Origin: a virus | IMG/VR virus record: IMGVR_UViG_3300045988_055014 | Location: 1 to 64,000 of that record | DNA length: 64,000 nt | Direction: 5' to 3' (one strand) | Shown here: piece after piece, positions 1 to 64,000 of the stretch | How positions within the stretch are numbered: the first letter of the stretch is position 1 | Layout of the letters: each line of letters opens with the position of its first letter | Program-made: the position numbers and the translations under genes | The notes under the pieces: model-generated | Told to the model about the DNA's origin: nothing | Seen by the model: the letters and a program-made list of their open reading frames with translations, nothing else | The model's database searches: none

Positions 1-517
1 TCTCTAGTTTATCAACTAATTCTTTAGCATCTTCTTTATTTCTAAAAGTTTCTTTAGCTTTCTTTTCTATTTGCTTTTTCTTTTTTTCACTTTTTACATC
101 TGCTATTTTGATAGCTCCACTACATACATTCTGTTCATTATCAACACAATCACATAAAGTAAATTCTTTAGATTGTTGTCTTTTTCCTTTAGTTTTGGAA
201 CTGGTTATTAAAAAAATTCCTTGTTTTTCACACTTTTTACCATTAACATTGATGAATTTAATACTACCATAGAATATATCTCCAGGTTTAAGATCTTTAG
301 AATTTGTACTAGAATCAACTAATAGATCACAAGAAGAATTATCTTTAGTTGTATTTTCTTCTTGATCTTCAACCTGATTATCATGTTCTGTAGCTTCGGA
401 TACTTCTGTTTGTTGAGTATCTGTTTTAGTTTTAGATTCATCCTGTTTTCGTTCTTTAGTACTAGATTGTGCAGGTTTATCTTTTTCTATATCTGTAGTA
501 CATTCAATTTCTATCAT
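1..517 (-). CDS. hypothetical protein, 3' end cut by window edge
   Basis: Minus-strand frame is open from ATG (517-515) to position 1 (172 codons). It is absent from the ORF track because it never terminates in the window. Acidic/Lys-rich, no motif recognised. Confidence 0.4.
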   Translation of the reverse strand, partial: MIEIECTTDIEKDKPAQSSTKERKQDESKTKTDTQQTEVSEATEHDNQVEDQEENTTKDNSSCDLLVDSSTNSKDLKPGDIFYGSIKFINVNGKKCEKQGIFLITSSKTKGKRQQSKEFTLCDCVDNEQNVCSGAIKIADVKSEKKKKQIEKKAKETFRNKEDAKELVDKLE

Positions 518-537
518 GATGATTTATTTTTTAATGA

Positions 538-574
538 TTAAAAAAGAATAAGGGTAGCTATTAACTACCCTTAT
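538..574 (-). terminator. rho-independent terminator after ORF 601..1221
   Basis: 10-bp perfect stem ATAAGGGTAG (548-557) / CTACCCTTAT (565-574). It is followed on the minus strand by a T-run (plus-strand A-run 538-545). Confidence 0.6.
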
Positions 575-600
575 TTATATAATTTATAATCTACCTATTA

Positions 601-1221
601 TTAAAACGGCAGATCATTTGTTGGATCTGTAAGAGCTTGCGTATTAGTTTCAGATGAAGTTGCACTAAACGGATTATCGTTCTTTACTTCTTTATCTGCA
701 ACAACAGGCTTTGTAAATTGGTCAATATTTAGCATAGCAATAGAAGATGCTTTACCTTCTGCTAATTCCATAGGTTCGATGAAAGTATACTTAGCATAAT
801 TAGGTAAAGTAGTATAACCTTTATCATTATAAACTACTTTTACTCTTAATTTCTTACTTTTATCAACTTTGTTCAACATATCATTTATCCATTGAGCGAA
901 TTGTTCAAAACTCTCTCCGTTAAAATCAAGTTCTTCATCTTTATAATAACAAGTAAGTATCTGTAACATACGAGAATACTGCTTATCCATTTTTGTTTGA
1001 AGTTGTTCTTCTGTAGTTACAAATCCGCCAAGAGTAGGTTTCCATTCAGTATGAGTCAACGTTGCTCCGTCTTTCTCAAATACTATTTCTAAGAACTGAT
1101 TTCCATTAGGAGATACTTCTGTTCTTACGCTTTTCAACACTACGTTTTCAATAATACCAGCTGGAATATACTTAATATCGCTTTTGCTAATACTTGCTGC
1201 ACGTTCTTTACTATATGTCAT
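601..1221 (-). CDS. single-stranded DNA-binding protein-like
   Basis: 206 aa, sits in the replication cluster. The C-terminal tail ...DPTNDLPF resembles the acidic/aromatic tails of SSBs (E. coli SSB ends DDDIPF). Call rests on tail and context only. Confidence 0.45.
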   Translation of the reverse strand: MTYSKERAASISKSDIKYIPAGIIENVVLKSVRTEVSPNGNQFLEIVFEKDGATLTHTEWKPTLGGFVTTEEQLQTKMDKQYSRMLQILTCYYKDEELDFNGESFEQFAQWINDMLNKVDKSKKLRVKVVYNDKGYTTLPNYAKYTFIEPMELAEGKASSIAMLNIDQFTKPVVADKEVKNDNPFSATSSETNTQALTDPTNDLPF

Positions 1222-1236
1222 AATTTCAATATTTTA

Positions 1237-1977
1237 TTATTCAGGTAAATAAATTCTGTCCCAGTGGACGTTAATTTCATTATTTTCATTGCTTTCCGCA
1301 ATAACTATCTTTTTACCACGTATATGTGGAGCTCTAGCTTCTCTTACTGAATTATCTCCACCTTCAAAAGATATGATAGTTTCATTCTTTTTACGATAGA
1401 CATAACCAACAGCATCTGCTTCTCCACATACTATATCACCTAGTTTTCCTACTAGATCTAAAGCCATCTCTGATAATTCTTCTCCTTCTTTATTAATCAT
1501 TTTTTCTTTAGTATGACCAATAAGAATAAAATTATCACAGAGATTACGAAACATATCTATTACTTTTCTAACTGCCATACGAAGATACATATATCCACTA
1601 CCATTTGGTAATGTACGTATATCATCTCCATTATAGGATTTGCCCATAGGAGTCTGTTTGTAAAGGACTTTTGCGTATCCTAGACACATTTCTTCTAATC
1701 TAGTAGCATTATCTATAGCAATATATTTATAAGGTTTTTTACCAGTTTTAGCTGTTTCTTCATTTATTGCTCTAGATATATTAGCTAAGTCTTCAATAGT
1801 ACGAGCTTGAATAGAGAGAGCTTCTAAGAACTCTGAACCTCCCTCTAAGTCTATAATAAGACAGTTATCAAGCTTTGATAATAAAGTAGTTTTACCTGAT
1901 TTAGGTCGACCAAACAAGATTAAAAATCTTGGATTGTTAACCTTTGGTTTGTTTTTTTCTTTTGGTAGTATTAACAT
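1237..1977 (-). CDS. P-loop ATPase (Sak4/RecA-like AAA)
   Basis: Walker A FGRPKSGKTT near the N-terminus. Hydrophobic strand + D (IAIDNAT) is Walker B-like. About 245 aa, next to the helicase. Confidence 0.55.
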   Translation of the reverse strand: MLILPKEKNKPKVNNPRFLILFGRPKSGKTTLLSKLDNCLIIDLEGGSEFLEALSIQARTIEDLANISRAINEETAKTGKKPYKYIAIDNATRLEEMCLGYAKVLYKQTPMGKSYNGDDIRTLPNGSGYMYLRMAVRKVIDMFRNLCDNFILIGHTKEKMINKEGEELSEMALDLVGKLGDIVCGEADAVGYVYRKKNETIISFEGGDNSVREARAPHIRGKKIVIAESNENNEINVHWDRIYLPE

Positions 1978-2060
1978 ATTAAAAATAGGTTAACACTTTA
2001 CCTGTGAGATTCTGAAATTATCTGACAAAAATTGAAATTTTACACAATGTAAAGTTGTTG

Positions 2061-2639
2061 TTATTCATTGTTAATGATATTATTAACAGTAGTACTATTA
2101 CTAATATTAATAATAACATTTACTATATTATTTTTATCTGCTTTATGATAATTATTCAAAAACAGACTAGGATTATCAATAGGAATAATTGTATAACCAA
2201 TTTGAATAAACTTTTGGTAAATACGTACAGGTTGACCCATATAAGTAAGATCGTATCCACGATCTTCTTCATAGTCTTCCATAATCTTAGCATATTCTGC
2301 TAAACGTTTCAATGCCATATCAAATTCTGAAACGGCATCATATTGACGTAGCTTAAATGCTCGATTTGCGAACGGACATGTAAGATAATTATCGTAGGAA
2401 CATGTCGGTCGATAATATTTTTTGTTGAATGCAGAGAAATGTGCATTACGATTGCATCCAAAGCATAACAAGTCATCAGGACCTGCATAGGATACACTAT
2501 ATTCCGGATCTTCCGGAGTATGAATTCCATACCATTTAGCAAATGGTAGACGGTTTTTAACTTCGTTTAATATACGATTTTTCAAAGAACCTTGTGGGTC
2601 AATATTTTGTTTCGGAAGTCTAATTGTAAAACCTTTCAT
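2061..2639 (-). CDS. hypothetical protein (replication module)
   Basis: 192-aa ORF tightly packed between the ATPase and helicase genes. Cys/His-rich middle part, no family recognised. Confidence 0.5.
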   Translation of the reverse strand: MKGFTIRLPKQNIDPQGSLKNRILNEVKNRLPFAKWYGIHTPEDPEYSVSYAGPDDLLCFGCNRNAHFSAFNKKYYRPTCSYDNYLTCPFANRAFKLRQYDAVSEFDMALKRLAEYAKIMEDYEEDRGYDLTYMGQPVRIYQKFIQIGYTIIPIDNPSLFLNNYHKADKNNIVNVIINISNSTTVNNIINNE

Positions 2640-2641
2640 AA

Positions 2642-3625
2642 TCAGCCTTTTTTAATTTGTTTAAATACTACTTTTTGTTCTTCAGCATTTGCAGTATTAG
2701 TTTCAATTAAGTTACCATATTGAAGTTCATTCTCAAATTCTAATATACATGGTTCTCCATCTCTTACTTTTAAGAAATGCATATAAACCTTATTTTTTAC
2801 AGGTAGACGTCTTACACCATAGATAGCTAGATTTAAGATTTCTGGGCGATGAACTGCTATTACGAAATCACTTGCTTGAAATATTGCATCAGATGCTGAT
2901 AAATCACTTCTCATAGGGAAGTGAGTACTTGGATTATTAATTCTATCAGGACTTTCAATATTTCGATTCATCTGTGAAAGCTGTATTATACTAGTATTAG
3001 AAAGTTTTTTCTTCTGTATAAACATTTTCTGTAAATCGACTATTGTACTTCTTTCTCCACCTTCTCCATTTACTAGAAGAACATGGTCTAATATTACTAT
3101 TAGCCAACGACCGTTAGCTACAGTATTATGAAAGTAATCTATAGTATTACCTATTTCTTCTACATTACATACTTTATCAACAAAGTATATATTGTACTTC
3201 TTAATGGTTTCAGCTGCCGATTCAGCTTTTAATAAGTCTTCATCACTAAGTGTATCTATTGAACTATATAATTCAGATACAGTTTTCTTAGTTTTATTAC
3301 TTATTACACGACCAACATTTCTGTAGTCTACCATTTCTAAACTAAAGTATAATACTACGATATCCTGATCAGGATTAAGATCAATTAAATCCATTACTAA
3401 CATATTTGCAACTGAGCTCTTTCCGCTGCCTGATATACCAGCTATAGTAAATATCATATTAGGTTCAATTCCGCCAGTAGCTTTATTGAATTTATCCCAT
3501 CTAGTTTTTAGAGATACTATACTATGATTTTTTCTAGCTTTAATGTAGTTTATGGATTTATTAGCTACCTGAGATATTGACTCAAAAGGTAGTATTTTAA
3601 CGGCATTCTGTTCCGTATTCTCCAT
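2642..3625 (-). CDS. DnaB-like replicative helicase (RecA-fold core)
   Basis: Walker A GISGSGKSS, Walker B-like LIVILDHVLLV, and a SQMNR motif typical of DnaB-family C-terminal domains. Confidence 0.6.
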   Translation of the reverse strand: MENTEQNAVKILPFESISQVANKSINYIKARKNHSIVSLKTRWDKFNKATGGIEPNMIFTIAGISGSGKSSVANMLVMDLIDLNPDQDIVVLYFSLEMVDYRNVGRVISNKTKKTVSELYSSIDTLSDEDLLKAESAAETIKKYNIYFVDKVCNVEEIGNTIDYFHNTVANGRWLIVILDHVLLVNGEGGERSTIVDLQKMFIQKKKLSNTSIIQLSQMNRNIESPDRINNPSTHFPMRSDLSASDAIFQASDFVIAVHRPEILNLAIYGVRRLPVKNKVYMHFLKVRDGEPCILEFENELQYGNLIETNTANAEEQKVVFKQIKKG

Positions 3626-4169
3626 AACTTACAGGTGTTTCAGTTTCATAACTCATTTGCTCTTCAATAACCTCCCACTCATGTTGAGTGAGCCATTTCC
3701 ACATCGTCTTCATATAACCAATTTTACCAGTTATCATTTTGTTTTCAATTTCAAATTGAAGACATTGAAGAAGGTGTTCATGCATTGCTTTAGACTTGCC
3801 AACAATACGATTATATTCTTTACGACACTTGTTTATATTAGCTCGTAAAAAACCTTTAGTACCATCTGGTCTCATAACATACACTGGAAATACTTCATAG
3901 AACTCATCAAACCATGTCTTGTCTTGTTTTACACTTGATAATAGTTTTTCTGTAGGACTATAAATTTTATTATCTCCTGAAGTAGTAAAGGAGATAAGGT
4001 CATTGTCGATTAACTCTTGTATGTCGTTTTCACTTATTCGGCTGAGAAACTTGTGAACGTCTTGATTATTACTTTGATTATCATTCAACACAAGAGTTAA
4101 AAATACTAACTGATTAATTGATATTTCTCCAAAAATATCTAATAATGTTGTATCTAATTCTAGTATCAT
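3597..4169 (-). CDS. hypothetical protein (possible helicase partner)
   Basis: 190-aa ORF overlapping the helicase start by 29 nt. No motif recognised. Confidence 0.5.
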   Translation of the reverse strand: MILELDTTLLDIFGEISINQLVFLTLVLNDNQSNNQDVHKFLSRISENDIQELIDNDLISFTTSGDNKIYSPTEKLLSSVKQDKTWFDEFYEVFPVYVMRPDGTKGFLRANINKCRKEYNRIVGKSKAMHEHLLQCLQFEIENKMITGKIGYMKTMWKWLTQHEWEVIEEQMSYETETPVSYGEYGTECR

Positions 4170-4217
4170 AATATAGTACTTTATGAACTAACTTTTGATA
4201 CAATCTGGAAATATTTG

Positions 4218-5352
4218 TTAAAACAACGTTAGTTGTCTTGGTTTTAATTCTTCAATGATCTTTAACGCTTCCTTTAAATAGTAGCGATAATTGATCTTTC
4301 TTTCTTCTATAGGTTTATTATCAAATTTGTTTAGTATAGTAACACCAGATGCAGTAAGTAGATTAGTATAGTCTACTCTAGTACCTTTAGTTATAATCTT
4401 TGAACTATAAGGTAATATCTGTTCTACATTAGAATTATAGTAAAACTGATTTGGATCTGTAGTTATTATACTTTCTCCTGTTTTGAGACATACAATATAT
4501 TGCGGTATCTCAACATCTCTGTTTACTATTTTACATTTATATAAATAAGGACCATTAGTAGATGCATAGAATCTATTGATTCTTTGTGTCAGTTCTCCAT
4601 TATACTCTACAGAGAATTTCTTATCTACTTTCTGGTAAGTAAGAAACTTCTTAATATCTTTACAATTGTAGATAGTATCTTTTACAGGAATACCATCAAC
4701 AAAATAATCTCTAATAGCTTCTGGAATAATCTTTGCAGACATTCCCTTACCAAGTAATACCTTAGTAATGAACATACCTTTTTCTTTGATATAATCATCT
4801 TTAATCATATCTAAAGAAGTATAAGGCTTCTTCTTTTTATTTAGAGCTTTTTCTGGTTCAGTTTCAAACAATTTCTTCATTGCTTGATAACCTTCTTTTA
4901 CAGCTATATAATCATTAATAGCATACTGATACATAGCTTCAAAACGATCTTCCTCTAGGGTTAATCTCGTTTGTTGTTCCCATTCCTTACATATACTTTG
5001 TAATTTTTCATACAGATTCTTCTTAAGAAGAACAAATAAACCATCTGTATTTGCCTGTACTATTCTACAGCCAATATCAGATAATCTTTCTGCTAACATA
5101 AGTAATAGTAATTGTCCATTTATTCTAATCTGCATTACTGCGAAAGGACTATAACAGAAATTATGTTCATTCTGTAGATTACCACTAAGACCGTTTAATG
5201 CTAATTTAAGCGTTTTATCTTTAGTCTTAATACCATTATGTTTTGCTTCTATTCGTTCATCTTTAACTTGATTATAAACTTCTAGAAATTCAGAACCCAA
5301 ATGTTTTGGGTAGAATTTATACTCTATTATCATACTGGGATACAGAGATGCA
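4218..5352 (-). CDS. DNA polymerase family B, exon 2
   Basis: Begins (V)ASLYPS (motif A remainder). Contains KLALNGLSGNL (motif B-like) and VQANTDGLFV (motif C, DTD-type). Exon1+exon2 = 2154 nt = 717 aa + stop. Confidence 0.8.
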
Positions 5353-6298
5353 CTTTATGCTGACTATATCTTAATTTGGCATTTCGTCCATACATAACCA
5401 TACATGCTAGGTTTTTCACCTGAACATACAGCATATATATTATGTACTTTGTAATTAGGATTTTCTTTTATAATATCTTTAACTCTATTCCATTCCTTTA
5501 TGAATACACCTTCTTTAGTATATTGCTTAATAGTGTATTTAGTTAAAGCTTTAGATACTTTATTTGCCATTATATTTTTAGTATTTGGATTTTCTTTCCA
5601 AAATTTAGAAGATTTTTCTCCTATTTTCTTACGTTCTTCTAAGTTTTTAAATCTATTTTTCTGAGCTTCAGAATATCTATTTTTAGTTTCTTGTAAGGGT
5701 ATCATTCCTAATATTGAATGATCTCTTCTAAGATTATATCCTTTTTCTCTATTAATAGTATCTAAACTTGTTATATAATGGTACTCTTTATCTTTTAAGT
5801 TTTCTGTAGTATATTCTAATACTTTATAATCAAAAGCATCGGAACCATATTTATTCCAATCTTCTATAAAGTACTTATTATCTTGTTTAAATTTGTTATT
5901 TTTTAAATAAGATTTATGTGCATTTATCCTAGAATAAATATCTTTACTACATCCTATATACTGCTTTCCGTTTACAGTACAGATTATACTGTAAATACCT
6001 GATTTTTTCCAATCTATACGTCTTCCTTTCATAATGTTCTTTTTTATTTTTAAACGTATATATGGATAATAGGTTGCCAAATTCCTCACGTTTCGTACAA
6101 AATGTACTACGTCTTCACAGACTAGTCGATGAACACATATCCAAAGTGGATACTTCGCTGCGGATTACACCTTTACTATGATTTTACAATCCGATAAGCG
6201 TTATCTTATCTGCTACACAATCTATTACTAGTTGCTGCTGTTATAGTAAAGTTTAAACGCTTTCCCGCAATTAGTGAGGTTACGACGCTGCATCACTT
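5353..6298 (-). mobile_element. group I intron (946 nt) carrying a GIY-YIG homing endonuclease ORF
   Basis: Interrupts PolB motif A. Exon 1 ends in U (6299) and the intron ends in G (5353). P1: exon CGACGU (6304-6299) pairs with intron GCGUCG (6288-6283), with U.G at the splice site. P10: intron GAUGCA (6294-6289) pairs with exon 2 UGCAUC (5352-5347). Confidence 0.75.
5364..6032 (-). CDS. GIY-YIG homing endonuclease (intron-encoded)
   Basis: GIYSIICTVNGKQYIGCS...R..H motif. ATG at 6032 (the track ORF starts at an upstream GTG, 6089). Ends with TAG at 5364-5366. Confidence 0.8.
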   Translation of the reverse strand: MKGRRIDWKKSGIYSIICTVNGKQYIGCSKDIYSRINAHKSYLKNNKFKQDNKYFIEDWNKYGSDAFDYKVLEYTTENLKDKEYHYITSLDTINREKGYNLRRDHSILGMIPLQETKNRYSEAQKNRFKNLEERKKIGEKSSKFWKENPNTKNIMANKVSKALTKYTIKQYTKEGVFIKEWNRVKDIIKENPNYKVHNIYAVCSGEKPSMYGYVWTKCQIKI

Positions 6299-7317
6299 AC
6301 GTCGATATCTATTAACATTTCATCTTCCTTAGGAATAATTATCTCAGGTTTGTTTTCAGAGTGAATACCACCAACTCCTACAGAATATTTTAATCCTCTA
6401 AATACAAATTTGTTTTCGTATCCTTTTCTACCTGGTGATACTATCTGCTTTTTCATATCAGATAGTACATTACGAAGTATAGGATCTTTATATTCTATAT
6501 AAGGCAATATTACTTTGTTTAGGTCTATAACATCTGCTGGGCTTCTTAAATCTTTAATATCCCACCATTTTAAGCCTGTCTTTTCAAGATATTTCTGCGT
6601 TAGAATTTTCATTCCAATGTTTACTCCATCTTTACTTAACACTCTTACTCCATATTCATCTTCGATAGCTATTCTTAAATCTACATCTTCCTTACACCGA
6701 TTTAATAATTCTTCAGTAGAATTAACATCATTCACATTATACTCTATCATCTCTTCTATTCTATCTTCTTCCAAAAACTTATTAAAGTCTCCATCAAATT
6801 CTAGAACATTAGGATATTGCATAGTTACTTGCATTTCCTTCAACCCAACACGTAGTTTCTGTGAATATAACATAGTAAGTATATCAAATGAATCATACCA
6901 TACTTGATATTTCCATTTTTTCCATGCTTCTATGTTGTCATCTGCTTGAGATGTAGTTATAGTTCTACTTAAGTTAAAAATACTATCACATATTCTTAGA
7001 TATGGTTTATTTTTAAGTATATCATAATAATCTATTATATAGTTAATAATAGGATTATCATAATGTAAATTATTATATCCCGCAAAGATTTTATTTGAAT
7101 CAATTTGAGTTTCAGTAGTATAGAGATCTCCAAATTTTAATGGTGCATTAATATTTGGTACACGAAAAAAATCAACTAATTCTGATAATTGATTTTTTCT
7201 GCTTGATATCTCAAACTTATGAAACTCCCCTGTTTCAGTATTCTTTGCTGTGCAATGAAATACATTAGGGAAAACTTCAATATCATAAACATATACTGTT
7301 TTTCCTCTTATCTTCAT
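6299..7317 (-). CDS. DNA polymerase family B, exon 1 (3'-5' exonuclease domain)
   Basis: Exo I YDIEVFPN, Exo II NNLHYDNPII, Exo III YNVNDVNSTEEL. The track ORF 6280..7317 runs into the intron and stops at an intronic TAA. Confidence 0.8.
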
Positions 7318-7334
7318 AGCGTATAAATTTGTAG

Positions 7335-7406
7335 TGATTCTGCTCAGACTCGAACTGAGATTTAAATTTTAGAAGAATTTTGTTCTATCCCTTGAACTAC
7401 AGAATC
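7335..7406 (-). tRNA. tRNA-Arg (anticodon UCU)
   Basis: Minus strand: GATTCTG-TA-GTTC-AAGGGATA-GAAC-A-AAATT-CTTCTAA-AATTT-AAAT-CTCAG-TTCGAGT-CTGAG-CAGAATC-A. All four stems are fully paired, with U33 and A37. Confidence 0.85.
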
Positions 7407-7452
7407 TAGAGGCAGGATTCTTTATAGACTATCCTGCTAAAAGTCTGTCGCT

Positions 7453-8172
7453 CTACGCCGCTTGCTTTATCTCTGGCAAATGTTTAGCAAAGCATTTCTT
7501 TTCTAAAGTTGTTCTATCTACTATCGTAATAGACTCGTAGTTACTATATTTATCGGATAACTTTGTATTCAATTTAGTAACTACTTTAGTAAGTTGTTCG
7601 ATAGGTAGATTAGAGTAGCTTGTCTTAAACTCTTTATCGTCTGTAGTAGCTATAACTACTTTATACGGTCTTTGTTCTAAATACTGTAACTTCTTAGACA
7701 TCTTAAATTCTTCAAGTTGTTTAGCTACTTTCTTAATTTTCTCTTCATGAGCTGCTTTATAAGCTTGTTGTTTAGCAATACGTTCTGCTTTATTGCTACC
7801 ATATAGATTCTGTACCAGTTCATTATGGTAATCAGAATAAGTACGTTCTTCTAATAACTGTTCTTTATCCTTTTTATCAGATTGATGCATAGGTTTCTTA
7901 GGAATACTAACTATTCCATTCTTTGTTTTATGATACTCTTTACTTGCATTAGTAGCTTCAGGAGTCCATTTGTAAGTATATATTTCTCTACTTACTATTT
8001 TATCATGACGGCGAGTAGTTGTATATTCTTTTGTCATAGGTTTAATTTTTTCTGACAAAGATATTCCTTTACTACACATTGCTTTATAATCTGAGGATTT
8101 AGTTAATCCATAACGTTTTTGTAAGTTTTGCTGATATTTAGCATTTTTCTTATTTCTAGTTTCTTGATTCAT
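7453..8172 (-). CDS. hypothetical basic protein
   Basis: 239-aa Lys-rich ORF that ends with TAG (7453-7455). No motif recognised. Confidence 0.55.
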   Translation of the reverse strand: MNQETRNKKNAKYQQNLQKRYGLTKSSDYKAMCSKGISLSEKIKPMTKEYTTTRRHDKIVSREIYTYKWTPEATNASKEYHKTKNGIVSIPKKPMHQSDKKDKEQLLEERTYSDYHNELVQNLYGSNKAERIAKQQAYKAAHEEKIKKVAKQLEEFKMSKKLQYLEQRPYKVVIATTDDKEFKTSYSNLPIEQLTKVVTKLNTKLSDKYSNYESITIVDRTTLEKKCFAKHLPEIKQAA

Positions 8173-8272
8173 AACAATTTGATATTTAAAAATTAATAAC
8201 TGAGGGAGCTAAGTAGATTAATGTTTTAAAGTTTCTCGTACGTACTCCTTCTACCGCTCCCAATTAATTTAT

Positions 8273-8365
8273 AGAAAGAAGTATAGTCAGTTTAGCTGTG
8301 CAAGCACCCTGCCATCCCTGACACATCTATGTCGTTCTGAATTATATTCAGATATACTTCTTTCT
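8273..8365. repeat. 13-bp perfect inverted repeat with a 67-nt spacer
   Basis: AGAAAGAAGTATA (8273-8285) and TATACTTCTTTCT (8353-8365), followed on the plus strand by a T-run (8368-8377). Lies in the intergenic gap between two minus-strand genes. Confidence 0.7.
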
Positions 8366-8375
8366 GTATTTTTTT

Positions 8376-8870
8376 TTAAGCTGCTAAACACATAGGAGCA
8401 GCAGAGTCATCAAAATCTGTTTCCTCATTGAACTTAGTCAATTTCTCTTTCAACTTCAGAATCTCTAAATCGAGTTCTTTTATTCGTGCTTTAACCCAAT
8501 TAGAAGTTAAAACTTCAGTCTTATTTAGAGCTTTTTTACCTTTCTTAGATTTAAGAACAGGATTCAAAGTTCGTATACGACTAAGATGTACTTTCATTTC
8601 CTGCAATTCACACAATTTAAATACATCTAATTGATTACAATCAACAGGTAAATCACTGAATTTCTTCAATCCCATATTAATACATAGTATCTTTAACTTA
8701 ACTATTACTCGTTCATCTGTAAGACTTTTAATAGTTTCATAAAGTTCTTTCAAATCGTAAGTACGCTTATAGTTACGATTTACTACATTTTCAATAGAGA
8801 TAATATTCCAATACTTAGTAATATCTGCTGATAGTTTATCACGTTTTTCAATAAAATTATTTGCTTTCAT
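8376..8870 (-). CDS. hypothetical protein
   Basis: 164-aa ORF, predicted helical/coiled C-terminal half. No motif recognised. Confidence 0.55.
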   Translation of the reverse strand: MKANNFIEKRDKLSADITKYWNIISIENVVNRNYKRTYDLKELYETIKSLTDERVIVKLKILCINMGLKKFSDLPVDCNQLDVFKLCELQEMKVHLSRIRTLNPVLKSKKGKKALNKTEVLTSNWVKARIKELDLEILKLKEKLTKFNEETDFDDSAAPMCLAA

Positions 8871-9148
8871 ATATACTTGATTTTAATAATTTGACAATTA
8901 ATTAATTATTTTTAGTATATTAGAAAGTCTACCTGTGTAGCTATTAAACTGATCAAGGTTTAATAACTTAAAATATCAGCTATCTTCACAGACCACTGAT
9001 ATACTACAAAAAATTAAGAATTAAGACAGGCAAGATCAAATTCTAGAGCCTCTGTCACATCTCGATATGGCATCCGATTCTTATTCTCTCGGCTTTCCAA
9101 CACTTAGTTACCTTGGTAACATTATCAGAGGCAGTTTAGTAAGAGTAT

Positions 9149-9239
9149 ATACGAACCCAACCAAATGTATATACTCTTACTGGTTTTATGTTGTTTTCAA
9201 TTATTTTCTACTTAATACGAACCCAACCAAATGTATATA
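9149..9239 (-). promoter_or_regulatory. two 25-bp direct repeats, each with a Bacteroides-type -7 promoter box (leftward)
   Basis: ATACGAACCCAACCAAATGTATATA at 9149-9173 and 9215-9239. The reverse complement contains TACATTTG, which matches TAnnTTTG (plus 9162-9169 and 9228-9235). Located upstream of ORF 8376..8870. Confidence 0.45.
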
Positions 9240-9244
9240 TTCGA

Positions 9245-9781
9245 TTATAAATCTCCTTCAACATGTAAATTAACGGGTATTCTCTCATACCCAAAGTCAA
9301 TACAAGCATTAGCTATCCCAACCATTCTGCGACGCTTGCTATTACCCATATTTTTATCAAAGCCTGGGTCATCTTTTGTAATATCATAGGTCAATTTCAA
9401 TGGACTGTTTTCATCAAGTAATGTACAATAATACAATAGTAACTCGATTACTTTCTCTTTTTCATCTTTCTTAAGTACTTTGTCAATTGCTTCTGTCAGA
9501 AACCCAACCAAACCTGACTTGTCACAATTGTTACTTTCTACACCTGTAATGATGAAAGCTATTCTTTGTACTAAACTAAAAAAGTCTATTACATAATAGG
9601 AATTAAACCACTTATTTACCCAACCATATTTGTGGCGTCCTATTAATATAGTTCCATCAGTTCCAACATTTATCTTTTTGCTTCCATCCATCAGCAAATT
9701 ATTTTGAATACGTGGATCTGACATAATTAGCTTTAACATTTGCAAGTGATATGAATCTATTGGCTTCTTATTTGTTGCCAT
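9245..9781 (-). CDS. hypothetical protein
   Basis: 178-aa ORF, no motif recognised. Confidence 0.55.
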   Translation of the reverse strand: MATNKKPIDSYHLQMLKLIMSDPRIQNNLLMDGSKKINVGTDGTILIGRHKYGWVNKWFNSYYVIDFFSLVQRIAFIITGVESNNCDKSGLVGFLTEAIDKVLKKDEKEKVIELLLYYCTLLDENSPLKLTYDITKDDPGFDKNMGNSKRRRMVGIANACIDFGYERIPVNLHVEGDL

Positions 9782-9802
9782 AGTTTATATACTTAAGAAT
9801 GA

Positions 9803-10378
9803 TTACTCGTCAATGCTTTTATAGTAAGCTTCAGTGTCGTCCTTAGTAATTTTGTTGATTTGTTCCAAAGAAGCACCTTGGTTTGCTAACTCATCAATAA
9901 AATTGTTAAGATCAGTTAAATTACTTTGATTTAACTGAGTGACAACTTCAGTTACCATCTTTACATTCCAGAAGAAACTCCGCTCTCCTGTTGCTTCAAA
10001 TTTCAGAATAGCGTCCTGAACATCCTTCGGACCAGCTTTCAGAATAGTATCTACGTCAGCCCGTAAGTCAAATTGCAATTTTTCATCATTATTGAACATA
10101 ATGACAATTTTGCCATTTGCTGTCCGCACGATATCTACATTGAATAAATCTACAGTTTCAATCATGTACTTTTTCATAGGATTTGCAAGTACTAGACCTG
10201 TCATATCGCCAGCTAGTTTCTTCTTGTAATTCAAATCCAAATTATCACTTACAGGAATAGCTAACCGCCGACCAACTAATGCCCGGCTGTAAGCAATAAC
10301 TTTAGTACGTAATGATGATACTTCTTGCTGAGTAAATCCTTCAGGATTCTTAAACACGCTTTCATAATTTTTATCCAT
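9803..10378 (-). CDS. hypothetical protein (first gene of a leftward operon, SD-led)
   Basis: 191-aa ORF preceded by AAGGAG-AAAATT-ATG (SD at plus 10385-10390). Higher GC than its neighbours. Confidence 0.6.
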   Translation of the reverse strand: MDKNYESVFKNPEGFTQQEVSSLRTKVIAYSRALVGRRLAIPVSDNLDLNYKKKLAGDMTGLVLANPMKKYMIETVDLFNVDIVRTANGKIVIMFNNDEKLQFDLRADVDTILKAGPKDVQDAILKFEATGERSFFWNVKMVTEVVTQLNQSNLTDLNNFIDELANQGASLEQINKITKDDTEAYYKSIDE

Positions 10379-12529
10379 AATTTTCTCCTTTCTTGATTCC
10401 GTAATTGATTTTACCTACGGAGTTAGTTAATACTATGTTTACTTAAAAAGTTGAGCTATAGAGTTCTTCATATAAGTAGTAGAGTGTTTTATATCTCTCG
10501 TTTAAAATTAAACTTCAAATGCTACTTTTGTATTCAAACAATATGAACTCTATAACGTAATTTTGCTAAGATTTGATATTAATCTGAAAAACTATAAAAT
10601 AAGTCTTCATATTACTAATATTACTACTAGAACGTGATGTTATTACTTCACTCGGCATTCCCCGTAGGACTTTACTCATTAGACAGATGAGTCAGCCGTT
10701 CTTCATAAGATTATTAATACTAAACTAAAGAAATATGTAATTCGACATCTGAAAATCGAATGTTATGCTAGTTAATACCTAAAGAGGTACAACGGGACTC
10801 CAACGGTAGGAGATTTATACCCATCAAATAACATTATAACTGAAATTATCTGAAAATCGAATGTTATGCTAGTTCCTGATTATTTTAAGAGCCTAACAGT
10901 CACTATAGCGTGCTCTTTTCCTGTTATAGTGAGGAGTACTGCATATGCTTTATAACTTACAAATGTTATAATTAGCTATCGGTAATGCTTCTACCGGTTT
11001 TATTACTGAGCTGTTTATGTTTCAAAACACCCACTCTATAGCCTTGTTAGTTTACTCTAACTGCTGCGTGTACTTACGACTTTGTTCTTATTCTGCACAT
11101 AATTCTTAGGATTTCCACCTATCATCCTTTAATGTAAGGAATCAGCGTCACTTTACATATATTGTTGCGCAATATACTTTAGATGGTTCTAATGTCAGCA
11201 ATTATATCGTACAGTCGAGGGTGGCTCGGATTTACTTTCGTCATCTTATCACTACTCGTCCTAAAACCTACCATTGAACTTCCTCATTAGTTAAGTTAAA
11301 CATGTTAATTCTCTCATAATAAAGACTTCCTAAATAGATTTACATTCTGTCACTTCCCGTTAAGACTACTATCTAGTGCAATACACAGATTTTTCTCCGA
11401 TCTGCTTCGTGTCCGTCTTTTAATGTGTCCGCTTCTCTTCATCCCAGGAGTGGGGCGATGCTCACCTTCACATATACTCTTAAGGATAGAGTATCTTACC
11501 TTGTGCAAATTTGATAAAACTCCAGTTATGCTTCTGGATAAGAATAATTTAGTACTTCTAAACTTTATGTCTTCTGCTTAGTATTGAAATAGTGTTATTG
11601 CGCACTTCATCCGCTAGTTATCTTTATATTCCTGTTGCAAAGCACTCTAGGTTTATACTCAGATAAGATAACAACTGAGTTTGTTATAATATTACTTGAA
11701 CTCACATACTCCTCATTTCCTGAAGAGGTCCGTTGCAGGATTCCTTATTTATTAATATTGGACCATTGCTACTCAGCCAAAAGGCACACAATCTACTACT
11801 CACTTCGTCACTCTATCCCTCTATACTGGAATGTATAGTAATACAAGCTTAGGATTAGCTATGTACTGATTAACATAACATTGTGTATAGGTTTATACCT
11901 AATCCAGATAATCTATCAATATTTTTTCAATAAGTAGTGCTATAATATTATAACTAAGTACCTTCATATATACTATCTCTAAACTTATTAAGTTACAATA
12001 TAACTGTTTAGATAAGTATAGAACACTATACTGACATTTTTATACGATCTGTGTCGTAAAGGGGAGTTTGGAGCTACCCTAGAGCGTTATATGCTCGATA
12101 ATGTTCAGCACGTGGTCTTGGACACCACGATTTGTTGGGCATCATCGTGTTTATTACTCCTTCTTGATTCAAACTATGATAAGTCTGCGAGTAACTTAAG
12201 AGGATTTCGTTCCCCTTGTACGGTTCGATTTTGTAAGCTGCTCCTTACTAATCGCGTCTTCTGTATTCTATCTCCAAACGGTTCTCATAGATACAATAGG
12301 GTTGTACACGCTCTCCCTATTTCTTGTTATCTTTTCAGTCTATAGATAGTATATAGACATAACAAGTTATTATACTTTCAGTAATAGTCTATAGTTGTAG
12401 CTATACCCTATTCCTACTAATATTATGTACTATCATGTTTAAAAGTAATTTCACCATTTACTTTTTATATCCTTTGATTTAGGTATCTCTGGATTACACC
12501 ATTGTAGCTCTATAACCGCATTGGCTATT
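10379..12529. other. 2.15-kb ORF-free block, candidate structured non-coding RNA locus
   Basis: No convincing ORF in six frames (only two weak plus-strand ORFs of 67 and 84 aa) in an otherwise tightly packed genome. Many short GC-containing hairpins, e.g. CGTGGT/ACCACG at 12110-12128 and CACGAT/ATCGTG at 12125-12148. Confidence 0.5.
10747..10874. repeat. 27-nt perfect direct repeat x2
   Basis: ATCTGAAAATCGAATGTTATGCTAGTT at 10747-10773 and 10848-10874, with a 74-nt spacer. Confidence 0.9.
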
Positions 12530-12928
12530 CTAGTTGCGGCTCAGATTTCTCTTCTCTGATTGTTTAAGTTTTTTGAGAATATCCGTACAACTGGTTTTAT
12601 TCTCTTTAACTGACGGCATTTCACGTACCCTAATATATTTAGGTACTTCTACTTTCTTCTCTACAACAGAAGTTAAGTATATAATACTGTCTTTCTTTTT
12701 GATTTCAACATTAATATTTTGTTCTGGGTTGCTTTGTCCATCTAACTTTATAGCGTTGTTGTTCAAATCAATATTAATATTAAAATCTTTTGCCCGAGGT
12801 ACATCTGTGAACTTCGGAATCACATATTCATGTGCGGTGGCGGTATTTGTATAATTAGTTACAAAACCTACATAACCACCGAAAGCTAGCATTGCTAGCG
12901 TAATTAAAACTGTTGGTCTTTTACTCAT
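12530..12928 (-). CDS. membrane-anchored/secreted hypothetical protein
   Basis: 132 aa with an N-terminal hydrophobic segment VLITLAMLAFGGYVGFV. Ends with TAG (12530-12532). Confidence 0.55.
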   Translation of the reverse strand: MSKRPTVLITLAMLAFGGYVGFVTNYTNTATAHEYVIPKFTDVPRAKDFNINIDLNNNAIKLDGQSNPEQNINVEIKKKDSIIYLTSVVEKKVEVPKYIRVREMPSVKENKTSCTDILKKLKQSEKRNLSRN

Positions 12929-12947
12929 TTTGATAATGCGTTAAATG

Positions 12948-14672
12948 TTACTTCTTTGTAGCATACGCAGATTTCTCAACATAAAAAGTAAGAGGATTTA
13001 ATGAAGTTGATGAATACAAACTAGAAACTTGTTGCATTATTTGCTTCATCATCTTATCACTCATTTCAGTACCATAGGCAATCCGTAAATTGTTTACGGT
13101 CTTTACTGCTGAAATGTGTTTACCTTTAAGATTCAGACCTTTAATATCTGGATATACCAGCTTGTCTTCATCTTTACCTTCGTTTTTAGCTGAAGTAATG
13201 ATACGATTGATCAGATCGTCATTAGTTCCACTAATTAATTGAGAATACTGTTTTGCTTCTTCTTCGTAATTGTTGCTCTTTACAGTTTCATCAGTAATCT
13301 TCTTAGCTAAGAATACCTTTACTACATTTGCAACTTGCGCATCGTTGTATGTAGTTAATTGGTTCTTAAGCCAAGCATGTGCTGCTAAAACTGACAAATT
13401 ACCGTTTAAGTTGCCCCAAACAGCATTTGTACAACCTTCAAGTAATGTAGCATTCCGTCCTGCTTCTTTCATTTTAAGCAATACAGTTGCTAATACTTGT
13501 GCTGGTTCTGCATCTTTATCAAGATTATAGGCAGACCGTGCAAACTCAATCATGTTTGTTATGTTCTTACCTATTCCTCCTGATTTTTGTTTGTGCCGCA
13601 TGTTCACAATAGTGCATATTGCAGCTATTTTCTGTTCGTCAGTAACGCATTCTTCAGGTTTCGGAATACTCTGACTTTCAGGAGCTTTAGCATCTTGTTC
13701 TAAAGCTTTTTGCATTTCAGGATTTGTTTTTGCGACAGCATCTTTGAAATTAATCTCAAGCTGTCCATCTGATGTCTTACTAGGAAGTAAATTAACACCG
13801 AGGAACAAAGAAGCTGTATCATTTAAGTAATTAAACATTTCTTCGTTCACAGCAAAACCTTGTTCTTTTGCATCATTTTTGAACTGGTTATTCCACTTCT
13901 GAATCAATACAAACATCATAAGGTCTGCTTGTTTTCCTGTTGCTTGATACATTGCCCGATCGTCTTTAATCTCTTCACGACGCTTCAGAATTGCATTCAT
14001 CAAATCTACTGAGTGATTTGCATCAATTCTGTCACTGTTCTGAGTTACAACGTTAGGCACAGGAGAGTTACTTGTTTTGATAGTTGGAGTACTAGCTAAA
14101 TCAATTTCTTCAGCTTCTACTTCTTCTATCTTCTCCTTCTTTGACTTCTGCTGTTTAGGCTTTTTGTCAACTGGTTCTGGTTTAGGATCTTCCTTCTTTG
14201 ACTCTTCTGCTGGTTTAGCTTCAGGAGTCTTAGCAGGAATAGGATTTTTAATTCCTTCTTTGATCTGTTTTACATCAATACCGTCTCCTTTCTTTACATT
14301 TGAAACTGGGAAAAGTACACTTGTAGTTTCACTAGTTTCATTGTTTTTCCAGTCAGCTTTGATATTCTCAATGCCTTTACTGTCTTTCTCAATTTTGAGA
14401 GAAAGTAAACTCATATACGGTAATTTTGTACACAACATATGAGTTTCATATGCTGTTTTACCAGTAGGAGTCTGATAAATACCGCCTTTTTTCTTTTCTT
14501 CGGCAGGTTTTTCTTCAACTTTCTTTTCCTCTGGTTTAGGATCTTCTACTTTTGTTTCTTCTACTTTAGCTTTAGATTCTATGACTTCTTTAGCCTTCTT
14601 TAAAGCTTCTAAATTTCTTGCTGCTTTTGCACTTGGAGTCTGATAAATACCGCCTTTATTCTTTTTACTCAT
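12948..14672 (-). CDS. large Lys/Glu/Pro-rich hypothetical protein
   Basis: 574 aa. The N-terminus carries a duplicated KKGGIYQTP(S/T) motif (residues about 5-15 and about 61-71). The C-terminal half is helical. Confidence 0.6.
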   Translation of the reverse strand: MSKKNKGGIYQTPSAKAARNLEALKKAKEVIESKAKVEETKVEDPKPEEKKVEEKPAEEKKKGGIYQTPTGKTAYETHMLCTKLPYMSLLSLKIEKDSKGIENIKADWKNNETSETTSVLFPVSNVKKGDGIDVKQIKEGIKNPIPAKTPEAKPAEESKKEDPKPEPVDKKPKQQKSKKEKIEEVEAEEIDLASTPTIKTSNSPVPNVVTQNSDRIDANHSVDLMNAILKRREEIKDDRAMYQATGKQADLMMFVLIQKWNNQFKNDAKEQGFAVNEEMFNYLNDTASLFLGVNLLPSKTSDGQLEINFKDAVAKTNPEMQKALEQDAKAPESQSIPKPEECVTDEQKIAAICTIVNMRHKQKSGGIGKNITNMIEFARSAYNLDKDAEPAQVLATVLLKMKEAGRNATLLEGCTNAVWGNLNGNLSVLAAHAWLKNQLTTYNDAQVANVVKVFLAKKITDETVKSNNYEEEAKQYSQLISGTNDDLINRIITSAKNEGKDEDKLVYPDIKGLNLKGKHISAVKTVNNLRIAYGTEMSDKMMKQIMQQVSSLYSSTSLNPLTFYVEKSAYATKK

Positions 14673-14764
14673 ATTGATTATGATTACGCTGCCTTTCTTC
14701 AGCTTTACTTAAATAAATTAATAACTTAACAATTAAATACACTTAAATTATAAATTAAGTATAG

Positions 14765-15115
14765 TCAACTGTCATCTTCTATCTCTGCATTATTAGGCAT
14801 AGTAGGTATTTTATCTCTATCAGTTGTTACTAATGTCTCACCTCCGTCTTCCTGACCCATTTCGTAAGATTGGTTATCTACTGTCCATACAAAAGCAGTA
14901 GAACCTTGAGATGTGGGATTAGGAGCCATAGTAACAACTAATTCTTGAGAAGGAGTATTAGAGGTATTTGCAACTACCTTTTTTACTCCAGTACCTACAA
15001 CAAAGCCTAGTAAAAGTACGCATACTAAGAATACGTACAATCCAGCACTTTTACACATTCTAGAAATGATAAAAGATGCTATTGCTCCTAAAAGGAGTAA
15101 ACAAAAACTAGTCAT
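14765..15115 (-). CDS. membrane protein downstream of the sigma factor (anti-sigma candidate)
   Basis: 116 aa with two N-terminal hydrophobic helices, 18 nt downstream of the sigma factor gene. The function is inference only. Confidence 0.45.
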   Translation of the reverse strand: MTSFCLLLLGAIASFIISRMCKSAGLYVFLVCVLLLGFVVGTGVKKVVANTSNTPSQELVVTMAPNPTSQGSTAFVWTVDNQSYEMGQEDGGETLVTTDRDKIPTMPNNAEIEDDS

Positions 15116-15133
15116 AATTGTTGAAAGTATTTG

Positions 15134-15679
15134 TTAATAATCTGTTTTCTGTTTAAGTTTTTGTCTTGCTTTGTTTAAATCACCTTTTACAGCTAATTCA
15201 TTCATTGCAAACTCTTTAGCTATTTCTTTATAAGATAAGCCATCTATACGAGCATTGATTAAATCTCTATATTTCTTTTTTAAAGTAGGTATAGCTTGTA
15301 AGACTATATCTAATTTTTCCTTTAGAATTAAATTTTCTTCAGGACTCTTCTCTAAATCAGATAGTTGAATAGGACTTTCATCTTCATCAATATAGTTATT
15401 TAATTGCTCTTTTTTATTTCTACGTATATAATCAATTGATGCATTTACAGCAATTGTTTTTAACCACATTTCAAATGAAATATGATTTACATAAGTAGAA
15501 AGTTTCTCATAAGCTTTAGTGAATACTATAGATGTTAAATCATCAGCAACATCCGTATTTTTTACTACATTAAGTATAGTATACCAAATGTTTGATTTAT
15601 ATCTATAATATAATTCGCTAAATGCTTTTTGAGAACCTTTTTTAGCTTGCTCTATGAGATCAATAATTTCTTGCGTCAT
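15134..15679 (-). CDS. RNA polymerase sigma-70 family factor (ECF-like)
   Basis: 181 aa. Region 2-like AFSELYYRYKSNIWYTILNVV...DDLTSIVFTKAYEKL...WLKTIAVNASIDYIRRNKK. Region 4 HTH LSYKEIAKEFAMNELAVKGDLNKARQKLK. Confidence 0.7.
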   Translation of the reverse strand: MTQEIIDLIEQAKKGSQKAFSELYYRYKSNIWYTILNVVKNTDVADDLTSIVFTKAYEKLSTYVNHISFEMWLKTIAVNASIDYIRRNKKEQLNNYIDEDESPIQLSDLEKSPEENLILKEKLDIVLQAIPTLKKKYRDLINARIDGLSYKEIAKEFAMNELAVKGDLNKARQKLKQKTDY

Positions 15680-15738
15680 ATAAAGCTAAATTAGGATTTA
15701 GTGAGTTATAGTTAATCCAATAACTATAACCCTTAAAA

Positions 15739-16185
15739 TCAGAAGGGAAGTTTTATGATCTCTCTGCAATAATAATTATTTATTGCAAAACACCTCTTAT
15801 AAAATACTTCAGAAATGTGTTCTCGCCATTCTTCTTTCTCTTCTTCATTGAGAGGATATGCCATCTTTAATGACATATTAATAGCAATCCTTATTCTTAC
15901 TAATCTAGTGTTAAAATTTATTATTTTATCTTCCAACAGATTGTTAAGAATATCCATCCATAGTCTTCTATTTATCCACTTATTGATACTTAGACAAGTT
16001 ATACTAGTAACTAATTTTAGTCTTAGATTAGGTGGTATATTTACCCAATCTTCTAATACACTATCAGCATATCCTAATACTTTTGTATCATAGTTAGCTG
16101 TTGATATAATCTTATCTAAAGTAAACCTATAAGGTTCCTCTAATTCAACATTGAGTGCTTCAATAAGTCTCTTAAAATCGCTCAT
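15739..16185 (-). CDS. hypothetical protein
   Basis: 148-aa ORF with an ATG start, abutting the next gene. Confidence 0.5.
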   Translation of the reverse strand: MSDFKRLIEALNVELEEPYRFTLDKIISTANYDTKVLGYADSVLEDWVNIPPNLRLKLVTSITCLSINKWINRRLWMDILNNLLEDKIINFNTRLVRIRIAINMSLKMAYPLNEEEKEEWREHISEVFYKRCFAINNYYCREIIKLPF

Positions 16186-16643
16186 TATGGTTCTCTGTTA
16201 AGTGCTTTACATACTACAGTGAATATATAATTAGCTTGAGACATTTTTAGATTGTATTTCTTTTTTAAATGCAATCTAGTTCTTACTTTAGCCTGTTCTG
16301 TACCATATAATGGTAAAGCTGTTCTATAGTAAGAAATACCTTCTTCGATAATCTTATCTTTTCTAGAATCTTCACCTATACCTTCAAGAGTCTGTAAGTC
16401 TCCTATACCAACTCCATCAATTACTTCAGTAATAGACGGTAATGCAAATGTATACTTTTCAGGATACATCATAATATCTACTACTTCAGGGCTGTCTTTA
16501 GTAAGATCTTTTGCTTTTCCGTTCTGTTTAAAATAATTAAGATCTATTGCACCAATTACTTCTAATAACGGTTCTACTCCACTTAAAAGGAGTAATACAT
16601 TAGTTTCTGGACCTTGTGCGATCCACATACCTGCTTTTAACAT
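16185..16643 (-). CDS. hypothetical protein
   Basis: 152-aa ORF with an ATG start, in an overlapping-junction operon layout. Confidence 0.5.
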   Translation of the reverse strand: MLKAGMWIAQGPETNVLLLLSGVEPLLEVIGAIDLNYFKQNGKAKDLTKDSPEVVDIMMYPEKYTFALPSITEVIDGVGIGDLQTLEGIGEDSRKDKIIEEGISYYRTALPLYGTEQAKVRTRLHLKKKYNLKMSQANYIFTVVCKALNREP

Positions 16644-16840
16644 AATCCTTTTGTTTTAAGTATTTTGATAAATTCGTTTTTGAATCTTTTTACTACAACA
16701 GCTGCATCCATTGGACTAATATTAAATTCAGAAGCTACTTTTTTTCTAAATTCCATTTCTCCGTTACACTGTTGCATTACTTCTTGTAATTTTTCTCGCT
16801 CTCCTGGTTCAGTCCAGCGAACATATTGAACAATTTCCAT
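16637..16840 (-). CDS. hypothetical small protein
   Basis: 67-aa ORF with an ATG start, coupled to its neighbours. Confidence 0.45.
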   Translation of the reverse strand: MEIVQYVRWTEPGEREKLQEVMQQCNGEMEFRKKVASEFNISPMDAAVVVKRFKNEFIKILKTKGLC

Positions 16841-16841
16841 G

Positions 16842-17129
16842 TTAATTCATTTGATGTTCAAGATCTTTAATTTTATTATGGATGCCTACCCAATATAACA
16901 AGCCTTCTTTACTTTTTTCAGCTTGAAACATTTCATAAATTTTGCATCTATTATATCCAACAGTGATATTATGTATACCACGTTGCCAACCTCTACCTCC
17001 CTTCATTCCTGATGGAGTTGCTTCATACACATACTCAACAAATGCAGTGAGTTTGTGTTCTCTTGTAAGAATAGTTTCCCATGTTGCTGGTAATTTTCTT
17101 CTAATAAAACCTCTTAAACCTTTAGTCAT
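16842..17129 (-). CDS. hypothetical protein
   Basis: 95-aa ORF with an ATG start. Confidence 0.5.
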   Translation of the reverse strand: MTKGLRGFIRRKLPATWETILTREHKLTAFVEYVYEATPSGMKGGRGWQRGIHNITVGYNRCKIYEMFQAEKSKEGLLYWVGIHNKIKDLEHQMN

Positions 17130-17269
17130 TATGCTTTATATTTAAATATTTTAAAATTATCTCCAAATTCAAATCTAATTGAATATATACTATTTTCAAC
17201 AGTCGCTGAATTGAGCATTCTTCTAACTTTTGATATAAAGTCCTTTAAATAATATATATCATTTATATA

Positions 17270-17467
17270 TCAAGCAACTATACGAATTTCTAATAATTTA
17301 TCAGAACTAATACTAGCTAGTGCATAAATTGATTTTGTATTACAAAATCCATAGCTTCTATATAATTTTAATAATATATAAAGTTCTTTTTCTATATTAT
17401 ATAGAATCTCATTTTGAGTATAAAGTTCTTTTTCTTTATTACTCTTTTTATGCCGACCACGATTCAT
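17270..17467 (-). CDS. hypothetical small protein
   Basis: 65-aa ORF. Weak support. Confidence 0.35.
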   Translation of the reverse strand: MNRGRHKKSNKEKELYTQNEILYNIEKELYILLKLYRSYGFCNTKSIYALASISSDKLLEIRIVA

Positions 17468-17654
17468 AAGTAGTTTCTCTAATTGCAGACTGTAATCTTT
17501 CTATTGCTGTTATTATAGTATCTATTCTAATTACTATTTCGGTATCTCTAGTAAAATGTTTAATATAGTATAACTTAGTAATCATACCAGCTAAACACCA
17601 AAGAGCAAAATTTCTCTTACTAGCCTTTAATTGATTTAAAGTTTTCTTTTTCAT
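17448..17654 (-). CDS. hypothetical small protein
   Basis: 68-aa ORF whose start overlaps the upstream stop. Confidence 0.4.
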   Translation of the reverse strand: MKKKTLNQLKASKRNFALWCLAGMITKLYYIKHFTRDTEIVIRIDTIITAIERLQSAIRETTYESWSA

Positions 17655-17965
17655 CTACAAAATATTTTTAAATACTGTTCATAATGTTTCTTTTCGTTTA
17701 TAGATGCAATAGCATCTAATTTATTATAACTATTTTTTGGTAGTGTGAAATCATAATCTAATAAAGCTTCTTTTAAACTATGAAATACATTATAATTAAA
17801 CAAATCTTGGTCAGTTATCTTAATTTGTTCAATGAGACCTGTTTCAAATATTGCTAACAATCTTAAAGCATATTTATTATTACTTTTAACTGCTAGTCAC
17901 AATCCTTTTTCATTTTTATTATAATCTAAAGGAATAATTGATACTTTATTATAGTTTATTTTCAT
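17651..17965 (-). CDS. hypothetical protein interrupted by one in-frame TGA (readthrough candidate, nonsense allele, or two ORFs)
   Basis: ATG 17965-17963 overlaps the upstream stop (ATGA). 22 codons follow, then TGA at 17899-17897, and the same frame continues into track ORF 17651..17860, which only has a TTG start. Confidence 0.3.
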
Positions 17966-18477
17966 ACTCTAAAATTTTCTTTATAGTATCTTTTAATGAT
18001 TCTTATCACTTCATCAAATTCTTGTTTATTATCAAAAACATTACAAAAAGTATAACTATTCTTATTTAAGAATATAGGATGGAAATATGCACAAAAGAAA
18101 GTTTTAAATATTCTACTTCTTTTAATAGGAATTAAATTATCTAAAGTAATATCACTAGTTATATTTACTATCCAAGCTATATTTAGTTCTGCATCTATTT
18201 TATAGATTACTCCATAATGTTCACATGGACCTATTTTAGCTTTTATAACATCATACTTTTGTAAAGGTATTTGATCTACACCTTGACCTAGTATTTCTGT
18301 AGGAAGTACTACAGTGCTTTTATCAATTTTAACTGATTTAGTTGGTTTATCTTCTATCTTTTGTAAAAATATTTGGTCTACATCAGTAGCATTAACAAAT
18401 TCATTTACTAGTAGTAATGCTTCTGAAATTTTGTATTCATCAGTAGTTTTTAACTTAGCTGTTACTTTACATCTCAT
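17962..18477 (-). CDS. hypothetical protein
   Basis: The track ORF starts at TTG 18486. The first ATG is at 18477. About 171 aa. Confidence 0.5.
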   Translation of the reverse strand: MRCKVTAKLKTTDEYKISEALLLVNEFVNATDVDQIFLQKIEDKPTKSVKIDKSTVVLPTEILGQGVDQIPLQKYDVIKAKIGPCEHYGVIYKIDAELNIAWIVNITSDITLDNLIPIKRSRIFKTFFCAYFHPIFLNKNSYTFCNVFDNKQEFDEVIRIIKRYYKENFRV

Positions 18478-18575
18478 CGCATTCAAAAAAATCCATCTTT
18501 TCCTTAGAAGATTTACTTTTCAATAGTTGATCTATATCCATATTTTTTTACTTTTTTTAATTTTTAATAATATTG

Positions 18576-18648
18576 TTCACGGAGTGGGACTCGAACCCAC
18601 ACTCTTAGGCATTGTCTGCTTGTGTCTAACCAATTGCACGATCCGTGA
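18576..18648 (-). ncRNA. tRNA-like element with a non-canonical anticodon arm
   Basis: 73 nt. Perfect 7-bp acceptor TCACGGA/TCCGTGA (U1:A72) and a canonical T-arm GTGGG-TTCGAGT-CCCAC. The D-loop AATTGGTTA is normal. The central arm folds only as AAGCA-GACAA-TGCCT (5-nt loop, one A.C mismatch, no U33), so no anticodon can be assigned. Confidence 0.5.
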
Positions 18649-18904
18649 CCCTTAGTTTTATATTCTATATCAAAGAATACTTTGAGGCGACTGTCACTAT
18701 TTCTAGCGTTCTAGCCTATTTCACAACCCCGTCAAGAATAACCGCTTCTCTTTAAATAAAGAGTTGATAAACTAGGATTACGGTATTACTCCCCTAGAGA
18801 TTATCACGCACTCAGGCGAGTATAATCTGTTACAAAATGTTTGTCATTTCTGACGTTTATTGACCTATTCATTTTCATCCTCGCTGTCAAAACCATAATG
18901 CCCC
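18649..18904 (-). ncRNA. ssrA: tmRNA-like, coding piece (5' acceptor strand + tag frame) of a permuted gene
   Basis: The minus strand from 18904 reads GGGGCATTATGGTTTTGACAGCGAGG, matching the tmRNA 5' consensus GGGGnnn..GGnUUnGAC. A candidate tag frame ...DYTRLSA ends in tandem stops TGA-TAA (18806-18801). The 3' end is placed at the abutting tRNA-like element and is uncertain. Confidence 0.6.
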
Positions 18905-19045
18905 AATGTGCCGTTATACGCTACGGTCAAACGGCAGCTAACGGTTCTTTGCTGCAACCGTGCGGGACACTCCGTTATTGGACTAGTTATATGTACACGT
19001 ACATTTTTAGTTTGTTCCAACTGTTTTATTCAACCGCAAAGGGCG

Positions 19046-19100
19046 TGGAGCATGAGGGAGTCGAACCCTCGTCCAAACGATTCATCCAATGACCTAACAG
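19046..19100 (-). ncRNA. ssrA: tmRNA-like, acceptor piece (T-arm + 3' acceptor strand) of a permuted gene
   Basis: Minus strand reads ...TCGTTTGGAC-GAGGG-TTCGACT-CCCTC-ATGCTCC-A (19080-19046). ATGCTCC pairs 7/7 with GGGGCAT at 18904-18898, including G3:U70. It lies UPSTREAM of the 5' half, separated by a 141-nt intervening segment (19045-18905). Confidence 0.65.
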
Positions 19101-19466
19101 TCAATATACTTTTATTTCTATAGGATTATCTCCAAAACACATATTTCTTTTATCAAATGGTACATAATGAGTACATAAGAATCCTGCATCATTAAATAGT
19201 TTAGCTGTACCTATTGGTACACTAATAGAATTATTATGTTTTAGATCTATCCACCAACTTCTTTTTGTTGTTTCATGAACATATCTAACAGGTTTATTAT
19301 AGAATAGATGTTCACCCCACATATCTGCTGCAATATAGCTCATGATAAATAATTTTAAGTTGTAAATATAAAGAGCTTTGCACACCTCTGCGCCTTCATA
19401 TCCTGGCAGATTGGATAACGCCTCAATTAGAGAGATATACATCATACACGAGTTTTCATATATCAT
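19101..19466 (-). CDS. hypothetical protein
   Basis: The track ORF starts at TTG 19487. The first ATG is at 19466. The stop TGA 19103-19101 directly abuts the tmRNA acceptor piece. Confidence 0.45.
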   Translation of the reverse strand: MIYENSCMMYISLIEALSNLPGYEGAEVCKALYIYNLKLFIMSYIAADMWGEHLFYNKPVRYVHETTKRSWWIDLKHNNSISVPIGTAKLFNDAGFLCTHYVPFDKRNMCFGDNPIEIKVY

Positions 19467-19572
19467 TGGGTTGATATAATAGTGCAATATACTCTTTTAG
19501 TAGTATAGAAAGCGATCAAACTCTCTATACTTAATATGTAATTCTAAAGTAATAGTACATACTGTTGATTAT

Positions 19573-19969
19573 TAGCATAAAAGCATTGAATCTAGTATAT
19601 AATAGCATAAAGCTGCTATTACTTTAGAATTTATAGTCTTTGACAGAATACATATTATACCAAGTGCTCATCTAGCAAGCTAGAGACTCAATTGAAATAT
19701 AGACATAAAGTACTATATGTATATGTATTTTGATATACTTACTGTTTTTCGTCTATGAGACTATCCTTTATTTTATTAGCATAAAAGCATTTAAATAAAG
19801 AATGATCTATTTATAGCACATGATCAGTAGGCATAATATCCTATTACTAGCATAAAAGCATTGAATAGAACTGTCAATTCAGTTCATTTTGCCTGAATTT
19901 TTTAGTGCGACAATGCGACTTATATAATCTGCAGGGCTTACTTTTACTCTATTTAGCATAAAAAGCATT
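19573..19969. repeat. four dispersed copies of the motif TAGCATAAAAGCATT
   Basis: Copies at 19573-19587, 19777-19791, 19848-19862 and 19954-19969 (the last has one extra A), plus a partial AATAGCATAAAGC at 19601-19613. All lie in the 500-nt intergenic region between two minus-strand genes. Confidence 0.8.
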
Positions 19970-19986
19970 TAGAGTTTGGATGTTGA

Positions 19987-20436
19987 TTAAAGATAGATGT
20001 TTTCGTATCTTGAACCAAAGACTTCTTCTTTCGCTTTTGCGATAGATTCGTCTTTCTTTTCTGTAAGTTCTGAATACTGTTTGTCCCAAGCTTTATAATC
20101 ACCGGTAGCTTCAAATTCAGCTTGAGCTTTCTTCAGACTTTCAGAAAAGTCTTTCATAATGTTTTTATGTTTTGATGCAAAACGTCCGTATCTTTCAGCT
20201 CTAGAAACAGCCTTTTCACAGTCCTGAATTCTACGTTTTACTTCACGAGAATCACGTTCAAGTTGTTCCTGTTGAATCTGTTTCTTTGCTTCAGTAACTG
20301 CCGATGCTTCAACTTTGCCGTCTTTTTCTTCTTGAGCTTTCATTCCAGCTTCAAAGTTATAACTTCCATCAGTTGCTTTGTCACATAACATTGTTGCACC
20401 TAACATAATTCCTTCAGGGTTCATAAAATTTTTCAT
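19987..20436 (-). CDS. hypothetical coiled-coil protein
   Basis: 149 aa, Glu/Lys-rich and heptad-like. Confidence 0.55.
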   Translation of the reverse strand: MKNFMNPEGIMLGATMLCDKATDGSYNFEAGMKAQEEKDGKVEASAVTEAKKQIQQEQLERDSREVKRRIQDCEKAVSRAERYGRFASKHKNIMKDFSESLKKAQAEFEATGDYKAWDKQYSELTEKKDESIAKAKEEVFGSRYENIYL

Positions 20437-20485
20437 AATTCTTTTGATTTTAATTGTTAATAATTGATTTATTTAAGTGAATGAA

Positions 20486-20620
20486 TCAACTCCATAAAGT
20501 ATCTGATAAACTTCTGCGATAGATCTCATCTCTTTCTTCTTGAATATCTATCTGCATTTGAATAACAATACTTATCAGTTCTTCTTTTGTTTTCTTTTCT
20601 AGTTCTTCTTTTGTCCACAT
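20486..20620 (-). CDS. hypothetical small protein
   Basis: 44-aa ATG-to-TGA ORF, below the track cutoff. Weak support. Confidence 0.3.
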   Translation of the reverse strand: MWTKEELEKKTKEELISIVIQMQIDIQEERDEIYRRSLSDTLWS

Positions 20621-20813
20621 AATAATAAAGAAATAGAAAGTTATACTATCTATTCGTACGCCTTATTTGATAGCTAGCCCTTTTCCTTCTCCTGACCTTA
20701 AATAAGGTTGACCGTTGTATAGTCCGTAGGTATTAATCACCTTTAGGGGTCTGGCGTTATAACCTTCTTTGTTGATTGGATTCTATCATAACTACTTAAT
20801 TAGTAATTCTTAA

Positions 20814-20945
20814 TTAGACAATAGCTCTTTTCCTTTTATACGGTTGCATTTTAGAATGTTTAACCTTTTTCTTAGACTGATATTCTGCTGCTTTTCCTGA
20901 TTGTTTAGAACCTGGAAAATGAGATTCTTTATAGGTCTTTCCCAT
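20814..20945 (-). CDS. hypothetical small basic protein
   Basis: 43-aa ORF beginning 3 nt after the stop of ORF 20949..21338. Weak support. Confidence 0.3.
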   Translation of the reverse strand: MGKTYKESHFPGSKQSGKAAEYQSKKKVKHSKMQPYKRKRAIV

Positions 20946-20948
20946 AGC

Positions 20949-21338
20949 TTATAACACTCTAATAGCTTGCATTAAAAGATCAAAGATATAAGCACATCCT
21001 TTTTTCTTAAGATATGCAATTGTAACCTCTTTTTCATTCAACATCATTTCGATTTGAGTTCTGGTTAATTTACCATCTTCAATCAATTTCCAGAAATTGG
21101 CATTGATTGCAGCAATATTCATTAAACCAGCAGCAGTACATACTGTAATAACATCTTTTAAGATAGCTTCGATTGCTTGTGCATTTGAAGTACTAGTGGC
21201 AAATTTACTTGTTTCAAGTATTTCTGTATGTACTTCTTGTAGACCAAGTTTTTTAGCCATAAGAGCTACAGCTGTTACAATACTCTCCTGATTAATTGAT
21301 GCAGGAATTCCAATAATTACAAAGTTTAAAGATTTCAT
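20949..21338 (-). CDS. hypothetical protein
   Basis: 129-aa ORF, no motif recognised. Confidence 0.55.
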   Translation of the reverse strand: MKSLNFVIIGIPASINQESIVTAVALMAKKLGLQEVHTEILETSKFATSTSNAQAIEAILKDVITVCTAAGLMNIAAINANFWKLIEDGKLTRTQIEMMLNEKEVTIAYLKKKGCAYIFDLLMQAIRVL

Positions 21339-21349
21339 TTGATATGAAT

Positions 21350-21619
21350 TTAAAGTTGTTTATAAATTTCTTGACTATAGTACTTACCGCATCTTTCACA
21401 GTAAGTTCTTTTAGTAATAGTAATATTTAATTCATTGTTATTGGGCTCATTTTTCCATTTATGCCCATGAATCAAACATTGTGAACGTAATGCAACTTCT
21501 TTTTGCCGTTTAGGATTACTTAATAATTCTATTTCAGCAAGTCGTTTAATGTTACTCTGATAGGCTTTTAGCCTTCTGTAACTGCTAATTTTTAGCTTAA
21601 TTTTCTTAAAAATATTCAT
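21350..21619 (-). CDS. hypothetical protein with a C-terminal Cys/His cluster
   Basis: The track ORF uses TTG 21691. The first ATG is at 21619. C..H..H...C..C pattern (CLIHGH...CERCGKY). Confidence 0.45.
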   Translation of the reverse strand: MNIFKKIKLKISSYRRLKAYQSNIKRLAEIELLSNPKRQKEVALRSQCLIHGHKWKNEPNNNELNITITKRTYCERCGKYYSQEIYKQL

Positions 21620-22099
21620 TCTTACATATTTAATAGTTTTAATTATACAACATTTTGAGGACGTCCAGCTGCAACTGGAAGGTTTTATCAATCTTAATTA
21701 TATATTAACACACGTTTTTACTATACGCTTACAGTAAATGAAGAAATTAATACGTAATTTATACAACATATTGCAGTATATTGCAGGCTTGACGATTCAC
21801 ATAGTTGTTCGGCTTCTACACCAATACAGCTTAATTGAAATACTAATTAAAAATGACTCTCACTTAGTTTTAACTCATAAGCAGATATAGCTGTCAAACT
21901 AATCTTATTGGAGTACATGGTTTTAACGTCTGCACTAATACTAATCTCCGCCACCTACCTTCAAACGGCATTTGAACTACTGTTCTCCTGTCATCTGACC
22001 CGATTAGATATAAGCCCCACATGTTTGTCACTGATTCTCACAGTAAGGAGGCAGCTGCATCTATTCTCACGAACCAATACAGCTTTGTCTGATTTAATT

Positions 22100-22321
22100 T
22101 TAAAACCCTATTTTCTTCTTTATAGAATTATCTTTTTTACAAAAAATTAAAGTAGCTGAGTATTGTGAACCTGTTGTAAATAATTCAGCACTTGCTTCAT
22201 CTTCACTATAGTTCTTAAGCTTTTCTAATTCTTCGTTTACTCTAGTCTCAAATTGTTCTAGAGATTCATCTTCGTGTTTTAACACTAATTTTCTAATGTA
22301 CTGCGGCATGGATTGAGTCAC
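22100..22321 (-). CDS. hypothetical small protein
   Basis: 73-aa ORF overlapping the upstream gene's end. Confidence 0.45.
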   Translation of the reverse strand: MTQSMPQYIRKLVLKHEDESLEQFETRVNEELEKLKNYSEDEASAELFTTGSQYSATLIFCKKDNSIKKKIGF

Positions 22322-22709
22322 TATTAGGTTGTGGTAACGAGGATCTTGGCATACTATCTGGTATATATTCTTTTTGTATATCCATACTCCTCTTTATTAA
22401 TTTATCATAAAAATCTTTATTACTAATGTAAATAGATACAATTTCATGATTTGATAAATCTGTACCTTTAGTCACAAGTATTTGAGTTAGTACTTGTTCT
22501 GGTATAACCAGAAATACACTATCTACATACTTGTCTAATCTCATGTTTTCACGCCACTGTAACACTTCTTGCACTGTTGGTGCGATTGTTTGTTCAATTG
22601 TATCCGTTTCAGGGATTCGCTTTTCTCTTGGATGAGGTTTTGCACAACTGATAAAAATTGCTAATGCTGCTATTGCTGCAAATAGCCAAGATACATGTTT
22701 ACTTTTCAT
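22293..22709 (-). CDS. putative lipoprotein
   Basis: Signal peptide MKSKHVSWLFAAIAALAIFIS-C with a lipobox-like FISC. Confidence 0.55.
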   Translation of the reverse strand: MKSKHVSWLFAAIAALAIFISCAKPHPREKRIPETDTIEQTIAPTVQEVLQWRENMRLDKYVDSVFLVIPEQVLTQILVTKGTDLSNHEIVSIYISNKDFYDKLIKRSMDIQKEYIPDSMPRSSLPQPNSDSIHAAVH

Positions 22710-22724
22710 TCTTGATAAATGTTT

Positions 22725-22928
22725 TTATTTGTTTAACATTGAGTAGATTTCTTCTACCGATTCTCTTGCTTCAAGAGCGAGGTTTTCTACTACACTACTG
22801 TCTGTAATATAGACAGAAGATCCTTCTGGATATTCTACTGATGGTATAACTGAAGAAATAAGATCTGCTCTTACAGCAGCTGGTTTTCCTTCATTCTCAT
22901 TGTCATGTAATAATAAAAATTTACTCAT
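22725..22928 (-). CDS. hypothetical small acidic protein
   Basis: 67-aa ORF. Confidence 0.45.
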   Translation of the reverse strand: MSKFLLLHDNENEGKPAAVRADLISSVIPSVEYPEGSSVYITDSSVVENLALEARESVEEIYSMLNK

Positions 22929-23058
22929 TTTGATAATGTTTTAAGTTAATACTAAGTATATAAATGCTATTAATACAGCATCTATTACAATTAATACTCT
23001 TGTTACTGGATGTGTTTCATACCAGTTCTCAAACTTATTCCACCAAATATCTGCTAGA

Positions 23059-23316
23059 TCAGCTTGGTTTGATTTCTTCGTATCCATCTTTTTTGTCTTT
23101 ATATCCACTTCCTAGTGTATATACAAAAGATAATATGCAGAATACAAATAGTGCGACTATCACTACTTTAGAGTAATACCAATAATTCCAGTAATCGGTA
23201 TATAACAGTCCGTACACTTCTTCATCAAAGAAATATATTCCTTGATGTTCAATAATCATCACAGCTGCAAATAATGCAGTTATGAGTCCAAATAAAAAAT
23301 ACATTAACTTTTGCAT
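23059..23316 (-). CDS. small integral membrane protein
   Basis: 85 aa with two clear hydrophobic helices. Confidence 0.5.
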   Translation of the reverse strand: MQKLMYFLFGLITALFAAVMIIEHQGIYFFDEEVYGLLYTDYWNYWYYSKVVIVALFVFCILSFVYTLGSGYKDKKDGYEEIKPS

Positions 23317-23394
23317 AATAATTATTTATTGATTAAATACTATTTGCTACAAATACTATTGTTACTACTATTGCTAATAATATTAGTAAGTATA

Positions 23395-23712
23395 CTAATA
23401 ATCTGATAGTAATAACAATGCGCCAGAATCGTTCATTTCCCATATACTTTTATACTTATTGTTGAGTTCTCTCCAAAAATTGTATCCTTCTTTTGTACAA
23501 TCCCATGCGAATGTACATTCGATTGCTGCGTAAGGATCTCTTAATTTTGTATAAAGACACGATAGGTTTATGCTATGAACGATTGCATATTTACTAGTGT
23601 TATCTAGAAATCCATCTAATACTCTTTCCTTAATAAGAAAAGTAAGTAATAGATATGGCATATTAAATAATATTTGTCTTCTGACTTTTTGTTGTTCTGC
23701 TAACTTTTTCAT
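23395..23712 (-). CDS. hypothetical protein
   Basis: 105-aa ORF with an ATGA-type overlap to the upstream gene. Confidence 0.5.
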   Translation of the reverse strand: MKKLAEQQKVRRQILFNMPYLLLTFLIKERVLDGFLDNTSKYAIVHSINLSCLYTKLRDPYAAIECTFAWDCTKEGYNFWRELNNKYKSIWEMNDSGALLLLSDY

Positions 23713-24008
23713 TGATTGAATTGTACCTTTTTATGAACTTTAAATGTTACCTCAGTATCACTCTTAACTTCAATAGTAAAGTAAGGAGGTGATCTACTAT
23801 TTAGTCTTCGTTTGATATATTTAACTACATAATCTGTAGTTAATACTTCAAATTGAAGGAAACTACGCCATTTGCCAGTTTTACCTATGTGTAGTTTTGA
23901 GTTCTTACGATCAATATTAGTAACAGGATTAACGCTACTTTGATTACCAGCTGACTTAGTTACTACTAAATCACCTATTCTAAGATTCTGAAATTGTTCT
24001 AATGTCAT
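23709..24008 (-). CDS. hypothetical protein
   Basis: 99-aa ORF. Confidence 0.5.
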   Translation of the reverse strand: MTLEQFQNLRIGDLVVTKSAGNQSSVNPVTNIDRKNSKLHIGKTGKWRSFLQFEVLTTDYVVKYIKRRLNSRSPPYFTIEVKSDTEVTFKVHKKVQFNQ

Positions 24009-24571
24009 TTCATATTTTTTTAGTTTATTGATTAAACTTATAAAGAGGACAGCTAATGCTGTCCCCTACTATTTACGTATAGTTACGTTGTCATTCTTTG
24101 TTCATCTAATGACAGATGCTCAGAACTATTTTTGATTTTAAAATAGTGAAAACTACTTCATACTGAGTTTAGATAGTGCTTACACGTTTGTACCACACAC
24201 TATGATGATACTAATACTACATGTAGTTAAGGCTCTGCATTCTGTCAGGCTTGCCACTGTCTCTTGGCTGCATTACTATTGTAGTATAAATAACTCTATA
24301 CCTAGGATAAGATAGTAGATTATTTAAAATAATAGTATAATCTTCCAAAACTATACTATATCTAACAATAATAATATTATCCACAGAATAAATTGACCAA
24401 GTACAACAATTAATGTTATAGTTGTCATTAAATTGTTCTTTTGTCTTTTATCCATATATGTTGTTTTTTTGATAAAAAGAAGTTTAGAAAGTTGCTATAA
24501 TGATGACTCAATTGGAATGAAACGGTAGACATAGCTCTCACAGTTGTATTGCAAGAGCTATATATTAAAGT

Positions 24572-25261
24572 CTACTCGTCATCATCATCATCGCTAGTTT
24601 GTTGAGAATTTTTGGGAGTTTGTACAGGATTACTGATAGTTTCCTTAGATTCTGGTTTACTTACACGTTTTTCAAACCAATAATTACCGCTAGATAAGTT
24701 TGCATTAGCATTGCGTACAATTACGTCAGTATAAGTACCTCCGTTTAAGTCATTATCCCATTCGTTTGTATCCTTATAATCAGTAATTTCGCCCGTTTCC
24801 TCATCTACTACCATCTCAATGCGAGAATATCCGACAGCGTTTAGCCGTGTCAATTCTTTTTGTTCACCGTTTGCATCAGCGTAGTAAATTCTACTTACAT
24901 TGAATACTTCACTAACTGGTAATGTTTTGTAAACCAAAGGTAAAGAAAATTCGCAATCTGATAACTTAATCACTTCACCCTTTTTAGTTGTGAATGATTT
25001 AGTTTCGCTTTCCATACACTTAATAAACCTGTCAAGCATTTTCTTATATGCTTTCGCCGTTTCGTCTTCAGTAGGAAACAGACACTTAACAAGATTGATA
25101 TTGCGTATTGCGGCTGCCTTTGGGTTCAACACTTTAACGCCGCCTATTGTAATGAAAGTGTCAGCGTTTTTCTCACCCTGAGAATAACTGAATGTACATA
25201 CATAGAACTCATCTCCATTAGTACTCACTCTCTTTTCTGCTGAAATTAATTTACTTAACAT
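24572..25261 (-). CDS. hypothetical protein with an acidic C-terminal tail (first gene of the leftward arm, SD-led)
   Basis: ATG 25261 is preceded by AAGGAGGG (plus 25269-25276) with a 7-nt spacer. 229 aa, ending ...TSDDDDDE and then TAG. The tail is reminiscent of phage SSB/annealing proteins, but the family is not recognised. Confidence 0.5.
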   Translation of the reverse strand: MLSKLISAEKRVSTNGDEFYVCTFSYSQGEKNADTFITIGGVKVLNPKAAAIRNINLVKCLFPTEDETAKAYKKMLDRFIKCMESETKSFTTKKGEVIKLSDCEFSLPLVYKTLPVSEVFNVSRIYYADANGEQKELTRLNAVGYSRIEMVVDEETGEITDYKDTNEWDNDLNGGTYTDVIVRNANANLSSGNYWFEKRVSKPESKETISNPVQTPKNSQQTSDDDDDE

Positions 25262-25399
25262 GATTTTACCCTCCTTGATTAGTTTATACTTGTTGTTTAA
25301 GTGGAATAGCCCTACGATACAAGACCATAGGGGTGTTTCACTCCGATACAAGGTAGAGGGGTGTGAATTTTTGCTGGTTCCCACACGCAGATTTCTTCA

Positions 25400-25560
25400 C
25401 CAAAAAAAATTTTTTATATATTTTTATTTTAAATAATGTTAAAAAATAGCTATTAAACTTAAATAAATATTCATAATAAATGTTAATAATAATAACTATT
25501 ATAACTAAATATACGTTACTGTATACAGTAGATACAGTTAAATACAGTATGAATACAGAA
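25400..25560. promoter_or_regulatory. AT-rich tract plus ATACAG iterons in the divergent switch region (origin/promoter candidate)
   Basis: A8T6 tract at about 25402-25415. About 100 nt of near-pure A/T. ATACAG occurs at 25523, 25532, 25542 and 25553 (9-11 bp spacing). Confidence 0.35.
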
Positions 25561-26137
25561 GATATATTAGAAGAACTAACTAAAGTAGATGATGTAAGTC
25601 CTATTACTTTAGATTTAATCTTTACTTATTTATGATAACATTAGCAATTATATATGTAGTAAGTATTATAACAATGATATATAGTTATACTACTGCTCCA
25701 GAAATAAATAATGAAGAATGAACTACTACTTTATAAGACAAAAAGATCAATAGTATTCTAATTGCCTTTACTTAAGTAAGATAAGTAAAAACTATAAATT
25801 AGACGATAATTATAGATCGTTTACTTTACCAGGACAAATAGAATACACATTCTCAGAAGAATTATACAAATAGTTTAAAAAAGAAATAAATACAGTTAAA
25901 TGACAGAATTTACTGCACTATGTTTAGTAGGTATGTTAGGGTGTTTAGCCTACATAATACTGAATAAACTAACAAAATAATTGTGCCCTAAGTACACGGG
26001 ATCGTAGTACATTCCACGCTTACAAAGTTATCTATAGGTAGAAGCGCACCAGGGAATCCTAATCGTAAGTAGGCTCAGTTTAGCTACCTTTCTGACGGTC
26101 ATTAGATAAAAAAGGTAGCCCCTAAAACGGTATTACT

Positions 26138-26344
26138 ATGGAAAAGAACGAACAAAAAAAAACAGATAGGATTGAATATGTTTTCAGAAATAAAACTTAT
26201 ATAGCCACTCCTGAACTTAGTAAGGGTTGCTGTGTAGGTTGTGCATTTGTTAATAATATGAACTGTGCAAACTTTAAGGACAGGATGAACATCTGTCATA
26301 AAGGTTATATCTTTAAGCGTAAATTTAATCATATAGATGAGTAA
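26138..26344 (+). CDS. small Cys-rich protein
   Basis: 68 aa, CCVGC...C...C.H pattern. First gene of the rightward arm. Confidence 0.5.
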   Translation: MEKNEQKKTDRIEYVFRNKTYIATPELSKGCCVGCAFVNNMNCANFKDRMNICHKGYIFKRKFNHIDE

Positions 26345-26389
26345 CCTTACTTTACTTACTGCGTTAATAACAGTATTAAAATAAATATT

Positions 26390-26743
26390 ATGGAAGATAA
26401 AGTACTAGAAACAGTGGTAAACGGATTGGAATATAGTTTTGAAAAAGATATATTAGTAAAACCTTTAGCTCCTATTATGATTACTAAAGAATATACAGAG
26501 CAGATTCCTACTGGAGAAAAAGATGAAGAAGGTTTTAATAAGTATGAAGTGAAGACTCATACTAAAGAAGTTGAATCAGATTTTGCAAAAGGTATTGTTC
26601 TATCTATTCCAACCAGTACTGATAGTACCATTAAGGTTGGTGATACTATAGTATACCCGAAGAAATTTGCTAAAGACTTTGATCTATTCAAGGACTCACA
26701 ATTAGTTAAACCATACGACGTTGTAGCTAAAGTCGTTAAATAA
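26390..26743 (+). CDS. GroES-like co-chaperonin candidate
   Basis: 117 aa. ILVKPL..., KGIVLSIP, IKVGDTIVYPK and ...LVKPYDVVAKVV are laid out like GroES / T4 gp31-type cochaperonins. Similarity judged by eye only. Confidence 0.4.
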   Translation: MEDKVLETVVNGLEYSFEKDILVKPLAPIMITKEYTEQIPTGEKDEEGFNKYEVKTHTKEVESDFAKGIVLSIPTSTDSTIKVGDTIVYPKKFAKDFDLFKDSQLVKPYDVVAKVVK

Positions 26744-26771
26744 GCTATCATAATACCTTGTTGAATAAGTT

Positions 26772-26800
26772 ACCCTGCCATCAAAGCAGGGTTTCTTTTT
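26772..26800 (+). terminator. rho-independent terminator
   Basis: ACCCTGC (26772-26778) / GCAGGGT (26786-26792) stem followed by TTCTTTTT. Confidence 0.65.
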
Positions 26801-26875
26801 GTCATTACTTTACTAAACCTTAATAAATGTTAAATATTTTAAACACTTTTTATATTAATACGTTTAAAGAGCATT

Positions 26876-27070
26876 ATGGGAACAATGATAATATTTCTTG
26901 TTAGTGTTATTGGTTTTGGTATTCTTACATATTGTCAAGGAAAGAGAGAAGGTTACACGCAAGGTAGAATTGATGGATATGAAGAATGTAAAAAGAACTT
27001 TAACAGGATACAAGAATTTAAACAGAAGATATTAAATAAAAAGTTAGATATATGGAAGGATATAAAGTAA
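26876..27070 (+). CDS. small membrane protein
   Basis: 64 aa with an N-terminal TM helix IIFLVSVIGFGILTY. Confidence 0.5.
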   Translation: MGTMIIFLVSVIGFGILTYCQGKREGYTQGRIDGYEECKKNFNRIQEFKQKILNKKLDIWKDIK

Positions 27071-27468
27071 TTAAGGAATTCAGTTTTGCTGAAAAAGGCG
27101 ATGTATTTACTAAGGTTGAAGACTTGAATTTATGGGAACTACAGAAGTCTGAAACAAAACCAGAAATGGAAACTTATACTTCTATGGCGTTTGATTCATC
27201 TACTATGGATGAATTAGCTAAAAAAGATTATGTAATCTGGTTTAGTGAAGATGAAAATGATTGTTGTGTCTGTGATTGCTGTGATAAATTAGAAGAAGTA
27301 AAAGAATACGTTAATACTCTGATTGATACATATACTAAGGACTATAATGAACTAATAAAGGATTATAATGAAGGTAATGTTCAACAGTGTGTTAGAGTAG
27401 AGGCTGAAACAGTATATCATAATTTAAATAAGGTTCTTAATAGTATTAAAGATTTGTTAGATGAATAA
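27052..27468 (+). CDS. hypothetical acidic protein with a CCVCDCCD cluster
   Basis: 138-aa ORF. Confidence 0.5.
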   Translation: MEGYKVIKEFSFAEKGDVFTKVEDLNLWELQKSETKPEMETYTSMAFDSSTMDELAKKDYVIWFSEDENDCCVCDCCDKLEEVKEYVNTLIDTYTKDYNELIKDYNEGNVQQCVRVEAETVYHNLNKVLNSIKDLLDE

Positions 27469-27829
27469 ATTAGTAAAGACTGTCAATAAAGGCAATCTTT
27501 ACTATGAATACCTTAATGCTTTAAATGGTATACTACAACTTACAAACAGGGAATTGGAGTTACTTACTAAATTTGTTGAATTAGATGTGAATTTTACTCC
27601 AATACCTGGTGTAAGTAAGAATGTAGCAAACACTGATAATCGTAGAATGATTAAAAGTACTATGGGTATTACTCCAGACAACTTAAGTAGATATATAAGT
27701 AAGTTCAAGAAAGAGGGTCTTTTAGTACAGGGAAAAGCAGAAGATGAATTAGTAGTTAATAAGATATTAATTCCAGAGATAATAAAAGATAGAGTACAAA
27801 TAACATTAATACTAAGAGTAAATGAGTAA
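27461..27829 (+). CDS. putative HTH DNA-binding protein
   Basis: 122 aa. The segment ITPDNLSRYISKFKKEGLL looks like the recognition helix of a winged HTH. Weak support. Confidence 0.45.
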   Translation: MNKLVKTVNKGNLYYEYLNALNGILQLTNRELELLTKFVELDVNFTPIPGVSKNVANTDNRRMIKSTMGITPDNLSRYISKFKKEGLLVQGKAEDELVVNKILIPEIIKDRVQITLILRVNE

Positions 27830-28178
27830 TAGAACAAATAATAAAACCTTCTATATGCTTTTTGACAACGGAGAAATAATGCGTGTAGAAAATAGAAGCA
27901 ATAAATTAGTACGATACTTTCGTCATATTTTTAACTTACGTTCTAATTTAAAATTGACTACTTTTGTTCCAAAGAAACCTTATTCTAATAAAGAAACTAA
28001 AAGGTTATCTGATATATTATACAGAAACTCTAACTTAGATGAAGCCGATATCATAGTAATAATAAATTCTATTAGACCTAACACTATTAGAGAATCTTTA
28101 ACAGAATTAGAAACTAGTGAATATTATATAAATGCAACAGCAAAAAAAGATATCAATTTACTCAAGTCTCGCAAATAA
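27822..28178 (+). CDS. hypothetical protein
   Basis: 118-aa ORF. Confidence 0.5.
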   Translation: MSNRTNNKTFYMLFDNGEIMRVENRSNKLVRYFRHIFNLRSNLKLTTFVPKKPYSNKETKRLSDILYRNSNLDEADIIVIINSIRPNTIRESLTELETSEYYINATAKKDINLLKSRK

Positions 28179-28332
28179 ATATAATCTACCATATCCTGTT
28201 ATAGAAGTAATATGCAACAGTCCATTTAAGTTTGCTAAAGAAGTAATGTCAAATGATGAAGATACTAAAGATATTATGTTTGCTTACTTATTTAAACTTA
28301 AATTAAAAAAGAGATATAAAGAAACAAAATGA
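28132..28332 (+). CDS. hypothetical small protein
   Basis: 66-aa ORF overlapping the upstream gene by 47 nt. Confidence 0.4.
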   Translation: MQQQKKISIYSSLANKYNLPYPVIEVICNSPFKFAKEVMSNDEDTKDIMFAYLFKLKLKKRYKETK

Positions 28333-28466
28333 GACAGTTTATTGAAGAATGCTTAACACCCAATTATAAGATTCACTGGTTAGATTCTATTTACTTTGAT
28401 CCTGTATTACTTAACAATATACAGATGTATATAGCAATCAGTGACAGTAGACTATTAAGAATATGA
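28329..28466 (+). CDS. hypothetical small protein
   Basis: 45-aa ORF with ATGA overlaps at both ends. Below the track cutoff. Confidence 0.3.
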   Translation: MRQFIEECLTPNYKIHWLDSIYFDPVLLNNIQMYIAISDSRLLRI

Positions 28467-28897
28467 TACTAAGAAAGTTTGATAATATATATCCTAGAAC
28501 ATTTTGGATAGCTATAATAGAAAAGGAAGAAGATGTATACACAATATTAAAGAAATTCACTATATACAACTTATTACCAGGTTTCGATAAAATACGAAAA
28601 GAAGCTGAAGAAGAAATGTTAAAGGCGTATGACGGAGATGTTATTGCAGAATGTAGACCGGTTATGTTAAACAGTAGTTCTGAGATGGGTATTATTTGCA
28701 TAATATATAGACCTGATGAATTAGATGGTACGCATATAGCACACGAATCAGTTCACATAACTGATTATTACTTTGAAGTTACAGGTATGAATGGAGAAGA
28801 ATTCTCAGGTGGTGGTAACGAAGGGTATGCGTATTTAGTTGGCTGGGCTGCTGGATGTTTTATTAAAGTAATGAAAGAATATGGAAAGACAGAGTAA
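28463..28897 (+). CDS. putative zinc metallopeptidase-like protein
   Basis: 144 aa with HESVH (HExxH) followed by GNEGYAY. Confidence 0.45.
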   Translation: MILRKFDNIYPRTFWIAIIEKEEDVYTILKKFTIYNLLPGFDKIRKEAEEEMLKAYDGDVIAECRPVMLNSSSEMGIICIIYRPDELDGTHIAHESVHITDYYFEVTGMNGEEFSGGGNEGYAYLVGWAAGCFIKVMKEYGKTE

Positions 28898-29165
28898 AGA
28901 AGATTCATTAGCTCTATGGGAATTTGAGAAAAACAACGTTAAACAATTTGGATCTAATATCAGTGAAGAGCTAAAAGAGTTAATGGAAGTTGCAGATAAG
29001 AAGATCAATAACTATTCCTTAACATACAATGAATTCGTGGATGATATTCTAGAAGGTTTAGCTAAGTTGAAAGATACAGACAGCATTGAAACTAGACAGC
29101 TACAGATAAAAGGATTGTACAATTGTTTAACTAATAAGTATATTGAAGATGGAGAACGATGGTAA
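28881..29165 (+). CDS. hypothetical protein
   Basis: 94-aa ORF. Confidence 0.5.
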   Translation: MERQSKEDSLALWEFEKNNVKQFGSNISEELKELMEVADKKINNYSLTYNEFVDDILEGLAKLKDTDSIETRQLQIKGLYNCLTNKYIEDGERW

Positions 29166-29478
29166 GAAATATGATTGTGGTAAAGTAAGAATGGATTTAG
29201 TTCCATTAGATGTAGTTGAGAATATTGGTAAGGTACTTACTTATGGAGCTCAGAAATACTCAGATAACAGTTGGCAAAACCTTCCGGATTTTTGGAAAAG
29301 ATATAAAGCAGCATTACTAAGACATCTTACTGCTATAGATAAAGGAGAATTGATAGATCCTGAAAGTGGGCTACCTCATATAGATCACGTACTTTGCAAT
29401 ACAGTATTCTTAGATTGGGGATTTCATCACGGTAAAGCAATTAGTATTAATACAAAAGATATTGAACAAGATAAATAA
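29143..29478 (+). CDS. dATP/dGTP diphosphohydrolase N-terminal-domain-like protein
   Basis: KYDCGKVRMDLVP...VLTYGAQKYSDNSW pattern, as recalled for the phage dNTP pyrophosphohydrolase N-terminal domain. Adjacent to the dUTPase. Confidence 0.5.
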   Translation: MKMENDGKKYDCGKVRMDLVPLDVVENIGKVLTYGAQKYSDNSWQNLPDFWKRYKAALLRHLTAIDKGELIDPESGLPHIDHVLCNTVFLDWGFHHGKAISINTKDIEQDK

Positions 29479-29480
29479 TT

Positions 29481-29996
29481 ATGGAACAATTGAAATTTAA
29501 AAAGTTAGATTATTCAGTAAAGAAAGAAGACGGTACAGAAGAGATTAAGAAGTCTGAAGGTAAGTTGCCTACTAGAGCTACAGCTAATAGTGCAGGGTTA
29601 GATCTATATGCTACACGCCTTACTCAAGAAATAGATAATAGTGGTAAATTAGTATTAGTATATCATACTGATATTGCTGTAGAAATTCCTGAAGGATACG
29701 TTGGTTTTATTTGCATGAAATCATCTGTCTCTAAGAGATCAATTATTATGTGTAATGGTATTGGAGTAATTGATTCAGATTACCGAGGAGAATTAATGGC
29801 TAAGTTCAAGATAACTACAGATGCTATTCCTACAGTATATACTACAGATGAACCATTTGCTCAATTAGTTATAATTCCTTGTTCTATATTAGAACCTACT
29901 TTAGTAGAAGAGTTAAGTGAAACAGAAAGAGGAGAAAAGGGATTTGGAGAAGTTACAACAGAACAATTAAATAAAGGAACAAAAGAAAATAAATAA
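29481..29996 (+). CDS. dut: dUTP diphosphatase
   Basis: Trimeric dUTPase motifs SAGLDLY, GVIDSDYRGEL and a C-terminal RGEKGFG. Confidence 0.8.
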   Translation: MEQLKFKKLDYSVKKEDGTEEIKKSEGKLPTRATANSAGLDLYATRLTQEIDNSGKLVLVYHTDIAVEIPEGYVGFICMKSSVSKRSIIMCNGIGVIDSDYRGELMAKFKITTDAIPTVYTTDEPFAQLVIIPCSILEPTLVEELSETERGEKGFGEVTTEQLNKGTKENK

Positions 29997-29998
29997 TT

Positions 29999-30322
29999 AT
30001 GGAACAGTTTAATATTACAATTACACCTGTAAGTGCATCAGGAGTTGGAAATTTCATTGAAGTTCGTATTGATGGAATGTTGTATAGAACGGAGATTGTA
30101 CAAGGTGAATTTACTGAAGATGTAATGAAACAATCTATGGAAAAATTAATGCCTACCATTCCTGCTGAACAACAAGAATCTGTAGAATTGAAATTCTATC
30201 AATTGTTAGATGCTATTGCAAATACTAAAGCTGAAGAGGAATATAGAGCAGCTCATCCAGAAGAGTTTATGCCAGAGAATTTTGAACCTAGTGTTGAAGA
30301 AGTAACTGATGAAACTATTTGA
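29999..30322 (+). CDS. hypothetical acidic protein
   Basis: 107-aa ORF ending in TGA. Confidence 0.5.
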   Translation: MEQFNITITPVSASGVGNFIEVRIDGMLYRTEIVQGEFTEDVMKQSMEKLMPTIPAEQQESVELKFYQLLDAIANTKAEEEYRAAHPEEFMPENFEPSVEEVTDETI

Positions 30323-30836
30323 TATAAACAGTGGTAAAGTAGTAATACATCCAGATGCTTTAGGTCTCCCATTCTTTAAAAAACTATGGGAGGCTGATAA
30401 GCCTGATAAACAACAAGCCACAAATGTAATAAGCTACATAGTATTAATGTGGTACTTTAAATCTCCATATGTACTTCAATTAGAACCAGATATTAGGGAG
30501 AAAAAGCTCAAATAGTTATACTTTAACGATGAAAATTATAAGCTTACTGTAGAGGAAAAAGCTTGTGAAGATGATTACAAAAAGCTGATATATACTAGGA
30601 ATCTTAGAATGTTAGATAGTATGAGAAATAAAGTAGATACTATTAGTAAATACTACGAAGATTCTCTAGAAGAACAGTTAGATGAAAAGAAAATTAAAGA
30701 TCTATTGGCTGGTATGGAAAAGGTAAAAGCTACTTTTCAGACATTAGATTTCCTCGAAAAAGCAGTTAAAGCTGAAGAAGTTAGTACTACTAAAGTACGT
30801 GGAGATGCTCAGATTAATCCTTATGAATTAGCTTAA
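30309..30836 (+). CDS. hypothetical protein (possible small terminase); first gene needing TAG readthrough
   Basis: Track ORFs 30309..30515 and 30609..30836 are in the same frame, joined through a single TAG (30513-30515). 175 aa, located upstream of TerL. The TerS role is a guess from position. Confidence 0.5.
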
Positions 30837-30887
30837 TTTGTGCAAATTATACACAAGTTTATAACAATAAATTAATGAGTACGTTAT

Positions 30888-31127
30888 ATGAATATAAATA
30901 AAGAAACTATGAAGAAAGTACTTGATTTAACAAAATGCAATAGCACTGAAGAAATTTGTGATGTGCTTGAAAAAGAAATTGATAACAAACGAAAAGCAGA
31001 TGCTTATCTTAAAGAAGCCGGTGAATCTTTGGTTGAAGAATATAAGAAAGAAGCAGTAGCTGAACCTAAGAAGAAAGGTATTATCAAGCGTACTATTCAT
31101 TGGCTAAAGAGTTTGTTTAAGAAATAA
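30888..31127 (+). CDS. hypothetical small protein
   Basis: 79-aa Lys/Glu-rich ORF. Confidence 0.5.
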   Translation: MNINKETMKKVLDLTKCNSTEEICDVLEKEIDNKRKADAYLKEAGESLVEEYKKEAVAEPKKKGIIKRTIHWLKSLFKK

Positions 31128-31184
31128 TCTCGTTGAACTGATAGAGAGGTCTGACAGGGACAGACATTAAATATTCCCTGGCAC

Positions 31185-31257
31185 TGGAGCGTAACGTAAT
31201 GGTAGCGTCGCCGGCTCTAACCCGGTATGTGTGTGGGTTCGAATCCTACCGTTCCAA
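31185..31257 (+). tRNA. suppressor tRNA, anticodon CUA (reads UAG); Gln-like
   Basis: TGGAGCG-TA-ACGT-AATGGTA-GCGT-C-GCCGG-CTCTAAC-CCGGT-ATGTGT-GTGGG-TTCGAAT-CCTAC-CGTTCCA-A. All stems pair. The anticodon loop has U33, CUA at 31217-31219 and A37. U1:A72, G2:C71 and G3:C70 match bacterial tRNA-Gln. Confidence 0.85.
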
Positions 31258-31273
31258 CTAATTAAAATTAATA

Positions 31274-32203
31274 ATGACGTATAGAGATATAGATCCAAAA
31301 CTAGCTGGAATTTACTTATTTAAAAACAATATAAATGGTAAATGTTATATTGGTCAAGGAGTATCTATAAGAAAAAGACTCAAACATCATCTTAGCAATA
31401 TTAGAAATAAACGATACGATTTACCATTATATAGAGCTATAGAAAAATACGGATTACATAACTTTACTATAGATATAGTAGAATCTTTTATACCCGACGA
31501 ATCAATTACTACAGAACAGTTAATAAATAAATTAGACGATTTAGAAATAAAATACATAGAGCAATATGAAGGGTATACTAAAGGATATAATTGTACTAAA
31601 GGTGGAGACTTTGGTGTTCTTGGTTTGAAGATGACAGAAGAACAAAGAAAGAAAGTTTCTGAAAATACTAAGAAATTAATACGAGATGGAATTATAGGAA
31701 AACGAGTATATATGTACAATTTTATAGATAAGTATTATATATATGCGCATACTATAAAAGCCGCATCTACAATAACTGGTCTAAGCGGATCAAATATAAG
31801 TAAATTATGTAATAATAAATATATACATCCTTTCTGTAACAATTTTATTGCTGACTTTTCTAAAGAAGAATTAGAGAAGAAAAAAGACAAAATATACAGT
31901 TTGTGGAAAGAATATGAAACTAATAGACATTGCAATTCTGACTGGTATAAAGGTATGCCTGGTTTAAATAAAGGAAAAAAGATGTCAGAAATACAAAAAG
32001 AGAAGTTAAGAAATTCTTCTACAAAATATTTTGTTTATCAATATAGCAAAAATGGAGAATTATTAAATACATTTAAAGGTATGCATAATGCTGCAAAAGC
32101 AGTAAATACGGATTATAATTCTATTAAAAGAGCTTGTAATGGTAAAGCTAAAACATGTAAAGGATTTACTTGGAAGAAAGAATTGATACAATCTACTTGT
32201 TGA
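31274..32203 (+). CDS. GIY-YIG homing endonuclease (free-standing)
   Basis: GIYLFKNNINGKCYIGQGVSIRKRLKHH. C-terminal repeated DNA-binding modules. No in-frame TAG. Sits between the suppressor tRNA and TerL. Confidence 0.8.
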   Translation: MTYRDIDPKLAGIYLFKNNINGKCYIGQGVSIRKRLKHHLSNIRNKRYDLPLYRAIEKYGLHNFTIDIVESFIPDESITTEQLINKLDDLEIKYIEQYEGYTKGYNCTKGGDFGVLGLKMTEEQRKKVSENTKKLIRDGIIGKRVYMYNFIDKYYIYAHTIKAASTITGLSGSNISKLCNNKYIHPFCNNFIADFSKEELEKKKDKIYSLWKEYETNRHCNSDWYKGMPGLNKGKKMSEIQKEKLRNSSTKYFVYQYSKNGELLNTFKGMHNAAKAVNTDYNSIKRACNGKAKTCKGFTWKKELIQSTC

Positions 32204-32226
32204 CATGTTAAACATATTAAGAAACT

Positions 32227-34287
32227 ATGATTGACTTCTAGAAGAAAATTAAAAATTCTGATAAATTTAGAGAACCAGCTCTGTAGTTTTTAACTACAGG
32301 GCGTTATTGTTTATATCCAGCTGGTTCGTCAGAATACTTTCAATACTGGGACGAACAGAAAGATCGTTGCATTAATGGTTATACCGCAGAGGATGGAGAT
32401 TACATCACTGGGTATAACTATTTTTATATTAACTTTTGTCCAATGCAACGTATAGTTAATATTGTTACTAAACTGCCTAATGGAGAAACTAAAGTAAAAA
32501 GAGACAGTGTAGTAACATTTCCAGACTTTTACGATTATGACTATTTTTACTTCTAGGCAGTATAGGAAGCAGAAGATAAAGGTAAACACATATGTTTACT
32601 TAAATCTCGTCGTAAAGGCTATAGCTATAAAGGTGGTGCAATGGCGTGTCGCAATTACTATTTGATACCTAATAGTAAAACATACATATATGCATCTAAT
32701 AAACAGTATCTTACGGAAGATGGTATCCTTACTAAAGCTTGGGACTATATGGACTTTATAGATAAGAATACAGCTTGGGGTAAGAAACGATCTGTTAACA
32801 GTACTATGCGTAAACGAGCTGGATTCTGGACTAAAGATGAATTTGGCAATGAAGTAGAAATGGGTTATAAGTCAGAGATTATTGGTGTTACTTTGAAAGA
32901 TAATCCTGATGTAGTACGTGGTAAACGTGCTAAATTAATTCTATTTGAAGAAGGAGGTTCATTCTCAGAATTAGGTGCTGCGTGGCAAATTGCTAGACCA
33001 TCTGTAGAACAAGACGGTGTAGCGTTTGGTACTATGATTGTATGGGGAACTGGTGGTGACAAAGGCTCTGCATTTGAAACTATGAAAGATATGTTCTATA
33101 ATCCAGGTGGATACAATTGTTTAGGATTTGAGAACATATGGGATAGTACACCTACAGATAAATTGTGTGGATTCTTTGTTCCATAGTATACTAATCTAGA
33201 TACTAGAGATGATGATGGTAATAGAATATACATGGATGATGATGGTAATACTATTACTAAACCTTCTCTTGAATTTATATTAGATGAACGTAGAAAGGTA
33301 ATAAGTACAGCTACTAATACTACTGCTATAGACCGTTATGTTGCAGAGCGTCCTATTACTCCATAGGAAGCAATGTTAGAATTTAATGGTAATATATTTC
33401 CTAAAAAAGAATTACAAGAACAATTAGGACTTATTCGTACTAATACTTAGTTATAGAATCATAAACAAGTAGGTGATTTAATATTTGATGAAGCTGGTAA
33501 TATTAAATGGATACCTAAGAAACATGGCGATGTTACTAAATATCCATTAGGTAAAGATGATGATCCTACTGGTTCAATAGTTATATGGGAACATCCTGCT
33601 AAAGACGCTACTATTGGATTATATATAATAGGTGTAGACCCTTACGATCATGATCAATCTGGTACTAATTCGTTAGGATCATCTATAGTATATAAAAGGT
33701 TTTAGAACTTTGAAGAGTACTATGATATTATAGTAGCAGAATACACCGGTAGACCTGCAACAGCTGAAGAATACTATGAAAACTTACGTAAGTTGGCATT
33801 ATACTATAATGCACGTATAATGTATGAAAATGAACGCAAAGGTCTATTCCCTTACTTTACTGCTAAGCATTGTGATTACTTATTAGCTGATCAACCTGAT
33901 ATTATTAATGATATAGTTAGTAATTCTAAAGTACAAAGAAGAAAAGGTTGTCACATGAATAAGTAGATAAAGCAATGGGGTGAAGGTATGATAAAAGAAT
34001 GGTTGAATGAAGAGTATGCACCAGGTAAGAAAAACCTAACTAGGATACTATCAGAGCCGCTATTAGAAGAGCTAATAAGCTATAACGATACAGGTAACTT
34101 TGACCGAGTGATGGCGTTGATGTAGGTTATGATATATAGAGAACAACTATATAATGTAGTTGTTAAAAAGAAAGAAAAAGAAAATAAATAGAAGATGCTC
34201 TTTGATGGACCAATTTTTGCGCAGAGTTGGTTCAATGACGATACTCCAAGAGTATTTTCAAACGACGATAATGTATATACATTTTAA
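32227..34287 (+). CDS. terL: terminase large subunit (TAG read as sense)
   Basis: ATG 32227. Frame 1 stays open to TAA 34285-34287 through 12 in-frame TAG (my count), with no TAA or TGA. Motifs LKSRRKGYSYKGG, KLILFEEGG (Walker B-like) and LYIIGVDPYDHD (nuclease Asp motif). Track ORF 32641..33186 is one fragment of it. Confidence 0.85.
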
Positions 34288-34289
34288 TT

Positions 34290-36815
34290 ATGAAGAATAC
34301 TAAAAGTTTCCCTGCACAGAAACTACCAATGTCAAAGAAGACACAAGCCTGGAAAGAAGCCTGCGTAGACTATGTAGTAGGCGCTGGAGATTCAGGATTT
34401 GGTGGTAATGGTAGATCTAGATCTGACGAGATGTAGACTTACTATGATTTATATAATAGCATATATAATGAAAAGGATCTTAAATATGTAACTAATCCAT
34501 TTAAACAAGATGATGGATTTCCTGCTATGGCATAGGATTATAATATCATCAAACCATATGTAGATCAGTTACTTGGTGAAGAAACTAAGAGACCTTTTAA
34601 TTTTCATCCACAACGTACAAGTGATATAGCTGCTAGTGAACTACAGGAAAAAGCCAAAGAAATGCTAATGGATTATATTCAGGCTACTATAGCTAGTAAG
34701 TTAAGTCCAGAACAAGCAGCTAGATATGAACAAGCATTAGCTACAGGAGAAATCTAGACTCCAGAAGCTATAGCTAAGTATCTATAGAAAGATTATAAAG
34801 ATATAGCAGAAACTGAAGCTTATCACGCATTACAATTTCTAAAGAGAAAATTGAATCTTACTCATGAGTTTTATAAAGGTTGGAAAGATGCTTTAATAGG
34901 TGGAGAAGAAATATACTATGTAGGTGTAATCAATGGAGATCCTTATGTAGAAAGAGTAAACCCTATGTACTTTGATTATGAGCATTCTTTAGACTTAGAA
35001 TTCATAGATGATGCCGCATGGTGTCGTAGAAAGATGATTATGTCTGCTACTGAGATATACGATAGATTCTATGATAAAATGTCTGAAAGACAACTAAATG
35101 AATTATTAGAACTTATTGATCAAAAACCAGGAGCAGGCAATAATCCAGAAATAAGGAAGACAAGTATGGATTATGAATCTATTAAGTTACATAAGATTAA
35201 CAGTTTCACAGATAATCCATTTGATATAGATCATATAACAGTATATCATTGCTGTTGGAAATCTTTTAAGAAAATAGGTTTTGTTACTTTACTAAACCCA
35301 GAAACTGGAGAATACGAAGAATTTCAAGTAGATGAAGATTATAAAGTAACAGGTACAGAATATTCTGTAGAATGGGACTGGATCATTGAGGTATGGGAAG
35401 GATATAGAATAGGTGATGATATGTACATAGGTATTCAACCTATTGAATATCAACATATATCTGCTGATAATCCTAATTCATAGAAATTACCTTATACTGG
35501 TGTAGTATATAATAATACTAATAGTAAACCAAGATCATTAGTAAGCATGATGAAGCCATTACAATATATGTATATCGTAGTATGGTATAGATTGGAATTA
35601 GCTTTATCTAGAGATAAAGGTAAAGTAGCCGTAATGGACATCACTTAGATACCTAAATCAATGAATATTGATGTGAATAAATGGATGCATTACTTAAGTG
35701 CACTTGGTGTAGCATTTATTAATCCTTATGATGAGGGTTGGGATATACCTGGGCGTGAGGGTGGTAAACCATCACAGTTTAACTAGTTGTCCTCTTGGGA
35801 TTTAACTATGAGCAATGTTATAGCTGAATATATTCAATTAATGCAGAAGATTGAAGATATGGTAGCTAAACTTACTGGTATTACTCCACAAAGACAGGGA
35901 CAAGTTGCTGCTAGTGAATTAGTAGGTAATACTAATGTTGCAGTTAATATGTCTTATCACATTACAGAACCTTGGTTTTGGAATCACAATTAGGTAAAAA
36001 GGAGAGTTCTAACAATGCTGTTAAACACTTCTAAAGCTGCTTGGAAAGACAGTAAAAGATATCTAAGTTATGTGTTAGATGATGCTACTAGAGCGTTCAT
36101 ACAATTATCTGATAACTTCTTTTATGAAGATATGGATATATTTGTAGATGATAGTACTAAGAATCAACAATATATAGATCAGTTAAAACAATTGTTACAG
36201 CCAGCTATGCAAAATGGAGCAAGTCTATTAGATGTTGCAGAAATTATCACTTTAGATAATGTAAGTATGATTAAGAATAGACTTGAAGAAATAGAGCAGA
36301 AAAGGATAGAACAAATGCAATAGCAACAACAAGCTGAACAACAAGCACAGCAGTAGATAGCTGAACAACAGAATTAGCTTAAAGAAGAAGAGCTTATGCT
36401 TAAGGAAGCTGAACTGGATCTTGAAAAATATAAAGTAGATCAAGACAAATATAAAACAGATCAAGACAACGCTACTAAAATTACTGTAGCACAAATTAAT
36501 GCTTATCGTGGTGCTGAGAATATGGATCAAGATATGAATGGCATTCCTGATCCAATTGAAATAGGAAAACAAGCATTAGAATAGTAGAAGATAAATTCTG
36601 ATATTGCTACTAAACAATTAGAACTTAACAATAAGCGTAGAGAAATAGAGCAGAAGAGAGAAGCTGAAAATAAGAAGATACAGCTTGAAAAAGATAGAAT
36701 GAAGCATGAAACTGAATTACAACGTATGTCTGATAAAGCTGCTATGGATAGAGAGAAGCTAAAGGCAAAGACAGCTTTGAGAAATAAAGTAGTAGGCGAA
36801 TCTAAATCTAAATAA
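34290..36815 (+). CDS. portal protein (TAG read as sense)
   Basis: ATG 34290. Frame 3 stays open to TAA 36813-36815 through 13 in-frame TAG (my count). It joins track ORFs 34851, 35787, 36015 and 36396. Lies immediately after TerL, about 841 aa, with a Gln/Glu-rich coiled C-terminus. Confidence 0.7.
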
Positions 36816-36817
36816 CT

Positions 36818-37267
36818 ATGAACTGGTTTAAAGAAACATGGTGGTTAGTAAAGCAATTATTTACTACTACTAAGAATAAAGATAAAGTATAGTATAAACA
36901 TATGGATCATTATCCTTTTAGTGGGTACTCTGCAATGAGTTGGTGTGGATATATTTTAACTAAAAAGAAAGAATCTGTTATTAAAACTACTACTTGGAAT
37001 CACGAAAATATACATTTACAGTAGGCTAAGAATAAGGGTAGTTGGTTAAAGTATTACACTGATTATGTATGGGAGTGGATCAAAGGCAATCCTATTATTT
37101 ACCCAGCATCTTCTGCATACTATACAATACCTTATGAAATGGAAGCATACGCAAATGAAGATAAATCTGATTACGAAATTAATACGAATAAGTATAAAAT
37201 AAAAAATCGTAAAAAGACCTATAGAGAGAATAAGAAAAATTGGTTTAACTATATTAAAAATTTATAA
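36818..37267 (+). CDS. hypothetical protein with an HExxH motif
   Basis: 149 aa, 2 in-frame TAG. Contains WNHENIHLQQ (HENIH). Confidence 0.5.
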
Positions 37268-37269
37268 TT

Positions 37270-37332
37270 ATGGCATGCGGTGGAAAGAAAGGTGGCAAGA
37301 AGTCATCTAAAAGTGGAAAGAAAAGTAAATAA
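37270..37332 (+). CDS. tiny basic peptide (MACGGKKGGKKSSKSGKKSK)
   Basis: 20-codon ORF exactly filling the gap between two genes, with the same TAATTATGG start context. Speculative. Confidence 0.25.
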   Translation: MACGGKKGGKKSSKSGKKSK

Positions 37333-37334
37333 TT

Positions 37335-38507
37335 ATGGAACGTGAAGCATTTAGATAGAGAATGCAACAGTATAAGTAGGCTAGGGAGAATAATCCCTAG
37401 CTGAAGTACTGGGATTGGAAGAAGTATGCAGATGGTGGTATTGTAGATGAAGATCCACCACAGAATACTAGTGAAAGACCTATTACTAACTTTGATCCTA
37501 AAGGAGATCCATATAATCCTACATATGGATATAATCCAGGTGCAGGTTATGTTTCAAATTCAGATCCATTAGGTAGTTTATATGTAGAAGGAGCTTTACT
37601 TAATCCAGTATTTAAATTAGTTGGTAATACTGTGTCTAATATTGCAAGAGGATTGACTAAGTATTCTTCTAAATATGTTCCAGAAGTAAAAAGAACTGTT
37701 TAGGATAAAATAAACAGTTTATTCCGTAGAGAAGCAGAAGATAAAGCTCGTACATTTAAATTATACGATGATGCTATAGAATCTAGAAATAGGATAATTG
37801 AAGATTTATATATGAATCCTGCGTATATGGAAAGAGCTAATTCAATCAAAAATGCATATGGTGATAATTATGCAAAAGTATACGAAGATATAATTAATTA
37901 GTACAATACTAATTATTGGAATTTGCCAAATCCTGTTATAAAGCAATTAGATGCTAAAGCTAAAATGTAGGCTAAAGATGCAGCTATAAATAGATACATT
38001 ACTAAAAGAAAACCAGCAGGATACGACGACTTTGAATATCAAATAAATAGAAATCTTGCAGAAATAGATTATCCTACAACTAGACATGAATTAGGTCACT
38101 ATGTTGATTTTAATTTAGCTAAAAGTTCAAATCCCGATTACAGCAATACAATGTTTGCAGAACTAAAAAGAGACTTATCAAAACAGAAGAATCCATTATT
38201 TCCAGACAAAACTGATTATTATAGCAAAGGTACAGAATAGAAGTCTTATATGAATACTCTTAGAGAGTATATGTTTAAGACTGGGATGATTAATAATATA
38301 GGAGATAAGATAACTTCTAAGTAGATTAAGAAGGCTATAAGATCATTACCTAAGGATATGAAATCTATTGAAGCTGCTTATCTTCAATTTGCTACTCCTG
38401 GATAGTATACAAAATGGTTCAACAAGATACCTTTACTTGGTACTTATCCTATAGTAAATAAACAATTTTAGAATTATGAAGAAGATAAAGATAAAGCCAG
38501 AGAATAA
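37335..38507 (+). CDS. head-module protein with an HExxH motif (TAG read as sense)
   Basis: Frame 3 is open from ATG 37335 to TAA 38505-38507 through about 10 TAG. Contains TTRHELGHYVDF (HELGH). The last TAG is at 38469-38471, so the true end is ambiguous. Confidence 0.55.
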
Positions 38508-38649
38508 AGGTAAGTTCAATGCAACTAAAAAGAAAACAGGGAAAACAACTGAAGAATTAACTCATAGTAAGAATCCTGTAACAAAGAAAAGAGCGATCTT
38601 CGCATAGAACGCTGCTAAATGGAATAAAGGTAAAAAGAAGAAAAAATAA
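38476..38649 (+). CDS. small highly basic protein
   Basis: 57 aa, one TAG, Lys-rich. Overlaps the end of the previous CDS. Confidence 0.3.
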
Positions 38650-38670
38650 ATCTAATTAAAATATTTAATT

Positions 38671-39852
38671 ATGGATAAAAAAATGACATTAGGTGGATTT
38701 GAAGCTGTATTAGATAGCTTTATCCCTAATCCAAACGGTGGTTTTAGAAATTCAGAACTTGATGATAATACTAATATTGATGCAAGTGAATTTGAATCAC
38801 TAGATGATGAAGAATTGGAAGATATTAAAAATAACAATATCGAAGTAAAAAACAAAAAAGAAAAACCAGTAGAAGAAGAAAAGGATACTGAGGAAGAAGA
38901 AACTGAAGAAGATATTGAAGATAGCCCTAAGCGTAAACCAGGTAGACCTCGTAAAGAGGATACTACTGTTGAAGAAGAAGCTGAAGAGGAAGAAGAAACT
39001 GAAAATAACGAAGAAAGCATCGTTACTAACTTCTTCGACGCTATAGCTGAAAAGCTTAATTGGGAATTTGAAGACGAAGAGGAAAAACCAAAAAATGTTG
39101 ATGAACTAATTAATTACTTCCAAAATGTCATTGAAGAAAATAGTAAGCCTGAATATTCTAGTGAAGAAGTAGAAGCACTAGATAATTTCGTAAAGCAAGG
39201 TGGAGATTTAAAGAAGTATCTGACTATTGATGCTGAGTTAGATTTAGATGATATTGATATTGAAGATGAAGCTAATCAGAAATTAGTAGTAAAACAGTTA
39301 CTTAAAGAAAAAGGGTTCTCTACTAAGAAAATTGATAAGTTAGTAAGTAGATACGAAGAAGCTGGATTACTTGAAGATGAAGCACAAGATGCTTTAGAGG
39401 ATCTCAAAGAGATTAAAGAAGAGAAGAAGAAACAGCTATTAGAGGAACAGAAAAACGCTTATCGGTTACAGCTATAGAGACAACAGCAGTTCTATGATAA
39501 CGTTGTTAGCGAAATAAAAGGCTTAAAGAATATACGTGGTATTACAGTCCCTGAAAAAGATAAAAAGGTTTTAATGGATTATATACTTAAGCCAGACACA
39601 GACGGTAAAACAAAGTACCAAAAGGACTATGCTAAGGGTGGTGTTAAGAATCTCATAGAATCAGCATACTTTACAATGAATGCTGACAAACTTATTGAAG
39701 CCGCTAAACGTGAAGGAAACAATTCAGCTATTGATAAGTTTAGACGAAGTTTAAAATCTAGTAGTATTACTACTAAATCTAGAAAACAAGCTACGAGTTC
39801 TGATGATGATCCAATTTGGTTCTCAGCTGCACGACAACTGCGTATATCATAA
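38671..39852 (+). CDS. scaffolding-like acidic protein
   Basis: Track ORFs 38671..39477 and 39574..39852 are in the same frame, joined via one TAG (39475-39477). 393 aa, extremely Glu/Asp-rich, directly upstream of the MCP. Confidence 0.55.
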
Positions 39853-39894
39853 TAATTAATTATATAAATAAAAAAATTAAATTACTAGTATTTT

Positions 39895-41361
39895 ATGGAT
39901 AATAATATTCTTAATAACCTCCAATTATACAAAGGTAAATGGTTTTCTGATTTGATCGACACTAATAAGATTAGTCTCGCTTCTCAGCAAAGACCTTATG
40001 AGGTATCTACTATCCTGTCATACGTATTTGGTACTAAAGATAATGGTTACAGTACTTCTCTTGATATGTTGACAGGTGGTCTTGGAAATGTAATGACTAT
40101 TGATCAGCCTTCATTTGAATGGGGTGTTATGATTGACCAGGATAGAGCTGTTACAATTCGTGACGCTAAATGGAATGGTGCTGCAATTGATGAAAATTCT
40201 ACTCCAGGTTTGGGTAATACACCTATCACTTTGTGGTTGGAAGATGCATGGTTTGGTCCTGGTGCTACTATCGAATTTGATGATAAGAGTCAGGCACGTA
40301 TTCAGGATGCTCCGTATCAGGATGGTAATCTGTATGTTTATACAGTATTTGTATCTAATGGTAGCCCCGCTTCTTATATTGACCCTGCTGTTTTAGCTTC
40401 TGGTTGCCAAGTAAACCGTTTGGCTTCTGCTTATGAAGAATACAGTGAAGAGGCTGATATCCTGAATTACAATACTCACTTCAAGATGCGTAACTATTTG
40501 ACTACAGTACGTCTGTCTTATGATATCACAGGTTCTGCTTACTCTACAGTTATGGCAGTAGCTTTGAAAGATCCTAAGACTGGTAAAACTTCTTACTTGT
40601 GGTCTACATTCCAGGAATGGGTTGCAATGCGTGAGTGGTACAAACGTCTTGAAAGAGCTTTGGTATACAATCAGAACAATGTAAACAAAGATGGTTCTTG
40701 TAATCTGAAAGGTAAGAATGGTCGTCCTGCATTTATTGGTGCTGGTTTGTTGGAACAGATTGCTCCGTCTAACAGACGTTATTATACTCGTTTGACAGCT
40801 GAACTGTTGGAAGACTTCTTGTTTGACCTGTCTTACAATGTATTAGGTACTAATGAACGTAAGTTTGTTGCCTTGACTGGTGAAATGGGTATGCGTGAAT
40901 TTGACCGTGTACTTAAAGAAAAGATGGCTAACATGAACTTGATTGACACAGTATTCGTAACTGGTTCTGGTGATAATTTGAAGTTCGGTGGTCAGTTTAA
41001 GACTTACGCAATGTCTAATGGTATTGAATTGACTTTGAAGTATTTCCCGTTGTATGACAATACTACTTACAATCGTCAGTTGCATCCTGTTACTTTGAAA
41101 CCGTTGGAATCTTACCGTATGACATTCTTGGATTTAGGTCGTCGTGATGGTGAAGCTAATATTGTTAAAGTAGTTCGTAAAGATCGTGAATTCGTTAACT
41201 GGTGTACAGCTGGTTCTGTAACTCCTGCTGGTTACGCTCACTCTAATACAGAAGTTCGTTCTAATGCTAAGGATGGTTACTCAGTACACTTCTTAGGTGA
41301 GGTAGGATTGATGTTGAAAGATCCTCGGGCGTGTGGGGAGCTAATCATGATGGCAGAATAA
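39895..41361 (+). CDS. major capsid protein
   Basis: 488 aa, follows the scaffold-like gene, no in-frame TAG. Markedly different codon choice (CGT/GGT/CTG-rich, higher GC), consistent with very high expression. The family call rests on size, position and recollection only. Confidence 0.7.
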   Translation: MDNNILNNLQLYKGKWFSDLIDTNKISLASQQRPYEVSTILSYVFGTKDNGYSTSLDMLTGGLGNVMTIDQPSFEWGVMIDQDRAVTIRDAKWNGAAIDENSTPGLGNTPITLWLEDAWFGPGATIEFDDKSQARIQDAPYQDGNLYVYTVFVSNGSPASYIDPAVLASGCQVNRLASAYEEYSEEADILNYNTHFKMRNYLTTVRLSYDITGSAYSTVMAVALKDPKTGKTSYLWSTFQEWVAMREWYKRLERALVYNQNNVNKDGSCNLKGKNGRPAFIGAGLLEQIAPSNRRYYTRLTAELLEDFLFDLSYNVLGTNERKFVALTGEMGMREFDRVLKEKMANMNLIDTVFVTGSGDNLKFGGQFKTYAMSNGIELTLKYFPLYDNTTYNRQLHPVTLKPLESYRMTFLDLGRRDGEANIVKVVRKDREFVNWCTAGSVTPAGYAHSNTEVRSNAKDGYSVHFLGEVGLMLKDPRACGELIMMAE

Positions 41362-41459
41362 TAATTAACTAACTTTAACATGTAATTACCTGACAGCCTG
41401 AGTAACTTAATTAAGTTATCTGCATTTATCAAATATAAACATTTTAAACAGATAATTAT

Positions 41460-42434
41460 ATGTTAAGTTACGAAGTATATAAGATTACAAATAAAGTAAA
41501 CGGAAAAGTTTATATAGGTATAACTAATAGAGGAGCTGGTGCTAGATTTAAACAGCATCTATTTGAAGCTGAACACGGCTCCTCTTTTAGATTCCATAAC
41601 GCTCTTAGAAAGTATGGAGCAGACGGATTTGATATCAATATCATATCATTCTGTAAAAATGCAGAAGAACTTAAAGAAAGAGAAAAGTTCTTTATAAAAG
41701 AATACGATTCTACAAATCCCGAGAAGGGATACAATATGACAGAAGGTGGAGATGGTACTTTTGGTAGACCTTGTTCTGAAGAAACTAAACAAAAAATAAG
41801 TATAGCTAACTCTGGTAAAACAGCTAGTGAATATACTAGAAAGTTATTATCTGAAGCGGGTAAAGTGCGAACAGAAGGTAGAGATAAGTATTGGAAATCT
41901 GGTAAAATCGGTGAAACTAGAAAAAAACCAGTATTACAATACACTTTAGATGGAGATTATATAACAGAATATAGTGGTGTAAACGAAGCCAGTAGAAAAA
42001 CTGGAATAAGTACTTCATTAATAATATCATCCTTAAAAAGGAAAAGAGTATTAATATCTGAAAGAAACCCATATATATGGTTATATAAAGAAGATTATAA
42101 AGAAATTCCAAGTAAAGTAGATCCATCTTTAGCAGCTATACTACCAGATTGGAAACCACAGATTTCTGATAAATGTAGACAGGCTAACATAGAGTCTAGA
42201 AAAAATAAAGTAAGAACTGCTGAAGAATTAGCTTTAATAAAACAAAGAGCTACAGAAGCATGCGGAAAGAAAGTACTACAATATTCATTAGATGGAAAAT
42301 TGTTAGCAGAGTTTGATAGTATATCCGAAGCTAGTAAAAATACAGGTCAAGATAGAAAAACTATAGCTAATAGTGCTAATGGAAAAACAAAAGTAACTAA
42401 ATCTACCAAGTTTATTTGGAAATACAAAGAATAA
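41460..42434 (+). CDS. GIY-YIG homing endonuclease (free-standing)
   Basis: VYKITNKVNGKVYIGITNRGAGARFKQH...YNMTEGG. Repeated C-terminal NUMOD-like modules. No TAG. Confidence 0.8.
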   Translation: MLSYEVYKITNKVNGKVYIGITNRGAGARFKQHLFEAEHGSSFRFHNALRKYGADGFDINIISFCKNAEELKEREKFFIKEYDSTNPEKGYNMTEGGDGTFGRPCSEETKQKISIANSGKTASEYTRKLLSEAGKVRTEGRDKYWKSGKIGETRKKPVLQYTLDGDYITEYSGVNEASRKTGISTSLIISSLKRKRVLISERNPYIWLYKEDYKEIPSKVDPSLAAILPDWKPQISDKCRQANIESRKNKVRTAEELALIKQRATEACGKKVLQYSLDGKLLAEFDSISEASKNTGQDRKTIANSANGKTKVTKSTKFIWKYKE

Positions 42435-42458
42435 CTTGAACACTCTAATTTTATAATT

Positions 42459-43211
42459 ATGGAAGTAATCGTTAGAATAACTAAATAGAATCCTTGGACA
42501 GGGTTAGTAAAATGGTCCAACTGCTTTGATTACTTGAGTTCATATTGGACAAGATCTGGTAGCCGTTACACAGGTCTAACTCAAGATAAAGCTAGAGAAC
42601 TAGAACAGAAAATGGGTAAAGCTGAAGGAGAATTAGATCCAGATAGCACATTTTGGGATACATTTGCAATTAAGATTGGTAAGAAAGAATTAGTAATTAA
42701 TACTGATAGACCTGAAGGAGAATTGCAATATTTATTCCTATTAGGACATAAGAGAGTAGCTAATGGTATTGATAAGATAACTCCATCTACTGATTATGTA
42801 CTTATAAATAAAGAAGCTGAAGCAGAACAAATTAATAAAGCTAACAAAGTTAAACGTGATGCTTATAGAGCATTGGATAAGATGAGTCTTGAAGATATGC
42901 GCAAATGTCTTAGACTATTTGGAGTTAAAGCTGACACTATGTCTAATGAATTGGTTGAAGCTAGACTTGGTGAAAACGTAGAAGCTGATCCAGCAAGATT
43001 TATTAGAATTTGGGTAGATAATCCTAATAAAGAAATTAACTTTGTAATTGAAGAAGCTTTAAGTAAAAATATTATTCGTAAGAACAGAGCATCATATTAC
43101 TTTGGTACTGATCTTATTGGTAACGGTCTTGAAGATGTAATTGCATATTTGAAAGACAAAAAGAATCAAGATATTTACTTAAGTATTATGTCTGAAATAA
43201 AATCTAAATAA
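42459..43211 (+). CDS. virion structural protein candidate
   Basis: ATG 42459 is in frame with track ORF 42534..43211 through one TAG (42486-42488). 250 aa. Confidence 0.55.
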
Positions 43212-43888
43212 TGACTAGAGAACAATTTCACTCATATTTTAAAGTAGCAATGGACAAGAACTCTCAAAGCGTAGCCTTTGGGGGTTGTCCTGCTTTCTTA
43301 CCAGAAGAAATAGATTACTGGTTAGATCAAGGTTTATACCAGGAAATAAGTAATAAATTTACTGGTAACAATTATTTAAAAACTAGTTTTGAAGGATCAG
43401 TAAAGCGTATCCATGACTTAGAAAAATTAGTACACACAGATACAAATGTTATTGCTAATACTGAAACAGATTCTAACAGATGTTATGTTACTAATCTATT
43501 TAATGGAGATAGAATGTTCTTTGTAGATGCAGTATTAAACTTTAATAATAAGAAAGCTACTATAAAATTAATAGATCATGCAGATGCTACTAAATTCAAG
43601 AAAACTTATAATAACAATCCTTGGATAGAAGAACCAGTAGCTGTAATAGAAGATAATACCTTATATATTTACTACGATTACTTAGCTATGAGTAGTAATA
43701 ACTATTATGTAGATATTACTTATGTTAAGTTTCCTACTAAGATAGAAAATCTACCAGCAGATGGTATGAGTGAAATACCAGAGTATATGCAGTTTGAAGT
43801 AATTAATAGAGCTGTAGAACTAGCATTAGAAGACATTGAGTCTAAGAGAATATAGACTAAATCACAGTTGAACCAAATAGATGAATGA
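43211..43888 (+). CDS. virion structural protein candidate
   Basis: The track ORF ends at TAG 43853-43855. Readthrough adds 10 aa, ending at TGA 43886-43888. Confidence 0.55.
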
Positions 43889-43890
43889 TT

Positions 43891-44625
43891 ATGACAGACC
43901 GTGGATTTCAAATCGAGTTTGAACGTAGGCTATAGTTAATGAATCCTAACTTAGTTATTAAGGATAAGCTATCCTCAGACACTATTATATCATTCATTAA
44001 TGAGGCAATTGATAAATTTTATAAAACAAGATACTCAGGTATTAACTTTAAAGCTCAAGGATTTGAGTAGACAGAAAAACGTATAGATGATTTGCGTACT
44101 TTAATTCGTAAAAGAAACTATTCAAATACTTAGATATCCAAAGGAACTAAAAATTCATACTCTGTTGAATTACCAGATGATTATGTACTATTACTTGGTG
44201 ATACAGCTGGTATACAACCAAGTGATGAATACCCTAATGAATGTTGGGAAAAGGATAATCTAGGTGCATATATAGTTAAGTATACAGATACATTAGAATC
44301 TACAATTGAAACAATAGATAGGCAGTTAAGTAATTCATTATCTGAACATAAGCTAAAATATTGTCAAGCTAGACCTTTAAAGTTAATTCAAAATAATAAT
44401 GTAATATTATACACAGATGGTCAATACAAAGTAAGTGAATATGAAATTACATATTTAGCTAAACCATCTGATATTAATCCAAGTAATATTACTAATACAG
44501 AATATACAGATTTGCCAGAACATACACATATGGAGATTGTGAAAATGGCAATTTAGATTTATCTTGCTACTAAACCAATGTAGCATTATAATGCTTATTC
44601 CAACGAAATAGCTTCAATGGAATAA
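43891..44625 (+). CDS. virion structural protein candidate (TAG read as sense)
   Basis: Frame 1 is open from ATG 43891 to TAA 44623-44625 through 5 TAG. It is invisible in the standard-code ORF track. Confidence 0.55.
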
Positions 44626-44731
44626 CAAATAAATTAATGCGTTTGTCTGACCTGGAAATCTGAAATAAGGAAAGTAGAAGGACAAACTAGACTAGCGCTA
44701 AGTCTAACAATTAATTATTTTTATATAAACT

Positions 44732-45721
44732 ATGATTACACACGTTGATACCGTACTTATCGGTAAAACATGTCCAGCATCTTATACTACAGTAGATAAT
44801 CTTGCTCAGGGTGCTGTAGCTTTATTTGATGAAAATAAGAACTTAATTAAAAATGAAGCTAGTGCAGTAAAAGCATCTACAGTATATATTGGTGTGGCTG
44901 GAGATAATATGACTATTGCTTTGCCTAATGGTACTAGTGCTACGAAGCGTTCTGTAGAGTACTCTAATGCCATTTAGAAAGCTTCTAAACCTTCTTATGT
45001 AATTGGTGATTATGTTGCACCTGTAGAAGAAAAAATCGAAATTGATTTAACTAGTGCTACTGTTGTTATCGGTCACAGATATGTTTTGCGTATTGTTTAT
45101 AAAGACATGTACGAAGCTCCGGGACAGTTTACTCATACTTATGAAGTAATTGCTACAACCGAAACTGCTGACGATTTGGGTAATGCACTGTTGAAGAAGA
45201 TTAATAAACATGCAAATCGTAGAGTAAATGCTATATTTGCAAGTCATAAATTGACACTTACAGCTCTTCCTAAAGATGATAATGAAGGTGTTTATTCATT
45301 GAATGAATATTCAGTAGTTTCTATGGAAGCTTCTCTGTATGTTACTATTCCTGGCGCATTGTTGTCTAATGTTCCTGAAGCAGTTCCTGGTGTAACTATT
45401 ACTAAGACTGCTGGTAAACCTGGTAAAGGTTACTGGAAACAGGTACGTGATATGGAAGTACGTATGTTGGGTTATAAGGGTCATGTATTCACAGATGCAT
45501 ATCCTATCATTGAACCTAAACGTAATGTTACTGAAGGTGCATCCTACGATTACATTACTATTGAAAATGATAATTTGTATTTATCACCAGATAATCAGTA
45601 CATTAAAACTACTCCGTTGACTACTGAATTGTATGTTGAAGAAGCAGCTAACTTGAGTGCATCTCAGTTTGTTAAGAATCTTAAAGCATTTATCACTGGT
45701 GTTGATACTAGTGCTGGATAA
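44732..45721 (+). CDS. abundant virion protein candidate (auxiliary capsid/decoration-like)
   Basis: Track ORFs 44732..44977 and 45086..45721 are in the same frame, joined by one TAG. 329 aa, MCP-like codon bias, followed by a strong terminator. Confidence 0.55.
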
Positions 45722-45746
45722 TACACGGTTTCTTTATTTAAACCCA

Positions 45747-45784
45747 GGCGAGGTTGAGGTTTATCCTCGGCTTCGCCTTTTTTA
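45747..45784 (+). terminator. rho-independent terminator
   Basis: 13-bp stem GGCGAGGTTGAGG (45747-45759) / CCTCGGCTTCGCC (45765-45777) with three G.U pairs and loop TTTAT, then a T-run (TTTTTT, 45778-45783). Confidence 0.7.
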
Positions 45785-45795
45785 ATTTTATTGAT

Positions 45796-46341
45796 ATGAT
45801 TGATATGAAAATAATTAATACAAAGATTGAAAATAATATTCTAACAATCACTTTAGATAGCGCTAGTTCGGTCACTAAAGTTTATTTAGACAACGTTCTT
45901 AATAAGAAAAATATGTATAGTGAAAATGATGAAGATCATAATCATGTCATTAATTCTCCCAATATTTCTGATAACACTATTACTATAGACATTACAGAAT
46001 ATGATTCTACATCCTTTATAGTTAATGTTGTTGGGAGTAATAATGCAGTTTCAATTGCAATAGACTAGAAAAACCTGTATTATAGAAAAGTAAACATGTT
46101 AGTAACATTTTGTAATACATGTCTGGACAAACATTAGAAAGAAAAAATATTAATGTGTGATTTTAAATCACAATTACTTGAATATGCTCTAGCTAATTAG
46201 TTAACTGAAGATGCTATAGATTATTATGTTGATTTATGTAGACTCTTAGAAATTCCATTAGAACATACTTGTTGTACGTATAATAGGATAACAAATTGTA
46301 GAGTTTGTAGGAGTTGTAGTAATGGTTGTTGTACACTATGA
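45796..46341 (+). CDS. hypothetical protein with a Cys-rich C-terminus
   Basis: ATG 45796 (or 45805), after the terminator. 3 TAG. Ends ...HTCCTYNRITNCRVCRSCSNGCCTL, then TGA 46339-46341. Confidence 0.45.
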
Positions 46342-46535
46342 TAGAAAATAACTATAAAATAGGTAAAACAATAAGCAATAAAGTAAAATATGATATTGCT
46401 TATGATAGAACTCAGATATTAAACTATGTGTGTGTTAATTACGTATATGATATACTAATTCAAGGAGATACGTTTAATATAGATGAGGAATAGAGAATGA
46501 AATTATTAGTAGTAATAGATAAACTATTGAAATAA
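46338..46535 (+). CDS. hypothetical small protein
   Basis: 65 aa, one TAG, ATGA overlap upstream and TAATG overlap downstream. Confidence 0.35.
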
Positions 46536-49500
46536 TGGCATAGTATGCAACTAAAGACGAATTAAATGAACTCACTGGACTAGTAAGGACACTTTAGGGT
46601 AATGTCAATACCTTAGATACTAGTGTTGGTGAGCTTGATACCTTAGTTGAAAGAATTAACCATCTAGCTACTCTTAAAGATGTTACTATTACTTATATTA
46701 CAGAAGGTGACTTACTGTAGTATGCTAGTGATGGTACATGGCATAATATACAACCATCAGCATTAGGTATTGGTGGTGGAGAAGGAGGCGGTGTAGTAGA
46801 TACTGCTGTAGTAAAAGCTATGATTAAATCTGAAGGTAGTAAGTTATTCTTAAGTAAATTGTACGATGACACAGCTGCTGGTATAATTACTTTCAATGGA
46901 GGTTTAAGAAGTAATAAGATGACTTATCTAAATCAAGGAGTTTAGATAGGTACTTTTGTTACTGGTATGATTGGTGGTACAGGTGCTCAAATAGATAAAG
47001 ACGGTAGAGGAGAAATGACCAGCCTTATTCTTAGAGAGTTCTTAGAAGTACCAGAATTAAGATTTAATAAGATAGATGTAGTAAGTGGTGAGCTATGGAA
47101 TTCAATTGCATTTGGTACAGTTGAAGATGTAGATCTAGTTAACCAAATTGTTACATTAAAATTAGAAGATGGAGAATATAGTGGTATACATGTAAATGAT
47201 ATATGTAGAGGTATATTCCATAACTTTGATGGAGTTAATAATACTGAAACTGGTACTGATGATTGTGGATTTGATAAAGTATAGGGTTTTACTACATCTT
47301 ACTTTACTCCTATAGAAGTATTAGATGCTAGAGGTAAACAATTCAGATATTCATTGAAACAAGGTACTACACAACATCCTTGTAAGTCAATGAAATTTGC
47401 TGTTTATGGTAACTTTACTGATGAAACTAGACAAGATAGTGCTTACTCTACTAGACAGTATAAAAGATACTTGAAGAAAGTAAACACTTGGCATATTAAT
47501 CCAGCAAAGAATATTGCATCACAATTTGGTTTACTAGATGGTTTAAATATACCTGGTGCTCCTAATGATGGTAATCTTACTGGTAATGGTGCATATATTA
47601 GTAATATTTATCTTACTGATGCATATGTACAATTTACTCCTGAATAGATGGAAGACTTACATGGTCAGGATGCTTATTCAGTATCTCTTACTAGAACAGA
47701 AGGTAGTATAATTGTTGATAACGAATTTAATATCATAACAGATTATCAATAGCAAGAACAATTTACATTTGAAGTATAGGCGTGGAGAGGTAAAACAGCT
47801 TTAACATATAATACTGTAGTAGATAGAGATACATTCTTCTGTACTTGGGAATCTAATGGCATTGAATGTAGAGTAGATAATGGTAAGTTTACTATTACTA
47901 AGATTACCAATATTCACGATATGAAGTTACTTATTTATATTCATTGTGAAGGTACTGCTATATTCAATAGAGAGTTCAATCTATCGTACTAGCTAGAAGG
48001 TAATAGTTTATGGGTAACATATAATGATAATGATGCTACTCCTGATAGACCTGTTGGAGATGGTACATCATATGGTTGGCATAGAAACTATACAGCATCT
48101 GCTATATGGATGTCTACTAAAAGTGCCCGTAAAGTAGATGATCCTGATGTGCAATGGGGCGATCCTAATAGATTTAGAGGTGCTTCTGTAGCTGGTAAAG
48201 ATGGTCAGTATACAGTGTTCTGTTATACTAACTCTAGTATAAAACCACCTAAACCTACTAGTTCTTAGATACCACCTGCTGATGATAACTATACTTGGTA
48301 CATGTATCCACCTACTAGAGAAAGTAAGGAAGTATTTACTTGGATGATTCAAGCTACTGTATATGCAGATAAATCATTATCTGGTTGGACAGATCCTATT
48401 AGACTTACTGGTGAAACTGGTGAAGATGGTTCTGATGGAACTAAGTTAGAATTCATTTACAAAGTAACCAGTGCAAGTGATGCTCCTGATAAACCAGATA
48501 CATCTCAGCAAGATGATTATATACCATTTGGTTGGTCAGATAGTCCTCAAGGAGTATCTAAAGATATGATGTATGAATGGGTATCACAACGAGAAAAGAA
48601 AGCTGCTAAAATTGGAGAAGGTGTATGGGGAGAATTTACACAACCAGTGTTGTGGTCCAAGTGGGGTGAAAAAGGTATGGATGGTGATGGATATGAGTAT
48701 ATATTTACTCGTACTGCCGATGTTGATAGAGTACCACAAACCCCTTCATCTATTCAATAGAATGACTATATTCCTACTATATCTAATGGTGGTTCTAAAG
48801 ACTATAATTGGTCTGATGATCCAAAGGGAGTAAATGAGGATTATAAAGCAGAATGGACTTGTAAACGTGTACGTACAGATGGAGTATGGTCTAACTTTAG
48901 TACACCAGCACTATGGTCTAATTGGGGTGAACAAGGTTTATCAGGTGGTCATTATCAATACAGATGGAAAATATCTGCTACTAAACCTTCTATTCCTACA
49001 GATGCAGCTGCTTCAGGTTGGTCTACTAATAGTGAGTTAGTACCAGGAGATGGTGAGTACGTATGGTAGATTCAACGATTTGCTAATCCAGATGGTACTT
49101 TAACGGCATGGTCTAATCTTATACGTCTTACTGGTGCTGATGGTGAGGATGGTAAAGATGGTAATAGTATTGAATTTATTTATACTAGGAATGCAGATGG
49201 ATCTCAACCTTCTACTCCTGCTAGTGTAAATCAAGCTGGTCATATACCTTCTGGTTGGACAAATCATCCTTCTGGTGTTACCGCATCATTAATGTATGAA
49301 TGGGTATCTCAAAGATACCTAGATAAGTCTACTTAGAAATGGGGTAATTGGTCTACTCCTGGTATATGGTCTAGATATTCAGAAAGAGGTAAGGATGGAG
49401 ATGGATATGAATATATCTATAGAAGGTATTCAACCTATATAGGTGGTTCTAGTTTAGCTCCAGGTGGAGCAAATTATCCACCAGCAAATGTAGATTCTAG

Positions 49501-51148
49501 TGAATATCAATAGGATGATTACGTACCAGACGGATGGACTGATAATCCTACTGGTCCTACAGATGCTATTAAATATGAATACGTATGGACTAGAAAGAAA
49601 GAAAATAGTAAATGGTAGGCTTGGAAAACTGGCGCTCTGTGGTCTAAATGGGGAGATAAAGGTGATCAAGGAGATCCAGGACAAGATGGATCAGATGGAT
49701 CTGATGGAGCAGATGGTTACAGTATTACAATGAGCGGAGCTCCAGCATCTATTAGATCTAGTTTAGGATACTTATAGACTACTAGTTGTACTCTTAGAGC
49801 TATTAAAACTAATAGCAGTGGTGTAACATCTTAGGCTTATGGTTATTTTGCTGTATATCGTTATAGTGGTAGTAGCTGGAATAAAGTATCTTCTTCTAGT
49901 TCTAATCAATCATCTTATACTGCAAGTTGGGCTTCTGATACTTATGCTACTAAGTTCTGGTTTGGTTTCTGTACAGATACTACTCCTTCACCAGATAGTT
50001 AGTGGACTGTAATCAGTTATGAGGCTCCAGTTGTATATGATGGTGCAGATGGATCTGATGCAGATAGCCAATATACTATTATGCGTGACTGTGGTTATTG
50101 GAAATCTGGTATTACTTATTATAATGCTGCTGCAACTACAGCTATGAGTAGTAGTGAATACACTAAATATGAAAATTATCAAAATATGACTGTAATAGAT
50201 TATGTACAATATTCTGGTAATACGTATTTAGCTAAATCTACTAATACTAATCAAACTCCATCATCAAGTAGTTCATATTGGCAATAGGCAAGTAAAAACA
50301 ATACTTTAACTGTAAACAACTTATTAGCTAATAATGCTAAACTTGGTGAATTCAGTTTTAGTAATAATATATTTACTTCTAATAATGGAGTGTTATCAAT
50401 GAACAGTAATACTGGAGCATTTACATGTACAAATGCAACTATCACTGGTACAGTTACTGCTACATCTGGTACGTTCACTAATGGTAAATTCACTAACTGT
50501 ACTACTACAAATCTCACTATTAATAGTGGTACATTAAAAATGAGCAGTTCTATTAATAGCAGTTTAGGTACTCCAAGTTAGGCATATTATATTACTACTA
50601 CTACTAATATTACAGGTTCTGGTTTCTCTATATTATCTGCTACTAGTTCTAATGACTTAATTCGTGCAGCATTTGGTTCAAAAGTAGTATCTGTATATAA
50701 TAGTAGCTATAGTAGTATTAGTGCATTAGCAGCTATAGCTATAGATGGTTACTATGTTTCTGGTAGAAATACTGTTACTGTGCCGTTGTACATATCTGCG
50801 GCATCAGTATCTGATGCCGCAATCTTTGTAGACAACGGTGCTTTCTATGGTTGGAACTTACCAGTTTTGAATATTTCAACATTAATTAATGGTGTAACAT
50901 TTTCATGTGTATGTAATGTAACTTCATCTGGGTATACTATGGTTTTAAACCAAGGTAAAGTAGGAACAATGGTATTTATGAGTGTATCTAATGGATATAC
51001 ATATACTATTAGACGAGATTCATGTGCATGGATATCATCCACTGGTGCATATCAATCAGCTGGTACTAGTTCTACTACATATGGTGATGATGCTAGAATA
51101 TTTGTACGTGTTGCTCATAACACTTGGTAGGAATATTTCGTTGGTTAA
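46535..51148 (+). CDS. giant tail fibre/receptor-binding-like protein (about 1537 aa, TAG read as sense)
   Basis: Frame 2 is open from ATG 46535 to TAA 51146-51148, with only TAG interruptions (more than 20). It joins track ORFs 46967, 47354, 48302, 50081, 50390 and 50780. Contains repeated W..W(S/G)..G.DG.DG.EYI(F/Y) modules and a short collagen-like GDQGDPGQDGSDGSDGADG stretch. Confidence 0.65.
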
Positions 51149-51170
51149 TAAAAAATTAAATAAAGAAACT

Positions 51171-51467
51171 ATGAAAATAAATTTTAAACAACTCAAAGTA
51201 TATGTTGATATAAATAAAACTGTTGAACAGTATATTGATGTAGCTAAAGATTTAGCTGAAGGTTTATACAAAACATCAGCTGGAATAGCAGGTCACTCGT
51301 TAGCATTAAAAATATATAATTCTACTGGAGAAGAAGACTATAGTGAATTAGAAGTAGATTTAATTACTAAGTATGCTAATCAATATGCTACTCCTTTCTT
51401 TATAGATGCTTTAAGTAATATTAAAAATGAATAGTCAATTACACAATCAGATCAAACAGCTGAGTGA
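51171..51467 (+). CDS. hypothetical protein
   Basis: ATG 51171 (internal Met of track ORF 50982..51434). TAG at 51432-51434, with readthrough to TGA 51465-51467. Confidence 0.4.
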
Positions 51468-51604
51468 TAGAGAACTACTAGAGGGCATCTATTAGATGCT
51501 CCTAGTAGTAATGTAGGAACAATTAATCAGCGATAGTAAATAGTTAGGTATAAATGTTATAGCTGATTTATTAGTAGATAATATGTATAGAAATAGAGAA
51601 AGAA

Positions 51605-51877
51605 ATGAAAATAATAACAATGCACCATATATTAGGCAATAAAGTATTAGAATATGATGTTGATGATAGAGGAGTTATCGTAGACGAGAGAGAATATGAT
51701 AGAACTGTTAATCCTAAACCTAATATAGCAGATTGGGTGAAAGAACACATGGTGTTCTGGTACGATATGTCAAAGCCTGTGGATGTTTATATTCCTGGCG
51801 TTACTTATGCAAATCAATTCATAAATGATGGAGGAAAACTTAGCTGTGACAGAACTATAAACAAGTGCACTATATAG
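51605..51877 (+). CDS. hypothetical protein (higher-GC island)
   Basis: 90 aa with no internal TAG. Ends at TAG 51875-51877 and would extend to TGA 51929-51931 if read through. Confidence 0.4.
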   Translation: MKIITMHHILGNKVLEYDVDDRGVIVDEREYDRTVNPKPNIADWVKEHMVFWYDMSKPVDVYIPGVTYANQFINDGGKLSCDRTINKCTI

Positions 51878-51962
51878 GATTCGATTCAGTTCCCACCAAG
51901 GAAACTGACGGATTCACCGAGCAGGATTTGATTGATTATGTACTTGAAAATTTGATAACAAA

Positions 51963-52175
51963 ATGAGATACGTTATAGTAACAATAGAATGGTGTATGGA
52001 ACATGGGATTGTTCCGCCCATCCACGCAAGAAGAAGTGTTGACGGAACAATGATCCTGTTGCACGAAGATTTTGTCGCACCTGTATTGGGAGAGGAAGAA
52101 ATTTCTTCCTACCTTTACGACAGTAATGAGTTAAGTGAAATTTTAAATAGCGAAGTATGGACAGAAATGAATTAA
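51963..52175 (+). CDS. hypothetical protein (higher-GC island)
   Basis: 70 aa, no TAG. Its codon usage (CCG, GCC, CGC, GTC) is unlike the surrounding genes. Confidence 0.4.
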   Translation: MRYVIVTIEWCMEHGIVPPIHARRSVDGTMILLHEDFVAPVLGEEEISSYLYDSNELSEILNSEVWTEMN

Positions 52176-52618
52176 TAGATAAATTAAAACCTTATTTTAA
52201 AATATAGGAATTAGTGTGTCCTCATTGCTACTCTAAATTTGGTGAAACTTCTTGGTAGTTTATAAGTACTGAAATACTTAGTACTTTGTATGTATTACGT
52301 ACTAAAATATTTAATAAGCCTATTACTGTTAATACTTGGAAAGCTGGTGGCTAGTTCTCACAAAGAGGTTTACGTTGCAATATGTGTCAATTAGTAAAGA
52401 ATAAAAATAGCATTTACTTATCTGCACATTGTTTAGGTAAAGCTATTGACTTTAATGTAAAGGATTTAGATAGTAAAACAGTAAATGATATAGTAAGATA
52501 GAATGCTGATTTATTTGAATATCCTATTAGATTAGAAGCTAACACTGATGGATGGTCTCATTGTGATTGTTATGTTCCTTATAACTCTAAGGAAAAGATA
52601 GTAATTTTTACAGCATAA
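52157..52618 (+). CDS. endolysin, peptidase M15 (zinc D-Ala-D-Ala carboxypeptidase-fold) family
   Basis: 153 aa through 4 TAG. Zn-ligand pattern SAHCLGKAID (H-x6-D) and GWSHCD. Invisible in the standard-code track. Confidence 0.65.
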
Positions 52619-52675
52619 AACTATAACCATATAGATACATTGACATTACACATAAATGTGTAAAATAAATTATAT

Positions 52676-53299
52676 ATGGAAGAAATTTGGAAAGACGTAA
52701 AAGGTTTTGAAAGTTTATATATGGTTAGTAATTTAGGGAGAGTTAAAAATGTTCCACATTATGTTACTAGAAAATATTATAGACCTTCTACTGGAGATAA
52801 TATTGAAGATAAATTGTATATAAAAGAAGTGTTGTTAAATCCTAAAAAGAAGTACCATCATAAAGATAGAGGGATATATAACTATTTCTATTATGGAGTA
52901 AGTCTTCGTAAAGATGGTAAGTATTACAACAAATCAATACATCGTTTAGTGGCAGAAGCTTTCTTACCTAATCCTGACAATCTGCCTTGTGTAAACCACA
53001 AAGATGAGAACAAATTAAATAATTGTGTAGACAATTTAGAATGGTGTACTTATCAACACAATAATGTTTGGAAAAATAGATTAGCTAAAAGTTTAGAAAC
53101 GTTTAATGCAAATCCTAAAAATAGAAGGAAAGTATATCAATATACAAAAGATGGAGCATTCATTAAAGAATATGAATCTGTAAAAGAAGCTACTAAAGAA
53201 ATGGGTTTAAAGCACAGTAGTGGAATATATCTTAGCTGTAATCATAATAATTGCTACGCAAGAGGCTTTAAATGGTCTTTTAACTCTCCTTCCTTATAA
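52676..53299 (+). CDS. HNH homing endonuclease (NUMOD4-type N-terminus)
   Basis: MEEIWKDVKGFESLYMVSNLGRVKN...VNHKDENKLNNCVDNLEW. No TAG. Confidence 0.75.
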   Translation: MEEIWKDVKGFESLYMVSNLGRVKNVPHYVTRKYYRPSTGDNIEDKLYIKEVLLNPKKKYHHKDRGIYNYFYYGVSLRKDGKYYNKSIHRLVAEAFLPNPDNLPCVNHKDENKLNNCVDNLEWCTYQHNNVWKNRLAKSLETFNANPKNRRKVYQYTKDGAFIKEYESVKEATKEMGLKHSSGIYLSCNHNNCYARGFKWSFNSPSL

Positions 53300-53347
53300 A
53301 TGCATCATTTAATAAAGAAAATGGCTTAAAACGCCTTAAAATGCGTT

Positions 53348-53677
53348 ATGGAAAAAGAAACTATTTTATATAATATATTATATGTGGATAATAAAGCAAG
53401 AACAATTATTCCTGAAGTAGTTAATGCTTGGAATCTTACTCCACATAGATTTATTAAATCTGGTGAAACAGTATCACTAGATGTTCATAGTAATATGTAC
53501 AATATTCAAGGATTTAGTTCTGCACAGTATGTACATATAAATGTCAAATAGGATAGAATAGATATTACGTTAGATCCTAATGACACAGATAGTACTAGAC
53601 AGGCACGTATATCTCTTAATATAAGTGACTCTACAGGTACTCATAAGTTATTACAATTTGTAATACATTAGAATTAA
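53348..53677 (+). CDS. hypothetical protein
   Basis: Track ORF 53348..53551 is extended through 2 TAG to TAA 53675-53677 (109 aa). Confidence 0.45.
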
Positions 53678-53695
53678 CAATTAAAATATACGTAT

Positions 53696-54106
53696 ATGAC
53701 AAGAATAACAAGAAGCTATGTAGCTCCCAATCCTAAAGAATTCGAGTATTGGGTTGACTTAGCAGCAGATCCAAAAGGTAATGTAATTAAGTATTATGCT
53801 GGTAATAGTAAATGGAAACCTTTAAACGATGATACTGATAATGATCAAAGTGCTAGAATTACTGCACTTGAATCAGGTAAAGTAGATAAAATAGAAGGTA
53901 AAGAATTGTCTAGTAACGATTTTACTGATGCATATAAAAGTAAACTTGATGGTATAGCTGCTCAAGCAAATAAAACTACTGTAGAAAATTCATTAACATC
54001 TACAAGTACTACTAATGCTTTAGCTGCTGCTCAAGGTAAAGCATTAAAAGATTTAATTGACGCATTAACTACAAGAGTTGCTGCACTAGAAACACCGGCA
54101 GCTTAA
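53696..54106 (+). CDS. short tail fibre-like protein
   Basis: 136 aa. The N-terminal NPKEFEYWVDL module is shared with the next gene. C-terminal coiled coil ALAAAQGKALKDLIDALTTRVAALE. No TAG. Confidence 0.55.
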   Translation: MTRITRSYVAPNPKEFEYWVDLAADPKGNVIKYYAGNSKWKPLNDDTDNDQSARITALESGKVDKIEGKELSSNDFTDAYKSKLDGIAAQANKTTVENSLTSTSTTNALAAAQGKALKDLIDALTTRVAALETPAA

Positions 54107-54119
54107 TAAATAAATACAT

Positions 54120-57100
54120 ATGGTAACAAATAGGATAATATTTTTTGCAACGTCTGTTCAACCTAATCCCGAAGAGATAGACTATTGGGTTGACTTATCT
54201 GATAATCCTTATGGTGGTAGTATTAAATATTTCAATGGAACCGAATGGGTAAGACTATCTGCTTCAGGTGGTATACCAGACCTCAGCAATTACTATACTA
54301 AAACACAAGTAAATAATTTGCTTAATAATAAAGCAGATGTTAGTGATGTAGATAGTAAAGTAGATGATGAAGAGGTTAAAGATGTAATAAAAGATATATA
54401 GTTTAATACTTCTAATTCTAATGACATTACTATGGTAATGTTTAAGTATGATGGAAGTAATAAAACTGTTTCAATACCAGTAGCTTCTACAAGTTCTGCT
54501 GGTATCATTACATCTAAAGATTTCTTAGACTTTGTTAAGCAGCATCAGTTATAGGAACTTCATACTGAGATGATTGATACCTTTGCTGATATACGTGCAA
54601 AGTATTAGAAGAAACTCATTGCAGGTTTGAACATTGAAATTGATCAAGAAACTAATGTAATTAGTGCATCTGGTGATCTAGCTGTACAATGGGATGCTAT
54701 TACTAACAAACCAGATTTTAAACCAGTAGCTACATCTGGTGATTATAATGACTTAATTAATAAGTTAAAGCCGGGTAAAGATGTTAGTATTAGTGAAGAT
54801 AATACGATTAGTATTGCTATTGATTCAGATTCATTGGAACAGTCTTTAGCTACTTTACAAAGTAATATAGATAAAGAAGCTGCTACTGCTCGTGCTGCTG
54901 AAACTAAATTAGGCAATGATATAGCTACTGAGAAGAATAGAGCTCAATCTGCTGAATAGACTATTAGTACTAATTTACAGAATGAAATTGATAGATCTAC
55001 TCAGATAGATACTCAACATACTAATGCTATAAACAAAGAAGTACAAGATAGAAAAGAAGCTATTGCTACAGAAGTTAGTGATAGAAATGCAGCTATCTTA
55101 GTAGAAACTAATAGAGCTAAGGCTAAAGAAGAAGAGTTAGACAATAAGATTACCAATCATACTGCTGCAACTAATGCAGCATTAGCATTAAAAGCAGACA
55201 AGTCTGATACTTATACTAAGGCACAAGTAGATGCTAAATTATCTGGCGCTTATAAAGTAAAAGGATCTAGTACGTTTGAAACTCTACCTAAAGACAACAA
55301 TGTAGTTGGTGATGTATATAATATTACTAATGCATTTAACTTAGGTGGTAAACATTATGATGCTGGTACTAATGTAGTATGGACTGAAGATGGTTGGGAT
55401 GCTTTATCAGGTTCATTTGATACTACTGCTATTGAAGGTAGTATTCAAGAAGTAGCTGATGATTTAGCTCAAGAGATATTAGATAGAACTCAAGCTGATA
55501 CTACTATCAATAACAATGTATCTTCATTATCTAACAGAGTAAAAGTGAATGAAGATAAACTTACTATTATTAATGGTAATGAATCTACTACTGGTTCTAT
55601 AGCTAATGCTATTAAGCAGGCTAAGTCATATACAGATACAACTGTAACAGCTGAATAGACTAGAGCAGAGAAAGCAGAATAGAAACTAACTAGTGATTTA
55701 GCTAGTGAAGTAACTAGAGCTAAAGGCGCTGAATCAGCTAATGCTACAGCTATAGCAAATGAAGTAGAAAGAGCTACTGGTGTAGAAGAAGCTTTAAGAA
55801 CAGATGTAGAAGATTTAACTGGTTAGGTATTAATTCTTGAAAAGACTAAGGTTGATAAAGTTGGAGGTAAAGGTCTTAGTACTAATGATTATACTACTCC
55901 TGAAAAGAATAAACTAGCTGCTATAGAAGCTGAAGCTAATAAGTATGTATTACCTGCTGCTACAGCTAGTGCATTAGGTGGTGTTAAGATAGGTAGTAAT
56001 ATAACACTAGCAGATGGTGGTACTATCAGTATAACTAAGAATAATGTAACTAGTGCATTAGGTGTAGATCCTACTACTACTTATGTAAAGAAAGCTGGTG
56101 ATACTATGACAGGAGCTTTAACAAACAGTTCCACTATTAGTGGTAGCAAATTGATATCTACTGTATCTACTGGCACTGCACCTATACAAGTATCTTCTAC
56201 TACTCTGTGTACCAATCTGAATGCAGATATGGTAGATGGTTATGGAGTTTCAGAATTTAATAGTAATAGTATATCTGTTAAGTATTCTATAAATAGTGTA
56301 AATTAGGCTAACGCTGAAAATTGGATTAAAGTTTGCACGTTACCATTAGTTGATTAGGAAATAACATAGGATAAAAAAGCAGTATTTGAAATAGTTGGTG
56401 GAGCGGATTCTGGTGAAAAATATACTTATTATGGAATATTGACTGCTTCTACTAGATATGTAGAAAATGTAGAATTACGTATTTTAAGTAGTATGGCTAT
56501 CCCTTCTGTTGCTGTATTTATAGCTGGATACGTTGTTACGTCTAATGAAGTAGAAATATGGATTAGAACTAGTGCATAGTGGGGAACAAACACTAATATA
56601 GTATGTAAATGTGCTTCTACTCATACTAAGAACATATTAAGTAGTCCAGCCACTACATAGAGACCAAGTAATTTTGTATTAGGTAACATTAAAATATTAG
56701 ATGCTCCAGATTGGTATGGTGTATCATGGTCAGAAACATCATCTAGTCCAGATTGTACTCGTATTGGTAATATGGATATGCATAGAACACTGCCTATATA
56801 GAGTATGATGAAAGGATATCTTTATTTTAAAGACGGAAATCCTTTATATAGGATGTTAAAGCTAAATGATAGTTGGACTAAATGTGAAAATTATTCTGCT
56901 GGAGGATGGAGAGATGTAGATACTTTACTAGAAGACAATAACATAAATGTAATGATTAAAATACCTGAATTTTGGTGGATAGATGATTATATAGAATCTA
57001 CTGAAACACATAATTTAAAAATATGTCCACATGCTAAACCAGGATGGTATCATCATAAAGAAGCTTATGTGTCTGCTTATGAAGGTTATATTGATGGGAA

Positions 57101-57935
57101 TTATTATAGATCTTCTAAAAATAAAATACCCAGTGTTAATTTCACAAGATCTGCTGTAAGACCAAAAGCGAGAGCTAATGGTTTAGGAAATTCGTGGAAT
57201 ATATATACATATAATGAACATAGAGCCATATGTCATTTATTCTTAATAGAATATGCTACTAGAAATAGCCAAAAAGCAGTTAATACCGCATTAACAGTTG
57301 AAGGATTTAGACAAGGTGGATTAGGTTCTGGTTGTACTACGGGAATAGCTACTATTAACGGAGATAAAACTTGGTCGTTTATTCCTACTGGAAGTTCTGA
57401 TAGTTTAGGTAGTGGTTCTGGTGAAGTTACAGTAACTATACAATAGACAGATTCATCTGGCTCTAATACTACAACTACTACAAGAAAGTGTAATAGATAT
57501 AGAGGAATAGAGAATCCATTTGGGCATGTGTGGAAACACACTGACGATGTTATTAGTGCATATATTTCTGGTTACGGCGCTAGATTTTGGTATAAGTGCG
57601 ATTCTCCAGATCATTTCGGTGATTCTATCTTGAATGATAATTCGTACTATAAAAATATAGCAGCAAATGCTGTAGTTACTGGATACAAAACAAAAATAGT
57701 AACTACGTCTACGTGTGACTTTTTCGCTTTATCTTGCAACAATGGTTCAGAAACAACATACTGGTGTGACTATAATTGGGACAATACGGATGGTTCATTA
57801 CATTGTTTGTTAATCGGTGGTCGCTCTGACAATGGCGGCGGGGCGGGTCTGTTCGGTCTTATTTCCACTGATGGGGTTGGTAATTCCGCTGCTCATATCG
57901 GTTCTCGATTAACATATCTCCCGTGGGCGGAGTAA
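54120..57935 (+). CDS. long tail fibre; DGR target protein with a C-terminal C-type-lectin-like variable region
   Basis: Frame 3 is open from ATG 54120 to TAA 57933-57935 through more than 15 TAG. It joins track ORFs 54120, 54627, 56106, 56805 and 57528 (1271 aa). The C-terminus GGRSDNGGGAGLFGLISTDGVGNSAAHIGSRL overlaps the VR. Confidence 0.75.
57806..57906 (+). repeat. DGR variable repeat (VR)
   Basis: Gapless 101-nt alignment to 58020-58120. 29 mismatches, every one opposite an adenine in the TR copy. Confidence 0.85.
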
Positions 57936-58019
57936 TGACTTAATTATGCAATACGGTATAGTTAAGTAATACCCACAGGTTGCTTCTCTAGAATTAGAAC
58001 GAGTATGCATTATTAGTTT

Positions 58020-58120
58020 TAAGTAAAAAAGTAGTAACTCTGACAATAGCAGCAAAGCAGGTCTATTCAATCTTAATTCCAATAATGAGGTTAGTAATTC
58101 CAATGCTAATATCAGTTCAA
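58020..58120 (+). repeat. DGR template repeat (TR)
   Basis: 41 adenines, 29 of them substituted in the VR. All 60 non-A positions are identical. AAY/AGY codon-rich in the VR frame. Confidence 0.85.
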
Positions 58121-58259
58121 TGAAATTGCGTATCATAATATTTTCAGTTTATCATATAATAGCCAACTACTGAGAAGGACCTTACCACTTGGTAAAAAAT
58201 ATAAATAATTTATTAAGGGTTAGTAGTGAAATATCGAAAGCTCTTTGTAATTTCAGACT

Positions 58260-59288
58260 ATGAAGAAATTTAAGAATTTATATTAGAAGATAACAGATTT
58301 AGAAAATATAAAACTAGCTCACCACAATGCTAGAAAGAATAAAACTCACAGAGATGATGTAAAAAAAGTAGATGAAGATATAGAAGGATTTTGTAAGTAG
58401 ATACAAGATATGTTAATCAATCATACTTATAAAACTTCTGAATATTTTACTTTTAAGTTATATGAACCTAAAGAAAGAATAATATTTAAACTACCTTACT
58501 TTCCAGATCGTATAGTACATCACGCCATTATGAATATAATGGAACCTTTGTGGATTAATTAGATGATACCTTAGACTTATAGTTGTATCAAGAAAAGAGG
58601 AATTCACAAAGTTCTTAGGTAGATATAGCATGATCTAAAAGATAGAAAGAATACTAAATACTGTCTTAAAATAGATATTAGAAAGTTTTATCCTTCAGTA
58701 GATCACGATATATTAAAATAGATAATTAGAATAAAAGTATCAGATAGGGAACTATTATAGTTACTAGATGAGATAATAGATTCATCAGATGGAGTACCTA
58801 TTGGTAATTACTTATCTTAGTTCTTTGCTAATCTGTATCTATCTTACTTTGATCATTGGGTTAAAGAAGATAAAAACATAAAGTACTATTATAGATATGC
58901 AGATGATATAGTAATACTTTATAAAGATAAAGAGTCTTTGTAGACATTACTTAGAGATATAAAGTAGTATTTAAAAGATAACTTAAAACTATAGTTAAAG
59001 AATAATTATCAGGTATTCCCAGTAGAAAGTAGAAGTATAGATTTTGTTGGATATAAAATATATCGCAACTTTACTTTAGTTAGAAAAGTATTAAAGAAAA
59101 AATACTGTAAGAAGAATGCCAAACTGAATAAAAGAAGTACTAACTATAAATATTATAGAAGAAAGATGGCTAGTTACATAGGATGGTTTAAACACGCTAA
59201 CTGTTATTCTTTACTTACTAAAACTATTAAACATAAAGAGCTATTAGATTACCTGGATATACGTAAGGGAAATAGAACATACGAATAA
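58260..59288 (+). CDS. DGR-type reverse transcriptase (TAG read as sense)
   Basis: 342 aa through 12 TAG. Motifs PYFPDRIVHHAIMNIMEP, CLKIDIRKFYPSVDH, IGNYLSQFFANLYL and YYRYADDIVIL. Completely fragmented in the standard-code track. Confidence 0.85.
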
Positions 59289-59411
59289 TGAGTACGTTAT
59301 AGTTATATAATTGCAGAGACTTTAACATATGCTAGCAGTAATAAATATTGACTAGCATTTTTATTTCAGATAAAATTATTTTAAGTTGTGTTGAGTAGAA
59401 GTTTATATATA

Positions 59412-59930
59412 ATGAATCTTGCAAGACGTATATTTGCTAATGGATATCAATCTATAGTAGGTTGGCTAACAGGTATAGCGACTATACTAGCACCAGCTGC
59501 ACCATTAATAGGTGTGTCATTTCTATTCATAATATTAGACTTAATCTATGGATATAAAGTATGTAGACAAGTAACCAATAATAGTTACTTTGAATCTGGT
59601 AAGTTCTGGTCTACTATTGAGAAACTAGGATTTGCAGCTGTAATGATAGCTGGATTTACTTTATTAGATAAGTTTATATTTATGACATATACCGATCTGG
59701 TGTTAGCTAAAGTTGCAGCAGGAGCAGTATGTTTTGCAGAAATAATATCATTATTAGAATCTAGGAAAGCATTAAAACCTAATTCATTAGTTACAAGACT
59801 CTTCACAAAGATTATAAAGTCGAAAGCAGAAAAATATTTAGATGTAGATATAACAGACATCTTAGAAGAACAAAATACTATTACAAATGATACCAATACT
59901 GATAAGTCTAGCAAAAAGATTAACAAGTAA
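59412..59930 (+). CDS. holin candidate (phage_holin_4-like layout)
   Basis: ATG 59412 (track start is GTG 59388). About 3 TM helices, then FAEIISLLES, resembling the E..SI.EN box. Charged C-terminus. No TAG. Confidence 0.5.
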   Translation: MNLARRIFANGYQSIVGWLTGIATILAPAAPLIGVSFLFIILDLIYGYKVCRQVTNNSYFESGKFWSTIEKLGFAAVMIAGFTLLDKFIFMTYTDLVLAKVAAGAVCFAEIISLLESRKALKPNSLVTRLFTKIIKSKAEKYLDVDITDILEEQNTITNDTNTDKSSKKINK

Positions 59931-59964
59931 CATTATCGGTTGGTTTAAAAGGAATTACAAAGCA

Positions 59965-60543
59965 ATGGCAGTGATTATCATTACGATTCTCGCTGCCATT
60001 TGTTTTTATTAGAATAACTAGCTAGATAAGAAGAATAAAGAAATAGATAGAGTAACTAATAACTATCTTTACTATGAATAGCTAGCAACATAGTAGAAGA
60101 ATGATAATAGAGTGTTATAGCTTACTCTAGATGAATTTAAAGAAACCAAAGATAGCTTGATACAAGAAGTACATGCTACAGTAAAGAAATTAAAGATCAA
60201 AGAGAAGGAGTTGAAATAGGTACAGATATAGGAGTAGAAAGTAGTACATGATACTACAGTAGTAGTTAGATCAACTGACTTTAAAGTGGAAATCAAACCA
60301 AACAATTTGACATCAATCATAATAAATAAAAGAGATACGCTCCTAACACATAGTATCGACATTCGCAATACACAATCACTATTTATTCATACTAAAAAAG
60401 AATATAAGCGTAATTATAAGAATTGGTTCTAGCGACTCCTTCACTTTGATTTTAAAAAACGAACTATTTATAAGTACCAAATTGATAACAGTAACAAGTT
60501 AATCAATGTAGAAAATACTAGAATAATAGATTTATCAAAATGA
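59965..60543 (+). CDS. membrane-anchored coiled-coil protein (spanin-like candidate, TAG read as sense)
   Basis: Frame 1 is open to TGA 60541-60543 through about 10 TAG. N-terminal TM helix MAVIIITILAAICFY, then a coiled coil. An alternative ATG at 59887 overlaps the holin's end. Confidence 0.35.
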
Positions 60544-61175
60544 ACTTTATAAGTCGAATAATTAAATCAATTAATGCAATGAGAGAAAGACTGAAAATAG
60601 AGCGTCATGAGGCTATGTATGGTCCACACTTTAATGAAGAATGTGCACTAAAAGCAGTCTCAAAGATGGAAAACGAAGATGGCTCTCGTGGAGAACATTG
60701 GAGTTTAGAAGAAACTACTTCAATCGCTAACCAGTACGGAATCAATCTGAAAGGTGAGAAATACAACAAGTATGATTGGTACGTTGCTCTCAACATGATA
60801 CGTTCAGACTATTATCGTGCAGTTGTTACTATGACAAGTAGCGATCACATTAAGTACTTTGTAGAACTGGCAAAAGCTTGGTTGAATGACAAAGATATAG
60901 AAGAAGGAAAGATGTGGTATTACTATTGCTATATCATGTGTGATAAATTGCGCAAAGAAGCTAAGACGATGTTAATGCTTGAAGACGATGAAGATGAAGA
61001 GCGTGAGTATCGTTATGCTCGTGGTGGTAGAGGACGTGGAAGAGGTAGAGGAGGAAGAATGACTCGCTACGGTTATGACTATGACGAAGACGATGAATAT
61101 TTAGATCGTGAACGTGAAGAGGAAAGAATACATAGATATGAACCTATGTATGAAAGAAGAATATCAAGATATTAA
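60540..61175 (+). CDS. hypothetical protein with an RGG/acidic C-terminal tail
   Basis: 211 aa, no TAG, higher GC. Contains ARGGRGRGRGRGGR flanked by Asp/Glu/Tyr-rich segments. Confidence 0.5.
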   Translation: MNFISRIIKSINAMRERLKIERHEAMYGPHFNEECALKAVSKMENEDGSRGEHWSLEETTSIANQYGINLKGEKYNKYDWYVALNMIRSDYYRAVVTMTSSDHIKYFVELAKAWLNDKDIEEGKMWYYYCYIMCDKLRKEAKTMLMLEDDEDEEREYRYARGGRGRGRGRGGRMTRYGYDYDEDDEYLDREREEERIHRYEPMYERRISRY

Positions 61176-61338
61176 TTTAATCAAAATTTATGAGAACTAT
61201 GTACGAACCTGAAAAAATTTTAGTACAAAGATAAACGTACTGGAGTATTTCAGACTATAAATCATATTGTAGCACCAGCTGCTTAATAAAAAACTTAGGG
61301 CTACTGTAAAAGGTAGCCCTACTAAAACCAATTCAATT

Positions 61339-61917
61339 ATGTTATTTAGTCAATTAAAAATAGGAGATCACGTGCACGTATTGGAAGTTCTAGGAACTTT
61401 TAAAAAGACTACTGTTTATAGTCTTGGTTCTATTACCTAGGTTTCAAATCCTTATGATGAAGCTTTGCCGCAAGGTTAGTTTCCAATACCAGGATAGAAC
61501 AGACGTAAATTAGTCGATGTATTTATTAGTTGTAATGGAGAATCTAAGAAACTATCAGTACCAGCTGAACGTTCAATAATCAACGATACTTCTATAGGAC
61601 TTACTGTTGCTACCAACAAAGAAGAAATAGCTAATATGGTTAGATAGAACTACAACGAATTCAAAGCTAAAAAAGAAGCAGCAAGTAAGTACGATGAAGA
61701 AATGGAGAAGTGTAAAGATATTCTAGATCAACTAGAAGCACAAGTAGAAGTTCCTACAGTAACTAATACTGTTGATAATAGTAAAGAAATAAATGATTTA
61801 AAGAATGATGTAGCTGATATTAGGAAGATGATAGAAGATGCTAAGAAGATGTTTATGGGAGGGTTCCCAAAACCACCAATGCCGCCTATGCCTAATGTAC
61901 CAGCTCCAATAAAATAA
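61339..61917 (+). CDS. hypothetical protein with a Pro/Met-rich C-terminus
   Basis: ATG 61339 is in frame with track ORF 61702..61917 through 4 TAG. 192 aa, ending ...GGFPKPPMPPMPNVPAPIK. Confidence 0.5.
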
Positions 61918-61927
61918 AAGATATTTA

Positions 61928-61954
61928 AGGTAGACTAAAAAGTCTACCTTTTTT
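61928..61954 (+). terminator. rho-independent terminator
   Basis: AGGTAGACT (61928-61936) / AGTCTACCT (61941-61949), loop AAAA, followed by TTTTT. Confidence 0.7.
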
Positions 61955-62146
61955 ATTATGTGTGCTTATAAGAACAGCTATTAAAAAAAAGAATCAATGT
62001 ATTCCTTTTAGGTGTAATAAATACAAATATTATTATTTTGCGTTTATAAATTGAGTGTATAAGATAAATAGGAGTAGCTACCTATGAATGCTAGCTAACG
62101 GCTTCTTATACACTCTTTATTATAAGTTAGCATAAAGTTAGTAAAT

Positions 62147-62725
62147 ATGGAAGAGATTTGGAAAGATATACCCGGATATGAAAATTACTATCAAGCTAGC
62201 AATCTAGGTAGAATAAGAAGTAAAGATAGATTGATAATTGTTAATGATTATCAAAACGCGCATGCATATTGTAAAGGATTTAGTTATGTGAGACCAGGTA
62301 AAGTATTAAAAGCTAGAAAAAATATGTGTGGTTATTTAACAGTTCCTATTTGTATTAATAAAAAGACTAAAAGTATATCAGTTCACAGATTAGTAGCTAA
62401 AACTTTTATAGAAAATAAATATAATCTACCACAAGTTAATCATATTGATGAAAACAAATTAAATAATAACATCAATAACTTAGAATGGTGTACAGAACAA
62501 TATAATATGAACTATAATAATCTAGTTAGTAGAAGAGCTTTTAAACAAAGAACTACTAATAGCAGATGTAAGAAAATAATAAGTATTGATAGTGCTGGTA
62601 AAGAAACAGAGTATATTAGTATCCGAGGTGCTGCTAGAGAATTAAATTTGAATCAAGCCAATATTCAAGCTGCTATAAAATATAGCAGAAGATGCGGCAG
62701 ATTATATTGGAAAATTAAAAATTAA
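62147..62725 (+). CDS. HNH homing endonuclease (NUMOD4-type N-terminus)
   Basis: MEEIWKDIPGYENYYQASNLGRIRS...VNHIDENKLNNNINNLEW. Paralogous to 52676..53299. No TAG. Confidence 0.75.
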   Translation: MEEIWKDIPGYENYYQASNLGRIRSKDRLIIVNDYQNAHAYCKGFSYVRPGKVLKARKNMCGYLTVPICINKKTKSISVHRLVAKTFIENKYNLPQVNHIDENKLNNNINNLEWCTEQYNMNYNNLVSRRAFKQRTTNSRCKKIISIDSAGKETEYISIRGAARELNLNQANIQAAIKYSRRCGRLYWKIKN

Positions 62726-62730
62726 TAAAT

Positions 62731-63396
62731 ATGTCACTTAACGAATTAGTTGATGATATTCTATTAGAAGCTAGAAACAACTAGATTGCTGAGAGTGAAA
62801 AGCTCAGTAGATATTAGATAATGTTGTGGATTAAAACCTATCGAGCTTACTTATTAAAACAGAAGTTAGATAAGGGGGAGCAATTAGACTAGATCTTCTA
62901 TTAGACTATACGCATGCATTTGGATAAAATAGAAGAAGACCCAGGCCATGCAGAATACCAAGGAGATAAAGAATTACCGACTTTACTTGGTACTAAACTT
63001 ACTACTTCAGTAATAACAGTAAAGGATGCCTATGGAAACATTATTCAATTAGGTTCTGAAACTAAGATGAAATTCTAGAGATATAGAAAGTACACTTGCA
63101 AAGATTATATTGCATATGTTAAAGGTAATAGGATATATGTAGAAGGTGATGCTAACTAGTTAGAATATGTTGATGTAGAAATAATTGCTGAAGATCCTAC
63201 TGAAGACAAACTGTGTTATGATCCAGATAAGGATGAATATCCATTACCAGCTTATATGTGGGGTACAGTTAAGTAGTTAATCTTTACTAAGGATTTCTTA
63301 ACTATGAGATAGCAAGTATCTGATACTACTAATGATAGTAAAGATGATACTTAGAATGTGATGAATTAGAATGTTAATAGAAGTATAAGACGATGA
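62731..63396 (+). CDS. virion/tail-module protein candidate (TAG read as sense)
   Basis: Frame 1 is open from ATG 62731 to TGA 63394-63396 through about 10 TAG. 221 aa. Invisible in the standard-code track. Confidence 0.5.
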
Positions 63397-63863
63397 ATGA
63401 ATTAAATAAATCAGCTAACAAAACAGTTTCTTATACTATACCTTCATTCTATAACCATTACTTAAGTAGTATAGAACCAGATACAGTATATGATATAGAT
63501 TATACTACTTATAGAAAGATAGTAACAGACTACTTTTATCACTTAAGAGATTAGTTATTAGAAGAAAGTAAAGAAGTTAAATTACCTTATAGAATGGGTA
63601 GTATTCAAATAGTAAAGAAACAACCTAAACATTTAGATGGTAGAAGTCTTAGAATAGATTATAAAGCTACAAAAGAATTAGGTAAACTTACTTATTTACT
63701 TAACGAACACTCAGGATTTTATAAGTATAGACTTTATTGGAATAAATAGGACATGCTAGTGTCTAATAAGAGTAAGTATTAGATTGTACTTACTAGGGCT
63801 AATAAAAGACATCTAGCACAAATAATTAAACAGAATATTCACGATTACGAATAGCAGCCATGA
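63393..63863 (+). CDS. hypothetical protein (TAG read as sense)
   Basis: ATGA overlap start at 63393, 4 TAG, TGA at 63861-63863. 156 aa. Confidence 0.45.
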
Positions 63864-64000
63864 TATATAAAATGACAAGTAGTAAAGCCGTGATTGCTAA
63901 AGTAATTGCGGACTTAGGTTTAAATGAAACTGAAATACCTATTACAGATATACGTCAATGGATTGGAGAAGCCTTAATGAATATAGGTTCTGTTAATCAA
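63860..64000 (+). CDS. hypothetical protein, 5' part only (runs off the window)
   Basis: ATG 63860 overlaps the previous stop (ATGA). The frame is open to the window end. Confidence 0.4.
   Translation, partial: MIYKMTSSKAVIAKVIADLGLNETEIPITDIRQWIGEALMNIGSVNQ

Follow-up and report, generated by a model that had tools for sequence, protein, structure and literature searches.

Two short stretches on the minus strand of a 64,000-nt piece of viral DNA (IMG/VR record IMGVR_UViG_3300045988_055014, positions 1 to 64,000; hereafter the window) resemble the two ends of a transfer-messenger RNA (tmRNA), except that the 3' end is encoded before the 5' end. Is this a working gene, from where did it come, and what might it do for the phage? 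An earlier note had read the locus as a phage-borne circularly permuted ssrA. That identity is upheld by the ARAGORN call, the alignment to the Rfam model RF04321, the covariation of the helices and the purifying selection acting on the tag frame (see below). On this sequence evidence the locus is very likely an ssrA gene, functional and circularly permuted, that belongs to a crAss-like phage (Suoliviridae), the nearest RefSeq genome being cr6_1 (Afonbuvirus faecalis, Suoliviridae), to which the window is 94% identical over the terminase-portal region.

The gene has the permuted layout, with the 3' piece upstream of the 5' piece on the same strand and an intervening segment between them. On the minus strand the acceptor piece (19105-19046) is followed by 141 nt and then by the coding piece, which starts at 18904. 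All minus-strand strings on which the earlier note relied are present to the base, and the gap of 141 nt between 19046 and 18904 is as it had been counted. The acceptor piece, the 3' half of the tRNA-like domain (19046-19105; sequence, ARAGORN, RF04321 alignment and covariation), nevertheless begins further upstream than those strings would suggest, at 19105, with the outer P2 strand ATTGAC (19105-19100; sequence, RF04321 and covariation). The mid P2 strand TCAT (19092-19089) and a P2a strand (19081-19074) come next, the latter including TCGTT (19080-19076), and are followed by GGAC (19074-19071), the T arm GAGGG-TTCGACT-CCCTC (19070-19054), the 3' acceptor strand ATGCTCC (19053-19047) and the discriminator A (A73, 19046). 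CCA is not encoded in the window gene, where the discriminator context is ...CTCCA-CGC.

The 5' part of the coding piece (18859-18904, minus strand; sequence, RF04321 alignment and covariation) opens with the 5' acceptor strand GGGGCAT (18904-18898). This is followed by the D-loop analogue TATGGTTTTGAC (18897-18886), which matches Bacteroidota tmRNAs, by the second P2a strand (18886-18881, with C18886 shared with the GAC of TATGGTTTTGAC), by the mid P2 strand ATGA (18872-18869) and by the outer P2 strand GTCAAT (18864-18859), which pairs with ATTGAC of the acceptor piece. The proposed P2a-like pairing of AGCGA (18885-18881) with TCGTT holds, as does the pairing of GGGGCAT with ATGCTCC in seven of seven positions, G3:U70 included, with A73 as discriminator. 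The domain so formed has a tRNA-Ala-like acceptor stem of 7 bp and a T arm whose loop is of the GTTCRANYC type; its D-loop analogue lacks a D stem. A long P2 helix stands between the tRNA-like domain and the mRNA part, in which an internal tag frame without a start codon runs to a non-polar, ..AA-like C-terminus and stop(s).

ARAGORN, which the earlier note had proposed as a check, calls a permuted tmRNA ('tmRNA*') in the window at 18713-19135 (minus strand), with the tag VRNDKHFVTDYTRLSA followed by two stops. In the companion check with Infernal and Rfam, the permuted tmRNA model RF04321 aligns to the same helices (acceptor stem, T arm and three-part P2 helix) at 18859-19105 (minus strand), with 41.5 bits and an E-value of 1.2e-6 in a local search of 1.1 kb with E-value reporting, but this score lies below the curated (gathering) cut-off of 47 bits. 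No tmRNA family reaches its Rfam gathering threshold in the window, and the lineage-specific models RF01849, RF01850 and RF01851 give no match there at E <=10. RF04321 was built solely from alpha- and beta-proteobacterial and cyanobacterial sequences and covers the tRNA-like domain only (PMC11915505). The window copy has the lowest RF04321 score among the copies tested, whereas cr114_1 (50.9 bits) and cr53_1 (50.3 bits) both pass the 47-bit cut-off. The sole match to a lineage-specific model is a weak one to RF01850 in cr53_1 (27.4 bits against a cut-off of 84). An unconstrained two-strand MFE co-fold of the pieces recovers the acceptor stem and mis-pairs P2; covariation serves as the structural basis instead.

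Homologues are found in at least 118 IMG/VR contigs, mostly of 50-100 kb, with a search pattern built from two invariant blocks, and more than ten RefSeq crAss-like genomes (Suoliviridae) have the same gene, the carriers spanning four named subfamilies. When blastn is run against GenBank phages, the region is matched in Suoliviridae crAss-like phages, and in cr52_1, cr125_1, cr114_1 and cr60_1 the match falls under a feature named 'transfer-messenger RNA, SsrA'. The IMG/VR matches yield 91 distinct regions, in most of which ARAGORN calls a permuted tmRNA. In cr4_1 and cr6_1 a group I intron sits in the T loop of the same gene; because the intron splits this loop, the tmRNA of cr6_1 is unannotated.

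The covariation alignment, which answers another check put forward in the earlier note, holds 31 distinct copies from related phage genomes, with the variable spacer removed, and comprises five helices and 29 pairs. Of all cells in these helices 99.7% are paired. Changes on both sides have occurred in 10 of the 29 pairs, over four of the five helices; the covariation score is reached by none of 500 shuffles, and when the partners are slid by 1-3 columns, 0-1 pairs of this kind remain. G3:U70 is invariant (31/31 copies). The acceptor stem shows compensatory change in three pairs, as in GGGGCAT/ATGCTCC, GGGGCTA/TAGCTCC and GGGGTAT/ATACTCC, and the T stem exists in four covarying variants (GAGGG/CCCTC, AAGGG/CCCTT, AGGGG/CCCCT and ACGGG/CCCGT). 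The three segments of P2 are paired in 99-100% of cells, with 5 of 17 pairs changed on both sides; P2a, for instance, varies between TCG/CGA and TTG/CAA. Taken together with the ARAGORN call and the alignment of the same helices to RF04321, this covariation indicates that the resemblance to tmRNA is not due to chance.

The tag frame assigned by ARAGORN (18801-18854, minus strand) reads GTC AGA AAT GAC AAA CAT TTT GTA ACA GAT TAT ACT CGC CTG AGT GCG, TGA TAA, and its 16 codons encode (A)VRNDKHFVTDYTRLSA, followed by the two stops. The resume codon in copies of the window type is GUC (Val), after AAUAAAC. This is unusual, the assignment being that of ARAGORN and of a shared AUAAC motif; most copies resume at GGC, after AUAACU, and the context AUAAC-G is conserved. 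The window tag belongs to a VRNDK subtype, which is two codons longer than the tags of relatives and is common to many contigs; other tags of the family are GNTSYVTDYTRLVA, GNFYVTDYTRIAA, GKTFVSDYTRLSA, GNYSYITDYTRITA and VRNDKSFVTDYTRIAA. The core [FY][VI]TDYTR[LI]xA and the reading frame are kept in 27 distinct cores. Over these ten-codon cores variation is seen at the third position of all ten codons, at the first position of six and at the second of five; the replacements are mostly synonymous or conservative, and the last residue is Ala in all. Judged by the aligned sequences, a translated peptide under purifying selection would vary in this way. The non-polar C-terminus, of the LSA, LVA, LAA or IAA type, would probably send the product to Clp-type proteases of the host. 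All distinct tags listed end in TAA or TGA and never in TAG, although the copies are related and their count is small; that none of them stops at TAG fits a TAG-suppressing phage (see below), yet proves nothing.

The mRNA part is strongly reduced. The pseudoknots PK1-PK4 are typical of the tmRNA family and are lost in reduced forms, and the window gene has none of the four: the 4-12 nt between P2 and the resume codon leave a space into which PK1 does not fit, and no PK2-4 was recognised. The last codons of the tag and the stop may be drawn, by eye, as a candidate hairpin. In most relatives there is an invariant element of about 30 nt, ACGGCTAAGCTAATGTCGTAAAAAGC(A/T)GG, which in the window and in the L059 group (three loci that share one tag sequence, the window's own included) is replaced by some 150 nt of unrelated sequence. 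This 3' tail of the coding piece (18649-18800, minus strand), delimited from side-by-side sequences, has no Rfam match. The invariant element of the relatives, absent from the window, can be drawn as a candidate small pseudoknot. In the closest relatives (L094, L038, L026 and L061) a tRNA-like element comes directly after ACGGCTAAGCTAATGTCGTAAAAAGC(A/T)GG, leaving a coding piece of only about 140 nt, while in others, e.g. L024, about 100 nt separate the two elements.

In the window, too, the gene extends beyond the strings quoted in the earlier note, correct as these are, and continues to a tRNA-like structure at 18648-18576. This element (18576-18648, minus strand) lies directly after the coding piece and scores 33.8 bits with the Rfam tRNA model; ARAGORN does not call it. 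It folds into acceptor, D and T arms and an 'anticodon' arm of 3-4 bp with a 5-nt loop, GACAA. With so short an arm and a 5-nt loop, the element is unlikely to decode. Its T stem covaries between the window (GTGGG/CCCAC) and L059 (GTAGG/CCTAC). In the relatives inspected a tRNA, a tRNA-like element or an acceptor/T-arm minihelix occupies the same place; cr60_1 has a real tRNA-Leu there and cr125_1 an acceptor/T-arm minihelix. The intervening segment of 141 nt (18905-19045, minus strand) is a structured RNA that is presumably excised. It has no Rfam match, and the consensus fold of four distinct 141-nt versions contains 7 compensatory pairs. In relatives the spacer measures 63-192 nt, and that of cr114_1 contains a tRNA-His. 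We infer that the tRNA-like elements and the GGGG end serve as RNase P/Z signals that set the ends of the pieces.

The likeness of the gene's ends to Bacteroidota tmRNA, which the earlier note had pointed out, is borne out by a 25-mer search and by ARAGORN analysis of the matched loci. The 25-mer GTTTGGACGAGGGTTCRACTCCCTC is present in at least 120 genome contigs, and among the matches listed all are Bacteroidota except for one unclassified 'bacterium' MAG. ARAGORN finds a tmRNA in 92 of the listed GTTTGGACGAGGGTTCRACTCCCTC loci (93 standard and 2 permuted calls), and the standard Bacteroidota tags at such loci include GENNYALAA, GNTNYALAA and GETSYAFAA. The Bacteroidota RNAs begin with 5' GGGGCTG..GGTTTTGACAGCG and end with 3' ..GTTTGGACGAGGGTTCGACTCCCTCCAGCTCCAC; the phage ends match these closely, and phage tags begin GNTSY. 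By eye, the P2 internal-loop motifs UGUUAGGUC and AAUAGGUC resemble UGUAGAAAGC and GUAAGC of the host. A one-piece tmRNA of Bacteroidota is the most likely ancestor of the phage gene. The Bacteroidota-type tRNA-like ends and tag start of this gene point to a permutation independent of the alpha-proteobacterial, beta-proteobacterial and cyanobacterial lineages, and an independent, Bacteroidota-derived lineage of permuted tmRNA is, in our judgement, probable. Permutation and pseudoknot loss would then have taken place within phages. Less probably, the similarity to Bacteroidota ends reflects convergence forced by the host AlaRS and SmpB. Descent from the alpha/beta/cyano lineages was also considered and is rejected on sequence, given the Bacteroidota-type ends and the lack of a lineage-model match in the window.

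Two other phages bear on this history. In the Chryseobacterium phage MA9V-3 a gene is arranged in the same permuted order, with an outer P2 that differs by complementary changes (UCGUC/GACGA); the genome of MA9V-3 encodes a DNA polymerase III alpha and the phage is taken to be unrelated to the crAss-like phages. The Cellulophaga phage Calle_1 carries a standard one-piece tmRNA.

As to how the gene would work, we infer a course of processing, charging, tagging and proteolysis as follows. Processing of a single transcript would yield two RNAs, the acceptor piece (19105-19046) and the coding piece (from 18904), with RNase P cleaving on the 5' side of both GGGG and the downstream tRNA-like element, and the 141-nt spacer would be discarded. 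The pieces would reassemble through the acceptor stem and the three-part P2, so as to join a tRNA-Ala-like domain to a short mRNA. Host enzymes would add CCA and the host AlaRS would charge the RNA through G3:U70. Delivery by host SmpB and EF-Tu would bring it to ribosomes stalled on broken mRNAs during infection, where translation would resume at GUC and append (A)VRNDKHFVTDYTRLSA to the unfinished protein. SmpB is presumably supplied by the host. In a weak test with an E. coli SmpB query and no positive control, phmmer and tblastn found nothing significant among 110 ORFs of the window, and Pfam and PHROGs scans of 10 neighbouring ORFs detected no SmpB and no informative family.

The earlier note had further described the phage as TAG-recoded, and this is confirmed. 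TAG is read as sense in plus-strand ORFs beyond 32 kb, which reach 1,542 aa and hold 10-21 in-frame TAGs, whereas the minus-strand genes, the tmRNA block included, have 0-1 in-frame TAGs save for one ORF with three. TAG recoding is thus a trait of the late genes, and the tmRNA lies in the early, standard-code block. An amber-suppressor tRNA (anticodon CTA) stands at the head of the late block (31185-31258, plus strand; ARAGORN and Rfam tRNA, 54.5 bits) and is 100% identical to the 'tRNA-Gln' of cr6_1. The layout of cr125_1 is the same: it has a tRNA(cta), 11-78 in-frame TAGs in its large late genes and none in the early ones, and an early tmRNA, whose position and orientation in the early block agree with those of the window. 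Upstream of the window tmRNA are RAGATH-7-assoc, RAGATH-9 and a Hatchet ribozyme, in an order that recurs in relatives; the tmRNA gene has a fixed place between these ncRNA genes and a sigma-factor gene, upstream of the latter.

Both the tmRNA and TAG recoding are present in the two genomes fully checked (window and cr125_1, 2/2), and this co-occurrence may reflect shared ancestry. The earlier note had proposed that the tmRNA deals with ribosomes running through TAG stops. Such a role is compatible with this co-occurrence and with tags that never stop at TAG, yet it is unlikely. The location of the gene in the early, unrecoded block speaks against it. Phages that bear a tmRNA without reported recoding are common (PMC9004378). 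In MA9V-3 the tag of the permuted tmRNA itself stops at TAG. A broader proposal would join this role to the origin discussed above. It holds that an independent, Bacteroidota-derived and phage-permuted lineage, having lost its pseudoknots and gained tRNA-like processing signals, became co-adapted to amber recoding, so that it would free, and tag with a phage peptide, ribosomes that have passed host or early-phage TAG stops after synthesis of the suppressor tRNA. This joint reading is improbable because of the coupling to recoding that it demands.

Three further explanations depart from that of a functional tmRNA. The RNA might bind SmpB and ribosomes and act chiefly as a decoy or inhibitor of host trans-translation. 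There is a precedent, since a CDS-less tmRNA-like RNA of mycobacteriophage DS6A is reported to inhibit the endogenous tmRNA in E. coli (PMC11915505), and both the lack of PK1-4 in the phage RNA and the loss of the conserved 3' element from the window allele would suit such a function. Against a decoy stands the conserved tag peptide; third-position variation together with an invariant C-terminal Ala is expected only if the frame is translated, and the resume-codon context AUAAC-G is conserved as well. We regard a decoy as quite unlikely. Still less probable is that the window copy is a decaying or inactive allele, the functional versions being those of relatives. Its RF04321 score (41.5 bits, see above), the replacement of the post-tag element of about 30 nt by about 150 nt of other sequence and the two additional tag codons could all be read in that way. 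Against decay, the copy has kept all five helices, G3:U70, the T loop and an intact tag frame. The L059 group of IMG/VR loci shares the allele, the T stem of the adjacent tRNA-like element differing there by compensated changes, and the VRNDK-type tag is found in many contigs. Finally, a chance likeness, an ARAGORN false positive or a host ssrA fragment from an attachment site, the last of which the earlier note had itself raised, is refuted by the relatives, the covariation and the conserved tag, notwithstanding the lack of a gathering-threshold match in the window and the fact that ssrA fragments left by imprecise excision are known in phages (PMC9004378), for the gene is complete and permuted where Bacteroidota host genes are one-piece, and in crAss-like genomes of lytic type its place is fixed, with those ncRNA genes on one side and the sigma-factor gene on the other.

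The window gene joins a family that is already annotated, its existence and its form both being on record. The novelty for Bacteroidota phages that the earlier note had implied is thereby lost. RefSeq crAss genomes with a 'tmRNA, SsrA' annotation are cr125_1, cr114_1, cr52_1, cr60_1, cr10_1 and cr131_1. Buchholz et al. 2022 (PMC9004378) described a two-piece tmRNA in phage Melnitz and reported 53 ARAGORN-permuted tmRNAs in phage genomes; in Table S1 of that paper the word 'Permuted' occurs exactly 53 times, and at least 11 crAss genomes are so marked, cr125_1 and cr114_1 among them. A tmRNA database paper of 2025 (PMC11915505) contains 79 phage tmRNA sequences and gives almost only standard forms for Bacteroidota, leaving the crAss phages undiscussed. 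The MA9V-3 paper lists the tmRNA and does not remark on its permutation. In the literature searched, crAss-phage tmRNA appears solely in lists or tool citations, and no discussion was found there of its origin, reduced structure, allelic variety or function. Annotation is incomplete as well, many members of the family escaping the curated Rfam cut-off and ARAGORN; cr6_1, cr4_1, cr53_1 and cr109_1 are examples that have been missed.

A very abundant group of human-gut phages carries a stripped-down two-piece tmRNA whose tag is unlike that of the host and retains a degron-like end. If it works as proposed above, ribosome rescue in infected cells would come under the control of these phages, and with it the fate of truncated proteins. 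The family represents a natural minimal tmRNA without PK1. Permutation seems to have arisen independently in it, and some of its alleles are split by an intron or vary in the T loop. Experiments are possible with a cultured phage of Chryseobacterium, MA9V-3, which has the permuted layout and also a ClpX-like gene.

How does the window gene compare with known systems? With the RefSeq crAss tmRNAs it is homologous and shares the permuted order, the architecture of P2, T arm and acceptor stem and the tag core ..VTDYTR[LI]xA, as well as a position beside RAGATH-type ncRNAs and upstream of the sigma-factor gene. It differs from them in its VRNDK.. tag (two more codons), in its structured spacer of 141 nt and in lacking the invariant post-tag element. 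The order of acceptor piece before coding piece is that of the alpha-proteobacterial, some beta-proteobacterial and the cyanobacterial two-piece tmRNAs (RF01849, RF01850 and RF01851, merged in RF04321) and of Melnitz. In those bacterial forms, as proposed here for the window gene, the intervening segment is removed and the RNAs are joined by the acceptor stem and P2, and marine phages such as Melnitz offer a precedent for a two-piece tmRNA carried by a phage (PMC9004378). Unlike the alpha/beta/cyano forms, to none of whose lineage models the window copy can be assigned, the gene has a Bacteroidota-type sequence, a sub-threshold RF04321 score, no PK1 and a tRNA-like element at the 3' end of its coding piece.

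The Bacteroidota one-piece tmRNA (RF00023), presumably that of the host, has near-identical ends (5' GGGGC..GGTTTTGACAGCG and 3' GTTTGGACGAGGGTTCGACTCCCTC..CTCCAC), a CCA that is mostly unencoded and the tag start G-[NE]-[NT]-[NS]-Y, all in common with the phage gene. The host gene, however, is a one-piece gene of about 390-400 nt whose tag ends in YALAA, whereas that of the phage is permuted, has a much shorter mRNA and pseudoknot part and extends the tag by VTDYTR[LI]xA. As regards the intron-form tmRNA genes (PMC11915505), the likeness lies in cr4_1 and cr6_1, whose T loop is interrupted by a group I intron; the window copy differs in having no intron. The genes of cr4_1 and cr6_1 are both permuted and intron-split, a combination absent from the forms tabulated in PMC11915505.

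The 141-nt spacer that separates the two tmRNA pieces of the window (18905-19045, minus strand) is a conserved structured RNA in its own right. Four distinct versions of it yield a consensus fold with seven compensatory pairs, and a search of this segment against Rfam matched no family. The corresponding spacer of cr114_1, a RefSeq crAss-like genome, houses a complete tRNA-His(GTG) gene (3070-3142; Rfam 63.1 bits).

Just upstream of the tmRNA, and on the same minus strand, lie a Hatchet ribozyme (21915-22050), a RAGATH-9 RNA (20634-20779) and a RAGATH-7-associated RNA (19370-19497). The order Hatchet, RAGATH-9, RAGATH-7-associated RNA (or RAGATH-20), tmRNA is repeated in cr114_1, cr52_1, cr6_1 and MT835473. 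This array is a conserved non-coding RNA gene cluster of the Suoliviridae.

In most relatives the tag is followed by an invariant element, ACGGCTAAGCTAATGTCGTAAAAAGC(A/T)GG. This element is missing from the window and the other loci with the same tag sequence (the L059 group), where about 150 nt of unmatched sequence take its place (18649-18800, minus strand, in the window). Directly 3' of the coding piece there is a tRNA-like element (18576-18648, minus strand) that scores 33.8 bits with the Rfam tRNA model and is not called as a tRNA by ARAGORN. Acceptor, D and T arms are present, but the "anticodon" arm comprises just 3-4 bp and a 5-nt loop, GACAA. In the counterpart at another of the loci compared (L038), the loop reads GAUAA and the stem is compensated (GCA/UGC versus GUA/UAC). 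Its role is probably that of a processing signal, not of a tRNA that takes part in decoding.

A close relative, MT835473.1 (L003, 3398-3520), with 98% identity in the upstream flank, shares the tag and the outer P2 arms, but the tRNA-like module between them is different and shorter. It reads ...GACGAGCTTTCGCCGGCTCTACCTCCA, a 17-nt spacer, then GGGGGTATATATG..., and its T loop is non-canonical, yet the G3:U70 pair is retained. This module is missed by both ARAGORN and Rfam; an identical one was found in nine further IMG/VR contigs (L248-L256). The cr109_1 allele (2500-2740), which is neither annotated as a tmRNA nor called by ARAGORN, has the acceptor pair GGGGCTA/TAGCTCC. By eye, its T arm is the unusual GGGGC-TATCGTA-GCCCC instead of GAGGG-TTCGACT-CCCTC.

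In two RefSeq genomes, cr4_1 (L008, 2097-2910) and cr6_1 (L009, 1880-2809; the nearest to the window), the T loop of the permuted tmRNA gene is split by a group I intron (RF00028), which scores 74.9 and 96.7 bits, respectively. Both inserted segments carry an ORF on the opposite strand, annotated as an endonuclease in cr6_1; neither RefSeq record has an annotated tmRNA. An IMG/VR locus (L109) possesses an uninterrupted acceptor piece whose sequence, compared by eye, matches the two exon parts of cr6_1. The 2025 tmRNA database paper (PMC11915505) tabulates no gene form that combines permutation with an intron split.

TAG recoding in the window is confined to late genes. The large plus-strand late ORFs beyond 32.2 kb each contain 10-21 in-frame TAGs, and lengths of up to 1,542 aa are reached only if TAG is translated as an amino acid, whereas the minus-strand early genes contain none or one, except for a single ORF with three. 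A suppressor tRNA(CTA), identical to the "tRNA-Gln" of cr6_1, is located at the switch point between early and late genes (31185-31258, plus strand). Further into the late region, an RT-17 RNA motif (58178-58260, plus strand; 44.5 bits) sits directly upstream of ORF 58251-59288 (plus strand). This ORF displays the reverse-transcriptase YADD motif. The two may constitute a retroelement, e.g. a diversity-generating retroelement (DGR).

A permuted tmRNA with the same layout as that of the window occurs in the cultured Chryseobacterium phage MA9V-3 (PV245944.1, 1464-1822), which appears to be unrelated to the crAss-like phages. Its tag is GNVIDINKYVAKLEVAA, with TAG as the first stop. The paper describing MA9V-3 leaves the permutation unremarked and places a ClpX-like gene about 4 kb from the tmRNA. 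MA9V-3 is a possible experimental model.

Follow-up and report, generated by a model that had tools for sequence, protein, structure and literature searches.

The window analysed here, 64,000 nucleotides in length, covers two thirds of the genome of a crAss-like phage from the human gut. It carries TerL, portal and capsid proteins of the crAss type and a match to CrAss_Ring_2 of Pfam (E 7.6e-68), and its nucleotide identity to a classified member is near species level. That member, cr6_1 (NC_055894.1), belongs to Crassvirales, Suoliviridae, Bearivirinae, Afonbuvirus faecalis, in the 'delta' group of Yutin et al. 2021, and matched positions 32227-44000 with 94.9% identity over 89% of the region; on these sequence comparisons, the phage is placed in Crassvirales, Suoliviridae, near A. 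faecalis cr6_1. The minus-strand early arm (601-25261) contains replication genes and genes of unknown function in the standard code, with DNA polymerase, helicase, primase and a Sak4-like protein located there by the cr6_1 annotation. On the plus strand, a code-neutral middle block of 12 small genes including a dUTPase (26138-30322), which uses TAG neither as sense codon nor as stop, precedes the late module, in which a sense TAG first appears in gene 30309-30836, as its ORF translation revealed (codon 69, 30513-30515).

All late features are on the plus strand. An amber suppressor tRNA with anticodon CUA (31185-31258; ARAGORN, and Rfam tRNA with 54.5 bits) is followed by a freestanding GIY-YIG homing endonuclease free of TAG (31274-32203; PHROG homing endonuclease families), the terminase large subunit (32227-34287; 686 aa, 12 TAG; phrog_6681, E 3.4e-158) and the portal protein (34290-36815; 841 aa, 13 TAG; phrog_6547, E 2.6e-158), which also matched the PhiCrAss001 portal gp20 (PDB 7qog; E 1.6e-79, residues 5-796). 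Downstream lie a protease-like gene (36818-37267, 2 TAG), an accessory gene with an HExxH motif (37335-38507; 390 aa, 10 TAG) that roughly half of the relatives carry and cr6_1 lacks, an acidic scaffold-like protein (38671-39852, 1 TAG), the major capsid protein (39895-41361; 488 aa, 0 TAG; phrog_11589 major head protein, E 2.6e-131) and a second GIY-YIG homing endonuclease (41460-42434, 0 TAG), found in only 20 of the 80 relatives. Five head/tail structural genes were assigned from the cr6_1 annotation (42459-43211, 43211-43888, 44732-45721 and 46338-46535 with 1 TAG each, and 45796-46341 with 3), and among them lies a head/tail gene with a weak ring protein 3/4 match (43885-44625, 5 TAG). 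A fibre of 1537 aa (46535-51148, 21 TAG), an endolysin with TAG at 4 of its 6 Gln positions (52157-52618; phrog_894), an HNH homing endonuclease (52676-53299, 0 TAG; phrog_59), two fibre-like genes (53348-53677 with 2 TAG and 53696-54106 with none), a fibre of 1271 aa (54120-57935, 14 TAG) and a reverse transcriptase (RT) with TAG at 12 of 14 Gln positions (58260-59288; RVT_1 domain, E 2.7e-19) come next. The lysis and tail block comprises a holin-like gene (59412-59930, 0 TAG), a LysB/spanin-like gene (59887-60543, 10 TAG in 218 codons) and a DUF7841 gene (60540-61175, 0 TAG), all three based on Pfam or the cr6_1 annotation, together with another HNH homing endonuclease (62147-62725, 0 TAG), tail ring protein 2 (62731-63396, 10 TAG) and two genes with 4 TAG each (61339-61917 and 63393-63863).

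The late module also houses a diversity-generating retroelement, recognised by its repeat pair together with the reverse transcriptase. An 88-nt variable repeat (57817-57904) lies at the 3′ end of its target, the 1271-aa fibre gene, near the RT; the 88-nt template repeat (58031-58118) and an RT-17 RNA motif (58178-58260) follow on the same strand, and all 21 mismatches between the repeats fall at template A.

Counting of in-frame codons showed TAG at 133 of 10,304 late codons, at none of the 5,968 codons of the early minus-strand genes and at none of the 1,318 plus-strand codons at 26.1-30.3 kb; off-frame TAG was common in all regions. Genes of the latter two regions are intact in the standard code, as an earlier note on this DNA had described. 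Stop-to-stop ORFs of at least 100 aa covered 0.936 of 30309-64000 with TAG as sense versus 0.569 in the standard code, which bore out the coding-density prediction of the same note; the corresponding values were 0.651 with TGA and 0.823 with TAA as sense, but reading TAA as sense inflated the coverage of the early arm as well, as expected in DNA of 31% GC. The PHROG profiles matched TerL (residues 6-659) and the portal (residues 2-808) in a single stretch across all TAGs, and hence without frameshifts and without TAA or TGA interruptions, in line with the claim that TAG alone breaks the late genes. The note's TAG counts for TerL (12), portal (13) and RT (12) were reproduced, and the 1537-aa and 1271-aa fibres re-joined as single frames across their 21 and 14 TAGs. 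Its statement that nearly every large late gene is split was too broad: 21 of the 31 late ORFs contain TAG, but 10 have none and 8 more have just one. Likewise, three of the four genes called invisible without recoding have TAG-free stretches of at most 48, 97 and 57 codons, but 43885-44625 retains one of 140 codons. These results confirmed that a late module with TAG as a sense codon and a standard-code early arm coexist in the window.

To assign the amino acid, the codons of relatives were tabulated at the TAG columns of the window. Among 4,799 aligned codons, 2,678 were TAG and 2,121 were other codons; the latter were CAA/CAG in 52.7% of cases, with Glu next at 7.6%, and TAA and TGA occurred three times and never, respectively. 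In the reverse comparison, the non-TAG codons of the window at the relatives' TAG columns were most often CAA (314) and CAG (311). A TerL codon table built against the 80 relatives revealed that the conserved columns 320, 493, 580 and 633 alternate almost solely between TAG on the one hand and CAA/CAG on the other; a single TGG occurs at 580. CAA and CAG together account for 2.49% of late codons, or 3.78% including TAG, compared with 3.37% in early genes, and TAG makes up 34% of the late Gln codons. The base 3′ of sense TAGs was A in 47% of cases versus 23% after CAA/CAG (Fisher p = 1.8e-6), which fits the classical context rule that a 3′ A favours amber suppression. Some observations were counted against Gln: it was the plurality residue at just 26 of 52 informative columns, and in PhiCrAss001 it stood opposite only 3 of about 11 TAG columns of the portal. 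At the variable TAG columns of distant TerL homologues (35-50% identity), His was enriched 4.5-fold and Gln 2.6-fold, a comparison that is inconclusive alone and does not by itself identify the amino acid. Overall, the comparative codon evidence indicates that TAG is most probably read as Gln in late genes. The proposal of TAG-to-Gln recoding with a phage suppressor tRNA was upheld by the tRNA(CUA), the mainly Gln codons at TAG columns and published precedent in crAss-like phages.

The tRNA(CUA) folds into a canonical cloverleaf with a 7-bp acceptor stem, a 7-nt anticodon loop, U1-A72 and A73; it matched the general tRNA model of Rfam end to end, and its CCA end is not encoded. Nearly all of the 80 relatives, every one of which is recoded, have a tRNA(CUA) upstream of TerL, and about 21 of 23 distinct alleles begin with U1, paired to A72 or G72. 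The U1-A72 pair is a hallmark of bacterial tRNA-Gln. The discriminator A73, in place of the G73 of E. coli tRNA-Gln, was counted against charging with Gln in the Bacteroidota host; the phage tRNA had no detectable sequence similarity to E. coli tRNAs. The annotation of the complete relative cr6_1 contains neither a release factor nor a synthetase or an anti-RF1 factor, which was counted as a further adverse point; the tRNA appears to be the sole dedicated recoding component here. Separately, suppressor tRNA and homing endonuclease were seen to form a swappable cassette: the endonuclease begins 15 nt after the tRNA and accompanies the type-A tRNA at 22 of 22 loci. The pair is variably present or absent between closely related phages, and the tRNA(CUA) alleles at this one site in near-identical phages number at least five and can barely be aligned.

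TAG behaves differently in the early arm, where it terminates 6 of the 35 genes (5364-5366, 7453-7455, 12530-12532, 22293-22295, 23395-23397 and 24572-24574). In relatives, these termini swap with TAA or TGA and never with CAA/CAG (at 24572, TAA 28, TAG 3 and TGA 2; at 23395, TAG 15 and TAA 10), and frame-breaking indels come after them, which shows early-arm TAGs behaving as true stops. Since early TAG swaps with TAA/TGA and late TAG with Gln codons, one genome uses TAG in two ways. The earlier note had set the code boundary at about 30.3 kb. The first sense TAG indeed lies at 30513, in a column that reads CAG 26, TAG 25 and GAA 15 in relatives, but the last TAG stop is at 24572 with no in-frame TAG in between, so that the boundary is bracketed rather than located. 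That the first gene to contain TAG precedes the suppressor tRNA was counted as an adverse point. In middle-block homologues of relatives, TAG is never a stop and is an occasional sense codon in more distant relatives, with mid-gene TAGs in the homologues of 27461-27829 and 28132-28332. Both observations favour the strand switch at about 25.3-26.1 kb as the likelier boundary, as does the finding with Mgcod that the code switch follows the strand switch (bioRxiv 10.1101/2022.06.29.495998).

Within the late module, TAG is distributed as a mosaic. The 10 TAG-free ORFs include the major capsid protein gene, in which the TAG share of Gln codons is 0.00-0.05 across the 80 relatives, and four homing endonucleases, whereas TAG constitutes most Gln codons in the RT, spanin-like protein, ring protein and endolysin genes. 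This gene-specific bias is conserved across the 80 relatives, and the bias of lysis and tail genes agrees with the report of Borges et al. (bioRxiv 10.1101/2021.08.26.457843).

Two alternative readings of the late TAGs were weighed. That they are assembly or sequencing errors, pseudogenes of a defective phage or programmed read-through in which no dedicated tRNA takes part is exceedingly improbable: beyond broken standard-code ORFs nothing speaks for it, and it is effectively refuted by the conservation of TAG positions in independent assemblies (the 2,678 aligned TAG codons), recoding in 80 of 80 relatives, interruption by TAG but never by TAA or TGA, and a dedicated, conserved tRNA. Decoding as another residue, such as pyrrolysine, Glu, His or Asn, is very unlikely as well. 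The 'tRNA-Pyl' label given by ARAGORN, the stronger His enrichment in distant TerL homologues and the N, S, D or E plurality at several TAG columns would be in its favour. Yet the label merely reflects the CTA anticodon, no other residue exceeds 7.6% of the pooled codons, the late Gln deficit is filled exactly by TAG, and proteomics showed Gln at TAG in crAss-like phages (PMC9523058). A pyrrolysine system was rejected, as pylS/pylBCD are not annotated in the complete relative cr6_1 and the tRNA is of normal architecture.

Building on the dual usage, the Gln codon exchanges, the tRNA and the gene-specific bias observed here, we consider it highly probable that TAG serves as an early stop and, after a switch mediated by the phage tRNA(CUA), as a late Gln codon; the timing, charging enzyme and regulatory purpose in this model are drawn from published work on related phages. 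The early arm would suit the uninfected host cell, having no internal TAG and TAG stops that host RF1 can read. Upon transcription of the plus-strand arm, the tRNA(CUA), encoded shortly before the terminase gene, would be charged with Gln, presumably by the host glutaminyl-tRNA synthetase, and compete with RF1 at UAG. This would permit full translation of the 21 late genes that have internal TAG (packaging, portal, tail, fibre, RT, endolysin, spanin-like and others). Because their products would be completed only via the suppressor, it may gate late and lytic functions at the level of translation, with TAG use tuned gene by gene. An unlikely alternative dispenses with a temporal switch: the tRNA would be present from the start of infection, the whole genome would follow one leaky code 15, and early genes would avoid internal TAG, their TAG termini tolerating short read-through. 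It draws on the 'dual-coded' early block described with Mgcod, which gives nearly the same proteins in either code (bioRxiv 10.1101/2022.06.29.495998), on back-up stops 2 to 47 codons past the early TAG termini, and on the TAG at 22293, which is TAT in 13 relatives, so that an extension is tolerated there. However, early TAG termini swap like ordinary stops, the tRNA heads the late arm rather than lying in the early arm, and the absence of internal TAG from all early codons, against its 34% share of late Gln codons, points to early translation under conditions in which TAG terminates.

Several known systems resemble this arrangement. In phage T4, the GIY-YIG homing endonuclease SegB is encoded among clustered tRNA genes and causes this tRNA region to be inherited preferentially; here, too, a freestanding GIY-YIG endonuclease adjoins a tRNA gene, but the linked tRNA is an amber suppressor on which late-gene translation would depend. 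E. coli supE (glnV44) combines a tRNA-Gln body with a CUA anticodon; it competes with RF1 for UAG and inserts Gln there, more readily when the next base is A. The phage tRNA shares the tRNA-Gln-like body with a CUA anticodon and the frequent A after sense TAGs, but differs in its discriminator and in sequence. [quoted passage not shown] Block-wise use of codes 11 and 15 has been reported in crAss-like phages (Ivanova 2014; Yutin 2021, PMC7886860; Borges 2021; Peters 2022; Mgcod), with Gln at TAG proven by proteomics in two of them (Peters 2022, PMC9523058). The window differs from these phages in no way of kind: late structural and lysis genes would take TAG as Gln, replication genes form an early block that is standard or dual-coded, the recoded strand carries the Sup-CTA tRNA at its 5′ end, in agreement with Figure 2 of Mgcod as described, and TAG bias is strongest in lysis and tail genes. 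Gene order and the position of the tRNA upstream of the homing endonuclease and TerL are identical in cr6_1, whose RefSeq annotation already shows TerL and portal at full length and names the homologous tRNA 'tRNA-Gln'; differences concern the TAG-rich gene 37335-38507, which cr6_1 lacks, the tail-fibre region and the stop at 24572, which is TAA in cr6_1. The dual TAG usage is real but already described in crAss-like phages, and cr6_1 is already annotated so; what is added here is the persistent TAG poverty of the capsid protein and homing endonucleases, and the comparative evidence for early-arm TAGs as true stops.

Reading frames of the late module, that is, the plus-strand genes from 30309 onward, were compared under alternative codes. 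Stop-to-stop ORFs of at least 100 aa covered a fraction of 0.569 of positions 30309–64000 in the standard code, 0.936 when TAG was read as sense, and 0.651 when TGA was read as sense, a rise in coding density that agrees with the proposal of the earlier note that this module is written in a TAG-sense code. In-frame TAG accounted for 133 of the 10,304 late codons, and was found neither among the 5,968 codons of the early arm (minus-strand genes 601–25261) nor among the 1,318 plus-strand codons at 26.1–30.3 kb; out-of-frame TAG was common in all three regions alike. A recount reproduced the previously reported numbers of TAG in the genes of TerL (12; 32227–34287), the portal protein (13; 34290–36815) and RT (12; 58260–59288), and gave 21 and 14 sense TAGs in the fibres of 1537 and 1271 aa, respectively. 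The terminase and portal PHROG profiles each yielded one unbroken match spanning all TAGs, and portal residues 5–796 could be aligned with the solved PhiCrAss001 portal, which implied that both genes are free of frameshifts and of other stop codons, with TAG as the sole interruption. The presumed suppressor was also recovered, as a tRNA with the anticodon CTA at 31185–31258 (+), by both ARAGORN and Rfam; the label "tRNA-Pyl" given by ARAGORN was rejected, since it reflects the anticodon only.

The amino acid at TAG was read from 80 IMG/VR relatives retrieved via TerL (77–99% amino-acid identity) and 80 retrieved via the capsid protein. Codons rather than predicted proteins were tabulated, because database proteins already translated with code 15 would have made the comparison circular. 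At the TAG columns of the window, the relatives carried 2,678 TAG and 2,121 other codons, and 52.7% of the latter were CAA/CAG, followed by Glu codons with 7.6%; stops at these columns were limited to three TAA, all in the accessory gene 37335–38507, and no TGA. In the reverse table, the non-TAG codons of the window facing TAG in relatives were mostly CAA (314) or CAG (311). Conserved TerL columns 320, 493, 580 and 633 were nearly always TAG or CAA/CAG, with a single TGG at 580. Moreover, CAA and CAG together made up 2.49% of the codons in late genes and 3.78% when TAG was added, and 3.37% in early genes. Gln thus prevailed among the non-TAG codons of close relatives at the TAG columns, but distant homologs were of little help: the TAG columns varied in 91 distant TerL cluster representatives (35–50% identity), where His showed a 4.5-fold and Gln a 2.6-fold enrichment, and in the PhiCrAss001 portal Gln faced just 3 of about 11 TAG columns, which is weak evidence. 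The distant TerL alignment, with variable columns and His above Gln, was accordingly set aside as not decisive. Judged from codon conservation among close relatives, these comparisons showed that TAG in the late genes most probably encodes Gln.

On the early arm, 6 of 35 ORFs end in TAG, and these ends were followed in the relatives. Position 24572 was TAA in 28 relatives, TAG in 3 and TGA in 2, and position 23395 was TAG in 15, TAA in 10 and TGG in 1; conversely, position 9245, which is TAA in the window, was TAA in 53, TAG in 8 and TGA in 1. The alternatives to TAG at position 22293 were TAT (13) and TTT (1). CAA/CAG never occurred at early-arm TAG-stop positions among the relatives examined. 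In cr6_1 (NC_055894.1), a complete RefSeq relative, frame-breaking indels were present after the TAGs at 24572 and 12530. The exchange of TAG with other stop codons, the lack of CAA/CAG and the indels after TAG argue that TAG acts as a stop on the early arm, so the standard-code reading of this arm stood up; with the late genes using TAG for Gln, one codon appears to behave as stop and as sense on the same molecule. As a separate observation, a tRNA-Arg(TCT) lies at 7334–7406 (−), just downstream of the TAG-terminated gene 7453–8172, and the stretch from the TAG of this gene to the next TAA/TGA overlaps this tRNA.

The earlier note had placed the code boundary at about 30.3 kb. The first sense TAG is indeed located at 30513, at codon 69 of 30309–30836 and upstream of the suppressor tRNA, and this column held CAG in 26 relatives, TAG in 25 and GAA in 15. 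However, the last TAG stop lies at 24572 and no in-frame TAG was found in the window between 24572 and 30513, so the window itself only brackets the boundary between these positions. No TAG-ended genes were found at 26.1–30.3 kb in the relatives, and homologs of 27461–27829 and 28132–28332 in more distant relatives contained mid-gene TAGs. Together with the Mgcod finding that the code change goes with the strand switch (bioRxiv 10.1101/2022.06.29.495998), these features make the divergent region at about 25.3–26.1 kb a better estimate of the probable code boundary than 30.3 kb.

TAG was used unevenly among the late genes. The earlier statement that nearly every large gene is split held for TerL, portal, RT and the fibres, but 10 of the 31 late ORFs were free of TAG, including the 488-aa capsid protein (39895–41361), two GIY-YIG and two HNH homing endonucleases, a holin-like protein, a DUF7841 protein, a small fibre-like protein and others. 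TAG made up 34% of the Gln codons over all late genes; none was present among the 24 Gln codons of the four endonucleases (p ~5e-5) or the 14 of the capsid gene (p ~3e-3; both calculated by hand from counts). The highest shares in the window belonged to RT (12/14), the spanin-like protein (10/14), ring protein 2 (10/15) and the endolysin (4/6). Across 80 relatives, the share was 0.00–0.05 in the capsid gene, 0 in the endonuclease gene 41460–42434, 0.04–0.17 in 38671–39852, 42459–43211 and 44732–45721, and 0.45–0.75 in 36818–37267, 37335–38507, 43885–44625 and 45796–46341; the gene-specific bias is thus conserved among these phages. For the low-TAG structural genes 42459–43211, 43211–43888 and 44732–45721, a PDB sequence search returned no hits and a Pfam search one sub-threshold match only (RecA_C, 22.3 bits vs. 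a cut-off of 27). The capsid protein is thus the one case that speaks for an avoidance of TAG by abundant virion proteins. The TAG-rich gene 37335–38507 (10 TAG, 390 aa) contains an HExxH motif (…TRHELGHY…) and matched no family; cr6_1 lacks this gene, and about half of the relatives have it, with 2–16 TAGs there.

Within genes, TAG positions were uniformly distributed (KS p = 0.95), and gating by N-terminal TAGs was rejected, as the first 25 codons were not enriched (13 seen vs. 10 expected, p = 0.20). Amber suppression is known to be context-dependent. When the next base was counted in the late genes at 30309–63863, A followed 47% of sense TAGs, compared with 23% of CAA/CAG and 37% of all codons (Fisher p = 1.8e-6), which fits such dependence and suggests selection for a suppression-favouring context. 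The gene pattern of the window agrees with the bias of TAG toward lysis and tail genes in the crAss-like phages of Borges et al.

Other elements were located in the window. A complete diversity-generating retroelement occupies 57817–59288, comprising a variable repeat (57817–57904) at the C-terminus of the 1271-aa fibre, a template repeat (58031–58118) that differs from the variable repeat at 21 positions, all of them adenines in the template, an RT-17 RNA motif (58178–58260), and the RT gene that has TAG at 12 of 14 Gln positions. On the early arm, the 2-kb stretch 10426–12494 contains TAA, TAG and TGA in each of the six frames and is likewise unannotated in cr6_1; an Rfam search of it returned no family at E ≤0.1. 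Identity among 59 relatives was 94–97% at 10.6–12.2 kb vs. 87–93% in flanking genes, and only 12095–12494 folded better on the minus strand than shuffled sequences (z = −3.8). Candidate roles for this stretch are a large non-coding RNA, a regulatory region and an origin. Rfam RNAs are clustered in early-arm intergenic regions, all on the minus strand: RAGATH-7-assoc (19370–19497, 138 bits), RAGATH-9 (20634–20779, 122 bits) and a Hatchet self-cleaving ribozyme (21915–22050, 93 bits). A weak tRNA-like element was seen separately at 18576–18648 (−), scoring 33.8 bits with the Rfam tRNA model; its acceptor and T arms are good, but its "anticodon" arm has 3 bp and a 5-nt loop. The permuted "tmRNA*" called by ARAGORN next to this element (18713–19135, −) had no Rfam tmRNA support and is probably a false call.

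A megablast of 32227–44000 against GenBank phages identified "uncultured phage cr6_1" (Crassvirales; Suoliviridae; Bearivirinae; Afonbuvirus faecalis) with 94.9% identity across 89% of the query sequence; hits to other crAss-like phages of human faecal origin were weaker. In the RefSeq record of cr6_1, a terminase of 2,061 nt and a portal of 2,517 nt are annotated, with a "tRNA-Gln" directly upstream; the public annotation of this near-identical genome thus takes the recoding into account already. Reassignment of TAG in late genes of crAss-like phages with suppressor tRNAs has been described (Yutin 2021, PMC7886860), and proteomics of two further crAss-like phages has shown TAG to be read as Gln (Peters 2022, PMC9523058). 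Mgcod reported the arrangement in blocks, in which the tRNA lies 5′-terminally on the recoded strand (bioRxiv 10.1101/2022.06.29.495998), and lysis-biased recoding has been proposed as a timing device (Borges 2021, bioRxiv 10.1101/2021.08.26.457843). The late-gene recoding read from the window is correct, but every element of it was already published. The small additions made here are the population evidence for early-arm TAGs as real stops, the lasting avoidance of TAG by the capsid and homing endonuclease genes, and, as a side observation of some novelty, a swappable tRNA-plus-endonuclease cassette. Practically, annotation of this phage needs the recoding to be recognised, since the endolysin, RT, tail proteins and others are missed in the standard code.

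Dual usage of TAG, the assignment of sense TAG to Gln, a conserved tRNA(CUA) heading the late arm and a gene-specific TAG bias were established by these comparisons, and the window offers a clean example of one genome using the same codon as stop and as sense. Such usage would put late and lytic proteins under the control of the phage tRNA. We infer that early genes would be translated while host RF1 terminates at UAG; tRNA(CUA) would then be synthesised and receive Gln, and the TAG-containing late and lysis proteins would need it to be completed. The TAG-free genes (capsid, endonucleases, holin-like) are independent of the suppressor. As for additional switch machinery, no release factor or synthetase gene was annotated in the whole genome of cr6_1, and the tRNA thus appears to be the sole component dedicated to recoding.

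The tRNA(CUA) locus (30837–32226 in the window; relatives L002–L081) is a swap hotspot. The 80 TerL relatives contained 23 distinct tRNA(CUA) sequences of at least five types, 49–68% identical pairwise, and the same site was taken by at least five barely alignable types where TerL was ≥95% identical; of these 23 sequences, about 21 begin with U1 and have A73. On the upstream side, the spacers are essentially the same to within about 3 nt of the tRNA; on the other side, the sequences align again from the TerL start codon. Many cassettes contain a freestanding GIY-YIG or HNH (CxxCHRKLH motif) endonuclease gene 17–21 nt past the tRNA. Type A, the allele of the window, was linked with its GIY-YIG gene (31274–32203) in 22 of 22 loci and in none of about 50 loci with other alleles, and this linkage spans two TerL clades (100%, 71% and 63% protein identity). 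A long HNH gene goes with a distinct TerL 5′-end haplotype, regardless of tRNA type. Several other types were confirmed as tRNAs by Rfam; type D was not. On tRNA ancestry, IMG/VR was scanned for this anticodon arm with the anticodon itself left free, and all 27 copies found have CTA; a blastn search of E. coli genomes yielded no informative match. As an aside, TerL of some near-identical relatives (L050, L053–L059, L065) has a 1,038-nt in-frame insertion after residue 132, and database TerL proteins of about 1,030–1,060 aa (P0022, P0094, P0096) contain intein or LAGLIDADG Pfam domains; TerL of the window is uninterrupted.

We tentatively propose, with rather limited confidence, that the suppressor tRNA is a replaceable cassette spread by homing endonucleases and not a fixed part of the genome. 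More speculatively, endonuclease-driven co-conversion might swap suppressor alleles between co-infecting phages, and this swapping is perhaps under selection, for instance through host factors that attack particular tRNAs or leave them uncharged. If true, the "genetic code module" itself would be a mobile, competing element. Our literature search found no description of a swappable suppressor-tRNA/endonuclease locus. SegB, encoded in the tRNA cluster of phage T4, is a known case of co-conversion by a homing endonuclease. The tRNA(CUA) locus resembles this case, with homing here a prediction and the linked element being the one that decoding of the late genes needs.

Follow-up and report, generated by a model that had tools for sequence, protein, structure and literature searches.

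In Escherichia coli, the amber suppressor supE (glnV44) is a tRNA-Gln with a CUA anticodon, and the identity set of the E. coli GlnRS includes G10 and G73. Among crAss-like phages, the reading of TAG as Gln and the suppressor tRNAs that go with it have been published (PMC7886860; bioRxiv 10.1101/2021.08.26.457843), and the recoded members of the group, which use code 15, pair a standard-code replication arm with recoded late genes (Yutin et al., 2021; Borges et al., 2021/2022; Peters et al., 2022). In phage T4, the GIY-YIG enzyme SegB is encoded inside a tRNA cluster, recognizes the T-psi-C motif, and drives the inheritance of itself and of flanking tRNA genes (PMC2330249); homologues of SegB are widely associated with tRNAs (PMC13096335). 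Here, we analyze a suppressor tRNA gene in a 64,000-nucleotide stretch of viral DNA (IMG/VR record IMGVR_UViG_3300045988_055014), which we refer to as the window.

Over positions 30000-36000, the window is 94.8% identical to RefSeq NC_055894.1, the genome of CrAssphage cr6_1 (Afonbuvirus faecalis; Crassvirales, Suoliviridae), and by this measure of nucleotide identity it is a strain of that crAss-like phage. NC_055894.1 carries a 100% identical tRNA, annotated as tRNA-Gln and followed by a ‘homing endonuclease’, TerL, and the portal gene; the window is a strain-level variant of this arrangement, with no essential difference. A CUA tRNA labelled tRNA-Gln also lies ahead of TerL in five Suoliviridae genomes of other genera (cr56_1, cr109_1, cr52_1, cr113_1, and cr53_1). 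The suppressor tRNA gene and the TAG to Gln mechanism are, in other words, already annotated and published. The RefSeq name ‘tRNA-Gln’ may merely mirror the code that was assumed.

Like the recoded crAss-like phages, the window has a standard-code replication arm, recoded late genes, and what appears to be the same reassignment of TAG to Gln. Its relevant features are as follows.

1-25400, minus strand: early/replication arm in the standard code, with 0 in-frame TAG and a TAG stop in 6 of 29 genes
30309-30836, plus strand: gene with one in-frame TAG (30513-30515), upstream of the tRNA
30888-31127, plus strand: last middle gene, 79 aa, no TAG; its stop lies 57 nt before the tRNA
31128-31184, plus strand: conserved 5' leader of the tRNA, 57 nt, directly after the last middle gene
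31185-31257, plus strand: amber suppressor tRNA, anticodon CUA, Gln-type acceptor, of the ‘type A’ allele family (ARAGORN, Rfam, RefSeq identity)
31258-31273, plus strand: 3' trailer CTAATTAAAATTAATA, with the motif C[C/T]AATTAAA
31274-32203, plus strand: free-standing GIY-YIG/NUMOD1 homing endonuclease gene, 309 aa, no in-frame TAG; its ATG lies 16 nt past the tRNA
32227-34287, plus strand: TerL (terminase large subunit; PHROG E 3e-158), 12 in-frame TAG; the first heavily recoded late gene
34290-36815, plus strand: portal protein, 13 in-frame TAG
32227-63863, plus strand: late-gene block, predicted to depend on the tRNA; TAG accounts for 134 of 370 Gln-type codons, and all stops are TAA or TGA
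39895-41361, plus strand: major capsid protein (Pfam Crass_capsid), no TAG, 14 Gln codons
41460-42434, plus strand: second GIY-YIG/NUMOD homing endonuclease gene (Pfam, PHROGs), no TAG

The original prediction had placed the tRNA 57 nt after the last middle gene and 16 nt before a GIY-YIG gene that is followed by TerL, and these spacings are correct. When TAG is treated as a sense codon, ORFs of 150 codons or more grow in total length from 9797 to 16342 codons, and the gain lies wholly on the plus strand downstream of 32.2 kb. Some late products hold many of these codons, with 21 in-frame TAG in a protein of 1537 aa and 14 in one of 1271 aa. The fraction of Gln-type codons is 0.039 in late genes versus 0.035 in early genes, and the two are equal only if TAG is counted. 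With TAG-interrupted late genes and early genes in the standard code, the window belongs with code 15. A search of ten early-arm ORFs for release factors and synthetases found none, and the only products recognized among them were a DnaB-like helicase and an AAA_24 ATPase.

The tRNA gene is 73 nt long and reads, by structural element, TGGAGCG-TA-ACGT-AATGGTA-GCGT-C-GCCGG-CTCTAAC-CCGGT-ATGTGT-GTGGG-TTCGAAT-CCTAC-CGTTCCA-A. ARAGORN calls a tRNA at 31185-31258 with the anticodon cta; the ‘Pyl’ tag in its output is merely ARAGORN’s name for CUA. The Rfam tRNA model RF00005 matches 31185-31257 across its full length (model positions 1-71 of 71) at 54.5 bits (E 5.7e-9), where the gathering threshold is 29 bits. 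All 21 of 21 stem pairs are formed, four of them G.U wobbles (G5.U68, U13.G22, G27.U43, and G51.U63). The 7-nt anticodon loop, C32 U33 C34 U35 A36 A37 C38, has U33 and a purine at 37 as for an amber suppressor, the D loop is 7 nt and the variable loop 6 nt, and the acceptor begins with U1:A72, G2:C71, and G3:C70 and ends in discriminator A73. The CCA end is not present in the DNA (A-CTA). A fully paired 73-nt cloverleaf with the loop C-U-CUA-A-C and this same acceptor start had been read from the letters beforehand, and the ARAGORN call, the covariance score, and the pairing bear that reading out. The minimum-free-energy fold does not differ significantly from shuffled sequence (z = -0.94), as is usual for tRNAs; the reality of this one follows from the covariance model and from conservation, not from thermodynamic folding. 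Every related phage locus that spans the slot also has a CUA tRNA there, either identical or related, and the match is therefore not due to chance. Collectively, these data confirm that 31185-31257 is a real and canonical tRNA.

To gauge the isotype of the tRNA, we looked for cellular tRNAs with the same acceptor. We scanned one genome per bacterial or archaeal species with the pattern GGTTCGAATCCNNNYRYYCCA, which fixes the T loop and the acceptor 3' strand needing U1:A72, G2:C71, and G3:C70. Among the at least 120 cellular loci listed, ARAGORN assigned 117 to Gln (105 UUG and 12 CUG) and three to Asn. As 117 of 120 matches listed are Gln, the acceptor signature is a strong hallmark of this isotype; together with the RefSeq label, this upholds the original description of a Gln-type suppressor tRNA(CUA). 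The discriminator of the 117 Gln tRNAs among the matches listed is G in 106 and A in 11, and the latter include both Bacteroidales sampled, a Prevotellaceae MAG and an Alistipes MAG. Because A73 is found in both of these tRNA-Gln, the only two Bacteroidales in the comparison, the A73 of the window fits the likely host lineage, despite failing the E. coli rule.

The tRNA-Gln of the Prevotellaceae UBA2738 and Alistipes MAGs (L138 and L166) have U1:A72, G2:C71, G3:C70, and A73 in common with the window. The Prevotellaceae tRNA-Gln also has the same 7-nt D loop, AAUGGUA, and type A variants such as L254 repeat its A31-C39 mismatch and its U32. The Bacteroidales tRNA-Gln differ from the window in carrying CUG rather than CUA and G10 rather than A10, and overall identity is moderate. 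The window tRNA and supE both have CUA as the anticodon, along with U35, A37, the weak U1:A72 pair, G2:C71, and G3:C70, and the tRNA of cr56_1 shares with supE the acceptor 5' strand UGGGGUA. Where supE has G10, G73, and U38, the window tRNA has A10, A73, and C38; its D arm and variable loop also differ, and it is a gene of the phage's own rather than a mutated host gene, with no detectable relatedness to E. coli tRNAs. Measured against the anticodon elements of GlnRS, U35 and A37 are present, A36 replaces G36 as it does in supE, and C38 stands in place of U38. A10:U25 occurs in the window tRNA and in 7 of 8 type A variants; the E. coli element G10 is missing, and A10 matches neither the E. 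coli rule nor the G10 of the Prevotellaceae tRNA-Gln. Of the E. coli GlnRS identity elements, U1:A72, G2:C71, and G3:C70, to which the original prediction had pointed, are present, and G10 and G73 are absent. None of the eight type A variants departs from U1, G2:C71, G3:C70, or A73, and 1:72 is always a weak pair, bar one U1-U72 mismatch, while pairs 4:69 to 7:66 vary with compensation. On these sequence features, the tRNA is most likely charged with Gln by the GlnRS of the Bacteroidales host.

Our searches for the origin of the tRNA yielded no close cellular relative of type A. A strict pattern for a cellular ancestor of type A (D arm and anticodon stem, with an anticodon not starting with C) had 0 matches in the genomes of 185,579 species. 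By blastn, the sole match in E. coli genomes was a chance match in a tail gene, and matches among phage records were in crAss-like phages only. A second allele family, resembling cr53_1, is 80% identical to a genuine tRNA-Gln(CUG) of mycobacteriophage Wildcat. We dropped an isotype call by nearest neighbor, which had no discrimination (the closest sampled cellular tRNA was an Asn tRNA at 70% identity), and a search of viral contigs with the anticodon arm only, which returned unrelated suppressor tRNAs of other phages and was uninformative on origin.

The amino acid inserted at TAG can also be read from the codons themselves. We gathered 80 related IMG/VR loci via the TAG-free capsid protein (81-100% identity) and compared them with the window codon by codon at orthologous sites. 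Five late genes of the window supplied 61 TAG sites, at which these relatives carry TAG 1577 times, CAA 449, CAG 311, AAT 109, and GAA 89, so that Gln codons (CAA and CAG, 760 in all) are about seven times as frequent as the next codon (109). In the reverse comparison, TAG in the relatives stands opposite CAA of the window 363 times and opposite CAG 223 times. At 51 of these 61 sites, one or more relatives have Gln. The log-likelihood of the substitution profile at the TAG sites is best for Q (-598), with E next (-670), a gap of about 71 log units. Codon counts of this kind are inflated by the kinship of the genomes compared, and a per-site version gives the same answer. The prediction that this tRNA inserts Gln at UAG is well supported by the substitutions at the 61 sites, the acceptor signature, and the RefSeq label, and we regard the reading of UAG as Gln in this phage as well supported on these comparisons.

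An alternative is that the tRNA inserts some other residue, for example Glu, Lys, Trp, or Tyr, which are single-base neighbors of TAG or common products of mischarging of CUA tRNAs. Its A10 and A73 deviate from the E. coli tRNA-Gln set, AAT and GAA do occur opposite TAG, and the CUA tRNA of cr113_1 has a long variable arm that is not Gln-like, yet is named tRNA-Gln in RefSeq. Set against these points are the sevenfold excess of Gln codons and the 71 log units in favor of Q, an acceptor signature that is 97.5% Gln among the cellular matches listed, an A73 shared with Bacteroidales tRNA-Gln, and a short variable loop that excludes the bacterial Tyr, Ser, and Leu shapes. Moreover, metaproteomics has found Gln at TAG in two other crAss-like phages, though not in the present one (PMC9523058). 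We therefore consider insertion of another residue very improbable. In all likelihood, the gene encodes a tRNA-Gln(CUA) of a TAG-recoded crAss-like phage that is charged by the host GlnRS and decodes late UAG codons as Gln. In this model, the Bacteroidales GlnRS would recognize the weak U1:A72 pair, G2:C71, G3:C70, A73, and U35 and charge the tRNA with Gln; the charged tRNA would then decode at least 134 in-frame UAG codons of late structural, packaging, and lysis genes as Gln, while the early replication arm would stay in the standard code, with UAG as a stop.

The original prediction had set the tRNA at the boundary between the two codes. This is approximately right; a genuine TAG already interrupts the frame of 30309-30836, two genes ahead of the tRNA (codon 30513-30515), and close relatives have CAG at this position 15 times, TAG 10 times, and CAA three times. 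Downstream of the tRNA, TAG is missing from the major capsid protein gene and from the two homing endonuclease genes. Scans near the tRNA for sigma-70-type promoters, intrinsic terminators, and Bacteroides-type -33/-7 promoters found nothing above chance, and in relatives that lack the endonuclease the end of the tRNA is only 15-18 nt from the start codon of TerL. The lack of a separating promoter- or terminator-like signal and this short distance to TerL favor co-transcription with the late genes, and the tRNA is probably cut from the same transcript as its neighbors. Its slot, with the middle genes on one side and TerL on the other, is an obligatory one.

The original prediction further proposed that the timing of tRNA expression would control late translation, a hypothesis that has already been published (Borges et al., bioRxiv 10.1101/2021.08.26.457843); co-transcription does not by itself establish a timer. 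It may instead be that the tRNA is no timer: it would be made with or just ahead of the late genes, transcription would set the timing, and recoding would serve another purpose, such as blocking stray or early translation of late genes, harming host translation, or excluding or sensing co-infecting phages, or would reflect drift after fixation of a suppressor. The uninterrupted stretch between the tRNA and its neighbors and the 15-18 nt to the TerL ATG in relatives without an inserted gene fit this account. So do a gene upstream of the tRNA that already needs suppression and a capsid protein, the most abundant late protein, that avoids TAG entirely, and alternative rationales for recoding are found in the literature (PMC7886860). 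On the other hand, a failure to find promoters is weak evidence, as such scans miss Bacteroidetes and phage-specific promoters, and the concentration of TAG in late genes, with TAG as a true stop in early genes, fits a temporal switch, as does the preferential recoding of lysis genes (Borges et al., bioRxiv 10.1101/2021.08.26.457843). We hold the account without a timer to be a serious possibility, if one that falls short of probable.

The slot that holds the tRNA is variable in its content. Loci whose capsid protein is 98-100% identical to that of the window carry at least four dissimilar CUA tRNAs in the slot, which we call type A (the window), type B (TGCCCTATGGTGTAGTGG...), type C (TCCCCTGTAGTATATG...), and type D (TCTCCTGTGATGTAAAGG...). 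In comparison with the window, these tRNAs are 49-60% identical, while the 60 nt upstream are 88-98% and TerL 85-96% identical. The leader is conserved until 2-5 nt short of the tRNA, even where the body has been replaced, and on the other side the trailer motif C[C/T]AATTAAA directly follows the discriminator and is kept behind every tRNA allele, with optional genes inserted just past it. The idea that the 57-nt leader is a structured element or a terminator was dropped, as its fold is no better than that of shuffled sequence (z = -0.39) and its hairpins are not significant. The suppressor tRNA is among the most variable stretches compared, though the phage cannot do without one. In the literature on crAss-like phage recoding, we found no mention of the replacement of tRNA bodies between conserved flanks within a species.

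Despite this turnover, the anticodon is retained. All 48 of the 48 related loci that cover the slot have a CUA tRNA, 46 of them called by ARAGORN and two found by eye; of these two, one is non-canonical, and that of cr115_1 is interrupted in the anticodon loop by some 330 nt that weakly match a group I intron. Scores above the Rfam tRNA threshold were obtained for types B and D and another three alleles; type C and one other are called by ARAGORN only. Every allele has U1, A73, and a weak or mismatched 1:72, the exception on 1:72 being cr113_1, and G2:C71 and G3:C70 are not found in all of them. An anticodon that stays constant as the tRNA around it is exchanged argues strongly for function. 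Nevertheless, surveys report recoded phages without a detectable suppressor tRNA (PMC7886860; bioRxiv 10.1101/2021.08.26.457843), and by analogy the tRNA could be a non-functional passenger or pseudogene, with a host or other factor doing the suppressing. The high-scoring canonical cloverleaf, the compensatory changes in its stems, and the persistence of CUA in 48 of 48 loci through wholesale replacement of the body all speak against this. To our knowledge, Bacteroidales with the standard code are not expected to have amber suppressors, which likewise counts against a passenger, and we find this explanation scarcely credible.

The stretch that separates the tRNA from TerL is a hotspot for gene insertion, and the genes found there are optional. 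In related loci, it is empty (15-18 nt) or holds a 75-aa ORF, an HNH gene, a distant GIY-YIG gene, or the GIY-YIG gene of the window; the HNH gene is represented by the following feature.

L022, 1455-1976: HNH endonuclease, 173 aa, in the slot

The product of the window gene at 31274-32203 has a GIY-YIG domain (Pfam E 2.4e-7) and a NUMOD1 domain (E 2.4e-6) and belongs to a PHROG of homing endonucleases. It is tightly linked to type A. The core of type A occurs in 27 IMG/VR contigs, and a homologue of the endonuclease lies about 16 nt after the tRNA in 26 of the 26 that have enough downstream DNA. Reciprocally, in 22 of 22 contigs that encode a relative of the endonuclease (at least 52% identity), a CUA tRNA of the type A family lies 15-22 nt upstream. 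Within the slot, the endonuclease lineage of the window is present at 10 of 10 type A loci versus 0 of 41 non-A loci. The pair is kept across genera and subfamilies, over which the endonuclease ranges from 52 to 100% amino acid identity and the acceptor and anticodon stems of the tRNA have changed. More distant relatives of the endonuclease (30-38% identity) adjoin tRNA clusters in other viruses. In the crAss-like recoding literature, we found no mention of a link between a suppressor tRNA and a homing endonuclease. Judging by this linkage, type A is inherited as a unit with the GIY-YIG gene 16 nt downstream.

These observations are reminiscent of T4 SegB. As in T4, a free-standing GIY-YIG gene adjoins a tRNA, and among close relatives the endonuclease is present or absent at the same site, with the flanking type A tRNA co-inherited. 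The enzymes differ in that the one in the window has a C-terminal NUMOD1, and its partner is a single essential suppressor tRNA, not an accessory cluster. We dropped the label of SegB orthologue, as the similarity is confined to the GIY-YIG domain (33% over 84 aa), and T4 phages are absent from the tblastn matches listed for the window endonuclease. From the linkage and this precedent, we infer that the endonuclease may drive the replacement of other suppressor alleles by type A. More tentatively, we propose that the slot is contested and that type A and its GIY-YIG gene form a two-gene selfish module that would cut other alleles and copy itself in, so that a mobile element would set which suppressor tRNA the phage carries; we see this as possible rather than probable. 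The diversity of alleles may be kept by host defenses that target tRNAs or by host GlnRS enzymes that differ from one another.

The linkage and the swapping could also result from mere adjacency combined with pervasive homologous recombination, in which case the alleles would be old and either neutral or adapted to their hosts, and the endonuclease would not be causal. Strain identity is mosaic throughout the 16 kb compared (bins of 400 nt range from 84 to 100%), alleles B, C, and D assort freely with no gene, the 75-aa ORF, or the HNH gene, and the gap between tRNA and endonuclease is only 16 nt, all as expected from adjacency. Harder to reconcile with it are the retention of the pair over genera and subfamilies while both members diverge and the locus L075, in which a block of about 1.2 kb comprising tRNA and endonuclease is 99-100% identical in a background of 80-90%. 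T4 SegB is moreover a precedent for a GIY-YIG enzyme that targets tRNA genes and carries flanking tRNA genes with it (PMC2330249). On balance, we give adjacency and recombination not quite an even chance of being the whole explanation.

Our data provide independent confirmation, at the level of codons, of the Gln-like behavior of TAG in this lineage of phages, and a large-sample test in which the U1:A72/G2:C71/G3:C70 acceptor emerges as a Gln hallmark, with an A73 that matches Bacteroidales. The variable slot and the module of tRNA and endonuclease are the only part worth following up. If the endonuclease drives the replacement of alleles, then selfish DNA would be linked to the upkeep of an alternative genetic code, and the slot would be a natural source of amber suppressor tRNAs that can stand in for one another in Bacteroidales.

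The amber suppressor tRNA of the window (31185-31257, + strand) occupies a position before TerL in which the tRNA body itself is exchanged between close relatives. Among phages whose capsid proteins are 98-100% identical, at least four dissimilar CUA tRNA bodies occupy the equivalent slot. The replacing bodies are 49-60% identical to the window tRNA, while the leader, trailer and TerL around them remain 85-99% identical. Examples, in the coordinates of the other virus records (L-numbers) from which they come, are:

L020, 2385-2456: replaced tRNA in the slot
L015, 3009-3080: replaced tRNA in the slot
L022, 1195-1266: replaced tRNA in the slot

Two relatives carry CUA tRNAs of other forms, the first of them in this same slot:

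L005 (cr113_1, NC_055896.1), 3274-3364: CUA tRNA of 91 nt

This tRNA has a C1:G72 pair and a long variable arm, the class II architecture that in bacteria typifies tRNAs for Leu, Ser or Tyr; RefSeq nevertheless labels it tRNA-Gln, and Rfam makes no call for it at the gathering threshold. In cr115_1 (L006, NC_055898.1), the region at about 3290-3700 holds no annotated or called tRNA. A CUA tRNA resembling that of L052 is nevertheless visible there, broken after the CTCT of its anticodon loop. The intervening stretch, about 330 nt long, matches a group I intron weakly (Rfam, 21.3 bits, below threshold). cr115_1 may encode an intron-containing suppressor tRNA.

The spacer between tRNA and TerL varies as well. 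A different insert, about 696 nt long and with its end overlapping the TerL start, is found in L022 and also in L033, L034, L037 and L045, alongside tRNA types B, C and D, the dissimilar CUA tRNAs of relatives. L010 and L029 have a distant GIY-YIG gene in this spacer. Further spacer genes are:

L022, 1455-1976: HNH-type endonuclease of 173 aa, free of TAG, within the insert of about 696 nt
L017, 2384-2611: ORF of 75 aa

TerL is uninterrupted in the window. In other strains it is broken by inserts of at least 1 kb at sites that differ by strain (e.g. L009, L018, L035, L042; L055, L058; L007), namely after residue 132, at about 245-275, at about 281-377, at 229 and at 629. These inserts are presumably introns or inteins.

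Distant relatives of the window GIY-YIG endonuclease (30-38% identity) were found in L269-L275, IMG/VR contigs of which one is a giant-virus MAG. Because tRNA gene clusters lie 0.7-1.6 kb from these genes, on the opposite strand, the finding suggests a wider tie between this endonuclease group and tRNA genes.

Across the late block, TAG makes up 36% of Gln-type codons. It is absent from both window GIY-YIG genes (31274-32203 and 41460-42434), from the major capsid gene (39895-41361) and likewise from the relatives' HNH gene, all of which would be translatable without a suppressor tRNA. TAG terminates six early genes (stop codons on the - strand at 5364, 7453, 12530, 22293, 23395 and 24572); in each, a TAA or TGA follows in frame 3-48 codons later. 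With the suppressor present, these six proteins would acquire short C-terminal extensions.

Within the late block we also found a reverse transcriptase gene, with 12 in-frame TAG codons, directly downstream of an RNA motif:

58178-58260, + strand: RT-17 RNA motif (44.5 bits)
58260-59288, + strand: reverse transcriptase of 342 aa (Pfam RVT_1, E 3e-21)

Together, the two probably constitute a diversity-generating retroelement inside the recoded late block.

The non-coding part of the early arm contains a cluster of three strong Rfam matches, and the same arm carries a tmRNA-like gene with an adjoining element:

18576-18648, - strand: tRNA-like element, weak (33.8 bits), its anticodon arm irregular
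18713-19135, - strand: permuted tmRNA with tag peptide (ARAGORN)
19370-19497, - strand: RAGATH-7-associated RNA (Rfam, 138 bits)
20634-20779, - strand: RAGATH-9 RNA (Rfam, 122 bits)
21915-22050, - strand: Hatchet ribozyme (Rfam, 93 bits)

Within the ARAGORN call, 18859-19105 scores 41.5 bits with the Rfam model for permuted tmRNA, against a threshold of 47, and both the 5' and 3' tRNA-like halves are recognisable. In a phage that recodes a stop codon, such a tmRNA-like gene might be relevant to ribosome rescue.

Follow-up and report, generated by a model that had tools for sequence, protein, structure and literature searches.

Diversity-generating retroelements (DGRs) are already known in crAss-like phages, including cassettes without Avd, cassettes whose reverse transcriptase (RT) genes are amber-suppressed, and cassettes of the Suoliviridae. 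The prototype is the DGR of the Bordetella phage BPP-1, which comprises the mtd VR, avd, the TR and brt. The DGR of crAssphage LMMB and genus I of the Intestiviridae has the order target, VR, TR and RT, lacks avd and targets a tail fibre whose gene closes the structural block (Morozova et al. 2020, PMC7290462). An accessory gene (avd or HRDC) is common, yet missing from about a quarter of DGRs, and the absence of avd is usual among crAss-type DGRs (PMC7290462). In the DGRs of the Zeta crAss-like phages, which also have suppressor tRNAs, an RT with the GxxxSQ motif is interrupted by TAG and is similar to the RTs of the Suoliviridae and the Intestiviridae (PMC12386605). A close relative of the present locus is in cr6_1 (Afonbuvirus faecalis, NC_055894), where the same cassette is recorded as the tail protein gp24 and the 'Reverse transcriptase' gp25. 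In that record the TR and the VR are unannotated, and the RT is noted as 'Intron reverse transcriptase'.

The window, the whole stretch of 64,000 nt analysed here, comes from a Suoliviridae crAss-like phage. Its ORFs match the Pfam families Crass_capsid (E 3.4e-205) and CrAss_Ring_2 (2e-69), and the region is about 89-90% identical to cr6_1 (Suoliviridae; Bearivirinae; Afonbuvirus). The locus where the fibre gene ends is read, with a probability of about 0.9, as a functional Avd-less DGR. Its phage is a TAG-recoded, crAss-like member of the Crassvirales (Suoliviridae) and is close to Afonbuvirus faecalis cr6_1. The DGR is a correct and ordinary case that leaves the principles of DGR knowledge unchanged. 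The cassette shares with cr6_1 the TR (101/101), the surrounding DNA (about 89%), the order of tail protein, RT, holin and lysis regulator, and an identical suppressor tRNA, whereas the cr6_1 VR differs at A positions and carries an in-frame TAG. The gene order, the lack of avd and a tail-fibre target that closes the structural block are also found in the LMMB DGR. However, that DGR belongs to the Intestiviridae and uses the standard code, whereas here both the RT and the target are TAG-recoded and the target is another, much longer protein. The Zeta phages differ in clade and genome size, and some of their DGRs have avd and several TR-VR pairs, in contrast to the single TR, single VR and missing avd found here. 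The resemblance to BPP-1 extends to the RT family, including the residues for catalysis and dNTP contact, to a TR that precedes the RT, to a VR that occupies the 3' end of a receptor-binding tail-fibre gene, to changes specific to adenines and to a structured RNA in the TR-RT spacer.

The repeat pair and its ends

The initial annotation had proposed a complete DGR, in which a DGR-type RT and a TR accompany a VR, mutagenised at adenines, in the 3' end of the fibre gene. This core was supported by the repeat pair, the RT match and the population variation, and all the coordinates and counts were reproduced (Table 1). The word complete holds for the RT, the TR and the VR, which are all present, but not for the accessory gene avd, which is absent.

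Table 1. Positions of the features of the cassette and of the suppressor tRNA within the window.
Feature	Position	Strand	Description and evidence
Suppressor tRNA, anticodon CUA	31185-31258	+	ARAGORN; Rfam tRNA 54.5 bits; at the head of the late-gene block
DGR target, tail-fibre protein, 1271 aa	54120-57935	+	ORF under the TAG-sense code; 14 in-frame TAG (Gln)
VR, maximal extent	57806-57906	+	Fibre codons ~1230-1262; differs from the TR at 29 sites, all of them TR adenines
Inverted repeat	57935-57970	+	Immediately past the fibre stop; arms of 13 nt, loop of 10 nt; repeat search and DNA fold
Long-range helix, 5' strand	57978-57988	+	GGTT-G-CTTCTC; RNAduplex, covariation
TR	58020-58120	+	Intergenic, non-coding; TAA in the VR frame
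Long-range helix, 3' strand	58172-58181	+	GAGAAG-GACC; RNAduplex, covariation
Rfam RF03020 (RT-17) match, TR-RT spacer	58178-58260	+	Whole model matched
Hairpin P1	58182-58195	+	UUACC-ACUU-GGUAA; RNAalifold; lies within the RT-17 match
DGR RT, 342 aa	58260-59288	+	Pfam RVT_1 3.2e-21; 12 in-frame TAG codons

The VR and the TR align without gaps over 101 nt. Of the 41 adenines in the TR, 29 are mismatched and 12 kept, and the non-A positions are identical throughout (60/60). Sliding the TR over both strands of the window gave 60/60 non-A matches at the VR and the TR only, with a runner-up of 32/60 and a background of 14.7 +/- 3.8. Since the perfect score is unique and the next best is so much lower, the match is not due to chance and a second VR is absent from the window. 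The complete cr6_1 genome, searched in the same way on both strands, likewise showed no second VR (next best, 32/60 in the window and 32/51 in cr6_1). The TR contains ten AAY codons and one AAA codon. The VR and the TR are separated by a gap of 113 nt, and the avd gene of BPP-1 has no counterpart between them.

The homology stops at the first non-A mismatch, directly past 57906 and 58120. Comparison of 33 genomes that share the same TR showed that the differences at TR index 2, 5, 8 and 10 near the 5' end are invariant, that the one at index 1 is nearly so (T in 31 and C in 2), and that those at index 94, 99 and 100 near the 3' end are invariant as well. Because these end differences do not vary among the 33 genomes, the truly diversified tract spans ~57815-57897. 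The limits first given to the VR and the TR therefore stand as those of the 101-nt ungapped match, but the outermost ~9 nt at each end hold fixed differences and are not diversified. The final ~10 nt (VR ATCGGTTCTC, TR ATCAGTTCAA) contain three fixed, never-transferred differences, as expected of IMH/IMH*, and those of the VR behave as an IMH-like fixed end. The long GC-rich IMH of the BPP-1 type is absent here, and the TR/VR homology just ends after the 10 fixed nucleotides. The inverted repeat that follows the fibre gene may be the hairpin or cruciform known downstream of VRs, or it may be the terminator of the fibre gene. In alignments read by eye, other clades have differently sequenced hairpins at the same place.

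Variation of the VR among related phages

Activity was assessed by comparing assembled genomes, not reads. The TR is 100% identical in the 33 genomes (101/101 in the 32 others), and their VRs are all different (33/33). The entropy among these genomes is 0.98 bit at the TR-A positions, 0.016 bit at the non-A positions and 0.02 bit in the VR-TR gap, which confirms across assembled genomes the expectation that the variation is limited to sites opposite TR adenines. All four bases occur at the TR-A sites of the VR. In the wider set of related genomes, 47 of 47 VRs are distinct and each AAY or AAA codon shows 9-14 amino acids, with no TAA or TGA. The distances between VRs do not track the divergence of the flanks (r 0.07). 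Two genomes (L028 and L029) have flanks that differ at 7 of 6919 positions (0.1%), whereas their VRs differ at 13 of 101, all 13 opposite TR adenines; these differences point to recent activity. Thus, the DGR is genuine and apparently active, rewriting the tip of the fibre gene in a gut crAss-like phage, with the activity in this particular genome judged from its relatives. The TR has been lost in three related loci (L053, L076 and L077).

The tips of crAss-like tail fibres evolve fast via several routes (PMC10136315), so ordinary recombination within a duplicated segment, or positive selection acting on it, could in principle explain the hypervariability without reverse transcription. Such an origin is hardly credible. 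The mismatches affect 0 of the 60 non-A positions and the entropy is confined in the same way, all four bases are present at the TR-A sites, and the copy of the repeat next to the RT is invariant. Neither recombination nor selection predicts variation confined to adenines, the use of all four bases or an invariant RT-side copy, and both are disfavoured for this reason.

In nearly all VRs, G stands opposite seven or eight of the TR adenines within the tract, and at the observed G frequency of 0.30, conversion of the full tract would seldom (about 2e-4) yield a viable fibre, which counts against the reading as a functional DGR.

The reverse transcriptase and the RNA around the TR

A comparison of the RT with PDB sequences gave 8ub7_A as the best match (E 2.4e-42, residues 2-320), the 328-aa RT of entries 8ub7-8ube, presumably that of the Bordetella phage DGR. 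The RT also matches phrog_1423 (4e-123). The motif IGNYLSQ at residues 181-187 is of the DGR-clade form [I/V/L]GxxxSQ, and YADD is located at residues 213-216. The overlapping stretch LSQFFANLYL covers residues 185-194, and its glutamine (Q187) is encoded by the TAG at 58818-58820. Alignment with bRT places R73, I181, S186-Q187, D139 and YADD opposite R74, I181, S186-Q187, D138 and YMDD, respectively, showing that the catalytic residues and those that contact the dNTP are kept. The incoming dNTP is contacted in bRT by R74, I181 and Q187 (bioRxiv 10.1101/2023.10.23.563531).

The RefSeq note 'Intron reverse transcriptase' on cr6_1, cr115_1 and cr53_1, together with several homing endonucleases and probably introns in the window, could suggest a group II intron or retron origin for the RT, with no relation to the repeat pair. 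This assignment is extremely improbable. Group II intron and retron RTs reached only about 1e-14 in the PDB comparison in which the DGR RT matched over its full length at 2.4e-42. The GxxxSQ motif is present, the protein of just 342 aa has no maturase or En domain, and the Rfam search gave the DGR-type RT-17 and no group II intron RNA. In addition, we know of no other source of a mismatch pattern restricted to adenines.

No avd (PF05635), HRDC or other accessory-type gene was found by a Pfam scan of the window ORFs of at least 60 aa with TAG read as Q, and the annotation of the complete cr6_1 genome lists none. To our knowledge, the only biochemically studied DGR RT requires Avd.

The TR is enclosed by a long-range helix, whose pairing was found by RNAduplex in 16 of the 16 sequences tested, from ~7 lineages. 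Compensatory changes occur in 8 of its 10 pairs, and 99.4% of the cells are paired compared with 40-65% when the strands are slid, with 0 of 500 shuffles reaching the score, in a test on motif-anchored fixed-length segments of 11 distinct sequences whose design leans towards structure. Such segments were used because plain MAFFT alignments left the 5' strand of the helix out of register; RNAalifold on the plain alignments returned the hairpin P1 only. Of the five predicted pairs of P1, one shows an A-U to G-C compensation in 5 sequences. The hairpin is directly followed by a run of adenosines (58196-58200). [quoted passage not shown] The MFE fold of the whole RNA is no better than those of shuffles (z -0.9), and the case for an RNA structure thus rests on covariation and Rfam and not on energy.

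The succession of a TR-enclosing duplex, a stem-loop and adenosines is the layout of the 'cPRT Stop' element of DGR RNAs and resembles that of BPP-1, although the spacer matches RT-17 here and not RT-10 or Phage_DGR. The original description of RT-17 goes no further than 'near RT genes'; it proposes a role in DGRs for RT-10 and speculates on one for the others (Weinberg et al. 2017, PMC5737381). [quoted passage not shown] The locus is therefore a compact natural Avd-less DGR with a well-defined RNA (enclosing helix, hairpin and RT-17 motif), usable for testing how the RT primes and stops without Avd.

In the proposed mechanism, an RNA of ~57975-58260 would be transcribed that holds the helix-enclosed TR, followed by the hairpin, the A-run and the RT-17 motif. 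The RT would then reverse-copy the TR into cDNA with misincorporation opposite adenines, and this cDNA would take the place of the VR in the 3'-terminal part of the fibre gene. Such an exchange would re-randomise ~11 codons (AAY or AAA in the TR) and a few partly variable ones, leaving the scaffold residues that are coded without A unchanged. By analogy with the Bordetella phage, the synthesis of the cDNA and its priming would proceed in a similar way. We further infer that the cDNA replaces the VR, that this takes place late and that the variable tip binds the receptor.

TAG recoding and the target fibre

The fibre and the RT have ORFs only when TAG is a sense codon. With TAG as sense, the total length of the ORFs of at least 100 aa increases from 36.4 to 58.6 kb, and the in-frame TAGs fall mostly in late ORFs (135, vs. 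7 in early and 1 in middle ones). The RT is the most TAG-rich gene of the window: TAG accounts for 12 of the 14 Gln codons, and the frame is free of TAA and TGA interruptions. Orthologues have TAG, CAA or CAG at the 12 TAG positions of the RT, with one exception. The suppressor tRNA is identical to the one annotated as tRNA-Gln in cr6_1 and has the pairs U1-A72, G2-C71 and G3-C70, which are typical of bacterial tRNA-Gln. TAG is read as Gln (genetic code 15) in the late genes, and the late-gene TAGs, the tRNA(CUA) and the Gln codons of the orthologues bear out the reading that the initial annotation had made tacitly. Translation of the fibre and of the RT needs the tRNA(CUA); the RT, which has 12 TAG codons, can be made only when the phage tRNA is present. 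ARAGORN labelled this tRNA 'tRNA-Pyl', its default name for a CUA anticodon, and the label was rejected. A permuted tmRNA that ARAGORN placed at 18713-19135 was also rejected, as it is without Rfam support.

Under the standard code the RT resembles a pseudogene with 12 stops. Together with the absence of avd and the loss of the TR from the three related loci, this could indicate a relic cassette, a former fibre-diversifying DGR that is now inactive in this genome and whose VR/TR differences are frozen history. However, all the 12 apparent stops are TAG, read as Gln and kept as Gln codons in the orthologues, with neither TAA nor TGA in the RT. The TR has stayed 100% conserved in the 33 genomes while their other DNA diverged by up to about 10%, the RNA helix and the RT-17 motif are intact, and two near-identical genomes differ at 13 A positions of the VR. 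A relic is thus unlikely, and a functional DGR remains the preferred reading.

The N-terminal part of the fibre is coiled and repeat-rich, and the VR lies in a C-terminal domain of ~330 aa of the receptor-binding type. This domain matches phrog_5302 'tail protein' (1.9e-59), and over 2800 homologues occur on crAss-like contigs; the orthologues in cr6_1 and cr53_1 are annotated as 'tail protein'. In contrast to the target of BPP-1, the domain has no detectable sequence similarity to solved structures, a profile search of the PDB sequences giving no match. A profile search of 1.84 billion representatives returned 4919 relatives, of which the best 150 are all close family and none is tied to a named fold. 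The initial annotation had called the C-terminus encoded by the VR typical of targets with a C-type-lectin fold (CLec), for which sequence and structure searches gave no usable link. Pfam showed no CLec match for the fibre, for 36 family members (E<=10) or for the small homologous targets of locus L070. Two AF2 models, built from 36 and 68 sequences with a 91-94% identical homologue as input, have mean pLDDT values of 62 and 63, with values below 35 in the VR region. Foldseek searches with these low-confidence models gave no CLec match in the PDB, and the BFVD matches were limited to crAss-like and other phage tail proteins or uncharacterised ones. The sole pointer to a CLec fold comes from cr53_1, whose depositor annotated the orthologue as 'similar to sulfatase, major tropism determinant'.

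The diversified tract marks ~11 varying residues at the fibre tip of an abundant, still uncultured gut phage lineage. These residues point to the receptor-binding surface of the phage and may help explain its persistence against changing Bacteroidales surfaces.

Stop-codon recoding and the DGR could also be functionally coupled, in timing and in codon space, with the RT working without Avd on a prototype-like RNA. This proposal is tentative and is given somewhat less than an even chance. The RT is the most TAG-dependent gene, down to Q187 of its active site, so its production possibly has to await the phage tRNA(CUA), and mutagenic retrohoming would then be confined to late infection. In codon space, reading TAG as Gln would remove one of the stops that adenine mutagenesis can create, and would leave the TR free to use codons other than AAY; two natural VRs have an in-frame TAG at the AAA codon of the TR. 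If the proposal is correct, an Avd-less RT would act on an RNA that keeps the enclosing duplex, the hairpin and the A-run of the Avd-dependent prototype. DGR finders that use the standard code would miss the locus because the RT is broken by its 12 TAGs, as has also been pointed out for the Zeta phages (PMC12386605).

Adenine-confined variation of the fibre repeat

The initial annotation of a diversity-generating retroelement (DGR) was based on an ungapped 101-nt alignment between a variable repeat (VR) at the 3' end of the fibre gene and a template repeat (TR), and this alignment was reproduced. The TR contains 41 adenines, of which 29 are changed in the VR (A-to-G 17, A-to-T 6 and A-to-C 6) and 12 are unchanged, with no mismatch at the 60 non-A positions. 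The TR was slid along both strands of the window and scored at the non-A positions only. The full score of 60/60 was reached by the VR and the TR itself, with a runner-up of 32/60 and a background of 14.7 +/- 3.8 over both strands. Thus, the repeat is far beyond chance, and this scoring detected no second VR in the window.

The reverse transcriptase (RT) has 452 relatives in IMG/VR, and 80 of these loci were retrieved. The TR is identical to that of the window at 101/101 nt in 32 of the 80, giving, with the window, 33 genomes with one TR and 33 distinct VRs. The mean column entropy among these 33 genomes is 0.98 bit at VR positions opposite TR adenines, 0.016 bit at the remaining VR positions, 0.02 bit in the VR-TR gap and 0.40 bit in the 120 nt 5' of the VR. 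The initial annotation had proposed mapping reads for variation restricted to TR adenines; VR variation is so confined here, in a cross-genome equivalent of that mapping that is no substitute for reads of this genome. The homology of TR and VR stops on both sides where the first non-A mismatch occurs. The VR-TR differences at TR index 2, 5, 8, 10, 94, 99 and 100 are fixed in 33/33 genomes, index 1 is almost fixed (T31/C2), and the varying positions span index 9 to 91. Thus, the diversified tract covers about 57815-57897. The 3' ends of the repeats, ATCGGTTCTC in the VR and ATCAGTTCAA in the TR, behave like the IMH/IMH* pair of other DGRs in that their differences are never transferred. The VR end lacks the GC-rich IMH of the type found in BPP-1, the Bordetella phage with the prototype DGR.

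The VR is unique in each of 47 genomes of the window's clade. Two of the related genomes (L028 and L029) differ at only 7 of 6919 flanking positions (0.10%), whereas their VRs differ at 13 of 101 positions, all 13 opposite TR adenines. VR distance and flank divergence show no correlation over all pairs (r 0.07). Thus, VR turnover is much faster than genome divergence. Each of the ten AAY codons and the single AAA codon of the TR yields 9-14 amino acids in the VRs of the 47 genomes, and the GAC and ATC codons yield four. TAA and TGA occur in none of the 47 VRs. An in-frame TAG is found in two, L001 (the cr6_1 genome) and L011, at the TR AAA codon (window 57840-57842); this TAG arose by adenine mutagenesis and, being read as Gln, is tolerated.

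At several adenines of the TR inside the tract, which belong to AGY and GAG codons, almost every VR has G and so encodes Gly. The near-invariant arrangement recurs in a clade with an RT of only 59% identity. Freely varying VR sites use A at 40%, G at 30%, C at 17% and T at 14%, frequencies from which a full-tract conversion is computed to regain all Gly codons in ~2 of 10,000 cases. The simplest reading is strong selection, which does not account for the retention of A in the TR at these sites. In three further loci (L053, L076 and L077), a VR-like, A-mutated sequence stands beside the spacer where the TR would lie, just 5' of the RT, and no separate TR was found. The pattern resembles either the loss of a TR by recombination with the VR or a repeat that collapsed in the assembly.

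Recoded genes of the cassette

The fibre and RT ORFs are absent under the standard code. Reading TAG as sense yields both the 1271-aa fibre and the 342-aa RT, and ORFs of at least 100 aa then add up to 58.6 kb rather than 36.4 kb. The late genes (plus strand, beyond 32 kb) contain 135 in-frame TAGs, compared with 7 in the early genes (minus strand) and a single one in the middle block; the split in TAG use between 1-25400 (-) and 32227-64000 (+) is sharp. Where the RT has its 12 TAGs, 50 orthologues carry TAG, CAA or CAG with one exception, indicating that TAG is, by codon comparison, read as Gln. The tRNA(CUA) of the window is identical to a cr6_1 tRNA annotated as tRNA-Gln. The TAG share of Gln codons is highest in the RT (12/14). 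Within the late block, neither the gene for the major capsid protein (39895-41361) nor any homing-endonuclease gene contains an in-frame TAG. The Pfam matches Crass_capsid (E 3.4e-205) and CrAss_Ring_2 (2e-69) identify the window as a crassvirus. In the DGR region, identity is 91% to MT835473 and 89% to NC_055894, the record of cr6_1 (Suoliviridae, Bearivirinae, Afonbuvirus faecalis). The cr6_1 cassette is the same and its TR identical; its record labels the RT 'Intron reverse transcriptase' and leaves both TR and VR unannotated.

The RT matches Pfam RVT_1 (3.2e-21) and phrog_1423 'Reverse transcriptase' (4e-123). By far its top match among solved structures is the 328-aa RT of entries 8ub7-8ube (E 2.4e-42, residues 2-320), presumably the DGR RT of the Bordetella phage (bRT); group II intron and retron RT structures reach only ~1e-14. 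The alignment pairs R73, D139, I181, S186-Q187 and Y213-A-D-D with R74, D138, I181, S186-Q187 and YMDD of bRT, so the catalytic residues are kept. In bRT, R74, I181 and Q187 touch the incoming dNTP (bioRxiv 10.1101/2023.10.23.563531). Q187, in the GxxxSQ hallmark, is encoded by TAG in the window, and relatives with less or no recoding use CAA or CAG for it. In the GC-rich, non-recoded locus L070 (RT 59% identical), small paralogous proteins of 155 and 128 aa (1895-2362 and 2393-2779) lie 5' of the homologous RT, and both end in VR-like ...SSGFAF...GDGSRLCF. These ends suggest that the related RT lineage also serves short, possibly double, targets very unlike the 1271-aa fibre.

The fibre's C-terminal domain is part of a very large family, which comprises over 2800 clusters at 90% identity and 4919 representatives at 50%. 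No Pfam model covers the domain, and no relative of it could be detected among the solved structures. Two AF2 models are of low confidence, most so over the VR, and Foldseek found no C-type-lectin match for them. The C-type-lectin fold proposed in the initial annotation is nevertheless plausible because of a note in the cr53_1 record, 'similar to sulfatase, major tropism determinant'.

RNA architecture and the absence of avd

The RT-17 stretch also gives weaker Rfam matches to RT-14, RT-18 and Phage_DGR. RT-1 to RT-19 are motifs adjoining RT genes; RT-10 was assigned to the BPP-1 DGR spacer, and a DGR role of the others was speculated (Weinberg et al. 2017). RNAduplex showed that the long-range helix pairing recurs in all lineages tested. 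Among 11 distinct motif-anchored sequences, which are few, related and aligned by hand anchoring, 8 of the 10 helix pairs show compensatory changes, helix cells are paired at 99.4% vs. 40-65% with the partner slid, and none of 500 shuffles reached the covariation score. The layout is that of the 'cPRT Stop' element in DGR RNAs with Avd, in which a TR-flanking duplex is followed by a stem-loop and adenosines. The predicted RNA architecture is well supported. The inverted repeat directly 3' of the fibre stop codon may be the hairpin known 3' of VRs or a terminator, its function being inferred; hairpins of other sequence occupy the matching position in other clades, as judged by eye from alignments.

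The VR-TR gap of 113 nt holds no avd accessory gene, no window ORF matches an Avd-type Pfam family, and the complete cr6_1 genome has no avd annotation. The Avd-less target-VR-TR-RT order agrees with that of crAssphage LMMB (PMC7290462). DGRs are frequent in gut phages (PMC8241571) and already known from Alpha, Epsilon and Zeta crAss-like phages, with amber-suppressed RT genes noted in Zeta. Suoliviridae cassettes were also found according to PMC11054128; the main text of the paper it cites for them does not mention DGRs. Thus, the DGR was correctly identified and is of a known kind, its modest interest lying in the link to TAG recoding, the Avd-less state and the RNA architecture.

Features of the window and their coordinates
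Feature	Positions	Strand	Remarks
Fibre gene (DGR target)	54120-57935	+	1271 aa, 14 in-frame TAG
VR	57806-57906		
Inverted repeat	57935-57970	+	13-nt arms
Long-range helix, 5' strand	57978-57988	+	GGTT-G-CTTCTC, upstream of TR
TR	58020-58120		
TR adenines nearly always G in VR	58033, 58048, 58051, 58056, 58059, 58088, 58093, 58114		
Long-range helix, 3' strand	58172-58181	+	GAGAAGGACC, directly 5' of P1
RT-17 (RF03020)	58178-58260	+	Rfam 44.5 bits, gathering score 40.4
Hairpin P1	58182-58195	+	one compensatory pair
RT	58260-59288	+	342 aa, 12 in-frame TAG
tRNA, anticodon CUA	31185-31258	+	head of late block; ARAGORN, Rfam
Weak third tRNA	18576-18648	-	Rfam 33.8 bits, not found by ARAGORN
RAGATH-7-assoc	19370-19497	-	Rfam 138 bits
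RAGATH-9	20634-20779	-	Rfam 122 bits
Hatchet ribozyme	21915-22050	-	Rfam 93 bits
Sigma-70/ECF-type sigma factor	15134-15679	-	Sigma70_r2 + r4_2; early region, phage-encoded
Free-standing homing-endonuclease genes (five)	5355-6089 (-), 31274-32203 (+), 41460-42434 (+), 52676-53299 (+), 62147-62725 (+)		GIY-YIG or HNH/NUMOD

Early and middle regions

The Hatchet ribozyme, RAGATH-9 and RAGATH-7-assoc are intergenic in the early/middle region (19370-22050), and all score above their gathering scores. A permuted tmRNA called by ARAGORN at 18713-19135 (-) lacks support from Rfam and is probably spurious. The endonuclease gene at 5355-6089 lies between ORFs 4218-5333 and 6280-7317, which by eye carry motifs of two DNA polymerase halves, suggesting an intron or a split gene.
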